A stretch of DNA of 64,000 nucleotides. It comes from Ostrea edulis (Eukaryota). The notes below the pieces were generated by a model. The model did not search any database. It was not told the DNA's origin and worked only from the letters and a program-made list of their open reading frames with translations. The position numbers were made by a program, and so were the translations under genes. Below are positions 1-64,000 of the stretch, piece after piece; the first letter of the stretch is position 1; each line of letters starts with the position of its first letter. The DNA lies in the NCBI RefSeq assembly GCF_947568905.1, contig NC_079170.1, positions 15,810,001 to 15,874,000 of the forward strand, written 5' to 3'.

Positions 1-1
1 G

Positions 2-1168
2 TACATTTGTTTTGAACATATGGGTAAGAATCGCAGCATCAATATTCTTGCCGTCTGCCAGGTATGGTCCAATTGTAGTTAGAAAATATCCAGTTGTTGT
101 GACTACAACCATAGCCTTAACCAACGGTCTCCCTTTATGTAAGCTATATGAACGTCTTTGGAATTGGAAGTTGTTACTCTTTTGGATGTAGATATAAGTT
201 CCATCTAACACCAAGACTGCTTCGGTATTACGAGAGGAACCAAACAAGGTATGTGCCAGGGATCTAGTGTGCTTATCAATAACCTCTTCACGGGAGATGT
301 GTTGGAGACCCAGGTTTTGTGGAACAAATGAACACACAAGAGATTGTCTTACAGAAGCTATGGCTCGGCGCAAACTCGATTTTGAGATATTGAAAATGGT
401 AGACAACATTTTGTTTGACAGTCCAGATTTCAGTTTGAATAAAAAAATTCCAAGTGAGGTGCGGGTACTGCGAACTGGTGTGTTCCAGACATCTTTGAGT
501 GATGCGCACAGTTCACTAAATGCATCTTTGCATATACCTGTTAAGTTCAAATAGTCACTTTCAGTGAGATTAGCCAAATCAAAATCAATCCTGTAACTAT
601 TATGGAAGGCGACAGTCCTCAAACGTTTTAGGAGATCCAAAATAGTAGACCTGTTTAGCAATGAGGTCTTGTTTGCTTTTATTTTTGACCATACATCTGT
701 CTTGAATTGACCATCATCCAAATGGTTTGGACAACATCTACTGCCAGCTGGTATTATAATTTCACAGTTCAAAAATACCCGAAATCTTGCATTTGGTGGG
801 ACCACGACCATTTTTGGTCCCGGGTGCTTACACAAAAAGCAATGCGAGTGGCTCTTTGATGTAGATGGAATACACAACGAGACAGATGGGGGACTTGTGA
901 GTACACTACTAGATCTAGGACGTTTCGGTGTTGGGCAGTAGTTGTCGTCAGCTCCTTCTTCCGATTTAGAATCTGTAGATTTTCTGTCCGAAGCGTAGTA
1001 TTTGTGTCTACATGCATTGCACAATGTGTCATGTTCATGTTTGACAGAGACAAAAAAGTGTTTTTGTAGAAAGCGAATTTCAGGTTTAGTTATTTTCCTT
1101 CTTTCTCGTGGCTTTGTTCTTTTGTTGCATAAAACACATGGAAAATACTTAGGTCCTGTTCCAGGCAT
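2..1168 (-). CDS. DDE transposase of the PIF/Harbinger/ISL2EU group (DDE_Tnp_4-like), N-terminal 389 codons; runs off the window edge
   Basis: Manual translation from ATG at 1168 is open to the window start (MPGTGPKYFPCVLC...). It contains Cys/His clusters (CFLC...CCPNH, THAP-like), an HTH-like segment (LGIFLFKLKSGLSNKMLSTIFNISKSSLRRAI) and VLDGTYIYIQKSNNFQFQRRSYSLHKGRPLVK...GPYLADGKN. It is missing from the ORF track because it has no stop codon inside the window. Confidence 0.88.
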   Translation of the reverse strand, partial: MPGTGPKYFPCVLCNKRTKPRERRKITKPEIRFLQKHFFVSVKHEHDTLCNACRHKYYASDRKSTDSKSEEGADDNYCPTPKRPRSSSVLTSPPSVSLCIPSTSKSHSHCFLCKHPGPKMVVVPPNARFRVFLNCEIIIPAGSRCCPNHLDDGQFKTDVWSKIKANKTSLLNRSTILDLLKRLRTVAFHNSYRIDFDLANLTESDYLNLTGICKDAFSELCASLKDVWNTPVRSTRTSLGIFLFKLKSGLSNKMLSTIFNISKSSLRRAIASVRQSLVCSFVPQNLGLQHISREEVIDKHTRSLAHTLFGSSRNTEAVLVLDGTYIYIQKSNNFQFQRRSYSLHKGRPLVKAMVVVTTTGYFLTTIGPYLADGKNIDAAILTHMFKTNV

Positions 1169-1644
1169 TCTAAAATAAACGAATATTCAACTTTATCTAT
1201 ATTTGATGGTTTACGCGGTTTATAATATCGTTCAGCAGCTGTCTTTACATTGCACGCATTTCTACACATCTTCGTAATAAAATGTTATAATGATTACTTA
1301 TAATTAAGCTCAGCGTTTAACATTATATCGGATATACATACTGAAATGTACAGCTTAATTTACTGTACTGTGTACTAATCAGGGAAAGGAGTTGTCACGC
1401 GTAAAAAGGGGGGTGTGTGAAGAATTTTTACCGGTGGGGTGGGGATTGCAATCCCCAAACAAATCTACCACTGCTTTTGAATTCATTAATCAAAACTAAT
1501 TAACCAATTTCATACACAGAAAACAATATCATATTTTTCGTAATATACAGATTATTTTGCGTGGTAATCAAAACTGATTTCTTGCTTCTTAAATAACTTT
1601 ATACATTTCTGGTTACTCGTATATATTGGGGAAAAAAATACAGT

Positions 1645-1710
1645 TGTCAGGGGATTCAAACTACGGACCCTTCGCTTGTAGATCTAGTGCGTTAACCACT
1701 GCGCCACTGT
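1645..1710 (-). mobile_element. tRNA-derived SINE head or tRNA pseudogene
   Basis: The minus strand reads GTGGCGCAGTGGTTAACGCAC...GTAGTTTGAATCCCCTG, with A-box-like and B-box-like elements. The anticodon arm does not pair. Confidence 0.55.
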
Positions 1711-3872
1711 GACTTACTTTTTTGCACGTATAAGTTATATATAACTCTTTATTAAGCTACAATTTATATATAATATGTCTGTAATATTCAACAAGATTTT
1801 TTTTGTATCATAAACATTACGTTGTAGGTAAGTATTTTGATATTATCTACGAACATACAACATTAATTTCATATTTATATTTATCTGCACGGCTTAGTTA
1901 TAGATCTAAATAGGCTCGTCTTGTAACAAGAACTTCAATCGTCTGCGAAATCCTATAGGCCTATCTTTAGGTTCACTAACTCGTTTTAAATGTTATATTT
2001 GGGGGATGGTTATTAAACATGGGAAAAATACGATACTGTACTTTACTCAAGATATCAAAGTATAATTCGATGATCATAAAACTAGCCCATGTACTGAGCA
2101 CGGCATGTTGACGCCCAGTCCCAGCCATTTGTTTACATGTCAGATGTATACATCGACGATCTGTCAAAACAGTGGCGGATCTGGTATTTTTTTTAAAGAG
2201 AGTGAGTGTTTAAAGGCTTTAGAATTTTATTTCACACCCTTTCCGCAGCATTTCTTCTAAAGGTTGGTAAAAAAAAGAGTTAAAATGGGGGCTAGTGATT
2301 CTTGACCAACACTCCAAATTGCTATTCCTAAAACCTAAGACGAAATCTAGGTACCGCAGTATACCGTATAGGCCTATCTAGAGCAAAAAGGGACTGAAAT
2401 GTTGATCATATGTTTTTATATATAAAGCCAAGTCGTTAAATAATAAATTTAGGTAACAAACTGTAATCACTTACCTATTAACTCTGGAATTCTGGAGGAA
2501 TTGTTGTTTTAAAAATTCGTGCCGCTGAATCCGGTCCGTTTACGGTTTTGATTTTATAAATTATAACAAGAACTATTTAATTAATTTCGATATGAGCAAG
2601 ATTACAACCACGAAAAGTTTTATACAGAAAAATATTGTGTATTCAGACAACTCATTGTCCAAATATCGTCATGGTTTACGTTATTGCTCGTAGTAAAATA
2701 AGTTCAATTCAAATGCTATGTTGATCGAATTATCTCCCTATGATTGTAGAGCGCTTTCATGTTTACATTTATGTGACAGTTAAACATCAATGTATCGGCG
2801 AAATAAAAAGAACACAAGAAGATAATTGGTGTCTTTTAATTATTTTATTAGCATATTCAACATTTAAGATAAATTGGACCTAAAAGCAAAGACATACACT
2901 GTCCAAAAATCAATGTTGAACTGATTATTGTCATCACATAATTCGACGATGATCATCCGAAATCTATATTTCATTCCTCGATCATAGATGTACATAAAAC
3001 TTTTCAAAATAATTGGGATATAATTATGCTTTGAGATCCTATGTGAAAATCTATCATTTTATAATGTTTTATAAGGACACGTCTATTTTTTAAATGAGAA
3101 ACTATCATCATTCGATAAATTATGTCTGTGAAAGACCTAAAACAAGAAATTTACGTATGACCACTGTCATCGAACAAATTGAATCCAACATTCATTTGTG
3201 CAGTTTTCATTTCTTTACCCATGTCAGAATTTTTAATTTGTTCGTTGAATGTGGCCAAACTGAAATTTTGAATCAAAGTTCCAAAATTTGTCATTTTTAG
3301 AGAAAAATGTGCAAACGTCACGTGTTATGACATCTACGGCACAGTTATGACGTCACAGAATTAACATTTTGATATGAATATATTTACTACGATGTATATT
3401 GACAATATTTAGTGCAATATTTGTTTGTTAAGTTTCAGATAATTTTTCATAAAAATACAGGGCGATTTTGACCTTTCGTGGCTCTAGCTCTTTATGGTAT
3501 CCTCTATTTGATGCTTTCAACTTCATGAATGAGCAAAGTTCAATAGCTGTATAATCAAATTCTATTTTTCTGCTGATCGTTGCTGGTAATGAACTTTGCC
3601 TTTTGGCATCCTCTTAGAATGTACCACCCTTATGGAAAACAGCTAAAGGAACATACGATGTTATCATTACTATACACTCTATGTAACACTCCAACAAAAG
3701 TTCCAATAAGTAATACAGTTACCATTTAGATATTGAATAAATCTCTGATATTATTCACAATTGATTGATTGGCAATCATTGATTTGTACACAGTGGGGTG
3801 TTTATCACGATCCTGCATCTGCCTCTCTTGGAAATTATACTGCAGAAATGAATACCAGCTGGAACATAATAC

Positions 3873-5129
3873 TCAATATATATCATTCATTGAATTATTC
3901 ATAACATTGTCCGGTCGTTTTTCAAGTTCATAATATCTTTTGCTTTCATCACCTCCTCTTCGTGCTGCATTGTCGTTAAGATAACTCCCCGCTGATGATC
4001 GGCTACTTCCCCTTGAAGTTTTGTTGGTGATAGAATTATCTGAGGCACTACTCGTTCTTGAACTTGGTTTCTGAATGAAGCTTGTTGAATGAAAGTTGTA
4101 CACTTTATCACTGAGTTCATGATATACGTTCGAGCTCCTCGATCGGACACTTGTCGGGCTCTTGTCGTAAAGTGATGGTACTTGTGTTGCTTTTACAGCC
4201 ATCTGTTAACGAAAAATGTACGCGTCTACATATATCAGTAATTTAATATCTTACAATACTTCAGAGAGAGTTGTATATTACCTGAAATGATGCAAACATA
4301 CTCTTTCTCAATAAAGATCTATAATCTTTCAGTCTGTTTTAACTTCATTACCACGTGTTTCATGAGAGGTCTTAAAGTTCATGATTTTCAAACAAACTGT
4401 TAAGTCTATGCTAGCTAAGATAAGAAATTATAGTTCTTTTTACCTTGACAGTGTCTTCGACATCACTATACACATGAAAATTATCCAAAATGATTGCTTG
4501 ATTTGGGTTACTAAACATAGGTGGTGTTTGTGTGTTGCCTCTGCTAAAATATAAAAGATATTTTCCTTTTACACAGTTCGCAATATTCTGAAGGTACATC
4601 CACCGAAATAATTGATTAAAAAAAGAGCACAGAAAAAGGAATTGATTCTTTGTTTTCAAGTGACATAATGAGATAAACGGAGAAAGGAAGATATAATGAC
4701 ATCCTTCTCAGATACTGACTGTGATCTGTGCTTGTACCATCGTATGGTCAAAGTAAGTAAGATACCAACGACACAACCTGCTATTCCGCAGCTGAAGGCC
4801 AGAATCCAATCTAGACATAAGTTTGAAATGAAAATTTTAATAACCATACATACATTTATTTGCATTCATATTAATATTTACTCCTTTTTGTTTACATCAT
4901 ATCCATTTCAGGTTGATAAGAAGAAAAAAAATCCACGTATTTGAACAAAATGCATTCAAAATGTGAATGTTTACTACTAAATAATTATAAACGATAAAGC
5001 CTTATTTGACAACAGTTTGGCTGTTAAGGACTATTTTTTGTTGTGGAGAAATTTTGTAAAGATAACACTAAAAACTTTGATATCTTTTAATTATCAAACA
5101 GTGCGCTTTGGCAATTTGTTAATGAAAAG

Positions 5130-5197
<68 letters not shown>

Positions 5198-7458
5198 AAG
5201 ATATATCAAAGAGCACCAAGGTAAATTTTACAAATCGTGAGATCGTAATCTAACTAACTTTTAATTATGCAATATTTGCATAAAGTAGAATTTGTATAAT
5301 GAAATACTCGTCCTCTCTTTACATATAAAGGATTACCTGGATGGTTTGTTAAATCACTAATGCTTGAAACGCCAATTACAGTGATATTTTCTGCAAAATG
5401 ATACATAAGCAAAATGATACATCAACAATTTTTAGATCAAAGGTGAAGATAACGAACAGTGATCAATCTCATAACTCCTATAACCAATACAAAATAGATA
5501 TTTGGGCAAACACGGACCCCTGGACACACCAGAGTTCGGATCAGGTGCCTAGGAGGAGTAAGCATCCCCTGTCGACCAGTCACACCCGCCATGAGCCCTA
5601 TATCCTGATCAGGTAAACGGAGTTATCCGTAGTCGAAATCAGGATGTTAGGAGGGGCCTAACAATCGATATAAAACACGTCAGACAACATTTGATCCAAT
5701 GATAGGTTGTATTGATGGACTAGATCGTTATAACGACCATAGAATTTGCAAAATGCTGACTTCAATCGATGCTGTTGAAACTGGATCGCACGCACACGTA
5801 CGAATGCATACACATTACACACATTCTTTTTTTTTTAATCTGAGTACAATTTCAAACTCTGAACACTTTCTTGATTTTTTTCAGCCGTGTTTCTGGTCTT
5901 CGTCAGGCGTGAACCACAATTTGGATGGCTATGAACACCAAGAATTTTGATGGTTTTCTACGTCCCTCAACCTTCATAAATCGAGAGGCTGTGTATTCGA
6001 GCCATGTTCGCGCCATGATACAACAATTTAATATACTCCTTACTATATTCCTTACTATACCTAGGATATCGGTAAGATTGCTTCTTCGCCAAGCGCTTAA
6101 CACTTAGTGAGAATCATGGGCCTTTCGGATATGACATTAAAAACGGAGGTCCCATGTCACGGCAGGCGTTGGCAAGTTAAAGCACACTTACTGCCACGGC
6201 CCTGAGCGCTAACCATAAGTCTAAATCTGTTGTATATAATCTACAGCTGAATGTGTGTATCAGTATATCAGGAAAACATTCTCGACGAGACGTAAAACAA
6301 ACAATAAATTAATTAATTCATACAACGACACATAAAAAAGATTGTCTTTGAAAAACTTACCATTTTGATCTCTTAAATCACAGGTTATAGAGATCCAGGT
6401 CATTATGCACTTTGATATATTACAGTGTTTTGCGTTGAAAATGGAGGTGTTACTTCGTTGGTTCAACAGAAGCTCTAGGGTGTAGCTGACACAATGTGCC
6501 TCATCGTGTAAAGAATTGTTACTTTCAAATTGGCCGCTGCAGTTTATTGTACAGACCCTGGCTATAGAAATAAAGAAATACAGTGTTTAACGAATTTCCG
6601 AAGCTTAAGTTAAAATAATAATTACTGGTGAATGCAATATCTAAAATGATTTAGTTTGAACCATTTTCTTGAAGTTTGTCGTAAGGGCAGCGTTGTTGTG
6701 ATAATTCGTCGTGAATGTTGATTGCATCCTCAAAGCACCAGTTGCTTTTAAACCTGGGAAGTGGAATTCAGAAATCATCGTTAGGGTAACTGGGAATCAA
6801 ATTTAAAGGAAATCCATGGGTGCATATTTAAGTATGTCAATGAATTTTAGAAAGTATGGAACTCACGACGGCAAGAGAGTTGATGACATAGAGAATATAC
6901 CGCCTCCCGCTATCTTGACCCAAACCAATAAATCTGAAATAAATGTTGTCAAGAAATACTTACATATTATGAATTTATAAATGACAAGCTTGCCATATAT
7001 ATAAAAAAATTGTAGGATGACAACAATATGATTTGTATAAGATCTGCATGTTTTCAAAAGAAAACGACCCTGGATGTTGAGGAATGCAATAAAATGTTGT
7101 GCAGAAATTTCTATTTTTATATTCAAGCAACAATATAGTGTCGATACATGTATATTTATTAAAATCTCTACGTTCAGAATAAAGATGACTGCAAAACAAA
7201 GCATATATACTAAAGTATTAATAATATAAGCTTGGAAAAAATGAAACGCCTCATGATATATTACTCAGTTCTTTTGATTTCGTACTTTACCATGAATGGT
7301 AAATTCTAATAGAATTATGGATAAATTTAATCAGTGCATTCCAAAAAACTGATACATTTTTCATTATTAAATTGACTAGGAAAAATATATTTCCTGATCT
7401 TCAGGTAATTGATTAAATGACACCAATAGTGAAAAAATTGGGGTTTTGTGGGGGGAAG

Positions 7459-7506
<48 letters not shown>

Positions 7507-8930
7507 GTTATCGATACAGTATGTATGAAATGTGAAGATAACGAACAGTCCCTTATGTAGTATACATATATCCCTGTGAGTTCGAAGCAAAAGACACCAC
7601 TGAGTCGTCCACTTCTGCTTCATACTTAGATATTTTATTGAAAGTAGACATTAATGGCAAACTGACTGCTCAACTGTATATGACAAACGGGATGATTTCA
7701 GCTTCTCCATCGTCAACTTCCCATATTTATGTAGCAATATTCCATTATCACCTGCATATGGTCTTTATATCTCTCAATTGATTTGATAGGCAAGAGCTTG
7801 TTCTGTATTTGGTCAGTTTTTAAATCAAGGCCAGTTACTGACAAACAACTTGATGGTACAGGGGTTTCAACAGTCTCGATTGAAGTAGCATTTTGCAAAT
7901 TCCATGGTCGTTATAACGAACCAGTTCGTCAATACAACCTATTATTGGGTCAAATGCTCTCTGACGTGTTTCATACAAATTGTTAGGTCGTTCTTGGCAC
8001 ACTGATTTTGACTACGGATAACTCCGTCTACCTGATAAGGATATAGGGCTCACGTCAGATGAGACCTGTCGACAGGGATGCCTGCTCCTCCTAGGCACCT
8101 GATACCACTTCTGGTTTGTCCAGGGGTCCGTGTTTGCCAAACTCTGTATTCTGTATTGTTTATAGGAGTTATGAGATTGATCACTCTCCCTACCAAACCC
8201 TAGCTTGTTTCTGCTATAATGATATATTTTACATTAAAATTGATGACGAATTTACTGAATGCCAACACTGGATTTTCACTCAAATCTTTCGTCTTGCATA
8301 AATAGACACGAAGTTCGGTGTTTATATGACCGTATCTTTTTGTTTTTGATGTATATACTATGTACATTTATAATAAATATATCAATTTTTGCCGTGCATT
8401 TTTCAGGCAAATCTTTATGATATTTCATTAAACTTCACCTAAATGGATTTCCCGCTATTTTCTGCAGCCATGAAATTTGCTCTTGATGTACAAAAAATAG
8501 TGTGCCCGTTTTATTTCATAGAATTAACACTATCGACAAACAAATAAATAAACATAACACATTCAACATGGATTGAATATTCCTTTGCGCGTGGAACAAA
8601 AATGAAAAATTTGTCAATGCCCTCGAGAAATTGATTCATTTATGACTTTGCAATCAATATGATTGTGTCCATATTTATACGCTTAGTTATGCTTAGTTGT
8701 ATAAGATATGTCATCATTTTATTTTATAATCCTCCCTTAAAATCTAACCACCCACTGTCGGTTATGTTTGATTACAATTATGATGCTCTCACTGTGCGAG
8801 AAATACAAACCTAGAATTGTTAGAAGCTACTGCGTGAACAGAAAGATTCATTTTCAACTTTTTAATTTTTACACTTTATTTCTAATTAGTGACAATTGTA
8901 CTTACATAAACATCGCCTTAGATATGTCAT
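3873..8930 (-). CDS. Gene A1: single-pass type I membrane protein, Cys-rich ectodomain plus Tyr-motif tail, about 301 aa, 7 exons
   Basis: Exons: 8930-8906, 6933-6867, 6753-6662, 6561-6361, 4810-4720, 4543-4444, 4202-3873. All introns are GT-AG with phases 1,2,1,1,2,0 and the frame is open throughout: MTYLRRCLYLLVWVKIAGG...WCFEDAINIH...RCP...VCTINC...HCVSY...HCNISKC...TC...DWILAFSCGIAGCVVGILLTLTIRWYKHR...VYSDV...VYHEL...YYEL...NDIY*. Confidence 0.85.
5135..5196. repeat. (TA)n microsatellite
   Basis: Direct reading; the paralogous copy at 26350-26400 is shorter. Confidence 0.95.
5440..5790 (-). mobile_element. Penelope-like retroelement 3' fragment (paralogous copy at about 26646-26996)
   Basis: AAGGTGAAGATAACGAACAGTGATCAATCTCATAAC...GGAGGAGTAAGCATCCCCTGTCGACC...; the reverse complement encodes the RT C-terminus also seen at 7620-7986 and 43478-43728. 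Confidence 0.7.
6090..6232 (+). mobile_element. Mollusc SINE fragment (Meta/MESC-type central domain; copy at about 27296-27438)
   Basis: GGGCCTTTCGGATATGAC...AAAACGGAGGTCCCATGTCACGGCAGGCGTTGGCAAGTTAAAG resembles 18085-18325 and 46045-46290. The family name is from memory and was not searched. Confidence 0.55.
7459..7508. repeat. (GT)n microsatellite
   Basis: Direct reading; the paralogous copy is at about 28666-28703. Confidence 0.95.
7560..8185 (+). mobile_element. Penelope-like RT C-terminal fragment in intron 1 of A1 (truncated copy at about 28745-29092)
   Basis: Encodes YLDILLKVDINGKLTAQLYDKRDDFSFSIVNFPYLCSNIPLSPAYG...FCKFHGRYNEPVRQYNLLLGQMLSDVFHTNC, with an internal stop. Confidence 0.8.
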
Positions 8931-9335
8931 TGTCTCTTTCCAAATATCGCCTCAATTGCTTAATTTTTACGATGGAAATTTCTAATAGTAAGGAAAAGGT
9001 ATTAACACAGCTTTTTACACATCAAAAGCCATGGAAAACACTGAACAAGTTCTTCCTGGTCAAACAAGATATATGCGAGTTTGTGGAATTACCCATCCAT
9101 GGAGTTAATACTGCGGAAGCAATTAAAAGTTAAATGTTTCTTTCCAGAGGTTAATGTTACATTATTTTTCTATTTCTATAGGAACCATATCTCCATCTAC
9201 ATCAGAAGCATTTGCAAAAGTCAGGAATCCTGCTATTTCTGTTAGATCAAGGGAAGGGATTATTCTCACTGCTGATAGATCACACAAAAGAGAATTTTCT
9301 TGTTCTATTTCATTTTTCACGGAATGGATGATAAA

Positions 9336-9860
9336 GTGAAGATAATGAACGGTGACCAATCTTATAAATACCATACGATTACAAAATTGAGAGTAGGTCA
9401 AATCCTTGGGTATACTAGGTGTGGGATCTGATGTCTAGGAGGAGTAAGCATCCCCTGTTGACTTGTGACACCCACCGTGAGCCCTATATTTGGATCAGGT
9501 CAATGGAGTAATCCGAAGTCAAAATCAGTATGTAAATGATGACCTAGCAATTAGTATGAAATACGTCAGACAGCGTTCTGCCGTATAATAGGTCGTACTT
9601 GCAAATTAGAACATCATAATGACATAGCATTTGCAAAGTGCTGACTTTAAACGAGACAGTTGAAATACCTGAAACATCAACATTACTTGTCATTAATCTC
9701 TCTCGAGTTAAAAATCGATCATACGCAGAAGATTTTTCCGCATATCAATCAGTTGAGAGATGTAAAAACCATCTTCAGGTGATGAGGGAATATTACTACA
9801 TGACTATGGGAAGGTGATGCTGGAATAGGTGATGTCATCCCGTTTGTCGTGAATTGATCA
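9336..9860 (-). mobile_element. Penelope-like fragment (paralogous copies at about 23043-23560, 30183-30700, 36668-37150)
   Basis: Same family as 5440-5790; it follows the 70-bp unit region in every paralogous block. Confidence 0.7.
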
Positions 9861-9904
9861 GATATGGAAGACTCTATTTTCTGATATTATCACCTACTTT
9901 CGGA

Positions 9905-10033
9905 AGGTCGGTGGTCTCTTCCCAGGTGCATTGTATCCGGGTTCTCTCTTCCACCAACAAAAACTGGGCGCCACCATATAACTGAAAAATTGTTGAATAG
10001 GGCGGAAAACATCAAATCAAATCAAATCAAATC
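9905..10033 (+). mobile_element. SINE 3' end with (AAATC)n tail (copy at about 30750-30878)
   Basis: ...TCCACCAACAAAAACTGGGCGCCACCATATAACTGAAAAATTGTTGAATAGGGCGGAAAACATCAAATCAAATC... It is absent from the paralogous blocks at about 23.6 kb and 37.2 kb, so it is a later insertion. Confidence 0.65.
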
Positions 10034-11109
10034 ATATTATCACCGGTGTTAGAACGACTTTACTCAATCTGAGAGAGTCATAGAGCTTTTTTGTCTTTCA
10101 CTGCTGCAACGTCTTTGATTGTTTATGTGATGACTATTTTGAATGACTTTTAGTGTCGGTCAAACAGTAATTAATGATCTTAGACGGATAGTCTAAAATT
10201 GTCAGTTAGATTTTAATGAAAGTGGTGAAAGTGCTGTTAGCAGTTCTCAAAAATGTGTAAAAGGGTATTTTCTAAAAGACTTCCGGATTCTTGACAATTA
10301 AATATAACATTTCTATTTCCCAATCCTAAACAATTTTTCATTCACTTAAGAAATGAAAGTTATAATTCTATATCTGATGCATGTATCAAATGAAAAACTG
10401 GACGGAAAACTTCTGAAAGGAAATTTTCCGTTTCACAATTTGTCAGCCGTATTGAATTTCTCGGTGCTTTTACCAACGCATGTATTGTACATGGTGTAGA
10501 AGATGTACACCAAAATGTGTACACCTTTGCATTTGATTACGAAAAGGTGTACACTTTGTGGTCGGTGTAGACAAATCAAGCACACCCTTAGTAAAGGAGA
10601 CTGTAAAACAACGAATTGCAATATATCAAATACATACCATACAGAATTCCGAAAATTCAAAAGGTTAAAATCTCGCTAAATTATAAAACTATGATATTTG
10701 ACATATATTGCGCTATCTTTCTTTGACAGACTAACTGCATACGTTAAGAATATAGACAATGTAACGCTATAATGTAAAGTTCATATCTTAATGTCAATGA
10801 TATTGACATGAGATGCATTGAAGGATATATTGCACTGGTCAATGAGAAACTACACACGAGTTATTGAAACTCGTAATTGTAGAATCCATGTCTATCGCAA
10901 CGGGGACTCTAATCCACGAGCTTAACTTCTCCAAGCGTGGGATGTAACTCTGATTTCAATAAATGCTCCATGGACCTCATCACCAATAAATAACATTTAG
11001 CCATGGGTGTATGTGTTCTTTTGTCCGCTCATTTGATTAGCTGATTATTAAGATTTTTACGCCCTCTCAAAAATGGAAAGGTCAAGCTAACAAACTGTTA
11101 TCGATGAAA

Positions 11110-11430
11110 GGTGAAAATAACGAAAAGTAATCAATATCATAACTCCTATAAGGAAATCAAAATAAAGAGTAGGGCAAACACGGACCTTTGGAACCAGGTG
11201 CCTAGGAGGAGTAAATATCTTCTGTCGACTGGTCACACTCGTTGTGAGCCCTATATCTCGATCAGACAAACGGGGTAATTTGTAGTCAGAATCAGTGTGT
11301 CACGATTGGTTTACCAATCGCAGAATTTGATGCAATGACAGTTTGTATAAACTATTGGCAAACTAGTTTGTTATAACGACCATAGAGTTGGAAAGATTGT
11401 GACAGTAAACGAGGCTGTTGAAACCCCTGT
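11110..11430 (-). mobile_element. Penelope-like 3' fragment (copy at about 31950-32270)
   Basis: GGTGAAAATAACGAAAAGTAATCAAT...GGTGCCTAGGAGGAGTAA...ATAACGACCATAG. Confidence 0.65.
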
Positions 11431-11819
11431 AGCATTTTTTGGAATGGCCGGATGTTTTTCACATGCTTCAATCATATACACTCTGGTCAATCTATTAGTG
11501 ATGGGCCTTTATCGTGCTAAAATCCTCTATGACATGGGATCTCAGTTTTAAATATTCGAAATACCCATGACCTATACTTTTAATGCCAAACACTAGGAAT
11601 AGTTACTACCCATATTTAACCATATGCATTCTCAATTTCTCATCAAACATCCTCACTACTGAAGAACACAATACATTGGTCTACATTTGCAAATCTAGAT
11701 CTTATGCTAAAAAGGGCTTCATACGGACGTCAAATCACAAAATCAAACAAACAATGCAGGATTTATGACATTTTACTGCACATATCTAAAGCTACGTATA
11801 AATCATAATGTTTGAACCT

Positions 11820-14800
11820 TCAGCTACAACCATTATCGTTTTGTATTAATAAATATTCTTTTCCCAATGCATAGTATTTATCACTTCCTGCACTACCTGT
11901 TGGCGAAGTTTTCGTCCGGTCCTTTGACTTTATAGAAGAACTCTCTGCATGAAATAAAAATGAATCTAAAGAAGGATTTCCTGAATGGATGATAACGAAT
12001 TTCCCAAATGAGCTGCCACTTTGAAGTTCGCTCTCCTTTCTCTCGAGTTTACAGCTGTATGCTAGGACATCGCTGGACAAAAACACACTTACATCCATGC
12101 CCATACTCTTCCTCTCTTCCAATCCACCTAGGTGGTGGTAAATGTTTTCTCATGATCTAGAACTCGATGAACTATCATCTTTGTAAGAAGGAACTTGAAT
12201 AGCTTTATTCATCACCTAGTGAGAGAAGAAAAATCACAAAATTCAAATCAATGAAATATTTTTCTCGTTTGGATTACGACCAATTAATGAAAATGAACAG
12301 TGATTAATCTCATAAATATCATGGCAATCTAACATCAAGGACATGCCCAATGCACATTTCCTATACATGATACAGGTGAGATCGAGTGACTAGGAGGAAT
12401 AAGCACCCCGTTTTGACCGGTCACACCCGTCGTGAGTCCTGTATCTTGATTATGTAAATGGAGTCAGCCGTATTCAAATCGACACAGAAAGAATGTAGAC
12501 TACATTTGACTTTATGACATGGAGTATTATTATACCACAGTATGAGAATTCCACGCAACGCGTAATGTGATTAGTCTAGACGGTCACGTGCCAGGGATGA
12601 CAACACTTCATATCTCCCTCTCAAACATCATATCTCCCTATCATATTTAGCCCTTGGGCAGACTCGTGCAATTTCCATAAATTTAACGTCAAGGTAGACG
12701 AAGTCTATTGTGACGTCACAATAAGTCATTCTACTTTCACAGTTCGTAAGGCAGAAAATATGTGGGTCTCTAATACACAGTTGAATCGTATGGTTTTGGT
12801 TGATACAAAAACAAGCAAGTAAATTAGCATTTAAGGAGAATGGAAATACAAAAACTGGTTATCATATCACTGTATTTCGTATGATTTTTCTTGGGTGAAT
12901 AAATCTTCATATCTCCCTCACTATCATGCAATAAATGTATAATAGCAAATAAGATGGTTTTAACAACCGTAGCCTTTACAAAGTGTTGCCTGTAAACAAG
13001 ATAGACAAGACTTGTCCATGTCTTCGCTTTTAAAGATCACCATAAAAACATTTCTTTTAAAATCTATGACTCGGAATAATGTACTCTAAAATTATCTTCG
13101 ATACCAGCATATTCTGCCTCTAATGGATTGATGATGACTCTGCCCTCAGGTAAACCACTTCTCTCTTGGTGACTAGGCTGATAGGATACTGGTGACGGGA
13201 ATCGATTGCTAAACAAATAAAATCATTGATACTATTTGATAATTTTAAATGTAATCACTGAGTCAAAACATCATGTTTCTAGATAGCGCAGATTTCATGG
13301 AAGTTTTCTAAATCTAAATTTTTCCTAATTTATTGAAACGCTGAACAGTTGTGTTGTATGTACATAAAAATGAAGCCACGGACTATGGAAATTAAACTAA
13401 AATGGGAAAATGGAGGTTGTGAAACAACAAAAATGAAATAATTCCACAAGATACATATAACTTTTTTATATGACGATCAGTTTTCTGTGTATATGGGAAG
13501 AGAAATGATATATGTACTAAACTAGTAGGAAACAGTTTAATTGGTGAAGCAAAATATAAGAGAATCATGAATCTCTTGTAAAATATCAGAGAATCATGAA
13601 TCTCTTGTAACAAGTGCATATATATTTTCAAATGAGGGAATGCCTTAGAGGACAGGACATACTCTTTGTGCCGATTCAGGAGGTTGTAAATCACACGTAG
13701 GATTCCAATTCCAAAGAGACACCCGACAACGAAGCAGGTCACAATTAGGACAGCAATTATACCTGGACCTTGGATTAAATAAAAGGAAAGTTCTTACAAA
13801 CGCTAAATGGTTATCAAATATATCAGAATGATTTTGATATGAAATTGGAATGTAATAACTTACCAAGACATTCATTTTCATTCTCGTTGTTGTGTTCGAA
13901 TATATCGAGACGGTCTGTATTCTTGCCCTGCGTCCAACATTCAATGATTATGTTTTCGATTATGCACTTTTCAATACCACATAGACTGTCTGTCATCTGC
14001 GTTGATTTCGTTTCATTATAGTGAAAATTGATTTTGTATTCAACACAATGAGATTGCTCAAATAGATCATCATTGAATACATATATTGCTTTGCATGACA
14101 CCGAACATGTATTGTTACCTGAAAAAAAAATATATCGTGTTGATGTCATTGTTTTCTTTCATCAAAAAGTGGCAAATAATGAAAGAAATCGTTATGAAAT
14201 GATCCTACCTTTGTGTCTATTTGATATATCCGGTAGAGGACAGTTTTGGTCGGGCATCGTTGCATGCACTTGTAAAGCTTGTTCCAAACATATTTTTCTG
14301 AAGTTTTACAAAACATATTGGTACCGTATAAGTTTTACATTGAAAAGAAACGTATGAGGTGAAAACAAATGTGTATGTATCTAATATGATCGTATTAAAC
14401 AAGAATTAGAATCTTATATATCGTTTAAACACACCTTTCATTTTGGGGAAAGCACAGGACTTTCTTAGGAATATCCATCGTGAAGCACAGAATAACACCT
14501 GCGTTGTATTGAAATAATGTTTGGATGAAATAAAGATGAAATGAATTCTGATAAAAAATAAAGATGTAAAAGATTGAATCATAATCAATAGATCCCATAA
14601 CGGATTTATGCTACAGAAAATAGTTTTTTGTTTGTAAATCAGGATTTAGGTTATGAAAGGCCTGGTTTAAAACCAGAATTTCACAAATATAACAGGTCAT
14701 TAAGTCGAATGCTCTCTGACGTGTTTCATACCAATTGTTAGACGGATCTTTACATACAGAGTTTTACTACGAATTACTCAGTTTATCTGATAAGATATAG

Positions 14801-15366
14801 GGCATATAACATTTATGACCGTTGAACAGACAATATTTACTCCCCCTAGACATCTGCTCCCAATTCTGGTGTTTCCAGGGGCCCGTGTTTACCAACTCAT
14901 AATTTTATATCATTTATTGGATTCAATATAACAAACAGTGAGGAATCACACAATTCTATATTACACTGCATCATATCACTTTGTGAATCATCTCAGATCA
15001 CTAAATAAAGTTAGTAGTGTTATCCACTGAAACGCAGAATTCATGGCTCTGAGGGACATCTTCAGATTGATTCATTCATGACTTTGCAATCAATATGATT
15101 GTGTCCATATTTATACACTTAGCTATACTTAGTTGTATAAGGTATCTCATCATGTTATTTCATAATCCTCCCTTAAAAGCCAACCACCCACTGTCGGTTG
15201 TGCTTGATCAGAATTATAATGCTCTCACTGTGCGAGCAATACAAATCTATAATCGTTAGAAGCTATTGCGTGAATAGAAAGATTCATTTTCAACTTTTAA
15301 ACTTCCACACGTTATTTCTAATTAGTGACAATTGTACTTACATAAACATCGCCTTAGATCTGTCAT
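11820..15366 (-). CDS. Gene B1: family member with a premature stop in the last exon (242 aa truncated; 352 aa if read through)
   Basis: Exons: 15366-15342, 14498-14435, 14297-14209, 14118-13864, 13768-13663, 13208-13085, 12215-11820. Phases match A1. MTDLRRCLCVILCFTMDIPKKVLCFPQNERKICLEQALQVH...NCP...TCSVSC...HCVEY...LCGIEKC...ECW...NECLGPGIIAVLIVTCFVVGCLFGIGILR...EYAGIEDNFRVMNKAIQVPS...SRS* with TGA at 12152-12150 (CGA in B3). Confidence 0.8.
14690..14910 (+). mobile_element. Penelope-like 3' fragment in intron 1 of the B genes (copies at about 35515-35735, 40535-40760)
   Basis: GAATGCTCTCTGACGTGTTTCATACCAATTGTTAG...CCAGGGGCCCGTGTTTACCAACTC. Confidence 0.65.
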
Positions 15367-17639
15367 TGTCTCTTTCCAAATATCGCCGCGATTGCTTAAT
15401 TTTTACGATGGGAATTTCTAATAGTAAGGAAAAGGTATCAGCACAGCTTTTTCCACATCAAAAGCCATGGAAAACACTGAAAAAGTTCTTCCTGGTCAAA
15501 CAAGAAATACGCGAGTTTGTGGAATTACCCATGCATGGAGTTAATACTGCGGAAGCAATTAAGAGCAGTTTTCTGTAAGGACCAAAATATTGCGGCACGC
15601 ACTGAAAAATTTTCCACTATAAATGTCGTCATTCAATTGAAATACATAAACTCTTTAAAAAATATTTGTACACCTATTCTGAAAAGTGACTCGTTTCCAT
15701 AGCAACAGGCTATTTAAATAGAAAAAACAGGAAAAATGGAGTTTTGGGAATTTTTCACTTCAATTTATTATATCGCGAATAATTGACAAGGAATTTTATG
15801 CTACATCCTGAGACAAAGTAGTAACAATCTTGATCAGTATGTAAATTTATCTGGAAATTGTATCATTATTGTACCACAGCTCATAATTCAGACTCAAATG
15901 ACCAGTTTTACTGTGTACTTTGACCAACTCCTGAGCAAAAAGCCAGCCATATGGAAGATAATAAAATATAAATTTAAAAAGAAGGTAAATCAGTTATATA
16001 ATGCAGATAAAAAAAATCAATGGGCAAATTACATTTTATAATAGAAATTTGGCATGGAAAATATGAATTTGTTGAATTTGCACATTGAGTTATCTCCCTT
16101 TGCGGAATTTCTAATGTAGGAGATAATAAGTAGTGTTATTGTTAACAGGAGGGAAAGGAAAGAAATGCAGAAAACATGTGTTTTTAGGGTATTTTAAACA
16201 TCTTTGACCATTACTATATATGTACTGGATGTATTCAAGTGTGAAGGAGTTGATAAATACACACTGCATGTAGTGAAGAGGGTTTCCTGAAAAATTAACT
16301 TCATTGAATATGAATTCAAAGCTCAGCTTGTGTCTACATGTGTACATATATGCACCCGATTTACGCTGTTATATGGTTCGTTCTGTATTTTCCCATTTAT
16401 TGACGGACGCTTGCAACCGACATGTTTAATCAACAAACACTGCTACTACGAAAAAAGTGTATTCATGCCAGTTGGAGAACACAGGTTTACGTAAGTACTG
16501 CTTGTAGATACATTGATAATGTAACATTACCTCACAATGACACGATCTGTTTCTCAGTAAATTAGTGATCAAGTAAATGCATGCAAAATTCATGTTATTT
16601 CACTGGACCAGGGTGAAAATATAATAAATATTTTCTAATGGAGATAATGCTTTTGAGACAGAAGGAGGGAGGGGGGTAAAAGACGGGCGAGGGGGTTGTA
16701 TTGTAATCTTAAAATAAGTAATATACCTGACTGGTTTATTTAACATTAACAATGTTAATTTCACCTACTTTTCAATATTTAAGGTTAAGATAAATGTTAT
16801 ATTTATTCTAATAGTGTTCAAAACATTTGTTCATCACGTACGTTAAAAACAGATTGTTCTATTCATGTGAATTATGAAAATGAAACTTTCAGTTTCTCTC
16901 CCCCCCCCCTCTCTCGTGATATAATAACAGTGATGATAATGCTTTTAAAAAAGAAACAATGTCTGTAAATTATTTCAATGACCACATGCCTTATATAGTT
17001 TGTGATGAATTTCATTAAATTTTGACAAATTGTGCGTTTTTCTTCTTCTAGGATTTGTGTTGGAAAATGGAGATTCTAGAGAATTTATCGAATTCAAGTG
17101 ACAACAATAATAAGGTACATGTACATGTATATGCTATTGTATTACTTGAAATGTGCACCTGTATAATATGTGTACAGTTGTTCCATTGACAATGCATATC
17201 TATATAAATAATAAACTATCCCTTCTCATAATTATTTACCATAGACCCAAATTTCAAAATAATTTGCTCAAGGTCACAGATAACAGAGAATAGAATCATT
17301 TGTTGCTGCATCACTTTTTGAATTAGTTAATGTCAAGGTTTCAAAATATTTAGAGTTGTAGCTTTGTATCAGAGAGGCATGAATCAATACACTAAATGCA
17401 CAAACATGTACTTACAGGGGGACCAGAAAGTGTGCATGAACCATAAACTGAGGTCACTTGCAGATATCATTAAAAGATGTGGTCTATATTGACTTTTTTA
17501 AGTGTATGATACCATAACATCACACATACTGCGGGGTGATATGGGGGGGGGGGGGGGGCGTATGTAATCCAAGACCGTCAGATGTTCGAGGTTAATATTG
17601 GTTGGTTATGGTTGTTTGTTTTACATTCTATTAAAAGAA

Positions 17640-17830
17640 CTTTCATTATATTGAGATATCACTAGCTGTAGGTGAAGTACCACAAAATTAGACCTATACT
17701 TAGCCCTCAGGGCCGTAGAAATGAGGGTTCTTTAACGTGCCACCGTCTGCCGTGACACGGGACCTCCGTTTTAAAGGTAATATCCAAAAGACCTGTGATT
17801 CTCACTTTTGAATACCAAGCGTTTGACAAA
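17640..17830 (-). mobile_element. SINE fragment nested in the TTAA element
   Basis: CCACAAAATTAGACCTATACT...GTGCCACCGTCTGCCGTGACACGGGACCTCCGTTTT matches the reverse complement of 6090-6232. Confidence 0.55.
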
Positions 17831-18084
17831 TAAGCAATCATTGTTAATTGGAGAAAAATCCTGCATTCAAACATTTTCTCAGTAATGCTTGATGTATATA
17901 CATGTACATGTGACTTTTATTTGGTTTACAACAATTTTCAGATGCTCTGGACTACCCCCCCCCCCCCCAAAGAAAAAAACTTCATTGTATAAATCTTAAT
18001 CTTAGCCTGAGATTGCACAACATATCTTTGAAAATTAAAGAAACGAAGGGATTAGTAGAAATTAAATGATTTTTGTTGTTGGTT

Positions 18085-18325
18085 GGTTGATTGATATTGT
18101 CTAACGTTTTCCACTTACACGAAGACGTCATCATCGGCAGTGGAAAGATTGCAAAATTTAGGTCAATGCGCGGCGGTTGGGCCTTTGAGTACACGTAGGA
18201 ATGGATCTTTATTGTGTCACACCTGCTGCGACAAGGGGCCTTGGGTTTTGCGGTCTCATCCGAAGGAACACCCCCATTTAATCGCCTTTTACGACAAGCA
18301 AGGGGTATTGAGGTCAATTTTCTAC
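18085..18325 (-). mobile_element. Near-complete mollusc SINE (Meta/MESC-type) nested in the TTAA element
   Basis: The reverse complement matches 46045-46290: ...CCCCTTGCTTGTCGTAAAAGGCGA...TTCGGATGAGACCGCAAAACCC..., with an AACC/AATC-type tail. Confidence 0.7.
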
Positions 18326-21108
18326 CATTTTTGATAAGGTGAAATTAACAAAATGACGCAAATTTTAAGGGTTTTTGGTAACAAATTTAAGTTTTCCCAG
18401 TAAAAGTCATGCCCCTTAAATCTGCCACTGCATACACTACCCACCATAAATAATTATACACATAAGCTTTTTACACATTTTGGAATGAAATATATTCACT
18501 ATAATGAAAAGGAGCTGAATCCACTATGTATATCTTTTAATTTATCTCAGTAAAATAATCATTTATTATATGTGAACAATATTGGACATTCAATATTTTT
18601 GGCTTAGTCTGTTAAATTGTGATATTTATTTACTTTCGGTGAAAAATCAAAAGATCTTATAAAAGTACACATTAAATACACAATAATACGTATAAGAAAT
18701 TAGTTTGAATTTTTTTCAAGATAAAGGTTAACATAATATCTCTTTTTCGAAAATTCAGAAAATGGAGTATTTTGATTGAAAATAAGGATTTAAAAAGTTA
18801 AAAGACCAATAGAAATCTGTATCTATGATGTAACCCATATATTGTATGCGCAAGTAACTTGTTTTGTTGAGTGTATACTTATTTATGGTGGGCAGTGTAG
18901 GGATACTGGAACAATTGCACATGTACTGGAAAATGAATTTTTATTAATATTTTTACATGTATCAGATATAAATTTCTAGTAGAAAACTTATCAAGAATTG
19001 GAATATATTGTATGCATATGTGTAAGTATGTGATATTTGTGTGCAATGGAGATATTCATTCTACAGGCAGTTTTTATGTGATTTAGGTTATACGTTACAT
19101 CAGCTAATGTCGACTAGCCAGACATACATAACCAGGATGCACAGTCAGAAGGAATCCAGAGTATTCAGATTTGTCAATTCATTTTGGATTAACCCCAGTT
19201 TAATGATTTTAAAGTTTTTTTTTTCAACTTTTGTCAGTGCACAGCAATGCTTTACAGTAGGAACTTTCAATATCTGATCATTGAGCAGAAGACACAAAGT
19301 GAAATCTTACAAACATGTACTTAAGTACTGTGTTTCCTACTATGTAAGATTGATCTATCTTGTTTATTTAATTATGATTCAATTTCAAGGCGAAATTTAC
19401 TGTCATTTTTCGTAAGCAATACTAGGAAATATTGACAATTTTAGGTATGAATTTTAGCTGATCTTTGCTAGGAAAGCTATGATATATAGAAAAAACATTT
19501 ATGTAATGTCTAAGAAAATTTCCTTTTTGTTAAATTATCCTATTTATACATGTGCCTACTGTAACCTTGACCTTTGGCATAGACGACCGTAAAAAAATAA
19601 TTTTATTTCTTCTGAAAACATGTTCCCTTTGATCAAGATGCAATCAGTAATAAGAAAGTTACGATTATCTTTTTAAAAAAAATGTTAGTTTCGCAGAGGA
19701 AATTCAGACTTGATTCTTGAATGCATTTGTAATTTATTTTGGTCATTTTTTTTGTTATTTTTGTTGTTGTTATTTAATTCAAATTTTGGGAAACAAATAG
19801 AGATAATGAAATATGGTGAAAAATTGCTATCATTTAAGATGGCATGGGAAGTTTGTAGTCAGCTGAAAATTGCTACAAGGCTGTGTTATATATTTGACAG
19901 AAGAAATTCGGATTAAGTTCTTAAATTGTAAAGCTGTATGATAATTGTAGGTCAATATTTGCTTTGAAAAAAAAGTGGATGTAAAGCTATAAAACTGAAG
20001 TCTAATATTCAATGCTAAAAGAAAACACAGCAAATATGCACCACTATCTTTATGTTCCTGCACTCCGTGTTAAATCTAATAGTTAAAAGAATGCATCTTT
20101 AAAATTGATTTTGTTGAAAGGGTTGCTATGGCAACTATTTTTTTTTTCAATTGATATATTGATACCTGCAATTCTGAATTAAATCTTATTTTGAAGTTGA
20201 ATTTGAATATTCTAATTGTTGAAACTGGTTGGTTTATCAATTCAATATTAGACATAATTCTACCGTTTTTTCAAGAGTTTTGTTGCCATAACAACCGTTT
20301 TATCAATTATATTTCGATCTCTTTATGTCAATTTTACTGTTGAAAAATAAGTAATCAATCAGTTTGATAAGATAGTGTCGTGATTATATGCATAATAAAA
20401 ATGTATTCAAACTTTGATAAAGAAGGAAATTTGAAAATTTGAATTTTATGCATTTCTTGTATATTTATAGAATTTTCATATTTGATTTGTCCACTGATTT
20501 TATTCCATAATATGCAATACTGAGGTTAGTTCTATGCAACTATAATATTCATATTGCTGTAAGGTGCTGGCTTGTCCTGTGAATAGGTGGTGAACATAGC
20601 AATTTTCATCAATTTTTGTGCACTTGACAAAAAGCCGTTCAGATGTGTTTCCATGACAACGTTATCTAATTCGTTGTTAACGATAAAATGCAAACTTATG
20701 TGAATTTTCAGCTATTGATATGTTAATTTACCTATACTGATTTCAAAGATAGAGAATAGTTGCTGTTTATTTAGCTATTGGGCTTGTAAAAATGTAAGTT
20801 TTTACAATTATAGCTTTGAATTAGAGTGCCACCAATGGTCAAAATCCACTACCATGGTTTTCATGGCAACCATGCATAACAGTAATAAAATATGTTTGAT
20901 TTCTGTCATTTTGTGGGGAACTTTCTTTAATCTGTAAGTTTTATCAAAATATGAGACAATGTGTGCCGGACCCCTTCAGAATTGTTTATGTCGTTACAGA
21001 GAATTGCTCTTAAAAGCTAAATGTTTCTTTCCAGAGGTTAATGTTACATTATTTTTCTATTTCTATAGTAACCATATTTCCATCTACATCACAGGAGCAT
21101 TTGCAAAC

Positions 21109-22998
21109 GTCAGGAATCCTGTCATTTCTGTTAGATCAAGGGAAGGGATTATTCTCACTGCTGATAGATCACACAGAAGTCAGGAATCCTGCTATTTCTG
21201 TTAGATCAAGGGAAGGGATTATTCTCACTGCTGATAGATCACACAGAAGTCAGGAATCCTGCTATTTCTGTTAGATCAAGGGAAGGGATTATTCTCACTG
21301 CTGATAGATCACACAGAAGTCAGGAATCCTGCTATTTCTGTTAGATCAAGGGAAGGGATTATTCTCACTGCTGATAGATCACACAGAAGTCAGGAATCCT
21401 GCTATTTCTGTTAGATCAAGGGAAGGGATTATTCTCACTGCTGATAGATCACACAGAAGTCAGGAATCCTGCTATTTCTGTTAGATCAAGGGAAGGGAGT
21501 ATTCTCACTGCTGATAGATCACACAGAAGTCAGGAATCCTGCTATTTCTGTTAGATCAAGGGAAGGGATTATTCTCACTGCTGATAGATCACACAGAAGT
21601 CAGGAATCCTGCTATTTCTGTTAGATCAAGGGAAGGGATTATTCTCACTGCTGATAGATCACACAGAAGTCAGGAATCCTGCTATTTCTGTTAGATCAAG
21701 GGAAGGGAGTATTCTCACCGCTGATAGATCACACAGAAGTCAGGAATCCTGCTATTTCTGTTAGATCAAGGGAAGGGATTATTCTCACTGCTGATAGATC
21801 ACACAGAAGTCAGGAATCCTGCTATTTCTGTTAGATCAAGGGAAGGGATTATTCTCACTGCTGATAGATCAAACAAAAGTCAGGAATACTGCTATTTCTG
21901 TTAGATCAAGGGAAGGGATTATTCTCACTGCTGATAGATCAAACAAAAGTCAGGAATCCTGCTATTTCTGTTAGATCAAGGGAAGGGATTATTCTCACTG
22001 CTGATAGATCACACAGAAGTCAGGAATCCTGCTATTTCTGTTAGATCAAGGGAAGGGATTATTCTCACTGCTGATAGATCACACAGAAGTCAGGAATCCT
22101 GCTATTTCTGTTAGATCAAGGGAATGGATTATTCTCACTGCTGATAGATCAAACAAAAGTCAGGAATCCTGCTATTTCTGTTAGATCAAGGGAAGGGATT
22201 ATTCTCACTGCTGATAGATCACACAGAAGTCAGGAATCCTGCTATTTCTGTTAGATCAAGGGAAGGGAGTATTCTCACCGCTGATAGATCACACAGAAGT
22301 CAGGAATCCTGCTATTTCTGTTAGATCAAGGGAAGGGATTATTCTCACTGCTGATAGATCACACAGAAGTCAGGAATCCTGCTATTTCTGTTAGATCAAG
22401 GGAAGGGAGTATTCTCACTGCTGATAGATCACACAGAAGTCAGGAATACTGCTATTTCTGTTAGATCAAGGGAAGGGAGTATTCTCACTGCTGATAGATC
22501 ACACAGAAGTCAGGAATCCTGCTATTTCTGTTAGATCAAGGGAAGGGATTATTCTCACCGCTGATAGATCACACAGAAGTCAGGAATCCTGCTATTTCTG
22601 TTAGATCAAGGGAAGGGATTATTCTCACTGCTGATAGATCACACAGAAGTCAGGAATCCTGCTATTTCTGTTAGATCAAGGGAAGGGATTATTCTCACCG
22701 CTGATAGATCACACAGAAGTCAGGAATCCTGCTATTTCTGTTAGATCAAGGGAAGGGAGTATTCTCACTGCTGATAGATCACACAGAAGTCAGGAATACT
22801 GCTATTTCTGTTAGATCAAGGGAAGGGATTATTCTCACTGCTGATAGATCACACAGAAGTCAGGAATCCTGCTATTTCTGTTAGATCAAGGGAAGGGATT
22901 ATTCTCACCGCTGATAGATCACACAGAAGTCAGGAATCCTGCTATTTCTGTTAGATCAAGGGAAGGGATTATTCTCACTGCTGATAGATCACACAAAA
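21109..22998. repeat. 70-bp minisatellite, 27 tandem units
   Basis: Unit CAGGAATCCTGCTATTTCTGTTAGATCAAGGGAAGGGATTATTCTCACTGCTGATAGATCACACAGAAGT starts at 21111, 21181 ... 22931 (period 70). There are a few recurrent point variants and no spacers. Confidence 0.97.
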
Positions 22999-24711
22999 GA
23001 GAATATTCTCGTTCTATTTTATTTTTCACGGAATGGATGATAAAGTGAAGATAATGAACAGTATACTTATCTTATAAATACCACAAGAATACAAAACTGA
23101 GAGTAGGTCAACTACTGATCCTAGGATATACTACGGGAGGGATCTCGTGACTAGGAAGAGTAAGCATCCCCTGTTGACTGGTGACACCCACCGAGAGCCT
23201 TATATTTGGATCAGGTAAATGGAGTAATCCGAAGTCAAAATCAGTGTGCAAATGATGGTCTAGCAATTAGTATGAAACACGTCAAACAGCGTTCTGCCGT
23301 ATGATAGGTCGTACTTGCAAATTAGAACATCATAATGAAATAGCATTTGCAAAGTGCTGACATTAAACGAGACAGTTGGAATACCTGAAACATTATTTGT
23401 CTTTAATCTGTAGCGATTTAAAAATCGATCATACGCAGGACATCTTTCCGCATATCAATCAGTTGAGAGATGTAAAAAACATTATGAGGGAATATTACAA
23501 GATGACTATGGGAAGGTGACGCTGGAATAGGTCGTTTGTCATGAATATCAGTGGTCTGATTGACGTTAGTGTCTATGTTCAATAAATAATCCAACTATTG
23601 ATCAGATATGGAAGACTCTATTTTCTCATATCATCACCGGTGTTAGAACGACTTTACTCAATTTGAGAGATTCATAAGAGCTTTTTTGTCTGTCTTTGAT
23701 TATTTATGTGATAACTGTTTTGAATGGATTTTAGTGTCGGTCAAACAATAATCAATGAACTTAGACGGATAGTCTAAAATTGTCAGTGACGAAAGTGCTG
23801 TTAACATTTTTCAGAAATGTGTAGAAGGGTATTTTCTAAAAGACTTCCGGATTCTTGACAATTAAATACAAAATTTCTATTTCCCAATCCTAAACAATTT
23901 TTCATTCACTTAAGAAATGTAACTTATCATTCTTTATCTGATGCATATATCAAATGAAAAACTGGACGGAAAACTTCCGAAAGGAAATTTTCCGTCTCAC
24001 AATTTTTCAGCCATATTGAATTTCTCAGTGCATTTACCAATGCATGCCATGTATATGGTGTAAAAGATGTACACCAAAACGTGTACACCTTTGCACTACG
24101 GAAAGATGTACACTTTTTAGTTGGTGTAGACAAATCTAGCCCGCCGTTAGTAAAGGAGTCTGTAAAATATCACGTACGTCTTGTCAGTCTAACCAGTTGG
24201 TATATGCATAGATCGAATAGAAGAAGATAGTCAGGGAAACAGCTTATGTCATCAAATTATATCTGGATAAGCAAACTAAAAAAATTAACGATGCATGCCG
24301 ACTCAATGATTATCATACAAAGATTAAGAATTGATATTGAAAATTTTCACTCATATATGCTCCTTTTAAACTGGATAAGTCCAGAGTGGAACATTATGGA
24401 TCATATTCAAATAAATTGATAGACGCGTGCACGGATCAGTTTAATGTTATATTTCTGACCCAAATATACGTAGGTGTGTCCTGCAATGAATTCTAAAAAA
24501 TAATAAATGACATTAAATGGAGGAATTGAATCAGGTCGTGTGCATCTTGTACTTTGTGTATAATTATGGCAAATTGATAATTTCCAATTCTAAATATATA
24601 ACTAATTAGTGAAATGATCATTAACGATACAAAACAATTTAAATGCAAGATCATTTTAGCCCTAATGATAAAAACAGGCATTGACCTACATCTATTTGAT
24701 AAAGGAAATTG

Positions 24712-26345
24712 ATGGTATCCTCTATTTGATGCTTTCAACTTCATGAATGAGCAAAGTTCAATAGCTGTATAATCAAATTCTATTTTTCTGCTGATCTTTG
24801 CTGGTAATGAACTTTGCCTTTTGGCATCCTCTTAGAATGTACCACCCTTATGGAAAACAGCTAAAGGAACATACGATGTTATCATTACTATACACTCTAT
24901 GTAACACTCCAACAAAAGTTCCAATAAGTAACTGTTACCATTTAGATATTGAATAAATCTCTGATATTATTCACAATTGATTGATTGGCAATCATTGATT
25001 TGTAAACAGTGGGGTGTTTATCACGATCCTGCATCTGCCTCTCTTGGAAATTATACTGCAGAAATGAATACCAGCTGGAACATAATACTCAATATATATC
25101 ATTCATTGAATTATTCATAACATTGTCCGGTCGTTTTTCAAGTTCATAATATCTTTTGCTTTCATCACTTCCTCTTCGTGCTGCATTGTCGTTAAGATAA
25201 CTCCCCGCTGATGATCGGCTACTTCCCCTTGAAGTTTTGTTGATGATAGAATTATCTGAGGCACTACTCGTTCTTGAACTTGGTTTCTGAATGAAGCTTG
25301 TTGAATGAAAGTTGTACACTTTATCACTGAGTTCATGATATACGTTCGAGCTCCTCGATCGGACACTTGTCGGGCTCTTGTCGTAAAGTGATGGTACTTG
25401 TGTTGCTTTTACAGCCATCTGTTAACGAAAAATGTACGCGTCTACATATATCAGTAATTCAATATCTTACAATACTTCAGAGAGAGTTGTATATTACCTG
25501 AAATGATGCAAACATACCCTTTCTCAATAAAGATCTATAATCTTTCAGTCTGTTTTAACTTCATTACCACGTGTTTCATGAGAGGTCTTAAAGTTCATGA
25601 TTTTCAAACAAACTGTTAAGTCTATGCTAGCTAAGATAAGAAATTATAGTTCTTTTTACCTTGACAGTGTCTTCGACATCACTATACACATGAAAATTAT
25701 CCAAAATGATTGCTTGATTTGGGTTACTAAACATAGGTGGTGTTTGTGTGTTGCCTCTGCTAAAATATAAAAGATATTTTCCTTTTACACAGTTCGCAAT
25801 ATTCTGAAGGTACATCCACCGAAATAATTGATTAAAAAAAGAGCACAGAAAAAGGAATTGATTCTTTGTTTTCAAGTGACATAATGAGATAAACGGAGAA
25901 AGGAAGATATAATGACATCCTTCTCAGATACTGACTGTGATCTGTGCTTGTACCATCGTATGGTCAAAGTAAGTAAGATACCAACGACACAACCTGCTAT
26001 TCCGCAGCTGAAGGCCAGAATCCAATCTAGACATAAGTTTGAAATGAAAATTTTAATAACCATACATACATTTATTTGCATTCATATTAATATTTACTCC
26101 TTTTTGTTTACATCATATCCATTTCAGGTTGATAAGAAGAAAGAAAAAACACGTATTTGAACAAAATGCATTCAAAATGTGAATGTTTACTACTAAATAA
26201 TTATAAACGATAAAGCCTTATTTGACAACAGTTTGGCTGTTAAGGACTATTTTTTGTTGTGTAGAAATTTTGTAAAGATAACACTAAAAACTTTGATATC
26301 TTTTAATTATCAAACAGTGCGCTTTGGCAATTTGTTAATGAAAAG

Positions 26346-26403
<58 letters not shown>

Positions 26404-28663
26404 AAGATATATCAAAGAGCACCAAGGTAAATTTTACAAATCGTGAGATCGTAATCTAACTAACTTTTAATTATGCAATATTTGCATAAAGTAGAATTTT
26501 TATAATGAAATACTCGTCCTCTCTTTACATATAAAGGATTACCTGGATGGTTTGTTAAATCACTAATGCTTGAAACGCCAATTACAGTGATATTTTCTGC
26601 AAAATGATACATAAGCAAAATGATACATCAACAATTTTTAGATCAAAGGTGAAGATAACGAACAGTGATCAATCTCATAACTCCTATAACCAATACAAAA
26701 TAGATATTTGGGCAAACACGGACCCCTGGACACACCAGAGTTCGGATCAGGTGCCTAGGAGGAGTAAGCATCCCCTGTCGACCAGTCACACCCGCCATGA
26801 GCCCTATATCCTGATCAGGTAAACGGAGTTATCCGTAGTCGAAATCAGTATGTTAGGAGGGGCCTAACAATCGATATAAAACACGTCAGACAACATTTGA
26901 TCCAATGATAGGTTGTATTGATGGACTAGATTGTTATAACGACCATAGAATTTGCAAAATGCTGACTTCAATCGATGCTGTTGAAACTGGATCGCACGCA
27001 CACGTACGAATGCATACACATTACACACATTCTTTTTTTTTTAATCTGAGTACAATTTCAAACTCTGAACACTTTCTTGATTTTTTTCAGCCGTGTTTCT
27101 GGTCTTCGTCAGGCGTGAACCACAATTTGGATGGCTATGAACACCAAGAATTTTGATGGTTTTCTACGTCCCTCAACCTTCATAAATCGAGAGGCTGTGT
27201 ATTCGAGCCATGTTCGCGCCATGATACAACAATTTAATATACTCCTTACTATATTCCTTACTATACCTAGGATATCGGTAAGATTGCTTCTTCGCCAAGC
27301 GCTTAACACTTAGTGAGAATCATGGGCCTTTCGGATATGACATTAAAAACGGAGGTCCCATGTCACGGCAGGCGTTGGCAAGTTAAAGCACACTTACTGC
27401 CACGGCCCTGAGCGCTAACCATAGGTCTAAATCTGTTGTATATAATCTACAGCTGAATGTGTGTATCAGTATATCAGGAAAACATTCTCGACGAGACGTA
27501 AAACAAACAATAAATTAATTAATTCATACAACGACACAGAAAAAAGATTGTCTTTGAAAAACTTACCATTTTGATCTCTTAAATCACAGGTTATAGAGAT
27601 CCAGGTCATTATGCACTTTGATATATTACAGTGTTTTGCGTTGAAAATGGAGGTGTTACTTCGTTGGTTCAACAGAAGCTCTAGGGTGTAGCTGACACAA
27701 TGTGCCTCATCGTGTAAAGAATTGTTACTTTCAAATTGGCCGCTGCAGTTTATTGTACAGACCCTGGCTATAGAAATAAAGAAATACAGTGTTTAACGAA
27801 TTTCCGAAGCTTAAGTTAAAATAATAATTACTGGTGAATGTAATATCTAAAATGATTTAGTTTGAACCATTTTCTTGAAGTTTGTCGTAAGGGCAGCGTT
27901 GTTGTGATAATTCGTCGTGAATGTTGATTGCATCCTCAAAGCACCAGTTGCTTTTAAACCTGGGAAGTGGAATTCAGAAATCATCGTTAGGGTAACTGGG
28001 AATCAAATTTAAAGGAAATCCATGGGTGCATATTTAAGTATGTCAATGAATTTTAGAAAGTATGGAACTCACGACGGCAAGACAGTTGATGACATAGAGA
28101 ATATACCGCCTCCCGCTATCTTGACCCAAACCAATAAATCTGAAATAAATGTTGTCAAGAAATACTTACATATTATGAATTTATAAATGACAAGCTTGCC
28201 ATATATATAAAAAAAATTGTAGGATGACAACAATATGATTTGTATAAGATCTGCATGTTTTCAAAAGAAAACGACCCTGGATGTTGAGGAATGCAATAAA
28301 ATGTTGTGCAGAAATTTCTATTTTTATATTCAAGCAACAATATAGTGTCGATACATGTATATTTATTAAAATCTCTACGTTCAGAATAAAGATGACTGCA
28401 AAACAAAGCATATATACTAAAGTATTAATAATATAAGCTTGGAAAAAATGAAACGCCTCATGATATATTACTCAGTTCTTTTGATTTCGTACTTTACCAT
28501 GAATGGTAAATTCTAATAGAATTATGGATAAATTTAATCAGTGCATTCCAAAAAACTGATACATTTTTCATTATTAAATTGACTAGGAAAAATATATTTC
28601 CTGATCTTCAGGTAATTGATTAAATGACACCAATAGTGAAAAAATTGGGGTTTTGTGGGGGGA

Positions 28664-28706
<43 letters not shown>

Positions 28707-31700
28707 CGATACAGTATGTATGAAATGTGAAGATAACGAACAGTCCCTTATGTAGTATACATATATCCCTGTGAGTTCGAAGCAAAAGACACCACTGAGT
28801 CGTCCACTTCTGCTTCATACTTAGATATTTTATTGAAAGTAGACATTAATGGCAAACTGACTGCTCAACTGTATATGACAAACGAGATGATTTCAGCTTC
28901 TCCATCGTCAACTTCCCATATTTATGTAGCAATATTCCATTATCACCTGCATATGGTCTTTATATCTCTCAATTGATTTGATAGGCAAGAGCTTGTTCTG
29001 TATTTGGTCAGTTTTTAAATCAAGGCCAGTTACTGACAAACAACTTGATGGTACAGGGGTTTCAACAGTCTCGATTGAAGTAGCATTTTGCACCGAATTT
29101 ACTGAATGCCAACACTGGATTTTCACTCAAATCTTTCGTCTTGCATAAATAGACACGAAGTTCGGTGTTTATATGACCGTATCTTTTTGTTTTTGATGTA
29201 TATACTATGTACATTTATAATAAATATATCAATTTTTGCCGTGCATTTTTCAGGCAAATCTTTATGATATTTCATTAAACTTCACCTAAATGGATTTCCC
29301 GCTATTTTCTGCAGCCATGAAATTTGCTCTTGATGTACAAAAAATAGTGTGCCCGTTTTATTTCATAGAATTAACACTATCGACAAACAAATAAATAAAC
29401 ATAACACATTCAACATGGATTGAATATTCCTTTGCGCGTGGAACAAAAATGAAAAATTTGTCAATGCCCTCGAAAAATTGATTCATTTATGACTTTGCAA
29501 TCAATATGATTGTGTCCATATTTATACGCTTAGTTATGCTTAGTTGTATAAGATATGTCATCATTTTATTTTATAATCCTCCCTTAAAATCTAACCACCC
29601 ACTGTCGGTTATGTTTGATTACAATTATGATGCTCTCACTGTGCGAGAAATACAAACCTAGAATTGTTAGAAGCTACTGCGTGAACAGAAAGATTCATTT
29701 TCAACTTTTTAATTTTTACACTTTATTTCTAATTAGTGACAATTGTACTTACATAAACATCGCCTTAGATATGCCATTGTCTCTTTCCAAATATCGCCTC
29801 AATTGCTTAATTTTTACGATGGAAATTTCTAATAGTAAGGAAAAGGTATTAACACAGCTTTTTACACATCAAAAGCCATGGAAAACACTGAACAAGTTCT
29901 TCCTGGTCAAACAAGATATATGCGAGTTTGTGGAATTACCCATCCATGGAGTTAATACTGCGGAAGCAATTAAAAGTTAAATGTTTCTTTCCAGAGGTTA
30001 ATGTTACATTATTTTTCTATTTCTATAGGAACCATATCTCCATCTACATCAGAAGCATTTGCAAAAGTCAGGAATCCTGCTATTTCTGTTAGATCAAGGG
30101 AAGGGATTATTCTCACTGCTGATAGATCACACAAAAGAGAATTTTCTTGTTCTATTTCATTTTTCACGGAATGGATGATAAAGTGAAAATAATGAACGGT
30201 GACCAATCTTATAAATACCATACGATTACAAAATTGAGAGTAGGTCAAATCCTTGGGTATACTAAGTGTGGGATCTGATGTCTAGGAGGAGTAAGCATCC
30301 CCTGTTGACTTGTGACACCCACCGTGAGCCCTATATTTGGATCAGGTCAATGGAGTAATCCGAAGTCAAAATCAGTATGTAAATGATGACCTAGCAATTA
30401 GTATGAAATACGTCAGACAGCGTTCTGCCGTATAATAGGTCGTACTTGCAAATTAGAACATCATAATGACATAGCATTTGCAAAGTGCTGACTTTAAACG
30501 AGACAGTTGATATACCTGAAACATCAACATTACTTGTCATTAATCTCTCTCGAGTTAAAAATCGATCATACGCAGAAGATTTTTCCGCATATCAATCAGT
30601 TGAGAGGTGTAAAAACCATATTCAGGTGATGAGGGAATATTACTACATGACTATGGGAAGGTGATGCTGGAATAGGTGATGTCATCCCGTTTGTCGTGAA
30701 TTGATCAGATATGGAAGACTCTATTTTCTGATATTATCACCTACTTTCGGAAGGTCGGTGGTCTCTTCCCAGGTGCATTGTATCCGGGTTCTCTCTTCCA
30801 CCAACAAAAACTGGGCGCCACCATATAACTGAAAAATTGTTGAATAGGGCGGAAAACATCAAATCAAATCAAATCATATTATCACCGGTGTTAGAACGAC
30901 TTTACTCAATCTGAGAGAGTCATAGAGCTTTTTTGTCTTTCACTGCTGCAACGTCTTTGATTGTTTATGTGATGACTATTTTGAATGAATTTTAGTGTCG
31001 GTCAAACAGTAATTAATGATCTTAGACGGATAGTCTAAAATTGTCAGTTAGATTTTAATGAAAGTGGTGAAAGTGCTGTTAGCATTTCTCAAAAATGTGT
31101 AAAAGGGTATTTTCTAAAAGACTTCCGGATTCTTGACAATTAAATATAACATTTCTATTTCCCAATCCTAAACAATTTTTCATTCACTTAAGAAATGAAA
31201 GTTATAATTCTATATCTGATGCATGTATCAAATGAAAAACTGGACGGAAAACTTCTGAAAGGAAATTTTCCGTTTCACAATTTGTCAGCCGTATTGAATT
31301 TCTCGGTGCTTTTACCAACGCATGTATTGTACATGGTGTAGAAGATGTACACCAAAATGTGTACACCTTTGCATTTGATTACGAAAAGGTGTACACTTTG
31401 TGGTCGGTGTAGACAAATCAAGCACACCCTTAGTAAAGGAGACTGTAAAACAACGAATTGCAATATATCAAATACATACCATACAGAATTCCGAAAATTC
31501 AAAAGGTTAAAATCTCGCTAAATTATAAAACTATGATATTTGACATATATTGCGCTATCTTTCTTTGACAGACTAACTGCATACGTTAAGAATATAGACA
31601 ATGTAACGCTATAATGTAAAGTTCATATCTTAATGTCAATGATATTGACATGAGATGCATTGAAGGATATATTGCACTGGTTAATGAGAAACTACACACG

Positions 31701-34660
31701 AGTTATTGAAACTCGTAATTGTAGAATCCATGTCTATCGCAACGGGGACTCTAATCCACGAGCTTAACTTCTCCAAGCGTGGGATGTAACTCTGATTTCA
31801 ATAAATGCTCCATGGACCTCATCACCAATAAATAACATTTAGCCATGGGTGTATGTGTTCTTTTGTCCGCTCATTTGATTAGTTGATTATTAAGATTTTT
31901 ACGCCCTCTCAAAAATGGAAAGGTCAAGCTAACAAACTGTTATCGATGAAAGGTGAAAATAACGAAAAGTAATCAATATCATAACTCCTATAAGGAAATC
32001 AAAATAAAGAGTAGGGCAAACACAGACCTTTGGAACCAGGTGCCTAGGAGGAGTAAATATCTTCTGTCGACTGGTCACACTCGTTGTGAGCCCTATATCT
32101 CGATCAGACAAACGGGGTAATTTGTAGTCAGAATCAGTGTGTCACGATTGGTTTACCAATCGCAGAATTTGATGCAATGACAGTTTGTATAAACTATTGG
32201 CAAACTAGTTTGTTATAACGACCATAGAGTTGGAAAGATTGTGACAGTAAACGAGGCTGTTGAAACCCCTGTAGCATTTTTTGGAATGGCCGGATGTTTT
32301 TCACATGCTTCAATCATATACACTCTGGTCAATCTATTAGTGATGGGCCTTTATCGTGCTAAAATCCTCTATGACATGGGATCTCAGTTTTAAATATTCG
32401 AAATACCCATGACCTATACTTTTAATGCCAAACACTAGGAATAGTTACTACCCATATTTAACCATATGCATTCTCAATTTCTCATCAAACATCCTCACTA
32501 CTGAAGAACACAATACATTGGTCTACATTTGCAAATCTAGATCTTATGCTAAAAAGGGCTTCATACGGACGTCAAATCACAAAATCAAACAAACAATGCA
32601 GGATTTATGACATTTTACTGCACATATCTAAAGCTACGTATAAATCATAATGTTTGAACCTTCAGCTACAACCATTATCGTTTTGTATTAATAAATATTC
32701 TTTTCCCAATGCATAGTATTTATCACTTCCTGCACTACCTGTTGGCGAAGTTTTCGTCCGGTCCTTTGACTTTATAGAAGAACTCTCTGCATGAAATAAA
32801 AATGAATCTAAAGAAGGATTTCCTGAATGGATGATAACGAATTTCCCAGATGAGCTGCCACTTTGAAGTTCGCTCTCCTTTCTCTCGAGTTTACAGCTGT
32901 ATGCTAGGACATCGCTGGACAAAAACACACTTACATCTATGCCCATACTCTTCCTCTCTTCCAATCCACCTAGGTGGTGGTAAATGTTTTCTCATGATCT
33001 AGAACTCGATGAACTATCATCTTTGTAAGAAGGAACTTGAATAGCTTTATTGATCACCTAGTGAGAGAAGAAAAATCACAAAATTCAAATCAATGAAATA
33101 TTTTTCTCGTTTGGATTACGACCAATTAATGAAAATGAACAGTGATTAATCTCATAAATATCATGGAAATCTAACATCAAGGACATGACCAATGCACATT
33201 CCCTATACATGATACAGGTGAGATCGAGTGACTAGGAGGAATAAGCACCCCGTTTTGACCGGTCACACCCGTCGTGAGTCCTGTATCTTGATTATGTAAA
33301 TGGAGTCAGCCGTATTCAAATCGACACAGAAAGAATGTAGACTACATTTGACTTGATGACATGGAGTATTATTATACCACAGTATGAGAATTCCACGCAA
33401 CGCGTAATGTGATTAGTCTAGACGGTCACGTGCCAGGGATGACAACACTTCATATCTCCCTCTCAAACATCATATCTCCCTATCATATTTAGCCCTTGGG
33501 CAGACTCGTGCAATTTCCATAAATTTAACGTCAAGGTAGACGAAGTCTATTGTGACGTCACAATAAGTCATTCTACTTTCACAGTTCGTAAGGCAGAAAA
33601 TATGTGGGTCTCTAATACACAGTTGAATCGTATGGTTTTGGTTGATACAAAAACAAGCAAGTAAATTAGCATTTAAGGAGAATGGAAATACAAAAACTGG
33701 TTATCATATCACTGTATTTCGTATGATTTTTCTTGGGTGAATAAATCTTCATATCTCCCTCACTATCATGCAATAAATGTATAATAGCAAATAAGATGGT
33801 TTTAACAACCGTAGCCTTTACAAAGTGTTGCCTGTAAACAAGATAGACAAGACTTGTCCATGTCTTCGCTTTTAAAGATCACCATAAAAACATTTCTTTT
33901 AAAATCTATGACTCGGAATAATGTACTCTAAAATTATCTTCGATACCAGCATATTCTGCCTCTAATGGATTGATGATGACTCTGCCCTCAGGTAAACCAC
34001 TTCTCTCTTGGTGACTAGGCTGATAGGATACTGGTGACGGGAATCGATTGCTAAACAAATAAAATCATTGATACTATTTGATAATTTTAAATGTAATCAC
34101 TGAGTCAAAACATCATGTTTCTAGATAGCGCAGATTTCATGGAAGTTTTCTAAATCTAAATTTTTCCTAATTTATTGAAACGCTGAACAGTTGTGTTGTA
34201 TGTACATAAAAATGAAGCCACGGACTATGGAAATTAAACTAAAATGGGAAAATGGAGGTTGTGAAACAACAAAAATGAAATAATTCCACAAGATACATAT
34301 AACTTTTTTATATGACGATCAGTTTTCTGTGTATATGGGAAGAGAAATGATATATGTACTAAACTAGTAGGAAACAGTTTAATTGGTGAAGCAAAATATA
34401 AGAGAATCATGAATCTCTTGTAAAATATCAGAGAATCATGAATCTCTTGTAACAAGTGCATATATATTTTCAAATGAGGGAATGCCTTAGAGGACAGGAC
34501 ATACTCTTTGTGCCGATTCAGGAGGTTGTAATTCACACGTAGGATTCCAATTCCAAAGAGACACCCGACAACGAAGCAGGTCACAATTAGGACAGCAATT
34601 ATACCTGGACCTTGGATTAAATAAAAGGAAAGTTCTTACAAACGCTAAATGGTTATCAAA
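24712..34660. repeat. Segmental duplication, copy 2
   Basis: Near-identical to 3494-13830 (see that feature). Confidence 0.95.
25089..29777 (-). CDS. Gene A2: near-identical paralog or allele of A1, about 301 aa
   Basis: Exons: 29777-29753, 28139-28073, 27959-27868, 27767-27567, 26026-25936, 25759-25660, 25418-25089. The frame is open. Differences from A1 seen by eye: T2A, L>V in exon 2, T>I and G>S in exon 7. Confidence 0.83.
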
Positions 34661-36193
34661 TACATCAGAATGATTTTGATATGAAATTGGAATGTAATAA
34701 CTTACCAAGACATTCATTTCCATTCTCTTTGTTGTGTTCGAATATATTAAGCTGGTCTGGATTGTTGCCCTGCGTCCAACATTCAATGGTTATATTTTCG
34801 ATTATGCACTTTTTAATATCACATAGACTGTCTGTCATCTGTGTTGATTTCATTTCATTATAGTGAAAATTGATTTTGTATTCAACACAATGATCTTTAT
34901 CGAATAGATCATTATTGAACACATATATTGCTTTGCATGACATCGAACATGTATTATTACCTAAAATAAAAAAAAATATATCGTGTTGATGTCATTGTTT
35001 TCTTTCATCAAAAAGTGGCAAATAATGAAAGAAATCGCTATGAATAGATCCTACCTTTGTGCCTATTTGATAGATCCTGTAGAGGACAGTTTTGGTCGGC
35101 CATCATTGCATGCACTTGTAAAGCTTGTTCCAAACATATTTTCCTGAAGTTTTACAAAACGTATTGAAAAGAAAAGTATGAGGTGAAAACAAATGTGTAT
35201 GTATCTAATATGATCGTTTTAAACAAGAATTAGAATCTTATATATCGTTTAAACAAACCTTTCATTTTGGGGAAAGCACAGGACTTTCTTAGGAATATCC
35301 ATCGTGAAGCACAGAATAACACCTGTGTTGTATTGAAATAATGTATGGATGAAATAAAGATGAAATGAATTCTGTTGAAAAATAAAGATGTAAAAGATTG
35401 AATCATAATCAATAGATCCCATAACGGATTTATGCTACAGAAAATAGTTTTTTGTTTGTAAATCAGGATTTAGGTTATGAAAGGCCTGGTTTAAAACCAG
35501 AATTTCACAAATATAACAGGTCATTAAGTCGAATGCTCTCTGACGTGTTTCATACCAATTGTTAGACGGATCTTTACATACCGATTTTTACTACGAATTA
35601 CTCAGTTTATCTGATAAGATATAGGGCATATAACATTTATGACCGTTGAACAGAGAATATTTACTCCCCCTAGACATCTGCTCCCAACTCTGGTGTTTCC
35701 AGGGGCCCGTGTTTACCAACTCATAATTTTATATCATTTATTGGATTCAATATAACAAACAGTGAGGAATCACACAATTCTATATTACACTGCATCATAT
35801 TACTTTGTGAATCATCTCAGATCACTAAATAAAGTTAGTAGTGTTATCCACTGAAACGCAGAATTCATGGCTCTGAGGGACATCTTCAGATTGATTCATT
35901 CATTACTTTGCAATCAATACGATTGTGTTCATATTTATACACTTAGCTATATTTAGTTTTATAAGGTATTATCTCATCATTTTATTTCATAATCCTCCCT
36001 TAAAAGGTAACCACCCACTGTCGGTTGTGCTTAATCACAATTATGATGCTCTCACTGTGCGAGCTATACAAACCTATAATCGTTAGAAGCTATTACGTGA
36101 ATAGAAAGATTCATTTTCAACTTTTAAACTTCCACACTTTATTTCTGATTAAGGACAATTGTACTTACATAAACATCGCCTTAGATATGTCAT
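32662..36193 (-). CDS. Gene B2: mosaic family member with the same premature stop as B1
   Basis: Exons: 36193-36169, 35322-35259, 35143-35055, 34960-34706, 34610-34505, 34050-33927, 33057-32662. TGA at 32994-32992. Exons 5-7 match B1, exons 2-4 match B3, and exon 1 is A-type (MTYLRRCL). Confidence 0.8.
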
Positions 36194-36482
36194 TGTCTTT
36201 TTCCAAATATCGCCTCGATTGCTTAATATTTACAATGAAAATTTCTAATAGTAAGGAAGAGGTATCAGAACAGCTTTTTCCACATCAAAAGCCGTGGAAA
36301 ACACTGAACAAGTTCTTCCTGGTTGAACAAGAAATATGCGAGTTTGTGGAATTACCCATCCATGGAGTTAATACTGCGGAAGCAATTAAAAGTTAAATGT
36401 GTCTTTCCAGAGGTTAATGTTACATTATTTTTCTATTTCTATAGTAACCATATTTCCATCTATATCACAGGAGCATTTGCAA

Positions 36483-36625
36483 AGGTAAGGAATCCTGCCA
36501 TTTCTGTCAGATCAAGAGAAGGGGTTATTCTCACTGCTGATAGATCACACAAAAGTCAGGAATCTTGCTATTTCTGTTAGATCAAGGGAAGGGATTATTT
36601 TCACTGCTGATACATCACACAAAAG
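36483..36625. repeat. Two copies of the 70-bp unit upstream of B2
   Basis: A diverged pair of the same unit found as 27 copies at 21109-22998 and as single copies at about 9220 and 30067. Confidence 0.85.
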
Positions 36626-38122
36626 AGAATATTCTTGTTCTATTTTATTTTTCACGGAATGGATGAGAAAGTGAAGATAATGAACAGTATACTGATCCTA
36701 GGATATACTACGTGTGGGATCTCGTGTCTAGGAGGAGTAAGCATCCCCTGTTGACCGGCCACAACCACCGTGAGCCATATATTTGGATCAGGTAAATGGA
36801 GTAATCCGAAGTCAAAATCAGTATGTAAATGATGGCCTAGCAGTTAGTATGAAACACGTCAGACAGAGTTCTGCCTTATGATAGGTCGTACTTGCAAATT
36901 AGAACATCATAATGACATAGCATTTGCAAAGTGCTGACTTTAAACGAGACAGTTGAAATACCTGAAACATCAACATTAGTTGTCATTAATCTGTATCGAT
37001 TTTAAAATCGAACATGCGCAGGACATCCTTCCGCATATCAATCAGTTGAGAGATGTAAAAACCATCTTCAGGTGATGAGGGAATATTACTACATGACTGA
37101 GGGAAGGAGACGCTGGAATAGGTGATGTCATCCCGTTTGTCGTGAATATCAGTGGTCTGATTGACGTTAGTGTCTATGTTCATTAAATAATGAAACGATT
37201 GAATAATCCAACTATTGCTCAGATATGGAAGACTATTTTCTCATATTATCACCGGTGTTAGAACGACTTTACTCAATTTGAGTCATAAGAGCGTGTTTGT
37301 CTTTCACTGCTGCAACGTCTTTGATTGTTTATGTGATAACTGTTTTGAATGAATTTTAGTGTCGGTCAAACAATAATCAATGAAAATTGTCAGTTAGATT
37401 TTAATGAAAGTGATGAAAGTGGTGTTAACATATTTCAGAAATGTGTAAAAGGGTATTTTCTCAAAGACTTCCGGATTCTTGACAATTCAATTTAAAATTT
37501 CTATTTCCCAATCCTAAACAATTTTTCATTCACTTAAGAGATGTAACTGATAAATCTTTATCTGATGCATGTATCAAACAAAAACTGGACGGGAAACTTC
37601 CGAAAGGAAATTTTCCGTCTCACAAATTTTCAGCCATATTGAATTCCTCGGTGCATTTACCAATACATGCCATGTATATGGTGTAAAAGATGTACACCAA
37701 AACGTGTACACCTTTGCACTACGGGAAGCTGATTGTTTTCTCATGCTTCAAGCGTATACACTCTGGTCAATCTATTAGTGAGGGGTCTTGATCGTGATAA
37801 AATCTACCATGATACGGGATCTCAGTTTTAAATATTCGAAATACCCACGGCCTACACTTTTGATGCCAAGCACTTGGAATAGTTGGAACCCATATTTAAC
37901 CATATACATTCGCATCAAATATCCTGAAGAACACATAACATTGGTCTAGATTTGCAACACTAGATTTAAGCTGGCAATAGTGCAAATTCAAGAGAGCTCC
38001 TCATACGGACGTCAAGTCACAGACACAAACAAATTTATTTATCAAACAACAAACAATACAAGGTATTATGACATTTTACTTCAAATATCTAAACCTACAT
38101 ATGAATTAAAATGTTTGGACCT

Positions 38123-41119
38123 TCAGCTACAACCATTATCGTTTTGTATTAATAAATATTCTTTTTCCAATGCATAGTATTTATCACTTCCTGCACTACC
38201 TGTTGGCGAAGTTTTCGACCGGTCCTTTGACTTTATAGAAGAATTCTCTGCATGAAATAAAAATGAATCTAAAGAAGGATTTCCTGAATGGATGATAACG
38301 GATTTCACAGATGAGCTGCCACTTTGAAGTTCGCTCTCCTTTCTCTCGAGTTTACAGCTGTATGCTAGGGCATCGCTGGACAAAAACACACTTACATCCC
38401 TGCCCATACTCTTCCTCTCTTCCAATCCACCTAAGTGGTGGTAAATGTTTTCTCGTGATCTAGAACTCGATGAACTATCTTCTTTGTAAGAAGGAACTTG
38501 AATAGCTTTATTCATCACCTGGTGAGAAAAGAAAAATCACGAAAATTCAAATCAAAGAAATATTTTTCTCGTTTGGATTACGACCAATTAATGAAATTGA
38601 ACAGTGATTAATCTCATAAATATCATGGAAATCTAACATCAAGGGCATGACCAACGCACATTCCCTAGACATGATACAGGTGAGATCGAGTGACTAGGAG
38701 GAATAAGCGCCCCCTTTTGACCGGTCACACCCGTCGTGAGTCCTGTATCTTGATTATGTAAATGGAGTCAGCCGTATTCAAATCGATACAGAAAGAATGT
38801 AGACAACATTTGACTTTATGACATGGCGTATTAGGAAATAAGATGGATTTAACAACCATAGCCTTTACAAAGTGTTGCCTGTGAACAAGATAGATAAGAC
38901 TTTTCGATGCCTTCGCTTTTAAAGATCATTATAGAATATTTCTTTTAAAATCTATGGCTCGGAATACTGTACCCTAAAATGATCTTCGATATCAGCGTAT
39001 TCTGCCTCTAATGGATTGATGATGAGTCTGCCCTCAGGTAAACCACTTCTCTCTTGGTGACTAGGCTGATAGGATACTGTTGACGGGAATCGATTGCTAA
39101 ACAAATAAAATCATTGATAATATTTGATAATTTTAAATTTAATCACTGAGTCAAAACATTATGTTTCTAGATAGCGCAGATTTCATGGAAGTTTTCTAAA
39201 TCTAAATTTTTCCTAATTTATTGAAACGCTGAAAAGTTGTGTTGTATATACATACAAATGAAGCTACGAACTATGGAAATTAAGCAAAAATGGGAAAACG
39301 AAGGTTGTGAAACAACAAAAATGAAATAATTCCACAAGATGCATATCACTTTTTTATATGACGATCAGTTTTCTATACATGTATATGGGAAGAAAAATGA
39401 CCTATGTACTAAACTAGTAGAAAACAGGTTAATTTTTGAAGCAAAATATCAGAGAATTAGGAATCTCTTGTAACAAGTGCATATAGATTTTCAAATGAGG
39501 GAATGCCTTAGAGGACAGTACATACTCTTTGTGCCGATTCAGGAGGTTGTAAATCACACGTAGGATCCCAATTCCAAAGAGACACCCGACAACGAAGCAG
39601 GTCACAATTAGGACAGCAATTATACCTGGACCTTGGATTAAATAAAAGGAAAGTTCTTACAAACGCTAAATGGTTATCAAATACATCAGAATGATTTTGA
39701 TATGAAATTGGAATGTAATAACTTACCAAGACATTCATTTCCATTCTCTTTGTTGTGTTCGAATATATTAAGCTGGTCTGGATTGTTGCCCTGCGTCCAA
39801 CATTCAATGGTTATATTTTCGATTATGCACTTTTTAATATCACATAGACTGTCTGTCATCTGTGTTGATTTCATTTCATTATAGTGAAAATTGATTTTGT
39901 ATTCAACACAATGATCTTTATCGAATAGATCATTATTGAACACATATATTGCTTTGCATGACATCGAACATGTATTATTACCTAAAATAAAAAAAAATAT
40001 ATCGTGTTGATGTCATTGTTTTCTTTCATCAAAAAGTGGCAAATAATGAAAGAAATCGCTATGAATAGATCCTACCTTTGTGCCTATTTGATAGATCCTG
40101 TAGAGGACAGTTTTGGTCGGCCATCATTGCATGCACTTGTAAAGCTTGTTCCAAACATATTTTCCTGAAGTTTTACAAAACGTATTGAAAAGAAAAGTAT
40201 GAGGTGAAAACAAATGTGTATGTATCTAATATGATCGTTTTAAACAAGAATTAGAATCTTATATATCGTTTAAACAAACCTTTCATTTTGGGGAAAGCAC
40301 AGGACTTTCTTAGGAATATCCATCGTGAAGCACAGAATAACACCTGTGTTGTATTGAAATAATGTATGGATGAAATAAAGATGAAATGAATTCTGTTGAA
40401 AAATAAAGATGTAAAAGATTGAATCATAATCAATAGATCCCATAACGGATTTATGCTACAGAAAATAGTTTTTTGTTTGTAAATCAGGATTTAGGTTATG
40501 AAAGGCCTGGTTTAAAACCAGAATTTCACAAATATAACAGGTCATTAAGTCGAATGCTCTCTGACGTGTTTCATACCAATTGTTAGACGGATCTTTACAT
40601 ACCGATTTTTACTACGAATTACTCAGTTTATCTGATAAGATATAGGACCCATAACATCTATGACCGTTGAACAGAGAATATTTACTCCCCCTAGACATCT
40701 GATCCCAACTCTTGTGTTTCCAGGGACCCGTGTTTACCAACTCATAATTTTATATCATTTATTGGATTCAATATAACAAACAGTGAGGAATCACACAATT
40801 CTATATTACACTGCATCATATTACTTTGTGAATCATCTCAGATCACTAAATAAAGTTAGTAGTGTTATCCACTGAAACGCAGAATTCATGGCTCTGAGGG
40901 ACACAAATGATTTCCATACCAACGAAGATTTAAATGAAAGAGATCCTACATCAACTTTAGCAGTGTATCGACAAGTAAACTAATATTCGCCCTGTCCCAT
41001 GTTAGACTTATAAGCTTACCCACATCAATATAGTGTGTAGTTATTGTTATCACCGTACCAAAATTTATATAATCACAAACAACAACAAACTCACCAATTA
41101 ATGTGTATCCCATGTCCAT
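38123..41119 (-). CDS. Gene B3: full-length B-type receptor, about 352 aa
   Basis: Exons: 41119-41095, 40343-40280, 40164-40076, 39981-39727, 39631-39526, 39096-38973, 38518-38123. Exon 1 is 25 nt (MDMGYTLI+G) with a GTGAGT donor. The tail contains EYADI, IYHHL, YYAL and EYLLI. A TATA-like TATATAAA lies at 41218-41211. Exon 1 is the least certain part. Confidence 0.82.
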
Positions 41120-43477
41120 ACTGTTGACTGGCAATTTAACTCGTAACAGGTTTCCTAAATCGAATTTCCTGAATTTATTTGTAACATAGTGACATGGTAA
41201 TATAATTGCGTTTATATACAAAAATGACTTCCTGTTACACAAGTATCAAGGAGAAAACTTTAAAACTGATTCATTGTTTTAAAAGGCATGACAATTAAAT
41301 TCGAAATAGATTCTGCGAACTCTTGTCCCATGTCCTGCATGGTACTGTGCGTGAAGAAACAAGTATTTCATGAGAATTTATCCCATTACATATTTGAACA
41401 ATATAATTAGGGATTACTGAAAACAATCTGTCACCAATTCCTCGCAATGTTACACGGTGATACAAACTGTTATAAAATACTTCAAAAAAAAAGAAAAAGA
41501 AATACCTACCATATACATTAGTATAACACTGTTTGTCCATTGCGGGTTTAATTGCTTAACAGGTGATGTCGACTTCTCCAAGGAACCTAATACCACCTTC
41601 GGTGTTTGTAACGGTCTCTTATTCGATTTCGTATTATATGTAGAAGTTATGACATTGGTACCTGTTCGATATCTTTACCCTTGTTTCCCTTTGCAACTGA
41701 TTGATGATCAACTTATATCAAGAAACTGATATTTTCAAGTTTTATAGAGAATTTTATTTACAATACATGGATATCGAAATGACTTCTTGAGATTCATGAA
41801 ATGAATGAAAGATACGCAATTATGTTAAGTAGGGACATAGAAATATGTCAGGGGAAAAAGCATTAATAAACAGATCATTTTTTGATAAATTCCGTACACA
41901 CAACCCTTTTATACAAAAACAATATGTATATATAATTAAGTGCATATTGACCTCCCATACATTTTTCACCAGACCGACAGTCTCTACATCGGCTGTATAT
42001 CACGTGATCAAATATCAAGATAAAATCGTACCGTGCATGTATGTATAAATCGTTCCATTGGCATGGTATCCATATATCAATGCAATTTGAAGTTGATGTA
42101 ACCTCAAAACATATTAATTTCTTAATTTGAAAAGTGATGGGAACAAATTAATCGTGACTTGCAATTTTTGCATTGAATATGCAAGATGCAGCGATTTTTG
42201 CATATACGAAGTTGAATCTAGCCTGAAAAATATGTTTGCTGTTGAAGCCACAGCTTGCTCCCCTAACTTTTTTTTTGCAATGAAGTTCACATGCCACATA
42301 AATCAAACATCTTTCACTCAAAAACCTCGGGGTGTCGTGCCGATGAAATTTTTATGTACGGAAACCCAGTTTATGCAAATGAGTCCATTGTGAAAGTCAC
42401 TTTACGTGTAGATTAGGGGTGATATCAAGATCACAATATAATACGGATATTACTTTAGCATATATGTTATATAAAAAAGAAATTGAAACTATTTCAATAT
42501 CAAAGAGAATTAATATAACCCATTTGACAGAAACTTTTACACAATCGCGGTTTATCGTTTGACAGGGGTGGTAAATAACGAAAAACTAATTTGACATTTC
42601 CAACTGCAAAAGGATTGTAGATATTTACGTCATGACCTTCGTCATGTCGTATTTTTCATTATGACGTCATGTAATGTGCCTGTGCGGTAAAATACATTTT
42701 TACAGTATGGTAATTATGGGTAAAACTTAAGGTTAATCGATCCTCTTGTGATGTCACAGGTTTTTGCAAAACTCTTTATCAAATTAAAATTTGCGCATGA
42801 TAGAAATATATCCTTCAGAGGAATTTTATTCATTGCATAACATAAAAAAAAATTGTAAAGTATTGATTTTGAATTTTTTTTATATTTTCCATAGATAATC
42901 AATTCTTTGTAATTAAAAAAATGTTGTTAAGGGCAATAACTCCTATGCTGGTATTTATTCTACTGTATGTATATTATACATGATTTCCCTAATATCCAAA
43001 ATTAATTTATACAAATTTATGAATTGACATTTCTTTTAAAACTGTTGACATTTAAAATTTGTCATTTCAACAAGTTTTTATCTATTTTAATTAATCTGCA
43101 TACAAAAATGTGTGATTTTCTGATGTTAACATATACTTTCGTTTTTTTTTTATGTCTGACATCTTTACAAATGTGGCAAAATACACATTTTCTTTGGTTA
43201 TTGATTAAAATTAACTACATTGAATGGAAATTAATACAGATTTTGAACTTTTAACCATTAATATTGATAAGTCTCATGAGGATCGACCCACCTTAACTCA
43301 GCCGCGTTTGATAGGTACACATGATTTTCTTATAAACAAAATATAACACTTACTTGTGCATTGTGATAAGGTTCATGACAGTGCTTTAATTATTGCGCAT
43401 TGGATTACAGACTTAGTGACTACAATTAATAAAGGATATGTATTGCAAAACATTTATAACATTCAAAATTGAAGTAA

Positions 43478-43975
43478 ATATTCCATTATCACCTGCATAT
43501 GGTGTTTATATCTCTCAACTGATTCGATACACAAAAGCGTGTTCTGTGTATGGGGAGTTTGTAAATCAAGGCAAACTACTGGCAATCAAGTTGATGGTAC
43601 AGGGGTTTCAAAAGTCTCGATTGAAGTCAGCATTTCCCAAATTCTATGGTCGTTATAACGATCTAGTTCGTCAATACAACCTATCATTGGGTCAAATGCT
43701 GTCCGACGTGTTTCATACCGATTGTTAGACCGTTCTTGACACACTGATTTTGACTACAGATAACTCTGTATACCCGATCAGGATATAGGGCTCATGGCGT
43801 GTGTGACCGGTCGACAGGGGGGGGGGGTGGGGGTGGGTGGGTGTGCTTACTCCTCCTAAACGCCTGATACCACCTCTGGTGTGTCCAGAGGTCCGTGTTT
43901 GCCCAACTCCATGTTTTGTATTGGTTATAGGAGTTATGAGATTGATCACTGTTCGTTATCTTCACCTTTCAAGTA
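43478..43975 (+). mobile_element. Penelope-like RT C-terminal fragment and 3' end
   Basis: NIPLSPAYGVYISQLIRYTKACSVYGEFVNQGKLLAIKLMVQGFQKSRLKSAFPKFYGRYNDLVRQYNLSLGQMLSDVFHTDC* (ORF 43438-43728). Confidence 0.85.
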
Positions 43976-44349
43976 AATCGTACCATGTTTATTTATAATC
44001 TCATCAGGAGAGTCTGAAAAGCATGATAAACATTGCCAATAACTCTTCTCACTGTTCGTTATCGTCACCTTTTAAATGATGTGCCAAATAAGAATACTGC
44101 TAAGAAAAAGTGGAGATAACAAACTGTGATCAATGTCATAAATATAGTAAAGGAGTGTGGTTTTTGCGAATTTGTTCAAATCTACGAGCATATAGAATAA
44201 GTGAAAAAAAAATAGTTTTCATAGTAATTAATTCTATAAAAGATACAAGATTAGGGCTAATGCAAACATGGACCCCTGGATATAGCATAGATGGGAGCAG
44301 GTGCCTGAGAGCAGTAAGTACTCATTGTGTATATGTAACGTTGATATAT

Positions 44350-45170
44350 ATCGAATACCAAACAATACCTATTATTTAATTCGTGGCACCATAAACATAC
44401 CGGAAATAATATTCCATAAAATTTACAAAGACGTTTTGCACGGTAATATTGGACGTAGAAATTCTGGATATTCATCTTTTAAAATCTTACAAAGAGGTTG
44501 TCCTCATGAATATTAACACAGCAAAATCACATGCAAGAAATGACCTCCTTGCAGTGTGAAATAAAGAATTGTGTCAAACCATACGTTGAAACAGATTACC
44601 CTAAAATCCGGAATTTATTCAAATAATCAGAAATAACCTTCTTATCTTAGAAGCTGACTTAGACATGAATTAAGTTTTGGAAAAATCCCAAATCATCACA
44701 AGTAAACGACGAAGTCCTTCACTTGAATCTATACTTACCAGATACTGTTTTACCAGTAATATAAAAGAAACTCATATCATTACTAAATACAACAAAACAA
44801 GACGTGTTACGTGCCTCTTCATCGGAATTTGTCTTCAAAGATGAACGTAAATTTACACTAAAAGCATCAATGTCATGTGTTAGGTCCAACCTTATTTATG
44901 TAATTATCAGCACCGGATGCGGCGAAAATACCATCGGTTAGACAGGAGACACATTAAGTCACTACATGACCGTTCACCGGCAGCAGATCTGAAAACCTAA
45001 AACGCAGTGTTACCCATGCATGCAAAGGCATTAGAAATTGCGCCAAAAACATTAATCCGAGTTTTAATGTTTTTCCAATTTATAAATTCTATGAAAACAC
45101 AACAGAAAAAAACAACAACGTCAAACCAAACTATTTATTCAAAAATATAAAACTTTCTTAAATGTTACAT
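44350..45170 (+). mobile_element. Degenerate Penelope element: RT thumb plus GIY-YIG endonuclease remnant
   Basis: HTGNNIP*NLQRRF... and ...MSCVRSNLIYVIISTGCGENTIG*TGDTLSHYMTVHRQQI*, with stops. Confidence 0.65.
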
Positions 45171-46044
45171 AATCTAGTTTTACAAAATATGAAGTTCTAC
45201 TTCCCCCACATTCTATCTATTAACAATCATCTTTTCATTCATATGTCGATTTAATGTCCTAGTGAAAGATTCCGACGAGTCCTCCACATCGGCCTCATAA
45301 GTAGATATTTCATTGAACATAAATGTTGATAAACAACTCAACCTTATGACGACCGATATGACTTCAGCTTCCTCAACCTCAAAATTTCACATTTATGTAT
45401 CAGTATTCCATTATCTCCAACAGATTAATAAAACATGTTAAAATATAAAAACACAACTCTTGACATCTATAACATGAACATTTTGATGCGTTCTCGTTCT
45501 ACATGAAAAAAGGGAGTTAAAATAGGTTGTTCCCCGCAGCTTGTTATTTTTCATTGAAACAAAAACAGATCTTGCAATTACAAAAATGTCATTTATTAAC
45601 ACATCAGGGACTTACGAAGATCTTACTATCGTATCAAATAGTACATAGATAATGATAATTGCTAATATTGAAAAACAAGGTGACCAAGTATAAAATGCAA
45701 GATCACCAAGTATCACCTGCAAGGTCACCAAGTATAACATGCAAGCAAAATTTACAAAAAGGGTAGATATAAGGGTGGCGAGTGGCGGTAGGTATATTTT
45801 CGTTAAATTTGGTGTGGACAAATCAAGTGTCTCTAGGTAAACATCCAAAATGAACATATCGCGAAATATCTAGTACTTCACCAAACTGGCTTAAATTATT
45901 CACACTTACAATACATTGTTACAAATAAATAAATTATTACACTTAGATAAATTATAAACAATAAAGTTAAATAAACAAATCATGTATTTTGAAACTGATC
46001 GCAGATATACATTGAAAGATACGGTGGCTGTCAGACCAATATAC

Positions 46045-46290
46045 CCGCCCATTGGGGGTCCGGGTTAGAATAGGTCCAGAGTACTCCTTACTTGTCGTAA
46101 GAGGTGACTATATGGGACGGTCCTTAGGATGAGACCGATACCTCCCTGATAAAAGGTCGTAATCGCAGAGTATAGGCCTACATTTTGAGGGACTTCACCG
46201 TCAATGGTTGAGCGAAAATTTCTCGAGTCGGACGTTAAACAATATTCAACAAACCAACCAACCAACAAACCAACCAACCAACCAACCGAC
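46045..46290 (+). mobile_element. Mollusc SINE with (AACC)n tail
   Basis: CCCATTGGGGGTCCGGGTTAGAATAGGTCC...CTTAGGATGAGACCG...TTCTCGAGTCGGACGTTAAACAATATTCAACAAACCAACC... Confidence 0.75.
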
Positions 46291-46540
46291 CAATATATCC
46301 TTGTATGGAGACAATGTATTTGAATTGTGTTTGTTGACTTTTAATATTGGATATATTTACTGTATAAAATACTGGAAGATAAGAAAAGGAAAATGACATT
46401 CCTCTTGGTCTAAAAGCTATGAAGCTTAAGTGGGTAAAATACGACTGTTTATTCAAGATATCTGATACAAGAATCATAGAAACAATTTTGATTGAATTGA
46501 CCGTGATCTAAAAAAAATCAAGAACTTTAAAAATGTTCTT

Positions 46541-49500
46541 CTAATTAGAATTCGTATCAGATGGTTGTAGTATTAGATATTCCTTCTCTAGTGCGTGGTA
46601 TCTGTGACTTTCATCACTCCCTGTTGGGGACGTTTTTGTGTCATTGCTTGACTTTGACGAAATACTACCAATGTGAATCACTACCGATCTCAAAGAAGGA
46701 CTTCCTTTTTGTAGTTCCCTGACTGTTTTACTATCTTCGTATTCATATGCGGGAAACTCACTTGAGAATAAAGTGTTACGCTGTAATTGCATGCCATAGT
46801 TCAACGAATCATCTGTTTCATTTAAATGGTGGTAAATTGTTTCCTGTGACCTTGAATTCAGTGACGAATCTTCTTTATCTGATGGTACTTGAGTTGCCTT
46901 GTGTATATTCTACAATAGTAAAGACAATGTTGATTAACAGCGTATTAAACCAGAAATCACTTTGAAAAGTCTTTATATGTCAAGTACGGAAATCCTTCTT
47001 TAAAAAGACATAAAAAATGTTCAGCTGATGAGTCTTAGATTTAGATTCAAATTAGGAATATGCATGGATTTTATTGATATCATCTTTGAAATATGTGAAA
47101 TGTTGGGATTATTCTTCGGGTTATATTTGATGGACAAAGAATCATCCATATAGGAATGATGAATGCCAACCTTGAAATGTTCCTCTATGTCACTATATTG
47201 TGCATCTTGAGAATTAATTTCTATCCTTCCATCATGTGACTGAGTATCACTGGCATGTCGCTGACGGAAATGTACGGAAGTCGCTATCTGTGTCTTGAGT
47301 ATTCTGAAACAAATGACGGTACATAGCAATCTGATCTTGTGTAACTTTGATATTGAAAGAATAACAATTGCTTATGATTCGTCAAAATAATATGAGGTCT
47401 TGAAGACATATTTTCTACTTTATGAAAAGAAAAGAATTTTAATATTGGGGTTTCATATCACTTTCTTGATCACCAAATATATTCAATTATACAAAATATT
47501 CATACATTTAGTAATTACATAGAGAAGAAATCACACTCGTACATCTAGTTATAGTGTTGGTAAATTGTAGTTAAAATTATTTATTTCATTAAAATAAAAA
47601 TGAAATATATACCCATTATGACGACGCCTAAGACAAGAAATGATTTGGAAGAAAACCGATCCTAAAAGTACTCCGCCTGTCGCGCATCCTAGGACCAAGC
47701 CAACTATTGTGGCCTTACCTTTAACAATACAAAAAACATAGAATAGGACCAAACCAACTATTGTGGCCTTACCTTTAACAATACAAAAAACAAAGAATTA
47801 TGGTTAAAACTACACCATGAAGAAAATAATAATTACTGTTAAGAACGTCAGGCAAACTATTTTTAAAACAGTATAAGTATGGAAAATCCAAACATTTGCA
47901 ACATAGAATCAACTTTATATACAATACTTACTTATACACTCATTATTCGACTTCAGCGTATCATTTTTTCCCGTTGTTAGATTATTCAACAATTTGTAAT
48001 TTGATGTGTCATTCACAATATTCCAATTGTCATTCTTCCAGCAGGTAAATCTGATAAAATCCACACTACATTGTTTGATTCCACACGGGAAATTCTTGAA
48101 AGTCGATGATGGGGCACCAGTAAGATTAAAACTAATGTTGTAGCCAATGCATCCTTTGTGTCCTATCCTGACGTCATACTGTCCCATGCATGTATACCTG
48201 CAGGGTTTTACTAAAGAGAATAACAGAATGTAAGATTTGACTAACGGTAATCTAATAAATGGCAAGATAAAGGTAACGAGTAGGGATAATATCAGAACTA
48301 TAAGGAATATAAAATTAAGAGTTGGACAAACACGGAACCCTGGACATACATATACCAGAAGTGGGGCCAGGTATATCTGTGATCAACTTGATAGTAGTTT
48401 ATTTGTAATTGTACGACCTGGTTTTGATAAAGGAAATATTGATTATTTGATATAACATAGCATGGAACATTTCAAATGTCCATCCATTCCCAGCTCACCC
48501 GATTAAACGTTTGTCAGAAGTTGTTCTTATATTCAAAATCATATTCAGAAGTTGTTCTAACACATATTAGTTGGAATATACAAGTTAATCAAAATAAGCA
48601 TACAATGATTGGCTATTTGATTTATAAATCTACAAACTAGTTAAACCTAAATCAAGGGAATTTGAAATAATATCCAAAGAATAAAGTGTCTAGGAAAGGA
48701 AAACGTGACTTACCTCTACTCTCAAGTAGTCTTTCTGGACATTTACCATCGTTAAGGACGGAGTGGATCTCGAGAGCATGCTCTAAACACATAGTGCTAC
48801 AATGAAAGTAACGCTGATAGCAATAACAAGTGAGATTCAGTTGTAAGTCACATAAGGATCTTTATAAGTTTATTGTTATCAGAACATATGTGAAAATTCA
48901 GCAGGATATAGATGGATTTCATCACATAATTATATTCCATCATGCTGTTACACGAACAAAGTAGCTTACAGTACAGTACCTTTTAAAATTGGGAACAGCT
49001 TCTGTTTGGATTTGAAAGTGGAGCATGATACTATAAATACCTACAAAATGGCCAAAAAAACCTCTTAAAGATGTTCATACCTAAATTTTGTAGGATTGTC
49101 AATTGTTTTGGAAGCATATTTTTGATTTATCAGTAAAAGGGGAATATGAAACTAGAAAGAAAAACAAAGTGAATAGTGCTTGTTATTGAACCACAGTGCA
49201 TTAACCTTTGTGTACGTAAAATCTACTAACGATAATATAATTGGTTATTTTCGTTGATTTCAATAGAACATAGGCAATAAATATGATTCATTGCATCAAA
49301 TAGATATCTACTAATGTCCTCTAACAATATCGATATAAAACGTTTCATGCAATTAGATTCCTTGGACGAATTTGGCTCCACTTTTTTGGCACGCTGTTTT
49401 TGGCTATATTTAGCTCTAAAGCTTCATAGTTATTTCGGATTTCAAACATTTCGGTTGAGCATCACTGAAGAGACATTATTTGTCGAAATGCGCATCTAGT

Positions 49501-50115
49501 GCATCAAAATTGGTACCGTATAAGTTTTACATTGAAATCAATTAATGTCTTTTTGCATTTAACGTACGGGAAAACATATCATCATGTAGAATTTGAGAGT
49601 TCAAAAGAACATCCTAGGAGTATCGTCAGTTTTTAAAATGGCGCAAATGATAGATAGTCTTGTTTCAAGATCCAAGATGGAACTTAAAAAGTGGGGCTAA
49701 TGGATCAAAGTTTTGAATTATTGACCAAAGTGATAAATTGTTACATAAAATTTCGGGTAAATTGATGGAGACGTTTTCGAAAATCGATGTATATCAATCG
49801 AAGTCCTGCATTTACATTTTCATTAGTTTCCGGTTTTCACCACTTTTATAAAAAATTACAAAATTGAATTATACATCTAGGAATATAAATATTGAGGATA
49901 AATCCTGATAAAACATGCAGATTTACAGCTTCTTAATTAAACAAACATGTCACCACAAAATGTCATCCTTTCCCAAACCCTTTCAAAATTTGAATTCACA
50001 TACATATCATCAAATGGATACGTATAAGTATTAATTGACAATTGATATTTACATGTTTAATCAGAAATATCATGCATATAATAGAATACTCACAGGTACG
50101 TATGAAATCTTTCAT
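46541..50115 (-). CDS. Gene C: divergent family member, about 350 aa
   Basis: Exons: 50115-50094, 49040-48980, 48796-48714, 48210-47932, 47718-47613, 47303-47171, 46909-46541. Phases match the other genes. MKDFIRTCIYSIMLHFQIQTEAVPNFKSTMCLEHALEIH...KCP...PCRYTC...GCIGY...PCGIKQC...TCW...NECISKATIVGLVLGCATGGVLLGSVFFQIISCLRRR...QYSDIEEHFK...KATQVPS...IYHHL...YHAL...EYLIL. Confidence 0.85.
47697..47804. repeat. 54-bp tandem duplication spanning the acceptor of the gene C transmembrane exon
   Basis: CAACTATTGTGGCCTTACCTTTAACAATACAAAAAACA occurs at 47701 and 47755. Confidence 0.92.
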
Positions 50116-50515
50116 CTTTTTGTCCTCAAACGTTAGCTTATTTCACTACTCTGTGAGTAAAAAGGTATTTGTCACCATTTCCCCATAAATTTCATATTTC
50201 AATGGAAGTGCATTTCCTCTTTTCTATGTCAAATTATTAAAGGAACACATAATTTACAAGTATTGTCTAACAATAATTGTGCTTCGATAATTTAGTGTGT
50301 ATTTGGAAACGTACTTTGTGCGGAAATCACTTAAATTTATTAAACACACACTTAGGAAGTCAGTTTTGCTATTATTTGTGTGAAATTGTTACACTGATTT
50401 AGTGGATGAGATGTAACAAAAGAGCATAAAATCATTTGCGTAGGACGTACCAATTCCAGATAATCAAACTACATCTTTTCAATTAAAAACAATCACTTGC
50501 ATTGCTTATATCATG

Positions 50516-50517
<2 letters not shown>

Positions 50518-50566
<49 letters not shown>
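50518..50566. repeat. (TA)n microsatellite
   Basis: Direct reading. Confidence 0.95.
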
Positions 50567-50568
<2 letters not shown>

Positions 50569-50627
50569 AAATTGCGTTTTTAAAAAAATCACAGTGACCG
50601 GTATAAAATAATAAAAGAAATATCTGT

Positions 50628-51199
50628 GAAACTGGGACTACTCTGCGAACTCGTATACGAGTTCACAAACAACACATTTCAGCACCCGAATACAGAAAAA
50701 TTAAAGTTAGTGAACATATAGATGTGTGTGGCCACGGACAATTCAGTGTATTTCCATTTTATAAACTGTATACAGAAAATACTATTTCCCGACGAGAAAA
50801 AGAAAGACACTTTATCAAGACTTTAAAACCGGATCTCAATAGCTTACTGTGAAATATGTTTACTGTTATTATCTATGACGTCGTAATATGCTTAACGTAA
50901 AAACATTTTCCCTTCATTCGTTTATGACGTCGTTATGTACGTGAAATGTTACTGTTTATTCTATTTCTTTTAATATATATATATATATATACATCGGTAA
51001 AAGTATAGATAAGAAATTAAAAAATTTCTTTTAATATATATATATATATACATCGGTAAAAGTATAGATAAGAAATTAAAAAATGAAACACGAAGACGTT
51101 TAGTAAAGCTTTAGCGCTTTCATTTCAAATCTTCAGAAGCTTCTGAAGATTTGAAATGAAAACGCTAAAGCTTAACTAAACGTCTTTGTGTTTCATTTT
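50628..51199 (+). mobile_element. 5'-truncated Penelope element: GIY-YIG C-terminal frame (50628-50852) plus a palindromic 3' end
   Basis: ETGTTLRTRIRVHKQHISAPEYRKIKVSEHIDVCGHGQFSVFPFYKL...EKERHFIKTLKPDLNSLL*, followed by a 60-bp tandem duplication and a 120-bp palindrome at 51080-51199. Confidence 0.75.
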
Positions 51200-51999
51200 T
51201 ATTTTTTACCTATATATAATGTTTTCATAAGATATAGATATTTCATATTTTTATCGGTTCTGTACTTTTTATAATAATGCAAAGTGAAAAGGTGAAGATA
51301 ATGAACAATGATAAATTGCATAACTGCTATGAGGAATACAAAATCAAGAATTGGGTAAATAAAGACCCCTGGACATACTAGAGGCAAATTAACGAGAGAA
51401 TCCCACCGAGTACGAGTTAATATTTGAACTGATTTTTGCACAAGGATAATTTGCGCGCTAAATTTAGTATGACCCGGGGTCACCGTAATTTTATTTACAA
51501 CATTCTACACAGTTTACTACGCTATCAAAATAATCCCACAAAACAGTGAAAGTATAATATATACAACACGTGTGAAGATGTATAATGCACACTATTAACG
51601 TGAAATGGATAAACAAGTCACTGATTATTTACAGGTCATCATTTCTAAACAAAATTAATTCATTATTATCTGCATCTCCATAACAAATTTCTCAAAAAAA
51701 AAAAAATCAAAACAAAACAAAAACAACCCCAAAACACCCCCTCCCCCCCAAACCACAATGCGATACCAAAAACCCAACATGTAATTAATACAATGCAGTG
51801 AAAGTGAAATTAAGCTTCGGATATCACCTTTTGAAATAATTTTTGCCATTTATTCATGGATAAAGATCAGCTGATTTGGACCTGGGATGGGGAAGTGTGG
51901 CCCCTTGTCACTTTCTGCCATAAGCAATACAAAATAAAGAGTTAGGCAAACACGGACGCTTGGATAACACCAGATGTATACTTTGTAGTACTTTCGCAT

Positions 52000-53060
52000 T
52001 TAATGGGATTGATAAATATGAGTTACCTTACCTACATTAGATTCCTAAACTTCATAAAAAAAACTTACAAAGATGCACCGTTAGCGCCAGACTCTGTCGT
52101 ATGCTCTTCACAAAAATATCAACAGCTATGAAGAAGAAACTTCTGTGTGCCATAACTTCTGCCAGAAGTGGTGGAAATCAAATGTAGATTCTAAAAAATC
52201 TAAAGAGCTTTTAGAAAATTTGAAATCGCAAAATGTTTCTGAAATCAACAACATGAAAACGTATGGTTTTTCAACACTTTACTCGACCATTACTCGAAAT
52301 GAGTTAACGACTAGACTTTTTGATAGAAAGTTACTTCTTCAAAAAAAAGGGAAAAAGAACAGAAACAGTCATATCGAGTGATCAGTCATCCAAAAATATT
52401 TCGTTAAACACCACTTTGATGCAATGCACAGGTACTCTAAAGTTGAAATAAAAAATATGCTAGAATTCCTTATTGACGTTAATTAAACATGTTGATGTAG
52501 CTTTGAAGTCTTTGGTGAGAGGTTTTTCCACAGTCTGTTGGAATGCCCATGGGCACAAATGTTGCTGACTTGTTTTTTATATTCTTATAGAACAGAGTTT
52601 ATTCTAAAGCTTCTACATGAGAAGCAAAAATCTCTATATATGGCCTTGAACTCAACATTTAGATATATTGACGACATCTTATCTATCATCAATAATGATT
52701 TTCATTCATATGTCGATTCGATATAGATATGTTCCTGTAAATTCGAAATACACCACACAACCCCCCTAAATCTGCTTCGCTGTTCAAGAGTTTATTGAAG
52801 ATAAATATTAACAGCAAACTAGCAACTGAGCTTAATGACAAACGGGATTATTCAAACTTTTCCATTGTCAACTTCCCATAATTATGTAGCAAGATTACAT
52901 TATCACCTGCATAAGGCGTTTATATTTCTGACTTGATTCTTTTTCTGATCTTGTTCTGCGTATGATCAATTTGTAAACTAAGTCATCCTAATGACAAACA
53001 ATTTGATGTTACAGGTGTTGAAATCGTTTCTTTTATAGTCAGCATTTCGCAAATATTTCA
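52000..53060 (+). mobile_element. Degenerate Penelope-like reverse transcriptase
   Basis: Frameshifted RT core including FLYSY...KLLHEKQKSL...FNSTFRYIDDILSI (YIDD near 52660) and ...DKRDY...IVNFP. Confidence 0.8.
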
Positions 53061-54569
53061 ATATTTTTGTGATTATTAAATATAGGCTTTGGTAAATACT
53101 GGATCCTTTAAGGTTTCTCTTTATTCTAACTTCACGATGGAATGGAATGATTTTACCTTATTCTTTCATATTCTAATGACTTTCGTGAGATTTTCCTTTT
53201 CTTGTTTGAGTCTATGAAAGGTGAAAATAACGAACAGGAATTAGATCTATTTCAATCAAGGAAGAACAGTTCAGCGCATACTCTTACATGTAAACTAGAT
53301 TAAAGTGTTCGTTTCCGTGTTTGAATCTATATTGGACAATTAATGGGGGAAGAGAAACAGTATTTTTAAAAAAACCTTAACAGGAAGAAGGGATTATGCC
53401 TCATAGCAATGTCTCACATTGATGCTTTAGAAATATATTCTATTTTGTCAGGTTTTGTTTTAAAAACATATCAAAACAGGAAAAAATTTGCCTTTTTTTC
53501 CTAAAAACAAAACCCTGCCTCCTGCATATTCCATCATTTCCAGGAATCTGCTTGAAATAAATTTACCTCTGCCATTTCAACATGATTATTACATAGTTTT
53601 GCAGAAAATATTAAAGGCGATACCAACACAAATCCCGAAAACAGGTTTATATGCCTCATCTTTGCTCTTCATATTTAGATTACTTCCTGACATTGAACGC
53701 AAATTAAGGTAAAATGCGTTTAATTTTCAAAACGTAATAAATGAAAAGTTAAATAACAACACTACTGAAAAAAAGTTTCCTACTAAAATCATTTGATAGT
53801 CTTAAATTGTATGCACAGGATTTAAATTTTTTCACATACAAATAAAGATAAATGCTGTATTGATAATTATATATCAGCATAGGAGATATTCTTGGTACGC
53901 TTGCTAAAAAGAGCACTTTTGATAATTGAAATGAATAGCATAAATGCAAAGCTTAAGGTGATATTTCAGTTGTTAGGTTACATGTACCTTCTAAGCATTG
54001 ATATGTATGAACAGGTGGAGTTAAAGAGCAATGATATTATAAGGTATAATATATTGATAATCGCTTCCTCTTCTTGCATTACATAGGATGGATCAAAGTA
54101 CGCTTCACAATAACAAACGAGGAAAGAAATAGATTACGTTAGATACGCAATATTTATCAAAAATGTGATGGACGTGCAGATTTTGATTATGACATATCGT
54201 TTGTTTCGAATTACATAATCAACCATCTGTGCATACATAAAAAGTTCATCTACTTCTCTATCGACTCTTCGTGCGTACAGTTTAAGCTTCATTTTGATTG
54301 CATTGAACTTTTCGTATGCACGTTACGCCGTGGAAATATTATCAATGGATCACAAATGCACTTTCTTTACAGGTAATGTTAAATTTCATAACATACTTTA
54401 GATATTCTAAAAATAAAATACTGATATAAATGACAATGAAGATGCAGAGGTATGAAGATAGATGTTTTCCACTTCTATATCAAATAATAAGAAAGTTTTA
54501 TTTTTGTGAAATATCACAATTCCATCGAAGAAATTGCATCGGATCTAATTAATTTCTATATTTCATGTG

Positions 54570-55345
54570 ATCACTAATTTTCATATTACAAACGTGATAA
54601 AGACTTTATAATCATATTACCCCTTCCCCATAAATAACACAAACTTTTATTTTTTTTTTCATTCCTGTATCTTCATGAAATTAATGCCTCAACGAAACAC
54701 ATTTTGTAGTCATAACTGTAGTATTTCCATGAAATTAACGAATTTAAGTGCTGTTTTACGAATCCGTGAAATTTATAGATTATGAAAATGAATTAAGTAT
54801 GAAATAATGAATAATAAATTAGCATAGTACTATACATAGTACTCTGATTTCATTAATTTTGCTATTTCACGTAATCACTAATTTTCATTAAAACGTGATT
54901 ATGATTTTATTTCATATCACCCCTCCCCCATGAATAACACAAACTTTTATGATTTTTTTTATTCCTGTATCTTCATAAAATTAATTCCTCGACGAAATAC
55001 AATTTCTAGTCATAACGGTAGCATGTCCGTGAAATTAACAAAACTAAGGGCTGTTTTACGAATCCGTGAAATTTATAAATTTATAAATTCTTGGCACACT
55101 GATTTTGACTACGGATAACTCCATTTACCTGATCAGGATATAGGACGCACGGTCGACCGGTCGACATGGGATGCTTACTCTTCTTAGGCACCTGATCCCA
55201 CCTCTGGTGTGTCCAGGGGTCCGTGTTTGCCCAAAATCTCTATTTTGTATTACTTGTGGGAGTTACGAGATTGATCACTGTTCGTTATCTTTACTTTCCA
55301 TGAAAATGAATGAAGTATGAAATAATAAATAAATTAGCATAATAC
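54570..55345. repeat. About 300-bp tandem duplication; the second copy is interrupted by a Penelope 3' fragment (about 55090-55280)
   Basis: ATAACACAAACTTTTAT...ATTCCTGTATCTTCAT...TTTTACGAATCCGTGAAATTTATA...TGAAAATGAAT..AGTATGAAATAAT occurs twice. Confidence 0.75.
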
Positions 55346-56734
55346 TATTGTTTTTATCTATGTGTTTGTTAAATATATCACGAAAATATATAATATATAT
55401 ATGTATAGATAGACAGACAGATAGATAAGAAATGTTTAATGTTATAAATATATTCCTATTGTGTTTAATTATTCAAATTCGGCAGCTTTAAAACTTTAAA
55501 GATGTAATATGTTGAGGTACTTACGTGTAAAATCTACCAATGTTCATTTATGAAAATAATTAAGATATATATTATTTTGAGGTATAAAATATGAAAAAGC
55601 TCTACATGTGAAATTATTACTTAGACAAAGACCACGTTGGAACTATTTGTCTGTCGAGTTTTGTCGTCGGAATGGTTATAAGTCTGACCGTGGGTCTGAA
55701 GTTTTTGCACCACAAACAGAAGGAGAGGGAATACGAAAGGTATGCTTTTAGATAGATTACATCAACAATTTTCAAATTGTTTTTGCATTATAGACAATGA
55801 ATTGGGCTCTCACATAATTTGAAAATCCTGAAACGGTACACGCCATATAATGTTTACATTTTTAAAATGATTAATTAGACTATTATGAAAACAGAATTTT
55901 GTGGTTTGAATAAATGCTGAGTTTATTGATCGTATTAAAAATATGTCATTTCATAAAACTATATATTATGGAGACCATGTCAGATTAGGTTTAATATTTT
56001 TTCAACCCTTCTACACATTTCAAACAAATCAGATACATGTTTGAGCGAAAAAAAGATTATTAGAAATTGTAAACGTATATATCACGAAGTACCCGTCAAA
56101 TCAGCTGAAACTGAGACCGGAAATTACAAAAAGGAACGCGATTGAAAGATAAACTTGGTTTTGTTATTAATAGGTGTCATTCTGCTACTAATTTGTTGTG
56201 AAAACTGCTTAAGATTTTACACCATGTATGGTTTTTACTGATATCAATGTTTGTTACCTTCACCTTTCATCAAGTGATACCAAAGTCCTAATCCTTAATG
56301 ATATGTAAATTTTTATTGAGATAAATTGGAATTTTTCATTTCTCATGAGCGCTCGGAGGAGTACTCTATAAGGATAATCAATTACTTCTTTTGGAAAAAC
56401 GAGACGGTTTATCTATAGATGCATATCACAATACGATCAGAATGAATTATAGCATTATAATTTGTTTTTATCAGTTCTGATGTGGACGTTTTAAGTTCCT
56501 ATGTCACGAAGAGCAGACCATTTGGCATGATACGAAATTACAATCCGGGTGGTTCACTTGTCGATTGCTGAAACTTTAAAATCAGCAGATGTCAATTACC
56601 TTGAAATGAAATAATGTTTCTCGTTTTGAGCAAAATTTATCAATAAAAAAAAGAAAAGAAAAAAAACTCAGAGAATTTTATCACAACTCCGGAGAATAAA
56701 AATTTTCCACGCTTTTCCGCAAAGCTTTTATGTA

Positions 56735-57660
56735 GTCTTTGGAGATCAGGTCTTTCAACAGTATTGAAATTTCAATGGACATACAGATTGGTCTTCATCG
56801 TTATATGACCTGCTTTTGTATTCTAATGAGGTATAATTCAGTCAGATGGTTCTACACGAGAGTCTTGATATTTGAATTTTTCATTGAACATGTAATTATG
56901 TAAACGAGAAACTGATGCAACTTTATGAAAAAAAAAGTCATGATGACTTCTGCTTCTCAATGATCAACGTTTCATATAATTATAATGATATTCCATTATC
57001 ATCTTCATAAGGTATGGATGAGATACGTGAGAGCATGTTTTGTGTATGGTCAAGTTTTAAATGGAGGCAAGCTACTGACAAATAAGTTGATGATACAGAA
57101 ACCATTTCAATTGTTTCGTTTAAAGTCAGCATTTTGCAAAATCTATTGTCGTTAAAATGAACGTATTTGCAATTACAGCTAATACGGAGTCGAGTGCTGT
57201 CTGACGTGTTTCATTCCAATTTTTAACAATTTTTTAAATACTTATTTCATTTGATGATTACTGAGTTTACCTGTTCAAAATATATGATATAGAGTTCCCA
57301 GCAGTTGTGAACAGTTAACAAGTGATGCTGACTACTCCTAGGTATGTGATCCCACCTCTGTTATGACCAGCGTCCCGTGTTTGCCCTGCTCTTAATTTTG
57401 TTTTCTGTATCGGATTGATGATATTGTTTATTATTCGTTATCTTCACTCGATGAGTAAAAGAAAAAGGTGAAGATAATCTCTTAACTCGTATATAGAATA
57501 CAAAGTCAAGAACATGACACAAACGGACCCCCTGGATATACATGAGGTGGTATCCGGTAAATAGGAGGAGTAAGCATCCCCTGTCAACCAGTAACATCTG
57601 CTGCGAGCCCTATGTTTCGATCGGGTAAACGAAGTAATCCATAGTCAAAATATTTGTGTA
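56735..57660. mobile_element. Degenerate Penelope-like RT fragments (plus strand to about 57480, then an inverted 3' piece)
   Basis: TTTGGAGATCAGGTCTTTCAACAG...AGCTACTGACAAATAAGTTGATG...CTGACGTGTTTCAT..., then AAGGTGAAGATAA...GGAGGAGTAAGCATCCCCTGTC. Confidence 0.65.
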
Positions 57661-60600
57661 GAAAACGGTTTCCTTCAACAAAGTTTCCAATCATAATTCT
57701 AAAAAACAATACACGTTTTGGGACAAAAGGTAAATCTCAGAAGAATTTCATATTGACCTCTGTTTTGAGATAAATTGTTGGTGAAGTGGAATGAATATTG
57801 AATTTTTGATATACCGTCGATTGGTCAAATAGGTGTGAAGATTGAATCTTTAGTCTTGATAAACTAGATAAATGTCATTTTAACATTAAAAGTAGAGGAA
57901 TTCTATAATTGGCTCCGAACATTGATAGGACACATTATTGTGGTGCAATTTTACTGCAACTGGTGTATAACGACGATAAAGTAGATTTAGAGAATCAATT
58001 ACGAACGGTATAAACTCCAGAAGAAAAACAGTATTTGAAATCAGTATACAGTTACTAAAACTTGATTAAATGAATGATATTTCACAAACTAAAAGGACTG
58101 ACACATGCTGACAATTGTAAACGCTTTAAAGGCATCGAAAAGCATTTTGATAATGCACTGTCATGTCCCTACTTTACGATATTTATATACTTGAATATTG
58201 GTCCTGAGACCGTTGTATTTTTATAGTTGCTAGATGGAAAGAGAGCGAAATTACGTTGTACCTTCATTCATAGTATTTACTATATTTATCTCTTCTTTTG
58301 TAGAGTTATATGATAAAAATAAAATCGTATGTTTCTGCTGTAATATGACTATTTACGACATCAGGTTTTTCCTATCTTTCTTTGTAGTGTTCAGAGTCAT
58401 CCTATACCATACTCATCCACGTATAGAAATATTTTGAACTCCTCTGTTAATGTAAGTGAATATAGAAATGATATTAAGAAAATAAGACAGGTAATCAAAA
58501 CTGGAAGTATTAAATTCATTTCTTTTCTGTTTAGTATTTTTGCCGTTAAGGATTAAACTATCATTAAATCATTGAATCAAATATAATCATTTGAATCTTC
58601 AGAGAATCGCAAATCCCAGACGAACATTTCGAGGTACGAGTTATGCGAACGAGAATGATAATTACCTGGACCCAGTGCCGAAGAATGCGGATTCAAATTA
58701 CCTTGATCCAGTGCCCTGCCATCGATATTCTGATTACCTTACGCCATCACAAGGTTTGAGATTTAACACTGAGCCGTACGAAAACGAAAAAGTGTTTGTT
58801 GGCACAGAAAGAAATAAACAGAAGAAAACGAAAACTCGGCGTACTCTTGAATATATGAATCTTTCAAAATACAGGGGAAATATTCCCAAGAATGAGTCTG
58901 CTGAAGATTATTTGGAACCACATGCATAAACTTTACCATCACCACTGTGGACAAACAAAGTATGTATCCTAGTGAAAATGCCAATATGCATGTTTGTATC
59001 AGAAAGAAGTTATAAAGATCGAAATGGCTCTTCTTTTCAAACTAATATTCTGTTTTTAAAATTATTTCACTTTGATTTCAGGTTTTGTTTTGATGTTTTA
59101 AGGACACAGAGTGTGTTTCACAGCAGTATTTTTATTTCAACGCGATATCACCTCAACCAAGTACCATTCTCTTCACTTTCAAGGAGTAATTTCTGACATA
59201 TTTTTCCCAAGATAAAGAATGCATATTACAAATATAAATTGACAAACAAAATCTTAACCTATTGTCTTTTTATTATAAAAATCGATTATTTTGCAATTTA
59301 TTCCCAACGTGCGTGTAGATAGTATGTCAATGGTCACGGGGATGATATTGTGTTTATGGTCTATATTTTATACTCCGTTGAATTGCTGGTATGGTTCAAT
59401 TAACGTGATGTCTAAAGTATGCGCTACAATTGTGTCGCTGGGATGGTACAGCTTTTGTCTTGTTTAAAGTATGCTGTAGTGGTGACACTGGATGGTACAT
59501 TTAATATGGTGTCTACAGTTTGATGTAGTGATGGCAATGAGTTGGTAAGGTTATATAGTGAATAAAGAATGCTACAGTTTTGTACTGAAATTTCGAATTC
59601 AATTTTAAAGAAACATGGACATGATTTTTGATCGATTGATATTCGTAGTTCTTTTTCACAGAAATAAAGATCACTTATGAATAAGTGGAATAGAATATTT
59701 TAAATAAGATGTACCATTTTAAAACAAATGTGATCCGGTTTCCCAAAATCATGTTTGCCAGTACGCTTTTCATCACCGGGAAACAATGTGCGGAGGTGAG
59801 AAGACCAATATTTTTCAATAGCATGTCAAACACATTCAACATTTCGACATGCAAAAGAAAGAATTAAAAAGAAAACATTTTTCCACCGCAGCCGTCGACT
59901 TTTGTCCCTACTGGTTGTGTCACGAGACATGTAATCATTAATAGGGTTCATGTGTAAATATTTGTAATTTAGTTTTGTTGCTGTTCACCACGAATCAAAT
60001 ACTATTATTTAAAGGACACAACGCATGTTTCTAAACTTTTTCATTTTTTTCAGCAAAATTAATTCTTTTCATGCTTAAAACTACTTTAAATATGTTTTAA
60101 ATGAAATATTTTGCGTAGTTTTCGAATTTGAAAGCGATGAAATTCAAATCTTGCGATATGCATATTTACTTTCGCTATTTTACGCGCCATTATGTGTGAC
60201 GTCATATGCGCCCTCGGGTTTTAAACATCTATTAGCCATTCCATAAACAGATTAGATTTAATTGACAAAAAGAATTATCACGTTAACGACTTGTAAATAA
60301 TAATGCATTAATATGTTTTGTGCCGTGCTCGGGTTTACTAGTTGTCGGTAGAAAAGATTTAGACTGAGTATTTTTCAATTTTTCGAAGGAAGGTACGTGA
60401 AGAAAGATGTGGATAATTTTTTGTTGGAGCAATAACTTTACCTTAAAAAACAAACACCCAGTCACCTGTTCAAAAACAGCTTCGACAGAGACCCTGATAC
60501 ACTGCGAAAAAATGGATATATCGAAGCTATAAGCACTGGTAGGCCTACAGCATACATTCTGTTTTGGTCTTCAAATTCGATACACACTCGGATCAACTTA

Positions 60601-61624
60601 CCCTCACCTTGTAACAACATATATATAATGTAACTTGTGAGTTTCTACCAACTGGCAGATCAGATTTACAAAAATCTTAATGATACAAAATAATTGAACT
60701 TTTAATTAGATAAGTAATAGAATATTTCATTTCCCAACTTTAAATTGAATTATAAAATTATATCCTCATTCAACTCGTAAAATCTTTCAAGAGTGCGTCA
60801 GTATAACGTCGTTCTCCGACTTCCTAACAACGTGCTGATCACAATTCAAAAATAATAATAAGATTGCTTTATCAAAATAAAATAACGTGATTCCCACTTT
60901 AAATGTGATTATTTTTATTGATTTGTGTTTTTCTTTTTCTTTCTTTCCGAAATGCACCCCTGACAGTAGCTTGGCCTAGGGCCTAGTTGTCAACAATGTA
61001 AAGTATTATAATTTGTCTAATCCAAAAATAAATAATGATTGCACTGTTTATTTTAGAAAAAAGGGCCAATTACAGATGTATAAAGAAATAACATTACCAA
61101 ACAGTTTGTAGACAGCGACCCATATAAACATTATTCACTCGAAATATTGCCAATTTCATACTCGCTTTCCCCGCTATATTAGGGTATTTACATCGCTATT
61201 TGTATGCACTGGTGGCGAAACACATAAAACTCGGGAAAATTTTCAACATCGATTTGAATGTTGCCCATAGTGAATAAACTAGGCCCCTAAAAGCGGAGTT
61301 TTTAATAATATCTCACAATACTTTCACTGTACCACGTGACTACCTACCTAATTACATATACTTGTTTGAAATCGGGGCTTAGATTTAAGTCAGTACTGTG
61401 GTTAAATATCGCAAAATTTCAGAGAACGAACTATTAGAATTAGTTACTATAAGCATAAAGAAGACAAAATGCATGTAATTTTGTATACTTTGAAAACATG
61501 ACATGTGTCCTTTTACATTTGAATATCTACGGAATATTTGGCACCAGAATCCTGTCGACGTCCCTTTAAAAAGAGCTGATTATTTTCATCATAACCCTAA
61601 ATATTCCCCAGAGGCAGATTTAAA

Positions 61625-62260
61625 CTTGACTATAAAGGTAGTTTACATGAACTAATAGTAATCTCACAACTCCTATAAGCAATATAAAATATATAGGTCG
61701 GAAAACACGAACCCCTGGATATACCAGAGGTGGGATCAAGGAGTAAGCACCTCCTGTCGACCGGTCGCATCCGCGGTGAGCCCCATATCTTGATCAAGTA
61801 AACAGAATGATCTGTAGTCGAAATCAGTAGACAAAGAACTGCCTAACAGTCGGCATGAAACACGTTAGACAATATTTAACCAGATGATAGGTTGTATTGG
61901 CAAACTAGATCGTTATAACGACCATATAATTTGCGAAATGCTGACTTTAGATGAGATTGTCAAAGCAATTGCACCATCAAATGACCATACGCAGAACAAG
62001 ATCTTGCGTATCGAATCAGTTGAGATAAAAAACACCAATACAGGTGATAATGGAATATTACTACCTAAATATGGGAAGTTGACGATGGAGATGCTGAAAT
62101 CATCCCGTTTGTCATGAAGTTGAGTTTTTAGTTTGCTGTTGATATCTATTTTCAATAAAATATCTAAATATGAAGCATAAGCGAACAACTTTGTCGAATA
62201 CGTTTTCTAAAGTATTTTTATTTAATTCATCTCTGGAAGATAAGAGTGTTAAATCACATT
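61625..62260 (-). mobile_element. Penelope-like RT C-terminal fragment
   Basis: ORF 61913-62188 contains ASYLDILLKIDINSKLKTQLHDKRDDFSISIVNFPYLGSNIPLSP; the typical 3' end lies at about 61625-61900. Confidence 0.8.
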
Positions 62261-62782
62261 CTCGTTTTCCGCTATGCCAAATTTTAAGGAAAGCTGATGC
62301 TTTAGTCGAACAGACTCGAACAAAAATGAACCCCATTGCCAAAGTATGCAGAGTACCATTGAGTGAAACTGGTTAGGTACTTATTAGAAGATGTTGAAAA
62401 TGGTAGATTTTGTGAAATGCTTTCAGTACTTGGGTATGTTAAGGCAGGTCCAGAAAAAAACTTGCTTGGTCAAAATCCACGAAAATGTGATGTCATAATT
62501 GAATTATTGATATAAGTATCTGATTTTCTCTCTCTCATACACACCGCGCACACACACACTCAGGCACACATACACACAGAGACCCAGACAATCATTGGTG
62601 ATTATAAGTGTTTGCTTGAATGAAAGTGATATAATCACACTTCATGTACATTTTATTCCTACATAAACGTTTTAGGATTTGATGAAGATAATAGTACATA
62701 TGTATAAATTGTTTTGTAATAAAAAGAGTTTCATAAAGAGAGGGTTTTCTGGTTATTTTGGTAATATGTGTTAATGCACTTT

Positions 62783-63258
62783 TGTTTAAATTGTTGAGTG
62801 TTTGATGACTGTTTAAACTGTTCTGTGTGTAATGACTGTTTACGATGTTCATTGTTTGATGATCGTTTAAAATTTTCAGTGTTTGATGATTGTTAAAATT
62901 GTTCAGTGTTTGATTACTGTTTAAATGTGTTAATGCCCCCCCCCCTTTTTTTTTTAATTATTCAGTGTTTGATGACTGTTTAAAATTTTCAGTGTTTGAT
63001 GATTGTTTGAATTGTTCAGTGTTTGATGACTGTTTAAATGTGTTAATACACATTTGTTTAAGTTCTTCCGAGTTTGATGACTGTTTAAGATTTTCAGAGT
63101 TTGATGACTGTTTAAGATTTTCAGTGTTTGACGATTGTTTAAATTGTCCCGTGTTTGATGATTTTTTAAAATGTTCAGTGTTTGATGATTGTTTAAATTG
63201 TTCAGTGTTTGGTGATTTTTTTTTAAATTGTTCAGTGTTTGATGACTGTTTAAATTTT
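62783..63258. repeat. 27-bp degenerate minisatellite
   Basis: Unit about TTCAGTGTTTGATGACTGTTTAAATTG. It explains the (FSVFDDCLN)n ORF at 62965-63288. Confidence 0.9.
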
Positions 63259-64000
63259 TATATTTTACCCCATTTCAAGAATGTGTAAATTGTGTCTCAT
63301 TTTCGGACGGCATAAGATAGAGAACAACACGAACAAGCTACCATAGTTAGAGTGAAGTGGATGACATGAATTTCATTGATAATGTACGTTTTTTTTCAAC
63401 CGCATATAATTTGGGAAATTTTTCAATGCCGAATTACTACATTCATGAACCTCACGCTTCATGTTCATTTGAATGAAAGAATCGACATATAGAGAAACAG
63501 GAGATAGAGAATGGAGCTATGGAATAGATTAAAAATCTTCCTGAATCGTAACTAGTCACAAGACACTGTGACGTCAACATTGGTATTTAATGTGGTTCTG
63601 TGAATCATCGAAACATAAAGGTCTGATGGAGATTTCAATAAGTCCCAGTATAATGGATATAAGTCTTAAATGCGTGTTTCTCATATTACAGAATAAAGTT
63701 GAAGTAGGGGAAGTACTGGTGTTTATCTAAAGTGTTTGGGACTTAGATTATCCATAAATGTGAAGAACTTTAAGCAATGTCTTGAATATTATCTTAAACG
63801 TTGTTAAACACAAATGCCGTACATGCATTCAATTACACACACATTCTCTAATTAGAATTTGTATTTGTTGGTTGTAATATTAGATATTTCTCCCTTAGTG
63901 TATCGTATCACGTTCATTACTTCCGGTTGATGACGAATTTTGTTTTGTTGCTTGACTTAGACGATATACCATCGATATGGATGATTACGGACCCCAAAGA

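What the first reader, a model, noticed from the sequence alone, without database searches (positions are those of the whole stretch)
3873..50115. Cluster of six 7-exon genes encoding an unrecognised receptor family (signal peptide, Cys-rich ectodomain, one TM helix, multi-YxxL tail)
Three very divergent lineages (A, B, C) independently splice into open frames with the same intron phases (1,2,1,1,2,0). They also conserve motifs: CxExA[LI]x[IV]H-x6-CP, C-x3-C, C[VI]xY, C-x-I-x2-C, Y[SA][DG][VI]E[DE], KA[TI]QVPS, SRS...[VI]YH[EH]L and Y[YH][EA]L[EG]K. This agreement is hard to explain by chance. A tandem, rapidly diversifying single-pass receptor array with tyrosine motifs is the architecture of immune or allorecognition receptor loci; that functional link is my inference. 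None of the genes can be seen as such in the ORF track.
Basis: partly seen in the sequence, partly recalled or inferred. Interest (0 to 1): 0.92.

Follow-up and report, generated by a model that had tools for sequence, protein, structure and literature searches.

The report
Oyster-only orphan membrane receptor gene array
This stretch of the European flat oyster genome holds a tandem array of real, spliced genes for a single-pass membrane protein family found only in true oysters. Its outer domain matches no known family or fold and its function is untested, so the "immune receptor" label remains a hypothesis.

Summary
The genes are real. On the minus strand I rebuilt six models with GT-AG introns at homologous positions. 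B1, B2, B3 and C have 7 exons with intron phases 1,2,1,1,2,0.

Corrections to the finding:
- A1 and A2 most likely have 8 exons. A 54-nt stalk exon is used by RefSeq and conserved in Saccostrea orthologues.
- B1 and B2 carry a shared in-frame TGA in the last exon, so only A1, A2, B3 and C are intact.
- The window is Ostrea edulis. The A genes are already RefSeq "uncharacterized protein" models; I found no RefSeq protein for B3 or C.
- Relatives exist only in Ostreidae (Ostrea, Saccostrea, Crassostrea/Magallana), about 13 clusters, none named and none in a searchable paper.
- Lineages A and C predate the Ostrea-Saccostrea split. The recent growth is 12-15 kb A-B units at 98-99% identity, with a third unit and a diverged A copy outside the window.

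There is no Pfam hit. AlphaFold models of two lineages give the same confident ectodomain (β-α-α-β4), with no fold match. The TM helix has an invariant GxxxG and the tail is disordered. The tail carries three conserved YxxΦ motifs but no ITAM and no conserved ITIM.

My best reading is a dimerising, tyrosine-phosphorylated receptor, and that part is inferred. The scan's notes on the neighbouring window describe the same array.

The parts
3873..8930 (-). Gene A1, intact, 319 aa, 8 exons: 8930-8906, 6933-6867, 6753-6662, 6561-6361, 5390-5337 (stalk exon), 4810-4720, 4543-4444, 4202-3873
   Evidence: All introns are GT-AG with phases 1,2,1,1,1,2,0. Exons 4-8 equal RefSeq XP_056001551.1 (P0014). 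The exon 1-2-3 join matches the RefSeq model P0009.
25089..29777 (-). Gene A2, intact, 319 aa, 8 exons: 29777-29753, 28139-28073, 27959-27868, 27767-27567, 26596-26543, 26026-25936, 25759-25660, 25418-25089
   Evidence: Exons 2-8 translate to RefSeq XP_055999458.1 (P0015, LOC125656260).
11820..15366 (-). Gene B1, 7 exons, truncated by a nonsense codon: 15366-15342, 14498-14435, 14297-14209, 14118-13864, 13768-13663, 13208-13085, 12215-11820
   Evidence: Introns are GT-AG with phases 1,2,1,1,2,0. TGA at codon 243. Exon 1 lies in a module about 500 bp long that is 92.6% identical to the one upstream of A1.
12150..12152 (-). In-frame TGA in the last exon of B1 (SRS*ENIYHHL)
   Evidence: The same stop is at 32992-32994 in B2 and in a third B copy outside the window.
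32662..36193 (-). Gene B2, 7 exons, same nonsense codon (32992-32994): 36193-36169, 35322-35259, 35143-35055, 34960-34706, 34610-34505, 34050-33927, 33057-32662
   Evidence: Exons 2-4 and introns 2-4 are 100% identical to B3, while the rest follows B1.
38123..41119 (-). Gene B3, intact, 352 aa, 7 exons: 41119-41095 (candidate exon 1), 40343-40280, 40164-40076, 39981-39727, 39631-39526, 39096-38973, 38518-38123
   Evidence: Only one GT-AG solution lies within 4 nt of the seeded exon boundaries. Exon 1 is inferred: it has the same 25-nt length and the same junction glycine as the S. echinata orthologue P0004. No RefSeq protein was found.
46541..50115 (-). Gene C, intact, 350 aa, 7 exons: 50115-50094, 49040-48980, 48796-48714, 48210-47932, 47718-47613, 47303-47171, 46909-46541
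   Evidence: All introns are GT-AG with phases 1,2,1,1,2,0. Exon borders agree with the S. cucullata orthologue P0021. No RefSeq protein was found.
3491..15562 (.). Segmental duplication unit 1 (A1 + B1), duplicated at 24709-36389
   Evidence: Self-BLAST gives 98.2-99.0% identity over 4.4 + 7.3 kb. A third unit outside the window is 99.4% identical to window 1298-16416.
63851..64000 (-). Degenerate C-like last-exon fragment with stops; the gene runs off the window end
   Evidence: tblastn with C residues 300-350 gives 52% identity, E 3e-7.

Best explanation
The locus is part of a tandem array of an Ostreidae-restricted family of type I membrane glycoproteins.

Each protein has:
- a cleavable N-terminal leader;
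- a compact ectodomain of about 100 residues with 8 conserved cysteines, predicted as β1-α1-α2-β2-β3-β4-β5, with no detectable relative in sequence or fold;
- a short, variable, glycosylated stalk;
- a transmembrane helix with an invariant GxxxG;
- a disordered tail of about 150-180 residues with three conserved tyrosines: an acid-flanked Y[AS]D[IV]E[DE], [IV]YH[HEL]L and Y[YHF]x[L]E.

The most likely working model is inferred, not shown. The ectodomain binds an extracellular ligand. The protein pairs through GxxxG, and in the B and C lineages perhaps also through a ninth, membrane-proximal cysteine. The tail tyrosines are phosphorylated and recruit SH2-domain proteins.

B1 and B2 encode truncated forms that keep the ectodomain, the TM helix and the first tyrosine motif, which in them reads YAGIED rather than YADIED. 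They are either decaying copies or tail-less variants.

The array grew by recent duplication of 12-15 kb A-B units, with exchange of ectodomain exons between B copies.
For: Gene structure:
- Open spliced models with conserved intron positions.
- Agreement with RefSeq and orthologous proteins.

Family range:
- An exhaustive HMMER search with the tail profile found 13 proteins; those whose source I could trace are oysters.
- Profile and single-protein word searches found only Ostrea, Saccostrea and Crassostrea/Magallana proteins, all unnamed.

Expression and splicing in a relative:
- Two contigs of about 1.3 kb carry an uninterrupted 329-aa ORF with UTRs.

Fold:
- Two AlphaFold runs on lineages about 28% identical gave the same secondary-structure order, with pLDDT 85-95 in the ectodomain.
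- The second run also gave a TM helix at pLDDT about 88-90 and a tail at pLDDT 30-50.
- There is no match with Pfam, PDB sequences, Foldseek or VIA-align.

TM and tail:
- G155 and G159 are invariant in the TM helix, and the tyrosine, proline and serine columns of the tail are invariant.
- The three YxxΦ motifs are present in every full-length member carrying this tail except the C. gigas paralogue P0042, whose tail is degenerate.
- In the B, C and Crassostrea lineages the tail is more conserved (44-64% identity) than the ectodomain (34-45%).

Array history.
Against: - No transcript, protein or functional evidence exists for the O. edulis genes themselves. No RefSeq protein was found for B3 or C, and the contigs carrying C's last exon are unspliced or genomic.
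- The signal peptide was not tested with a dedicated predictor, and C's leader is weakly hydrophobic.
- Tyrosine phosphorylation, SH2 recruitment and dimerisation are inferences from motifs.
- YxxΦ next to acidic and serine clusters equally fits adaptor-mediated sorting.
- In the A lineage the tail is less conserved than the ectodomain (38% against 47%).
- Cytoplasmic dN/dS between B copies is about 1, and two independent lesions hit the tails. Part of the array is therefore decaying.
- The AlphaFold alignments were shallow (12-13 sequences).
Confidence: 0.55

Rival explanations
1. It is a sorting, endocytic or adhesion receptor rather than a signalling immunoreceptor. On this reading the conserved YxxΦ motifs, the acidic clusters (DIEE, YKEDSSS) and the C-terminal EKEYLL-type motif are adaptor (AP-2 or GGA-like) trafficking signals.
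For: All conserved tyrosines are YxxΦ. The first is followed by acidic residues, and a serine-acid cluster follows KAIQVPS. The B and C lineages end in ExxxL[LI]. There is no ITAM and no conserved ITIM.
Against: The dileucine-like ending is not conserved in Crassostrea or in lineage A. Three separate, strictly conserved tyrosines within an otherwise drifting disordered tail exceed what a single sorting signal needs. There are no data either way.
Confidence: 0.2
2. In O. edulis the array is largely a graveyard of recent duplicates with little present function. The open frames simply reflect the youth of the copies.
For: B1, B2 and a third B copy share a nonsense codon, and a diverged A copy outside the window also has a tail stop. 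Cytoplasmic dN/dS between B copies is about 1. I found no RefSeq protein for B3 or C and no spliced contig.
Against: C and A are old lineages with Saccostrea orthologues, yet they remain open over 7-8 exons with intact GT-AG sites and all conserved cysteines and motifs. Ectodomain dN/dS is 0.51. A Crassostrea orthologue is present as cDNA-like contigs.
Confidence: 0.15
3. The ectodomain is a highly diverged PAN/Apple module. That would make the family a new branch of a known domain superfamily rather than an orphan.
For: UniProt's automatic name for one C. gigas paralogue (A0A8W8M2X6, P0042) is "Apple domain-containing protein". From my own recollection of the Apple pattern, the run C-x3-C ... 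C-V-x-[YF] ... C-x-I-[KS] loosely resembles the core cysteine pattern of Apple domains.
Against: No Pfam PAN model hits any of 13 members even at E up to 5-10. The profile search of PDB sequences finds no PAN or Apple protein. No PAN or Apple chain is among the listed best matches of Foldseek or VIA-align. AlphaFold puts the C-x3-C in a β-strand, whereas, as I recall it, the PAN helix carries that pair. The cysteine spacings are also longer.
Confidence: 0.1

Closest known systems
RefSeq "uncharacterized protein" models of oysters: LOC125656260, LOC130048603 and LOC130047856 (O. edulis), LOC105342943 (C. gigas), LOC128160496 (C. angulata), LOC111105875 and LOC111105946 (C. virginica), LOC133203517, LOC133203518 and LOC133203520 (S. 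echinata), LOC134268789 and LOC134281766 (S. cucullata)
   Same: This is the same family. It shares 8 conserved cysteines, the GxxxG TM helix, KAIQVPS, [IV]YHxL and YYALEK. A2 is identical to XP_055999458.1 over exons 2-8.
   Different: The models carry no name, domain or literature. I found no RefSeq protein for O. edulis B3 or C. The RefSeq A models lack exon 1 or start at an internal methionine.
hemITAM receptors such as CLEC-2 and Dectin-1 (from my own knowledge)
   Same: Both have a single YxxL/I preceded by acidic residues. Here the motif is E-x-E-Y-[AS]-D-I-E-E. These receptors are thought to signal as dimers, which would fit the invariant GxxxG.
   Different: The known receptors are type II C-type lectins with short N-terminal tails. 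This family is type I, has an orphan ectodomain and carries two further conserved tyrosines. Binding to Syk is untested.
Invertebrate tandem allorecognition or immune receptor arrays, such as Hydractinia Alr1/Alr2 and Botryllus fester/uncle fester (from my own knowledge)
   Same: Both are tandem arrays of single-pass receptors with variable ectodomains, tyrosine motifs in the tails, truncated variants and exon exchange between copies.
   Different: Those arrays use Ig-like or SCR domains and are highly polymorphic. Here the domain is an orphan, polymorphism is unknown, and the main lineages are old orthologous groups.
M. gigas XP_065937517.1 (P0025)
   Same: Its ectodomain is 76% identical to that of the C. 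angulata family member.
   Different: It has a mucin-like Ser/Thr stalk and an unrelated tail with its own tyrosines, including one ITIM-like IDYDHL. The ectodomain is therefore a movable module.

Membership tests
Type I single-pass membrane protein | N-terminal leader, one TM helix, basic residues on the cytoplasmic side | tested here: met
   There is a hydrophobic N-terminus and a 22-residue hydrophobic segment followed by R/K/H. AlphaFold gives a TM helix at pLDDT about 88-90. Leader cleavage was not tested with a predictor.
Oyster LOC105342943-like family | Full-length alignment with shared cysteines, GxxxG and tail motifs | tested here: met
   E-values run from 1e-41 to 1e-146. The alignment and tree support it.
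ITAM-bearing immunoreceptors | YxxL/I-x6-12-YxxL/I in the tail | tested here: not met
   A regex over all six window genes and 11 homologues gave no hit. The closest case is YYAL-x3-YLLI, where the spacing is too short.
ITIM-bearing inhibitory receptors | [SIVL]xYxx[ILV] conserved in the tail | tested here: not met
   The only matches are a membrane-boundary VIYNLL in lineage B and SEYADI in one C. virginica protein. The motif is not conserved.
ITSM (SLAM-type switch motif) | TxYxx[VI] | tested here: not met
   The motif is present in the C. gigas, C. angulata, Logan P0016 and S. echinata proteins (TEYADI, TQYADI). It is absent from all window genes.
hemITAM receptors | Single YxxL/I with an upstream acidic cluster that recruits Syk | tested here: inconclusive
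   The B lineage and Crassostrea proteins have E-x-E-Y-x-D-I. C has D-A-Q-Y and A has F-H-V-Y. Syk binding cannot be tested here.
PAN/Apple domain | Match to PAN profiles; β-sheet cradling a helix that carries the C-x3-C pair | tested here: not met
   There is no Pfam PAN hit at E up to 10, no PDB PAN sequence hit and no PAN chain among the listed fold matches. The only support is an automatic UniProt name on one paralogue.
Common immune ectodomains (Ig, C-type lectin, LRR, EGF, SRCR, C1q, FREP) | Pfam domain hit | tested here: not met
   No family passed its threshold in 13 members.
Viral (for example malacoherpesvirus) membrane glycoprotein | A relative encoded in viral contigs | tested here: not met
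   The IMG/VR scan gave 110 pattern matches, none confirmed by tblastn.

The most novel reading that the evidence does not exclude
This is an oyster-specific receptor system built on a previously unseen disulfide-rich fold. It signals through a hemITAM-like acidic YxxI and two further phosphotyrosine sites as a GxxxG-mediated dimer. Full-length and tail-truncated copies sit side by side and exchange ectodomain exons. That would be a lineage-invented non-self or pathogen recognition locus analogous to paired immune receptors.
Probability: 0.15. Interest if true: 0.8.

Novelty: new variant of a known kind. Interest (0 to 1): 0.5.

Why it matters
Oysters lack adaptive immunity and rely on expanded, lineage-specific receptor repertoires. 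Most known examples reuse familiar domains such as C1q, FREP, TLR and lectins. This family is confined to Ostreidae and has a confidently predicted ectodomain with no known relative. It also has a strongly conserved tyrosine-bearing tail and is actively duplicating in O. edulis, a species under pressure from Bonamia and Marteilia.

If the family signals, it would be a new receptor class and possibly a new protein fold. The work also supplies gene models for two intact members, B3 and C, for which I found no RefSeq protein. If it does not signal, it is one more taxonomically restricted orphan family, which is common in molluscs.

Tried and rejected
Searches that found nothing:
- Pfam on 13 family members and on 10 flanking ORFs gave nothing above threshold.
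- A profile search of PDB sequences gave only chance hits, to lactate dehydrogenase and MS5a.
- Foldseek against PDB, AlphaFold DB clusters and Swiss-Prot gave best E-values of 0.13-0.65 and TM-scores of 0.24 or less.
- The ESM Atlas gave TM-scores below 0.4 by shape and scores below 0.6 by features.

Ideas tested and dropped:
- Viral origin: no relative in IMG/VR.
- Literature: no paper holds any of 12 gene or protein identifiers or the three SRA run ids, and a topical search found nothing relevant.
- Transcript evidence for the O. edulis genes: a search with P0015 returned only RefSeq entries, and the Logan contigs carrying C's tail are colinear with the genome.
- My first guess from the secondary structure was a cystatin- or NTF2-like fold. 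No such chain matched convincingly.

Full report
**What is in the sequence**

In a bacterial-style ORF list only the last exons show up as ORFs: 3873-4202, 25089-25418, 11820-12122, 32662-32964 and 38123-38518.

A self-comparison shows that 3491-15562 and 24709-36389 are two copies of one 12-kb unit at 98-99% identity. Part of the unit recurs at 37736-40903 at 89-99%. The "six genes" are therefore A1-B1, A2-B2, B3 and C.

**Gene models**

I built the models from four sources:
- stop-free segments;
- a simple donor and acceptor scoring;
- direct reading of the junction sequences;
- tblastn of database proteins.

I then checked the models.
- C (350 aa) and B3 (352 aa) are 7-exon genes.
- B1 and B2 have the same structure but carry TGA at codon 243 (SRS*ENIYHHL).
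- A1 and A2 are open. They contain an additional 54-nt exon encoding ENITVIGVSSISDLTNHP between the ectodomain and TM exons. RefSeq XP_055999458.1 uses this exon. The corresponding IGS-containing stalk is present in Saccostrea A-type proteins.
- A is therefore best described as an 8-exon gene of 319 aa. The 7-exon version also stays in frame.
- Exon 1 is tiny, 22-25 nt, and always ends in phase 1 on a good GTRAGT donor.
- B3's exon 1 (41119-41095) is only inferred. It has the same 25-nt length and the same junction glycine as the S. echinata orthologue.

**Identity and range of the family**

An exhaustive HMMER search of 1.84 billion representatives with a profile of the last exon found 13 proteins. 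Exact look-ups gave these sources:
- Ostrea edulis: GCA_947568905.1, record OX387710.1, 88.7 Mb;
- Saccostrea echinata and S. cucullata;
- Crassostrea/Magallana.

All carry the name "uncharacterized protein".

Full-length relatives of 306-335 aa came from C. gigas, C. angulata, C. virginica and Saccostrea. None has a precomputed Pfam domain. hmmscan found nothing above threshold.

No paper in the searchable library mentions any of the gene identifiers.

Window gene A2 is identical to XP_055999458.1 over exons 2-8, and A1 to XP_056001551.1 over its exons. I found no O. edulis protein matching B3 or C.

Two Logan contigs of about 1.3 kb carry an uninterrupted 990-nt ORF of a Crassostrea-type member with UTRs. 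They look like cDNA.

For O. edulis I found no spliced contig. The contigs carrying C's last exon include the introns.

**Protein anatomy**

The family alignment shows these parts:
- a hydrophobic leader;
- eight conserved ectodomain cysteines, seen as MC.E.AL.IH, CP, C-x3-C, CV, C-x-I-x2-C and F.C;
- a ninth cysteine next to the membrane in the B, C and Crassostrea proteins but not in A;
- 2-5 N-glycosylation sites in the window genes;
- a TM helix with two invariant glycines four residues apart (GxxxG);
- a tail with invariant tyrosine, aspartate and glutamate in Y.D.E, invariant K..QVPS, Y-H-x-L, several serines, and Y..LE.

A motif census shows three YxxΦ motifs in every full-length member carrying this tail. 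The exception is the C. gigas paralogue P0042, whose tail is degenerate. The census found no ITAM, no conserved ITIM, and an ITSM-like TxYxxI only in the Crassostrea and S. echinata proteins.

In the B, C and Crassostrea lineages the tail is more conserved than the ectodomain (44-64% against 34-45% identity). In lineage A the order is reversed.

**Fold**

AlphaFold2 on the ectodomain of the C. angulata protein (12-sequence alignment) gave pLDDT 85-95 over residues 6-100. The order of elements was β1-α1-α2-β2-β3-β4-β5, and four of the five models agreed.

A second run on the window's own A2 protein, about 28% identical, reproduced that order at similar confidence. It added a confident TM helix and a disordered tail.

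Neither model has a convincing structural neighbour:
- Foldseek against PDB: best E 0.65.
- AlphaFold DB clusters: best E 0.13, TM-score 0.24.
- Swiss-Prot models: best E 0.19.
- ESM Atlas: TM-score below 0.4.

The tool notes warn that a missing match does not prove a new fold, and the alignments are shallow.

One lead points elsewhere. UniProt's automatic name for a C. gigas paralogue is "Apple domain-containing protein". Pfam PAN models, the PDB sequence profile search and the fold searches give it no support. I keep it as a minor rival.

**Evolution of the array**

A maximum-likelihood tree puts O. edulis A with two Saccostrea proteins (support 100/100). It puts O. edulis C with two other Saccostrea proteins (94/99). 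Lineages A and C therefore predate the Ostrea-Saccostrea split. The position of B relative to the Crassostrea and S. echinata proteins is unresolved.

Recent events are local:
- A1-B1 and A2-B2 are 98-99% identical.
- B2 is 100% identical to B3 across exons 2-4 and introns 2-4, while its other parts follow B1. This fits gene conversion or unequal exchange.
- Between B1 and B3, exon 4 is 9% diverged while the flanking introns are 1-3.5% diverged.
- For the same pair, ectodomain dN/dS is 0.51 and cytoplasmic dN/dS is about 1.1.

Fetching the DNA around a third RefSeq A copy showed that the array continues outside the window:
- another B-A unit, 99.4% identical to window 1298-16416, whose B copy has the same TGA;
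- a more diverged A copy with its own stop in the last exon.

A degenerate C-like last exon also sits at the right edge of the window. Counting fragments, the O. edulis array has at least ten members.

The identity of the three units lies within the range of oyster allelic divergence (my own knowledge). The mosaic B2 argues against a simple haplotype artefact. Long-read validation is still desirable.

**Mechanism**

Shown by sequence and models:
- a type I topology;
- a compact disulfide-rich ectodomain;
- a GxxxG transmembrane helix;
- a disordered tail with three strictly conserved YxxΦ sites, the first embedded in acidic residues.

Inferred: ligand binding outside, pairing through the TM helix (and the ninth cysteine in B and C), tyrosine phosphorylation, and SH2 recruitment.

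The same motifs could instead act as sorting signals. Part of the O. edulis array is clearly decaying. I therefore put 0.55 on the combined statement. The structural part is near-certain and the signalling part is roughly even odds.

**Comparison and novelty**

The family is the same as a handful of unnamed RefSeq models in oysters. It fails the defining tests for ITAM, ITIM and ITSM receptors. It also fails them for PAN/Apple, the common immune ectodomains and viral glycoproteins.

In architecture it is a familiar kind of single-pass receptor with tail tyrosines, carrying an unfamiliar ectodomain. I therefore rate it a new variant of a known kind.

It is moderately interesting. Orphan families are common in molluscs and there is no functional evidence. 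Against that, the confidently predicted orphan fold, the conserved tail and the active tandem dynamics make it a reasonable experimental target.

The scan's earlier notes on this window and the neighbouring one describe the same array. I checked four of them here:
- the shared nonsense codon in B1 and B2;
- the B2-B3 identity tract;
- the shared exon-1 module;
- the tail-only lesions.

Noticed in passing
window 21109-22999 (relic at 36480-36625): A 70-bp satellite with 27 copies at 97% identity lies between the two duplicated A-B units. A two-copy relic of the same unit sits just upstream of B2's exon 1.
   Followed up: no
window 47690-47798: A 54-bp tandem duplication copies the acceptor and start of gene C's TM exon. 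It gives two in-frame acceptors (47772 and 47718). Use of the upstream one would insert 18 hydrophobic residues.
   Followed up: partly
window 63851-64000 (-): A degenerate C-like last-exon fragment with internal stops. It belongs to a further family member whose upstream exons lie beyond the window end.
   Followed up: partly
window 58591-58929 (+): A 112-aa ORF on the opposite strand has repeated NYLDPVP, DYLTP and DYLEP tyrosine motifs. It could be the tail exon of a different membrane protein. It has no Pfam hit.
   Followed up: no
window 8630-9126, 15066-15562, 29477-29973, 35890-36555: A module of about 500 bp carrying exon 1 (MTYLRRCL) lies upstream of A1, B1, A2 and B2 at 91-93% identity, but not upstream of B3. 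B3 has its own candidate exon 1. An antisense 121-126-aa ORF over the module looks fortuitous.
   Followed up: partly
window 34505-35322 vs 39526-40343: B2 and B3 are 100% identical over exons 2-4 and introns 2-4. B1 differs by 9% in exon 4. This is a conversion or exchange tract limited to the ectodomain part.
   Followed up: yes
L006 (O. edulis OX387710.1, 15,777,684-15,800,202): The array continues outside the window. There is a third B-A unit 99.4% identical to window 1298-16416 with the same TGA in its B copy. A more diverged A copy has a stop in its last exon.
   Followed up: partly
P0009 = XP_056001550.1 (LOC125656681); matches window 8930-8907, 6931-6866, 6761-6663, 4203-4114, 1005-820: This RefSeq model is a chimera. 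It joins A-type exons 1-3 to the last exon read in another frame, then to a downstream segment and the start of the next copy's last exon. It probably reflects read-through or a mis-prediction across tandem copies.
   Followed up: partly
P0025 (M. gigas XP_065937517.1) and P0042 (C. gigas XP_034305485.1): In P0025 the same ectodomain is joined to a mucin-like stalk and an unrelated tyrosine-rich tail. In P0042 it is joined to a tail that has lost all three conserved tyrosines. The ectodomain is a shuffled module, and tail loss recurs.
   Followed up: partly
window 5435-5781, 7864-8185 (inverted), 26641-26987, 43605-43969: A repeat of about 350 bp at 75-87% identity sits inside A's intron and in the B3-C spacer. 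It carries an ORF with KFYGRYNDLV.QYNLSL and is probably a transposon fragment.
   Followed up: no
window 62782-63256: A 27-bp / 113-bp minisatellite with about 17 copies at 73% identity produces a repetitive ORF on the + strand.
   Followed up: no

What the first reader, a model, noticed from the sequence alone, without database searches (positions are those of the whole stretch)
12150..12152. Shared last-exon nonsense change gives tail-less versions (B1, B2) next to a full-length B3, like a decoy/signalling pair
B3 reads TCA CGA GAA (S-R-E), whereas B1 (12152-12150) and B2 (32994-32992) read TCA TGA GAA, a CpG transition. The stop is in the last exon, so it should escape nonsense-mediated decay (established rule). 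The product would be a 242-aa protein with intact ectodomain and TM but without IYHHL, YYAL and EYLLI. The membrane-proximal motif also differs: YAGI in B1/B2 against YADI in B3. The roughly 110 codons after the stop are still open, so the stop is recent. A decoy or dominant-negative role is speculation.
Basis: partly seen in the sequence, partly recalled or inferred. Interest (0 to 1): 0.72.

Follow-up and report, generated by a model that had tools for sequence, protein, structure and literature searches.

The report
Shared stop codon in duplicated oyster receptor genes
Two near-identical neighbouring copies of an oyster-only membrane receptor gene carry the same real stop codon that removes their conserved signalling tail; it arose once, before the copies were duplicated, and they look more like genes starting to decay than like purpose-built decoys.

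Summary
On the minus strand B1 (12152-12150) and B2 (32994-32992) read TGA where B3 (38455-38453) reads CGA. The site is codon 243 in the seventh, last coding exon of a 7-exon gene. The product would be 242 aa, and 109 open codons follow. Contigs from three independent DNA studies carry the TGA, so it is not an assembly error.

B1 and B2 are not independent. They lie in a 12-kb tandem duplication that differs by about 0.45%, so the stop is one CpG transition inherited by both.

The lost tail is strongly conserved across Ostrea, Crassostrea and Saccostrea, including the Arg at the stop position. Using an outgroup contig, 7 exon-7 differences (8 with the stop) fall on the B1/B2 branch and none on the B3 branch. 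Six of the seven are amino-acid changes, some at family-invariant residues. Before the stop, YADI to YAGI removes an invariant Asp. B1/B2 also lack the AATAAA that B3 and paralogue C keep.

No oyster RNA run was available, so expression is untested. B2's ectodomain equals B3's through recent gene conversion, which is compatible with a decoy but does not show one.

My reading: young decaying duplicates about 0.62, functional tail-less receptors about 0.25. Other readers of this scan had already noted the gene conversion and the chimeric first exon.

The parts
12150..12152 (-). B1 premature TGA (codon 243, in exon 7)
32992..32994 (-). B2 premature TGA; same position as in B1
   Evidence: carried by contigs of X6, X10 and X13
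38453..38455 (-). B3 CGA (Arg), the intact state; Arg in the outgroup (AGA) and in most family members
11820..15366 (-). Gene B1. Exons: 15366-15342, 14498-14435, 14297-14209, 14118-13864, 13768-13663 (TM), 13208-13085, 12215-11820
   Evidence: all GT-AG, frame continuous
32662..36193 (-). Gene B2. Exons: 36193-36169, 35322-35259, 35143-35055, 34960-34706, 34610-34505, 34050-33927, 33057-32662
38123..41119 (-). Gene B3, full length. Candidate exon 1 at 41119-41095, then 40343-40280, 40164-40076, 39981-39727, 39631-39526, 39096-38973, 38518-38123
   Evidence: exon 6/7 junction and both exon-6 ends seen in X20 record 20
3491..15562 (.). Duplication unit 1 (gene A1 plus B1)
   Evidence: 98.2-99.0% identical to unit 2; about 0.45% substitutions outside the conversion tract
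24709..36389 (.). Duplication unit 2 (gene A2 plus B2)
34422..35882 (-). B2 stretch 99.1% identical to B3 39443-40903. Exons 2-4 and the introns between them are identical. Recent gene conversion
13103..13105 (-). B1 GGT (Gly) in YAGI. The same change is in B2 at 33945-33947; B3 has Asp at 38991-38993. Asp is invariant in 10 outgroup proteins
12530..12939 (.). 410-bp insertion in intron 6 of B1 (in B2 about 33370-33784), absent from B3; part of a high-copy repeat
   Evidence: very high contig depth and the 33369>33785 joint
38034..38039 (-). B3 AATAAA, 84 nt after the stop. Paralogue C has one at +88. B1/B2 have a gap of about 20 nt in the alignment here; their nearest signal is ATTAAA at +236
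46541..47290 (-). Paralogue C, exons 6-7, intact tail (YSDI, IYHHL, YHAL, EYLIL); Gln at the Arg/stop position

Best explanation
A single C>T change at a CpG turned a conserved Arg codon (CGA) into TGA in the last exon of one duplicate copy, here called B'. B' was already a chimera of gene A's promoter and exon 1 with exons 2-7 of a B-type gene. A later 12-kb tandem duplication (unit A+B') copied the stop into B1 and B2. The B' lineage lost constraint on its cytoplasmic tail for most of its existence and is at an early stage of pseudogenisation. The ectodomain and TM exons are still intact mainly because little time has passed. In B2 they were also just overwritten by B3 through gene conversion. 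If the copies are transcribed, a 242-aa tail-less membrane protein could be made, but nothing shows that selection keeps it. Shown: the stop itself, its single origin, the decay of the tail, and the gene conversion. Inferred: that the copies have no selected function.
For: The TGA is real in three independent DNA studies. B1/B2 lie in a 12-kb duplication with about 0.45% substitutions. The exon 1 of B1/B2 is the gene-A type, also found at 8930 and 29777, while B3 has its own candidate exon 1. The family tail is conserved across oyster genera, including RSRENIYHHL and YYALEKEY. Polarised with outgroup contig L001, exon-7 differences fall 7 (8 with the stop) on the B1/B2 branch and 0 on the B3 branch, binomial p 0.016 (0.008). 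They are 6 amino-acid changes and 1 silent change, matching the neutral expectation of 76% non-synonymous. They include E>G at an invariant Glu. The branch rate of 2.0-2.5% is close to half the intron divergence of 6.3%. Before the stop, Asp>Gly removes the invariant Asp of Y-x-D-I-E. Since the duplication, the three coding differences in the retained part outside the conversion tract are all non-synonymous (D/Y, I/N, M/I), at about 0.8% against a background of 0.45%. B1/B2 lack the AATAAA kept at +84/+88 in B3 and C. No SECIS or other RNA family is present.
Against: All 12 splice sites, the start codon and the 242-codon frame are intact in both copies. Under neutrality this has a rough probability of 0.03-0.23, depending on the time assumed. 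All nine ectodomain cysteines are kept in B1, and B1 against B3 ectodomain dN/dS is about 0.5. B2's ectodomain is identical to B3's, as expected for a decoy. The TGA was the only state seen in three samples, so it may be fixed. Expression was not testable.
Confidence: 0.62

Rival explanations
1. B1 and B2 are functional tail-less receptors. They are expressed, reach the membrane, bind the same ligand as B3 (B2) or a variant ligand (B1), and cannot signal. They would act as decoys or dominant-negative partners of B3.
For: The ectodomain and TM reading frame and all splice sites are intact, with P about 0.03-0.23 under neutrality. B2 is identical to B3 over exons 2-4 through gene conversion, as in vertebrate paired receptors such as Siglec-11/16 (PMC5701461). 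The stop is in the last coding exon. The copy survived a further duplication, and the TGA is seen in 3 of 3 samples. B1's exons 3-4 diverge 2.8 times faster than the introns between them.
Against: There is no transcript evidence. Post-duplication changes in the retained part are 3 non-synonymous to 0 synonymous. The conserved polyA signal is lost. Conversion also happens between pseudogenes and genes: SIGLEC16P converted SIGLEC11 (PMC5701461). Retention through a 0.45%-old duplication needs no selection. Escape from NMD is not established for invertebrates (PMC7072976).
Confidence: 0.25
2. The TGA is an assembly or sequencing error, or B1/B2 is a falsely duplicated haplotype.
For: B1 and B2 differ less than oyster alleles often do.
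Against: Contigs of three independent studies carry the TGA. X10 shows both the B1 and the B2 letter at 32938 at similar depth. Contigs shared by B1/B2 have roughly twice the word depth of B3-only contigs in X6, X10 and X13 (a rough reading, since the tool warns that depth is not copy number). There are no Ns in the window. The two units are separated by 9 kb of other sequence, including a 70-bp satellite.
Confidence: 0.04
3. The TGA is read through or recoded (for example as selenocysteine), so B1/B2 still make a full-length protein.
For: 109 codons after the TGA are open.
Against: That frame stays open by chance with P 0.63-0.71. No SECIS match was found in 11000-12400. The downstream sequence accumulates amino-acid changes at invariant residues at a neutral ratio. 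The codon replaced a conserved Arg.
Confidence: 0.02

Closest known systems
Duplicated (non-processed) pseudogene at an early stage, disabled by a CGA>TGA CpG nonsense change
   Same: It is a tandem duplicate with introns kept and one nonsense change at a CpG Arg codon. The affected region shows a lineage-specific neutral substitution pattern, a TE insertion in an intron and loss of a polyA signal.
   Different: Only the tail is disabled. The first 242 codons and all splice sites are intact, and transcription is unknown, so the pseudogene status is inferred rather than shown.
Vertebrate paired or decoy immune receptors whose ectodomains are homogenised by gene conversion (Siglec-11/Siglec-16, PMC5701461; also KIR, LILR, CEACAM and CD300 pairs, from my own knowledge)
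   Same: These are neighbouring paralogues with (near) identical ectodomain exons through conversion and different cytoplasmic ends. One partner can even be a pseudogene that still takes part in conversion.
   Different: This family is unrelated and oyster-only, with a Cys-rich non-Ig ectodomain. The short partner has no charged TM residue or adaptor motif; it simply lacks the tail. Function is untested.
Human TLR5 392STOP, a common stop-codon polymorphism that acts dominantly (PMC2194120)
   Same: It is a natural nonsense variant of a surface receptor that removes signalling and can interfere with the intact form.
   Different: TLR5 392STOP is an allele of one gene and truncates within the ectodomain. 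Here the stop is in separate paralogues, lies after the TM, and has no functional data.
ITIM/ITAM tyrosine motifs
   Same: The tail holds several conserved Y-x-x-(L/I) motifs.
   Different: None fits the ITIM consensus (S/I/V/L)xYxx(I/V/L); position -2 is A, N, D or K. The two distal motifs are 3 residues apart, not the 6-8 of an ITAM (read). They fit generic YxxPhi or SH2-type motifs only.

Membership tests
Oyster-only Cys-rich type I membrane protein family (RefSeq 'uncharacterized protein' LOC105342943, LOC128160496, LOC111105875, LOC133203517 and others) | Conserved cytoplasmic tail blocks: Y-x-D-I-E, KAIQVPSYK, (RSR)ENIYHHL, SPTGS, YYALEKEY | tested here: met
   phmmer E 7e-28 to 2e-55 for B3 exon 7; alignment. 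B3 has all blocks. B1/B2 encode them too, but with the stop, D>G and E>G.
Oyster-only Cys-rich type I membrane protein family | No described domain family | tested here: met
   Pfam gives nothing above its cut-offs for the tail or for ectodomain exon 4.
Duplicated pseudogene | Disabling mutation relative to functional paralogues | tested here: met
   TGA at a conserved Arg removes 109 of about 175 tail residues.
Duplicated pseudogene | Loss of purifying selection on the whole gene | tested here: inconclusive
   Shown for the tail: 7-8:0 branch asymmetry with 6 non-synonymous to 1 synonymous. For the retained part there are only 3 non-synonymous to 0 synonymous changes since the duplication. 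The ectodomain history is blurred by conversion.
Duplicated pseudogene | No transcription or no product | not testable with these tools
   No RNA run of the organism was offered. No B-type ORF is in the protein collections.
Decoy / dominant-negative receptor | Intact ligand-binding ectodomain and membrane anchor, no signalling tail | tested here: met
   Frame, cysteines, TM and splice sites are intact, and the tail motifs after codon 242 are lost. B2 has an I>N change just after the TM.
Decoy / dominant-negative receptor | Expressed together with the signalling partner | not testable with these tools
   The only RNA-like evidence is one spliced B3-type contig in X20, from another organism label. 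Nothing lay on B2 exon 7 there.
Decoy / dominant-negative receptor | Selection maintains the truncated form | tested here: inconclusive
   Intactness has P about 0.03-0.23 under neutrality, set against 3:0 non-synonymous changes and the lost polyA signal.
ITIM / ITAM-bearing receptors | Consensus (S/I/V/L)xYxx(I/V/L), or YxxL/I-x6-8-YxxL/I | tested here: not met
   The motifs read AEYADI, NIYHHL and DKYYAL-EKE-YLLI.
NMD-escaping last-exon PTC (mammalian EJC rule) | PTC downstream of the last exon junction | tested here: met
   The TGA lies 63 nt into exon 7. The exon 6/7 junction was seen in X20 record 20. Family proteins end in this exon. A 3'UTR intron is not excluded.
NMD-escaping last-exon PTC (mammalian EJC rule) | The rule applies in the organism | not testable with these tools
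   [quoted passage not shown] I found nothing on molluscs. The PTC lengthens the 3'UTR by 327 nt.

The most novel reading that the evidence does not exclude
B2/B3, with B1 as a variant-ectodomain partner, form a decoy/signalling receptor pair in an oyster-only receptor family. The tail-less copies would be expressed from gene A's promoter, kept by selection, and have their ligand-binding part kept identical to the signalling copy by gene conversion. This would be an invertebrate, non-Ig parallel to vertebrate paired receptors.
Probability: 0.2. Interest if true: 0.6.

Novelty: new member of a known kind. Interest (0 to 1): 0.3.

Why it matters
As it stands, this is an ordinary event: a CpG nonsense mutation in a young tandem duplicate, copied once more by a segmental duplication. 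Its main value is for annotation. B1 and B2 should be flagged as truncated or probable pseudogenes, and B3 and C as the intact members of an uncharacterised oyster receptor family. It also shows which tail residues are under selection. If the tail-less copies turned out to be expressed and maintained, the locus would be a compact model of how signalling/decoy receptor pairs arise in an invertebrate immune-type gene cluster through duplication, tail loss and ectodomain conversion.

Tried and rejected
- Assembly error: rejected, because contigs from three independent studies carry the TGA.
- Two independent mutations: rejected, because of the 12-kb duplication at about 0.45% divergence.
- Selenocysteine or readthrough: no SECIS or other Rfam match, and the downstream sequence decays neutrally.
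- Rescue by the internal AG 92 nt into exon 7 (…CACCTAG|GT): it shifts the frame and soon meets TAA (read). Rejected.
- 'Open downstream frame means a recent stop': uninformative.
- ITIM/ITAM membership: motifs do not fit.
- Transcript and annotation evidence:
  - No RNA holder among the runs offered.
  - An exact 33-nt pattern found nothing in the metagenome contigs.
  - Exact ORF look-ups for B1, B2 and B3 were not in the collection.
  - Logan contigs holding paralogue C's ORF proved to be genomic DNA.
  - Protein searches returned no product of B1/B2/B3.
- Literature search for the C. gigas family member LOC105342943: no paper.
Only exon pieces and returned protein ids were used.

Full report
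**1. The observation**

The minus strand reads TCA TGA GAA at 12152-12150 and 32994-32992, and TCA CGA GAA at 38455-38453. A 44-nt pattern around the site occurs exactly three times in the window, against 0 expected by chance. In B3 the C sits in a CpG, so a CpG transition is the natural reading.

**2. Gene models**

All three genes lie on the minus strand and have seven exons with GT-AG borders.
- B1 exons: 15366-15342, 14498-14435, 14297-14209, 14118-13864, 13768-13663 (TM), 13208-13085, 12215-11820.
- B2 is the same at an offset. The offset is 20842 from exon 5 to exon 7 and slightly different further upstream.
- B3 has exons 2-7 at 40343-38123.

The spliced B1 frame gives 242 codons, then TGA, then 109 open codons to the same final stop as B3.

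B1 and B2 start with the same 25-nt exon 1 as gene A (also at 8930 and 29777). B3 lacks it. It has a candidate of the same length and phase at 41119-41095, with a GTGAGT donor.

The run X20 is labelled as a different organism and guessed to be RNA. One of its contigs joins B3-type exon 7 directly to the whole of exon 6 (record 20). Another contig holds exon 2 without its introns (record 22). This supports the exon borders and shows that a B3-like gene is transcribed in a close relative.

**3. B1 and B2 are one event**

A self-comparison shows that 3491-15562 and 24709-36389 are a 12-kb tandem duplication, each unit holding gene A plus gene B. Outside one stretch the units differ by about 0.45% in substitutions. 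Introns 5 and 6a, the TE insertion and the 3' flank have no differences at all. The stop, YAGI, a 410-bp repeat insertion in intron 6 and a 3'UTR deletion are shared by both copies. All of these therefore predate the duplication.

The exception is 34422-35882 in B2. This stretch is 99.1% identical to B3 39443-40903. Exons 2-4 and the introns between them are identical. This is a very recent gene conversion between B2 and B3.

**4. The stop is real**

No RNA run of the organism was offered. I laid contigs of three DNA runs from three studies, plus X20, on 32620-38600.
- X6 record 23 covers 32658-33051 with 0 differences.
- X13 record 8 covers 32658-33059 and differs only at 32938 and 33052, which are the B1 letters.
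- X10 record 1 covers 32969-33246 and differs only at four other places.

No other letter was listed at the stop. The caveats are that contigs drop rare variants and that 206 rows were not shown. B1/B2-shared contigs have about twice the word depth of B3-only contigs in all three runs, and X10 shows both the B1 and B2 letters at 32938. This fits a real duplication, although the tool warns that depth is not copy number.

**5. What is lost**

Pfam finds nothing for the tail or the ectodomain. An exhaustive phmmer search with B3 exon 7 finds 9 relatives. The word search finds full-length RefSeq 'uncharacterized proteins' of Crassostrea gigas, C. angulata, C. virginica, Saccostrea echinata and S. 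cucullata.

The tail is the best conserved part of these proteins. The conserved blocks are Y-x-D-I-E, KAIQVPSYKEDSS, RSRENIYHHL, SPTGS and DKYYALEKEY. The Arg at the stop position is present in most members, and in the outgroup as AGA. Paralogue C in this window (46541-47290 and upstream exons) has an intact tail with Gln at that position. B1/B2 therefore lose two or three family-wide Tyr motifs. None of the motifs fits the ITIM or ITAM consensus.

**6. The B1/B2 tail is decaying**

I used the genomic outgroup contig L001 (P0001, 76% identical) to polarise the exon-7 differences.
- Seven are derived on the B1/B2 branch, eight with the stop, and none on the B3 branch. Two are ambiguous. Binomial p is 0.016, or 0.008 with the stop.
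- Six of the seven change the amino acid, against 76% expected under neutrality.
- They hit residues that are invariant or nearly so: E>G in YYAL-E-KEY, S>F in K-S-V, and R>M/I.
- Near the acceptor, where the intron aligns with the outgroup, both branches show changes. The asymmetry is therefore specific to the exon.
- The branch rate in exon 7 is 2.0-2.5%, close to half the intron 5-6 divergence of 6.3%. The tail has been unconstrained for most of the life of this copy.

Upstream of the stop, Asp>Gly (YADI to YAGI) removes an Asp that all ten outgroup proteins keep.

B3 and C have AATAAA at 84 and 88 nt after the stop. B1/B2 have a 20-nt gap there, and their nearest signal is ATTAAA at +236.

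**7. Is the retained part maintained?**

The evidence is weak in both directions.
- For maintenance: the start codon, 12 splice sites and 242 codons are intact. A rough simulation used the intron-derived indel rate of 0.0875 events per substitution. It gives P = 0.23-0.03 for per-lineage neutral divergence of 1.5-3%.
- Against maintenance:
  - Since the duplication, the three coding differences outside the conversion tract are all amino-acid changes: D/Y in exon 1, I>N just after the TM in B2, and M/I.
  - Their rate of about 0.8% is not below the 0.45% background.
- Uninformative:
  - B2's open ectodomain says nothing, because it was just copied from or to B3.
  - B1 against B3 in the ectodomain gives dN/dS of about 0.5, but the changes cannot be assigned to the period after the stop.
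  - Conversion between a pseudogene and its functional partner is documented for SIGLEC16P and SIGLEC11 (PMC5701461), so conversion is no proof of function.

**8. The NMD argument**

The stop is 63 nt into the last coding exon, so the mammalian EJC rule would predict escape. [quoted passage not shown] For an oyster, escape is an assumption. The stop adds 327 nt to the 3'UTR.

**9. Other readings**

- Recoding: there is no SECIS or other Rfam match in 11000-12400, and the downstream sequence evolves neutrally.
- An internal AG 92 nt into exon 7 would shift the frame into a stop.
- The open downstream frame is expected by chance, with P 0.63-0.71.

**10. Verdict**

The simplest account is one CpG nonsense mutation in a chimeric duplicate, inherited by a later segmental duplication, in copies whose cytoplasmic part is decaying.

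I put young pseudogenes at about 0.62, functional tail-less receptors at about 0.25, and the remainder on artefact, recoding or other explanations. Expression data would decide.

Noticed in passing
window 13864-14297 (B1 exons 3-4) against 39727-40164 (B3): B1's ectodomain exons differ from B3's at 29 of 344 nt (8.4%). The interleaved introns 2-4 differ at only 9 of 300 (3.0%). Silent sites are raised too (dS 0.12). This suggests exon-restricted patchwork conversion from other paralogues, or diversifying selection. All cysteines are kept.
   Followed up: partly
window 21104-22999: A 70-bp tandem satellite of about 1.9 kb (copies about 98% alike) lies between the two duplication units.
   Followed up: no
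window 12530-12939 and about 33370-33784: A 410-bp insertion in intron 6 of B1 and B2 is absent from B3. It belongs to a very high-copy repeat: contig word depths reach 10^4-10^5. Other high-copy stretches lie at 35420-35819 and 36620-37219.
   Followed up: partly
window 41095-41119 (-): Candidate native first exon of B3 (MDMGYTLI, 25 nt, phase 1, GTGAGT donor), unrelated to the gene-A-type exon 1 used by B1/B2. It is not confirmed by RNA.
   Followed up: partly
window 3873-4202 and about 25090-25420 (-): Gene A's last exon is open in both copies but diverged. It keeps NVYHEL and RYYEL, while the distal EKEYL motif reads EKRPD.
   Followed up: no
proteins P0006 and cluster (Logan contigs, probably Crassostrea): A last-exon ORF of 87 aa ends early (…SNGSSKCH) before the SPTGS/YYALEKEY block. 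It has 27 variants on many contigs, so a distal-tail truncation may also exist in another oyster.
   Followed up: no
window 38034-38039 and 46448-46453 (-), against B1/B2: The AATAAA at +84/+88 after the stop is conserved between B3 and paralogue C, and missing from B1/B2 because of a 20-nt gap in the alignment.
   Followed up: partly

What the first reader, a model, noticed from the sequence alone, without database searches (positions are those of the whole stretch)
15053..15562. Promoter and exon-1 swap: B1 and B2 are chimeras carrying gene A's first exon
In B1, B2 and B3, intron 1 is shared up to GGCTCTGAGGGACA. B3 then continues into its own sequence and a 25-nt exon 1 (41119-41095, MDMGYTLI). 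B1 (from about 15060) and B2 (from about 35890) instead switch to a block homologous to 8630-9130, which holds gene A's exon 1 (MT[YD]LRRCL) and upstream region. Both exon types are 25 nt and phase 1, so the swap keeps the frame and a signal peptide. New receptors could therefore be made by regulatory or leader shuffling among paralogs.
Basis: partly seen in the sequence, partly recalled or inferred. Interest (0 to 1): 0.75.

Follow-up and report, generated by a model that had tools for sequence, protein, structure and literature searches.

The report
Oyster gene chimera from tandem duplication
In a flat-oyster cluster of small membrane-protein genes, one tandem duplication that broke inside the first introns of two neighbouring genes gave gene B a copy of gene A's promoter and 8-codon first exon; this is a clean but ordinary way to make a hybrid gene, and nothing yet shows the hybrids are expressed.

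Summary
B1 (15066-15562) and B2 (35890-36555) leave the intron-1 sequence they share with B3 right after GGCTCTGAGGGACA. After a 7-nt filler (TCTTCAG) they continue in a block 91-92.5% identical to gene A's upstream region, exon 1 and early intron 1.

- There is a second A copy (29477) and a third A/B unit just upstream of the window.
- 29477-35882 and 35890-40903 are adjacent collinear copies. One tandem duplication with breakpoints in intron 1 of A and of B explains the chimera and leaves A and B3 intact.
- The identical junction in B0, B1 and B2 shows a single origin, later amplified.
- The frame is kept because the whole oyster family has a 25-nt, phase-1 first exon.

Points against "new receptors":
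- Exon 1 encodes only part of the presumably cleaved leader.
- All three chimeras share a premature TGA in the last exon.
- pN/pS against B3 is 0.7-0.9.
- B0 and B1 carry a 5.4-kb transposon 196 bp upstream of the ATG.

No RNA run was available, so exon use is untested. This is a known mechanism. The scan found a similar intron-breakpoint chimera elsewhere in this genome (s1-271400).

The parts
15066..15562 (-). Block X in B1. It is A-derived: 196 nt upstream of the ATG, exon 1, and 276 nt of A-type intron 1.
   Evidence: 92.6% identical to 8630-9126
15342..15366 (-). B1 putative exon 1 coding part (MTDLRRCL + 1 nt), with donor GTAAGT at 15341
   Evidence: Sequence; only ATG+22+GTRAG candidate by homology to B2/A
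15059..15065 (.). 7-nt filler TCTTCAG at the novel junction. It is identical in B0, B1 and B2 (B2: 35883-35889).
14435..14498 (-). B1 exon 2 (64 nt, phase-1 acceptor CGCAG|GT, donor AAAG|GTGTGT). B2 = 35259-35322, B3 = 40280-40343.
   Evidence: same layout as Saccostrea echinata LOC133203517
35890..36625 (-). Block X in B2: the complete A-type upstream region, exon 1 (36169-36193, MTYLRRCL) and 279 nt of intron
   Evidence: 90.8% to 8630-9290
8630..9290 (-). Block X at its parental place in A1: exon 1 at 8906-8930, continuous with A intron 1 down to exon 2 at 6867-6933
29477..30137 (-).
29477..35882 (-). Tandem copy D1: X(A2), intergenic region, B2 exons 7-2 and the 3' part of B intron 1
   Evidence: Collinear with 35890-40903 in six blocks, 87-99% identity
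35890..40903 (-). Tandem copy D2: X(B2), intergenic region, B3 exons 7-2 and the 3' part of B intron 1
40904..41119 (-). B3-specific 191 nt of intron 1 plus exon 1 coding part (41095-41119, MDMGYTLI, donor GTGAGT). This is the unduplicated right flank.
   Evidence: Unique in the genome; only candidate exon of this form in 3.1 kb
15563..21009 (.). 5.4-kb TIR transposon with TTAA target-site duplication, inserted 196 nt upstream of the B1 ATG. It is also in B0 and is absent from B2, A1 and A2.
   Evidence: Empty-site comparison and imperfect terminal inverted repeats (GAGCAGTTTTCTGTAA vs GAGCAATTCTCTGTAA, 13 of 16 positions); both ends match at least 40 loci on many chromosomes, ending exactly at the element ends
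12150..12152 (-). Premature TGA in exon 7 of B1 (B2: 32992-32994; B0 the same), before the conserved ENIYHHL tail

Best explanation
The ancestral minus-strand order was B (own exon 1 at 41119), intergenic region, then A (exon 1 inside block X). A segment of about 5-6 kb was duplicated in tandem. It ran from 191 nt into B's intron 1, through the B body and the intergenic region, to 276 nt into A's intron 1. The single new junction (B2 35882|TCTTCAG|35890) put A's whole upstream region, its 25-nt exon 1 and the start of its intron 1 in front of the rest of B's intron 1 and B exons 2-7. The parental genes stayed intact at the two flanks (B3 and A). The 7-nt filler and the lack of shared homology point to an end-joining or replication-type event, not homologous recombination. 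The chimera was later copied with A in 21-26-kb higher-order units, giving B2, B1 and B0, and partly homogenised by conversion. The frame is kept because every member of this oyster family has a 25-nt, phase-1 first exon. Shown: the layout, the junction and the frame compatibility. Inferred: that X drives transcription and that exon 1 splices to B exon 2. The chimeras differ from B3 only in regulation and in the 8 exon-1-encoded leader residues (plus the junction codon), and they now look like decaying or tail-less copies.
For: - Layout: 29477-35882 and 35890-40903 are adjacent collinear copies.
- Single origin: the junction and its filler are identical in B0, B1 and B2.
- Same age: X(A) vs X(B) differs by 7.4-8.8%, matching B vs B3 at 7.2-9.2% in unconverted parts, as one event predicts.
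- Old paralogs: A and B bodies share no nucleotide similarity outside repeats, and only 31-43% amino-acid identity. X is therefore a recent transfer.
- Not a repeat: X occurs only in this cluster, and the B3 exon-1 region is unique in the genome.
- Intact parent: A's exon 1 joins in frame to A exon 2 at 6933-6867, giving a good leader, MTYLRRCLYLLVWVKIAGGGIF.
- Frame: a phase-1 25-nt exon 1 is also present in the NCBI-annotated Saccostrea echinata LOC133203517, and related Crassostrea and Saccostrea proteins have comparable short hydrophobic N-terminal leaders.
- Real DNA: contigs from four samples in two studies carry both junctions.
- Known mechanism: documented in Drosophila, PMC5460883.
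Against: - No RNA evidence exists here: no RNA run holds the stretch, so use of either exon 1 is untested.
- No outgroup genome could be read, so the polarity (B3-type exon 1 ancestral for B) rests on parsimony.
- X shows no significant extra conservation upstream of the ATG compared with its intron part (0.097 vs 0.137 changes per site, p=0.2).
- X(B1) vs X(B2) differ by 6.6% while 3491-13750 differs by only 0.4% from its copy. The later history is therefore a mosaic of conversions that could mask details.
Confidence: 0.82

Rival explanations
1. B3 is the derived copy. B originally carried an X-type first exon, and B3, at the edge of the array, lost it and recruited a new first exon from flanking DNA.
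For: The B3-type exon 1 is unique in the genome while X has six copies. No outgroup was available to polarise the change.
Against: It needs at least two events. It still needs a recent transfer of X between the anciently diverged A and B. The observed flank-D-D-flank layout is exactly what one tandem duplication gives. The B3 exon is 25 nt, phase 1, with a GTGAGT donor like the rest of the family, which is unlikely for randomly recruited DNA.
Confidence: 0.06
2. X was pasted in front of B by gene conversion or ectopic recombination from A, independently of any duplication.
For: Gene conversion is active in this cluster: B2 and B3 are 99.1% identical over 34422-35882.
Against: Conversion needs homology on both sides. 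Here the left edge is a non-homologous junction with a 7-nt filler. To the right, homology simply continues through the whole repeat unit.
Confidence: 0.05
3. The chimeric structure is real DNA but transcriptionally dead. B0, B1 and B2 are pseudogenes, and the A-type exon 1 is never spliced to the B exons.
For: The three copies share a premature TGA in exon 7. pN/pS against B3 is 0.7-0.9. A transposon lies 196 nt upstream of the ATG in B0 and B1. No RNA holder was found.
Against: ATG, donor, acceptor and exons 2-6 are intact in all three copies. This holds even though X(B1) and X(B2) differ by 6.6%. B2 keeps the full A-type upstream region. This rival concerns function only and is compatible with the structural explanation.
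Confidence: 0.45
4. Assembly artefact: collapsed or mis-joined paralogs create a false X-B junction.
For: The region is a high-identity tandem array, which is prone to misassembly.
Against: The junction is present three times with copy-specific variants. It is also present in contigs of four public samples from two studies, including one spanning 35538-35928.
Confidence: 0.01

Closest known systems
[quoted passage not shown] 2017, PMC5460883; Rogers et al. 2014, PMC4069613)
   Same: A tandem duplication with ends in two neighbouring same-strand genes unites the 5' end (promoter and first exon) of one with the 3' part of the other. The parental genes remain at the flanks.
   Different: Here the two parents are old paralogs of one family with the same exon phase, so the product is a leader and promoter swap, not a new domain combination. 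The chimera was then amplified to three copies. Expression is untested here, whereas the fly cases have RNA-seq.
Intron-3 breakpoint chimera ('gene D') in another receptor cluster of the same flat-oyster genome (scan note s1-271400)
   Same: Same genome and same mechanism: a tandem duplication with intronic breakpoints in two paralogs gives an in-frame hybrid.
   Different: That case joins an ectodomain to a different anchor and tail. This one changes only the 8 exon-1-encoded leader residues and the regulatory region. I did not re-test that note.
Oyster-restricted family of ~300-335-aa uncharacterized type-I membrane proteins (e.g. Saccostrea echinata LOC133203517, Crassostrea gigas LOC105342943, C. 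virginica LOC111105875)
   Same: Short hydrophobic N-terminal leader, MCLEQALxIH Cys-rich ectodomain, one TM segment, and a tail with AIQVPSYKEDSSS..RSRENIYHHL and SPTGS.GSDKYYALEKEY. A 25-nt phase-1 exon 1 was checked only in S. echinata LOC133203517.
   Different: B0, B1 and B2 lose the tail through a TGA and carry a paralog's first exon. No Pfam family matches.

Membership tests
Chimeric gene created by tandem duplication | Two adjacent, collinear, same-orientation copies of one segment | tested here: met
   29477-35882 and 35890-40903 align in six ordered blocks at 87-99% identity
Chimeric gene created by tandem duplication | Segment ends lie inside two different genes on the same strand | tested here: met
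   The left end is 276 nt into A intron 1 (8630/29477). The right end is 191 nt into B intron 1 (40903).
Chimeric gene created by tandem duplication | A single novel junction, with intact parental genes at both flanks | tested here: met
   The junction GGGACA|TCTTCAG|ATTGATT is identical in B0, B1 and B2. A and B3 keep contiguous exon 1, intron 1 and exon 2.
Chimeric gene created by tandem duplication | The chimeric reading frame is open across the join | tested here: met
   Exon 1 (25 nt) plus exon 2 (64 nt) reads MT[D/Y]LRRCL-C-VILCFTMDIPKKVLCFPQNE. Exons 2-6 are open. A premature TGA lies in exon 7.
Chimeric gene created by tandem duplication | The chimera is transcribed and spliced as predicted | not testable with these tools
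   No RNA run holds the stretch. The four runs laid are DNA contigs.
Chimeric gene created by tandem duplication | A pre-duplication state (single B with its own exon 1 next to A) in an outgroup | not testable with these tools
   No other Ostrea genome is reachable. The Saccostrea and Crassostrea relatives are too distant (35-44% identity to the S. echinata family member used as query) for orthologous introns to be compared.
Oyster uncharacterized small type-I membrane protein family | Conserved tail motifs, Cys-rich ectodomain exons and a TM exon | tested here: met
   tblastn of P0016 against the window hits exons 3-7 of B1, B2 and B3, gene C and the A tails. Family members were found in Crassostrea and Saccostrea.
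Oyster uncharacterized small type-I membrane protein family | 25-nt coding first exon ending in phase 1 | tested here: met
   S. echinata LOC133203517 has ATGACAACTAATATACAAAATGTGG|GTAAGT. A, B3 and X(B) have the same length and phase.

The most novel reading that the evidence does not exclude
The chimeras are not junk. Driven by A's regulatory region and truncated before the signalling tail, B0, B1 and B2 would be co-expressed with A as tail-less B-type ectodomain 'decoy' receptors. One duplication would then have rewired both when the B ectodomain is made and what it signals.
Probability: 0.1. Interest if true: 0.55.

Novelty: new member of a known kind. Interest (0 to 1): 0.3.

Why it matters
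This is a fully resolved, base-pair-level example of a tandem duplication with intronic breakpoints swapping promoter and leader exon between paralogs in a mollusc. The conserved phase-1 first exon of the family makes any such swap in-frame. It adds to a second case in the same genome, which suggests this route is common in oyster receptor clusters. It does not show new receptor function. The mature protein would be unchanged and the copies look degraded.

Tried and rejected
- RNA evidence: the look-up of sequencing runs returned only four runs whose kind is not on record and no RNA holder. Read laying showed unitig-like contigs that cover introns and no splice joints, so I read them as DNA.
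- Logan contigs: the contigs for a window-identical protein (P0019, gene C) are unspliced genomic DNA.
- Proteins of this species with an N-terminus: the word search and the full HMMER search returned only other oysters or last-exon fragments.
- Polarity from an older A-like copy upstream of the window (-27900 to -26311): it is truncated in intron 1 and lacks exon 1, so it is uninformative.
- Polarity from gene C's first exon: no ATG+22+GTRAG candidate was found, and C's exon 2 looks different.
- Extra conservation of the X promoter part compared with its intron part: not significant.
- Pfam on the exon translations: nothing above threshold.
- X as a transposon: rejected, because it occurs only in this cluster.
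- I did not search or fold a joined spliced model.

Full report
**Context.** The window is G000:C7:15810001-15874000 of an 895-Mb genome. Earlier scan notes call it the flat oyster. The genes discussed lie on the minus strand. They belong to an oyster-restricted family of uncharacterized type-I membrane proteins of about 300-335 aa. Members were found in Crassostrea gigas, C. angulata, C. virginica, Saccostrea echinata and S. cucullata. There is no Pfam match.

- BLAST of 14800-15700 against the window gives four matches: 35624-36389 (94.9%), 8630-9126 (92.6%, 497 nt), 29477-29973 (92.4%), and for 14806-15058 the B3 stretch 40651-40903 (97.2%).
- The alignments show B0, B1, B2 and B3 identical up to GGCTCTGAGGGACA.
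- B3 then continues in sequence that is unique in the genome.
- B0, B1 and B2 have seven unmatched bases (TCTTCAG) and then A-type sequence from ATTGATTCAT.
- I call this A-type block X. It contains ATGACA[G/T]ATCTAAGGCGATGTTTAT followed by GTAAGT.
- B3 has ATGGACATGGGATACACATTAATTG followed by GTGAGT at 41119-41095.
- A scan for ATG + 22 nt + GTRAG without a stop finds exactly one candidate in each upstream region.
- X is not a dispersed repeat. In the whole genome it occurs only in this cluster, six times: three A copies and three B copies.

**Independent DNA support.** The four public runs that hold the stretch behave as DNA contigs. All four carry the B3-specific junction, and all four carry the X-B junction. 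In one sample of a second study a 394-nt contig spans 35538-35928. Misassembly is therefore excluded.

Self-comparison of the window plus 30 kb upstream gives this minus-strand order:
- B3 exon 1
- B3 body (40903-36695)
- X (36625-35890)
- B2 body (35882-30249)
- X (30137-29477)
- A2 body

This is followed by two further 21-26-kb units, each carrying X-B-X-A (B1/A1 in the window, B0/A0 upstream of it). Thus 29477-35882 and 35890-40903 are two adjacent collinear copies of one segment. One flank is A's intron 1 remainder. The other flank is 191 nt of B3-specific intron plus B3 exon 1.

**One event explains the chimera.** A single tandem duplication, with ends 276 nt into A intron 1 and 191 nt into B intron 1, yields exactly this layout: intact B3, a junction gene with A's 5' end and B's body, and intact A.
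- The junction, filler included, is identical in B0, B1 and B2. It therefore arose once and was copied later.
- The ages agree. X(A) vs X(B) differs by 7.4-8.8%, and B vs B3 differs by 7.2-9.2% in unconverted parts.
- A and B bodies are old paralogs. They share no nucleotide similarity outside interspersed repeats and only 31-43% amino-acid identity in the ectodomain and tail. A 92% identical X in front of both must be a recent transfer.
- The non-homologous junction with a filler argues for an end-joining or replication-based event, not conversion.

**Gene models and frame.**
- B exon 2 is 64 nt: B3 40343-40280, B1 14498-14435, B2 35322-35259. It has a phase-1 acceptor.
- B3 reads MDMGYTLI-G-VILCFTMDIPKKVLCFPQNE. 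The chimeras read MT[D/Y]LRRCL-C-VILCFTMD...
- A's exon 1 joins in frame to exon 2 at 6933-6867, with donor GTGAGT. This gives MTYLRRCL-Y-LLVWVKIAGGGIFSMSSTLLP, a convincing leader.
- The NCBI-annotated S. echinata member LOC133203517 also has a 25-nt coding first exon followed by GTAAGT.
- The shared length and phase are therefore a family trait, not a coincidence. That is why the swap is in frame.
- Exon 1 supplies only the first 8 residues of the leader, which is presumably cleaved (inference; no signal-peptide tool was available). The mature protein would be the same as that of an unswapped B.

**State of the chimeras.**
- Exons 2-6, the ATG, the donor and the acceptor are intact in all three copies.
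- All three share a TGA in exon 7 before the conserved ENIYHHL tail (B1 12150-12152, B2 32992-32994). This agrees with note s1-268744.
- pN/pS against B3 is 0.53 for exons 2-4 and 0.90 for exons 5-7, from few sites.
- In B1 and B0, X is cut 196 nt upstream of the ATG by a 5.4-kb element (15563-21009). The element has imperfect terminal inverted repeats (13 of 16 positions match) and a TTAA target duplication. The empty site is seen in A1 and B2.
- Both ends of that element match at least 40 loci across the chromosomes, ending exactly at the element termini.
- Only B2 keeps the complete A-type upstream region.

**Later history is a mosaic.**
- 3491-13750 differs from its copy in unit 2 by about 0.4%, yet X(B1) and X(B2) differ by 6.6%.
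- B2 equals B3 at 99.1% over 34422-35882, ending at the junction. This agrees with note s1-268745.
- Units 0 and 1 are 99.3% identical over 20.7 kb.
- Counting sites in X gives 25 changes separating A from B, 12 specific to B1 and 21 specific to B2. The two chimeric lineages therefore split soon after the chimera formed. The ATG and donor are unchanged in both. With about one change expected per lineage in 31 nt, that is not evidence of constraint.

**What is not shown.**
- No RNA run holds the stretch, and no protein of this species with an N-terminus is in the searched collections.
- Polarity rests on parsimony, because no close outgroup genome could be read.
- By rule, I searched exons separately by reference and did not search a joined spliced model.

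[quoted passage not shown] The scan has already reported an intron-breakpoint chimera in another cluster of this same genome (s1-271400; not re-tested here). This case is a clean new member of that kind. Its particular twist is that the parents are paralogs with the same first-exon phase. I score it as modestly interesting.

Noticed in passing
window 21104-22999: An array of 27 copies of a 70-bp repeat. The same unit occurs once upstream of A1 (about 9215-9290) and twice upstream of B2 (36485-36625). The array has therefore expanded inside the A-type upstream region of unit 1, and also in unit 0.
   Followed up: partly
window 15563-21009: A 5.4-kb non-autonomous-looking TIR transposon with no ORF over 111 aa, a TTAA target duplication and at least 40 genomic copies at 75-94% identity. 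It marks the edge of the 98% identity block between units 1 and 2.
   Followed up: yes
window 22924-24167: A fragment of the 3' end of a B-like gene. It is 85-89% identical to B1, B2 and B3 alike, sits between the satellite and A2, and is older than the recent homogenisation.
   Followed up: partly
window 7898-8246: A 349-bp SINE/MITE-like insertion in intron 1 of A1 and A0 that is absent from A2. Related copies are scattered through the window (e.g. 5458-5781, 40532-40740, 43605-43969).
   Followed up: no
window 46544-52464: Gene C, a further family member on the same strand. Its tail is 49% identical to B3's; exon 3 is about 48703-48792 and exon 4 about 48026-48151. Its exon 2 region looks atypical and no 25-nt first exon was found.
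   Followed up: partly
G000:C7:15782100-15783690 (28-26 kb before the window): An A-like copy, 88% identical to A1 5288-7107, truncated in intron 1 and lacking exon 1. It abuts the start of the higher-order repeat.
   Followed up: partly
window 29776: A2's exon 1 has GCA instead of ACA at codon 2 (MAYLRRCL). This is one of very few differences between A1 and A2.
   Followed up: no
window 13750-15562 vs 34590-36389: Divergence between units 1 and 2 jumps from about 0.4% to 3-7% at about 13750. X(B1) and X(B2) differ by 6.6%. The 'recent segmental duplication' is therefore really a conversion or crossover tract laid over an older duplication.
   Followed up: partly

What the first reader, a model, noticed from the sequence alone, without database searches (positions are those of the whole stretch)
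34660..35600. Apparent gene-conversion tract limited to the ectodomain exons (B2 identical to B3 over exons 2-4)
B2 follows B1 almost exactly up to the TM exon (GGATTCCAATT at about 34545). It matches B3 from about 34660 to 35600 (offset 5021 to 39681-40620). It then returns to B1-type variants (GGGCATATAACATTT, GCTCCC, GGGGCC) from about 35620. The exchanged segment covers exons 2-4, so a B3-type ectodomain is joined to the truncated tail. Ectodomain homogenisation between partners is typical of vertebrate paired receptors (established); its relevance here is inferred, and the direction of exchange is unknown.
Basis: partly seen in the sequence, partly recalled or inferred. Interest (0 to 1): 0.72.

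Follow-up and report, generated by a model that had tools for sequence, protein, structure and literature searches.

The report
Recent gene conversion between oyster receptor paralogs
About 1 kb of one oyster membrane-receptor gene, covering its outer-domain exons, was recently overwritten by its neighbour 5 kb away, which is a clean but ordinary gene conversion in a tandem gene cluster.

Summary
B2 and B3 are letter-for-letter identical over 34547-35625 (1079 bp, offset 5021). Their flanks differ by 2.7-7.4% in substitutions, and the left flanks also carry indels. B2 otherwise tracks B1, and a fourth copy B0 found upstream, at about 99%.

Inside the tract, 42 substitution sites and 2 indels group B2 with B3 against B0 and B1. 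No site contradicts this (0 of 200,000 permutations reach the run; Fisher 6e-35).

The gene lies on the minus strand. My splice model puts exons 2, 3 and 4 inside the tract. Exon 1 (signal peptide) and the informative part of the TM exon lie outside. The swap changes 19 residues (4 in exon 3, 15 in exon 4).

The copying was non-reciprocal. It most likely ran from B3 to B2. It is younger than the B1/B2 homogenisation.

B0, B1 and B2 share a CGA>TGA stop, so a B3-type outer domain now sits on a tail-truncated gene.

The paired-receptor analogy is not supported. The TM segment has no charged residue and the tail has no canonical ITIM or ITAM. In the unconverted copies the ectodomain exons are the most diverged part. 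An assembly artefact is unlikely but was not excluded with reads. The scan found other conversion patches in this genome before.

The parts
34547..35625 (-). Maximal conversion tract in B2 (the acceptor): an exact 1079-bp match to B3
   Evidence: 0 mismatches to 39568-40646. The run ends at 34546 and 35626, where B2 returns to the B0/B1 state.
34663..35582 (-). Minimal tract, from the first to the last site where B0=B1 differ from B2=B3
   Evidence: 41 aabb sites plus 1 abcc site, and indels of 4 bp (34964-34967) and 22 bp (at 35162). No contrary site.
39568..40646 (-). Donor stretch in B3 (full-length tail copy)
   Evidence: The flanks of this stretch are B3-specific (12|3 sites at 39567 and 40647).
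13705..14801 (-). Unconverted homologous stretch in B1. B0 at L022:7489-8586 (approximate) is the same type.
   Evidence: B1 versus B2 has 44 substitutions and 26 gap columns here, against 0.1-1.2% in the flanks. B0 versus B1 is 0.4%.
34547..34662 (.). Left breakpoint zone: a 116-bp block identical in all four copies (3' end of intron 4 plus the first 64 nt of the TM exon)
   Evidence: the second-longest B1/B3 identity block in the 3.6-kb alignment.
35583..35625 (.). Right breakpoint zone (43 bp) in intron 1. It sits inside an interspersed repeat and next to the longest B1/B3 identity block (35378-35581, 204 bp).
   Evidence: for the blocks. for the repeat: query positions 1105-1346 correspond to 35504-35745.
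35826..35883 (-). Predicted exon 1 (MSLRAMNSAFQWITLLTLF, signal peptide), outside the tract
   Evidence: ATG and GT donor, phase 1. B3 has GTG at the first codon and would start at Met6.
35259..35322 (-). Predicted exon 2 (64 nt), inside the tract, identical in all four copies
   Evidence: AG/GT sites, and the phase chain closes; a 69-bp perfectly conserved block 35257-35325.
35055..35143 (-). Exon 3 (89 nt), inside the tract. Four residues differ between the B1 type and the B3 type.
   Evidence: homologous to gene A's exon (36% amino-acid identity), with AG/GT sites.
34706..34960 (-). Exon 4 (255 nt, cysteine-rich), inside the tract. Fifteen residues differ; the cysteines are kept. The NET sequon is lost and an NIT sequon is gained.
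34505..34610 (-). Exon 5 (TM, GIIAVLIVTCFVVGCLFGIGIL). Its informative sites 34546 and 34532 lie outside the tract.
32992..32994 (-). TGA stop shared by B0, B1 and B2 (CGA in B3), which truncates the tail
   Evidence: alignment; ORFs: 109 aa versus 137 aa in B3.
35504..35745 (.). Unclassified interspersed repeat, present in all four B copies
   Evidence: 36 of the 40 scored genome matches are copies of it on other chromosomes, at 76-81% identity. No Rfam hit and no inverted repeats.

Best explanation
This is a non-allelic (interlocus) gene conversion between two directly oriented tandem paralogs 5 kb apart. They belong to a small, unnamed family of cysteine-rich single-pass membrane proteins in an oyster genome.

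A break in B2 was repaired using B3 as the template. This copied 920-1079 bp, comprising part of intron 1, exons 2-4 with their introns, and at most the first 64 nt of the TM exon. B3 was left unchanged.

The result is a chimeric gene. It has the B0/B1-type promoter-proximal region and signal exon, a B3-type ectodomain (19 residues changed; one N-glycosylation sequon lost and one gained), a B0/B1-type TM exon, and the tail truncated by the shared TGA.

Both ends of the tract lie in or beside the two longest stretches of perfect B1/B3 identity, as homology-dependent repair predicts.

The event is very recent, with 0 differences in 1079 bp. It most likely reflects neutral concerted evolution in a recombination-prone cluster rather than a selected mechanism.

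Shown here: the tract, its limits, its non-reciprocity and its coding consequences. Inferred: the direction, the repair mechanism, neutrality and the splice model.
For: - Exact 1079-bp B2=B3 run.
- Within the tract, 42 substitution sites plus 2 indels have the pattern B0=B1 versus B2=B3, and none contradicts it. Outside, 128 sites are B0=B1=B2 versus B3 and only 4 are aabb.
- Permutation test 0 of 200,000; Fisher 5.6e-35.
- Non-reciprocal: B3 carries the same sequence rather than the B1 type.
- Direction: the immediate flanks of B2 are 99-100% B1-type (1 difference in 765 bp on the left, 3 in 257 bp on the right).
- Only four copies of this DNA exist in the 895-Mb assembly. All nine exon-4-like matches lie in one 80-kb cluster, and the next relatives are about 30% identical in protein, so there is no alternative donor.
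- Timing: B1-B2 divergence outside the tract is 0.90% (56 of 6214), which predicts about 9.7 differences in 1079 bp. None is seen (Poisson p about 6e-5).
- Breakpoints fall in a 116-bp block and beside a 204-bp block.
- B2, the converted copy, is the one nearest to B3.
- The gene model is phase-consistent with AG/GT at every junction in all four copies.
- Against an artefact: B2-private variants anchor both sides closely (34532 on the left; 34 differences from B1 in 35904-36389 on the right).
- A short-read contig from another run (Logan SRR25445037, 1092 bp) is B3-type across the tract and B1/B2-type at 34546 and 34498.
Against: - No reads were available, so the assembly could not be checked directly.
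- The Logan contig crosses a 116-bp block shared by all copies, and it carries A rather than B2's T at 34532. Bubble-popping in a de Bruijn graph could therefore mimic the chimera.
- The direction rests on parsimony and breakpoint coincidence, not on an outgroup.
- The locus has a more complex history than a simple duplication. The B-upstream module is about 7% diverged between B1 and B2 although the gene bodies differ by 0.9%.
- Two extra B2=B3 sites at 35655 and 35801 suggest that the right edge may be ragged.
- Exons 1 and 2 are predicted without transcript or homology support.
Confidence: 0.85

Rival explanations
1. Assembly or consensus artefact: B3 sequence was wrongly written into B2 during assembly or polishing, and the real B2 is B1-type throughout.
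For: Oyster genomes are highly heterozygous and repeat-rich. The tract is perfectly identical to a copy only 5 kb away. No read data could be examined. The only outside contig is not decisive.
Against: An artefact would need two switch points 1 kb apart. Misjoins give one. B2-private variants lie 15 bp to the left (34532) and 280 bp to the right (35904 onward) of the tract. Any long read anchored in B2 therefore spans the tract, and polishing has no reason to prefer B3 reads there. The window has no N and no gap. The breakpoints fall in identity blocks, as biology predicts. The Logan contig is purely B3-type at all tract sites and B1/B2-type to the left.
Confidence: 0.05
2. Opposite direction. 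The tract is original B2 sequence that escaped the recent homogenisation of the [A B] units, and it was later copied from B2 into B3.
For: The B-upstream module shows that the B1 and B2 units have an old component, about 7% diverged. The bodies were therefore homogenised secondarily, and a gap in that event is conceivable. The divergence of the tract from B1 (4.1%) fits either origin.
Against: The gap in homogenisation and the later B2-to-B3 tract would have to share both ends, within 116 bp on the left and 43 bp on the right. That is roughly a 0.5% coincidence under uniform placement. It would also leave an isolated 280-bp homogenised island at 35626-35903, and it requires one more event than the B3-to-B2 model.
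Confidence: 0.07
3. Selected 'merohomogenisation'. B2 (truncated tail) and B3 (full tail) act as a receptor pair, and conversion keeps their ligand-binding domains in step, as in vertebrate paired receptors.
For: The tract covers the three ectodomain exons and excludes the signal exon and the informative part of the TM exon. The partners differ in tail length. Ectodomain-restricted homogenisation is documented for KLRC, Ly49 and PIR (PMC3210942), SIGLEC11/16 (PMC5701461) and CEACAMs (PMC5112662, PMC2832619; abstracts).
Against: Only one event is seen, and B0 and B1 are unconverted. Between the unconverted copies and B3, exons 3-4 are the most diverged part (8.1%, versus 2.5% for the introns in the tract; pN/pS about 0.6). 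The TM segment has no charged residue and there is no canonical ITIM or ITAM. The truncation is a simple nonsense change that an earlier follow-up read as incipient decay. A 1-kb tract would cover exactly these exons by chance about 6% of the time, by my estimate.
Confidence: 0.1

Closest known systems
Interlocus (ectopic) gene conversion between tandem paralogs, for example the human gamma-globin pair and CYP21A2/CYP21A1P (from general knowledge)
   Same: A contiguous non-reciprocal tract of about 1 kb with sharp ends, between nearby directly repeated paralogs that are over 90% identical. The tract and its flanks give different trees. The breakpoints lie in identity blocks.
   Different: The genes belong to an unnamed mollusc-restricted family. 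Two unconverted sister copies (B0, B1) survive in the same array and show the state before the event.
Merohomogenisation of ligand-binding domains in paired opposing leukocyte receptors (Fossum et al. 2011, PMC3210942); SIGLEC11/16 (PMC5701461); CEACAM pairs (PMC2832619, PMC5112662); KIR2DS4 (PMC2768862)
   Same: The exchange is confined to ectodomain exons between neighbouring genes with different cytoplasmic tails. In the human SIGLEC11 case one partner is a non-functional allele (SIGLEC16P).
   Different: There is no evidence of opposing signalling (no charged TM residue, no ITIM or ITAM). The ectodomain is not an Ig or lectin domain (Pfam found nothing). The exchange is a single recent event rather than repeated ones. 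Unconverted copies show ectodomain exons more diverged than introns, not less.
Other conversion patches noted by this scan in the same genome (NWD1-like pair, 174 bp; TLR pair, 138 bp)
   Same: Same genome, immune-type tandem genes, perfectly or nearly identical patches attributed to gene conversion.
   Different: This tract is 6-8 times longer, spans three exons and their introns, and can be polarised and dated against sister copies.

Membership tests
Interlocus gene conversion | A contiguous tract of much higher identity between two paralogs, bounded on both sides by ordinary divergence | tested here: met
   0 differences in 1079 bp, against 6.6-7.4% (left) and 2.7% (right) for B2-B3. Permutation 0 of 200,000.
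Interlocus gene conversion | Phylogenetic incongruence between the tract and its flanks | tested here: met
   Flanks: 128 sites are (B0,B1,B2)|B3. Tract: 42 sites are (B0,B1)|(B2,B3) and none contradicts this.
Interlocus gene conversion | Non-reciprocal: the donor is unchanged | tested here: met
   B3 carries the same tract as B2, not the B1 type that a reciprocal double crossover would leave.
Interlocus gene conversion | The tract is real in the organism and not an assembly product | not testable with these tools
   No reads were available. Indirect support comes from B2-private variants on both sides and one compatible but non-decisive Logan contig.
Paired (activating/inhibitory or decoy) receptors | Closely linked genes with near-identical ectodomains | tested here: met
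   B2 and B3 are 5 kb apart, and exons 2-4 are identical.
Paired (activating/inhibitory or decoy) receptors | Opposing signalling parts: ITIM in one partner, and a charged TM residue or ITAM adaptor coupling in the other | tested here: not met
   The TM segment GIIAVLIVTCFVVGCLFGIGIL is uncharged and identical in both genes; B2 differs only by the juxtamembrane I>N at 34532. The tail motifs EYADI, IYHHL, YYAL and YLLI do not fit the ITIM consensus or ITAM spacing (read by eye). The difference between partners is a nonsense codon.
Paired (activating/inhibitory or decoy) receptors | Sustained homogenisation of the ligand-binding domain relative to the rest of the gene | tested here: not met
   For B0/B1 against B3, exons 3-4 are 8.1% diverged, introns in the tract 2.5%, the TM exon 1 of 106 and exon 2 0 of 64.
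Paired (activating/inhibitory or decoy) receptors | Co-expression and a shared ligand | not testable with these tools
   No expression or binding data.

The most novel reading that the evidence does not exclude
B2/B3 is a mollusc counterpart of vertebrate paired receptors. A tail-truncated copy is kept, or was newly brought, into ligand-binding step with the full-length receptor by ectodomain-limited conversion. This would mean that 'merohomogenisation' logic evolved independently in a lophotrochozoan, non-Ig receptor family.
Probability: 0.08. Interest if true: 0.6.

Novelty: new member of a known kind. Interest (0 to 1): 0.3.

Why it matters
This is a very clean natural example of interlocus gene conversion. 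The tract is exact. Its ends are resolved to 116 bp and 43 bp. Donor and acceptor can be inferred, and two unconverted sister copies in the same array show the prior state.

It shows that in this oyster receptor cluster a whole divergent ectodomain, 19 residues and a glycosylation-site swap, can move between genes with different tails in one step. Together with the homogenised [A B] units and the swapped upstream modules, it marks the cluster as recombinationally active.

It does not reveal a new mechanism, and conversion patches have already been seen elsewhere in this genome. Its value is mainly for annotating this family. It also warns that trees built from ectodomain exons will mislead.

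Tried and rejected
- Pfam on eight exon-like ORFs: nothing significant.
- ESM Atlas look-alikes of the exon-4 peptide: best score 0.77, no family.
- Word search with the 108-aa exon-4 ORF: one hit only, a 92-aa ORF on a 1092-bp Logan contig. Full-length proteins were out of the tool's length range.
- That contig has the B2-like chimeric pattern. I do not count it as proof. A 116-bp block shared by all copies separates the informative sites, and it has A at 34532 where the assembly's B2 has T.
- Junction-spanning pattern in JGI metagenome contigs: 0 hits, uninformative.
- Paper search for the run accession: 0 hits.
- Rfam and an inverted-repeat scan over the right breakpoint repeat: nothing.
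- tblastn of exon 1 and exon 2 peptides against gene A: no credible match, so those two exons rest on splice sites, phase and conservation only.
- Strong purifying selection as the cause of the identity: rejected, because the introns are identical too and B0/B1 differ.
- A reciprocal double crossover: rejected, because B3 equals B2.
- B2 and B3 being misplaced alleles: rejected, because of 7% flank divergence with many indels and unrelated upstream regions.
Exons were handled one by one by reference.
Full report
**Layout of the locus.** The window contains no N. Self-comparison shows a 12-kb unit [gene A + gene B] present twice, at 3491-15562 and 24709-36389, 98-99% identical. A third, older B copy (B3) lies at 37736-40903 and is 89-94% identical to B1. 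A whole-genome search found a fourth copy, B0, 12.7 kb before the window. It belongs to a third [A B] unit that is 99.5% identical to the B1 unit. No further copy of this DNA exists in the 895-Mb assembly. At the protein level, the exon-4 domain gives nine matches, all in one 80-kb cluster on the same chromosome. Four are B-type, three are A-type at about 33% identity, and two are more distant. Earlier notes of this scan identify the genome as an oyster, the European flat oyster according to one note, and call the family oyster-only. I did not test the species name.

**The observation.**
- In three- and four-way alignments, B2 follows B0/B1 almost exactly up to 34546: 1 difference in 765 bp immediately to the left.
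- B2 is then identical to B3 from 34547 to 35625, an exact run of 1079 bp at offset 5021.
- B2 returns to B0/B1-type variants at 35626, 35628, 35629, 35637, 35681, 35692 and 35705.
- Within the tract, 42 substitution sites, a 4-bp indel and a 22-bp indel group B2 with B3 against both B0 and B1. No site says otherwise.
- Outside the tract, 128 sites group B0, B1 and B2 against B3. Only four show the tract pattern.
- A GENECONV-style permutation of the 184 informative substitution sites never produced a run longer than 14, against the observed 44 (0 of 200,000). Inside versus outside gives Fisher p = 5.6e-35.

**Gene model.** The gene is on the minus strand. No Pfam family matches any exon-like ORF. 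I derived the model from three lines of evidence: homology to gene A for exons 3 and 4, canonical AG/GT sites in all four copies, and a closed phase chain.

| Exon | Coordinates (minus strand) | Note |
|---|---|---|
| 1 | 35883-35826 | MSLRAMNSAFQWITLLTLF, signal peptide |
| 2 | 35322-35259 | |
| 3 | 35143-35055 | |
| 4 | 34960-34706 | cysteine-rich |
| 5 | 34610-34505 | TM, GIIAVLIVTCFVVGCLFGIGIL |

- Exons 2-4 lie inside the tract.
- Exons 1 and 2 have no homology or transcript support. Exon 2 does coincide with a 69-bp block conserved perfectly among all copies.
- B0, B1 and B2 share TGA where B3 has CGA, at B2 32992-32994. I did not re-derive the splicing of the cytoplasmic exons.

**Coding consequences.**
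- Exon 2 is identical in all copies.
- Exon 3 differs at 4 residues and exon 4 at 15 of 84 residues between the B0/B1 type and the B3 type.
- All cysteines are kept. B0 has one extra cysteine.
- An N-E-T sequon is lost and an N-I-T sequon is gained. Many of the changes alter charge.
- Nei-Gojobori counts for exons 3-4 give pN 0.074, pS 0.124 and a ratio of about 0.6.
- The exons in the tract are more diverged than its introns: 29 of 472 sites against 15 of 603. The ectodomain is therefore the fast-evolving part of these genes, not a part kept similar.

**Mechanism, direction and age.**
- B3 carries the same sequence as B2, not the B1 type, so the exchange was non-reciprocal. That makes it gene conversion rather than a double crossover.
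- B2's flanks are B1-type on both sides, B0 and B1 retain the alternative type, and no other donor exists. The simplest history is that B3 overwrote B2.
- The reverse direction would require the tract to be original B2 sequence that escaped the recent homogenisation of the units, and then a B2-to-B3 tract with both ends coinciding within 116 bp and 43 bp. I put that at about 7%.
- B1-B2 divergence outside the tract is 0.90%. That predicts about 9.7 differences in 1079 bp, and none is seen, so the conversion is much younger than the homogenisation of the units. It is not clearly younger than the B0/B1 split (0.23%, about 2.4 differences expected).
- The left end falls in the second-longest block of perfect B1/B3 identity (116 bp, covering the intron 4/TM exon junction). 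The right end lies just beyond the longest block (204 bp). This fits homology-dependent repair, for example synthesis-dependent strand annealing after a break in B2. That mechanism is inferred, not shown.
- The right end lies inside an old, unclassified interspersed repeat at 35504-35745. It accounts for 36 of the 40 scored genome matches, at 76-81% identity, and has no Rfam hit or inverted repeats.
- Two further B2=B3 sites at 35655 and 35801 may mark a ragged, patch-repaired edge.
- B2 is the B-type copy nearest to B3.

**Artefact?** I could not inspect reads.
- Against an artefact: two switch points 1 kb apart are not what misjoins produce.
- B2-private variants sit 15 bp to the left and from 280 bp to the right of the tract, so long reads are uniquely anchored.
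- One contig from an unrelated short-read run (Logan SRR25445037) is B3-type at every tract site it covers (34663-35557) and B1/B2-type at 34546 and 34498.
- That contig is compatible with the chimera but not decisive. A 116-bp block common to all copies separates the two kinds of site, and the contig has A at 34532 where the assembly's B2 has T.
- I put the chance of an artefact at about 5%.

**Meaning.** Ectodomain-restricted homogenisation is well documented for vertebrate paired receptors (PMC3210942, where it is termed 'merohomogenization'; PMC5701461). Here the resemblance is limited to the position of the tract and the unequal tails.
- The TM segment is uncharged and identical in both genes.
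- The tail tyrosine motifs are not canonical ITIM or ITAM.
- The truncation is a plain nonsense codon shared by three copies, of which only one is converted.
- In the unconverted copies the ectodomain exons are the most diverged segment.
- By my estimate, a 1-kb tract would cover exactly these exons by chance about 6% of the time.

The most likely reading is an ordinary, probably neutral, conversion in a recombination-prone tandem cluster. The scan has already found shorter conversion patches in NWD1-like and TLR pairs of this genome.

**Verdict.** The conversion reading is supported and sharpened in direction, age, limits and consequences. The paired-receptor analogy is not supported. This is a new member of a known kind, of modest interest.

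Noticed in passing
window 35883-36389 (B2) versus 15059-15562 (B1): B1-B2 divergence jumps from 0.9% to about 7% (34 differences in 457 bp) from 35904 onward. This is the A-like upstream module, which begins at 35883, exactly at the predicted ATG. The site patterns interleave (21 B2-unique, 12 B0/B1-unique, about 35 all-B versus A), and no closer donor exists in the genome (best 93%). The [A B] units therefore appear to have been homogenised recently over at least 11 kb, while their B-upstream modules stayed old.
   Followed up: partly
window 15562-23153: In B1 (and B0) the upstream module is interrupted at 15562 by about 5.4 kb and resumes at 21010-21184. A 70-bp motif from that module is then amplified into an array of about 30 copies (20964-23153). 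B2 keeps the module intact, with only a few degenerate copies of the motif (36340-36709).
   Followed up: partly
window 34706-35143: Between the B0/B1 type and the B3 type, exons 3-4 are more diverged (8.1%; pS 0.12) than the neighbouring introns (2.5%). This could reflect deeper ancestry or diversifying pressure on the ectodomain, or earlier homogenisation of the introns. The counts are small.
   Followed up: partly
window 33188, 33201, 35655, 35801: Four isolated sites outside the tract also show B0=B1 versus B2=B3, interleaved with B3-private sites. They may be short patchy conversions, a ragged tract edge, or changes on the B0/B1 ancestral branch.
   Followed up: no
window 40902-40904: B3 has GTG where B0-B2 have the predicted start ATG, and B3's homology to the other copies ends exactly there. 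B3 would have to start at the in-frame Met six codons downstream (40889-40887).
   Followed up: partly
window 35504-35745: An unclassified interspersed repeat of about 240 bp. It accounts for 36 of the 40 scored genome matches, on other chromosomes, at 76-81% identity. It has no Rfam match and no terminal inverted repeats. It is present in all four B copies, and related copies lie in gene A's introns (26641-27040).
   Followed up: partly
L022:7649-7900 (B0 exon 4) versus window 13865-14116 (B1): B0 has an extra cysteine (EQCHC) where B1 has serine (EQSHC). B2 has a private I>N change just after the TM segment (34532).
   Followed up: no
G000:C7:15770940-15849979: All nine exon-4-like matches in the 895-Mb genome lie in this single 80-kb cluster: four B-type, three A-type and two more distant. 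The family is therefore tiny and local in this assembly.
   Followed up: partly
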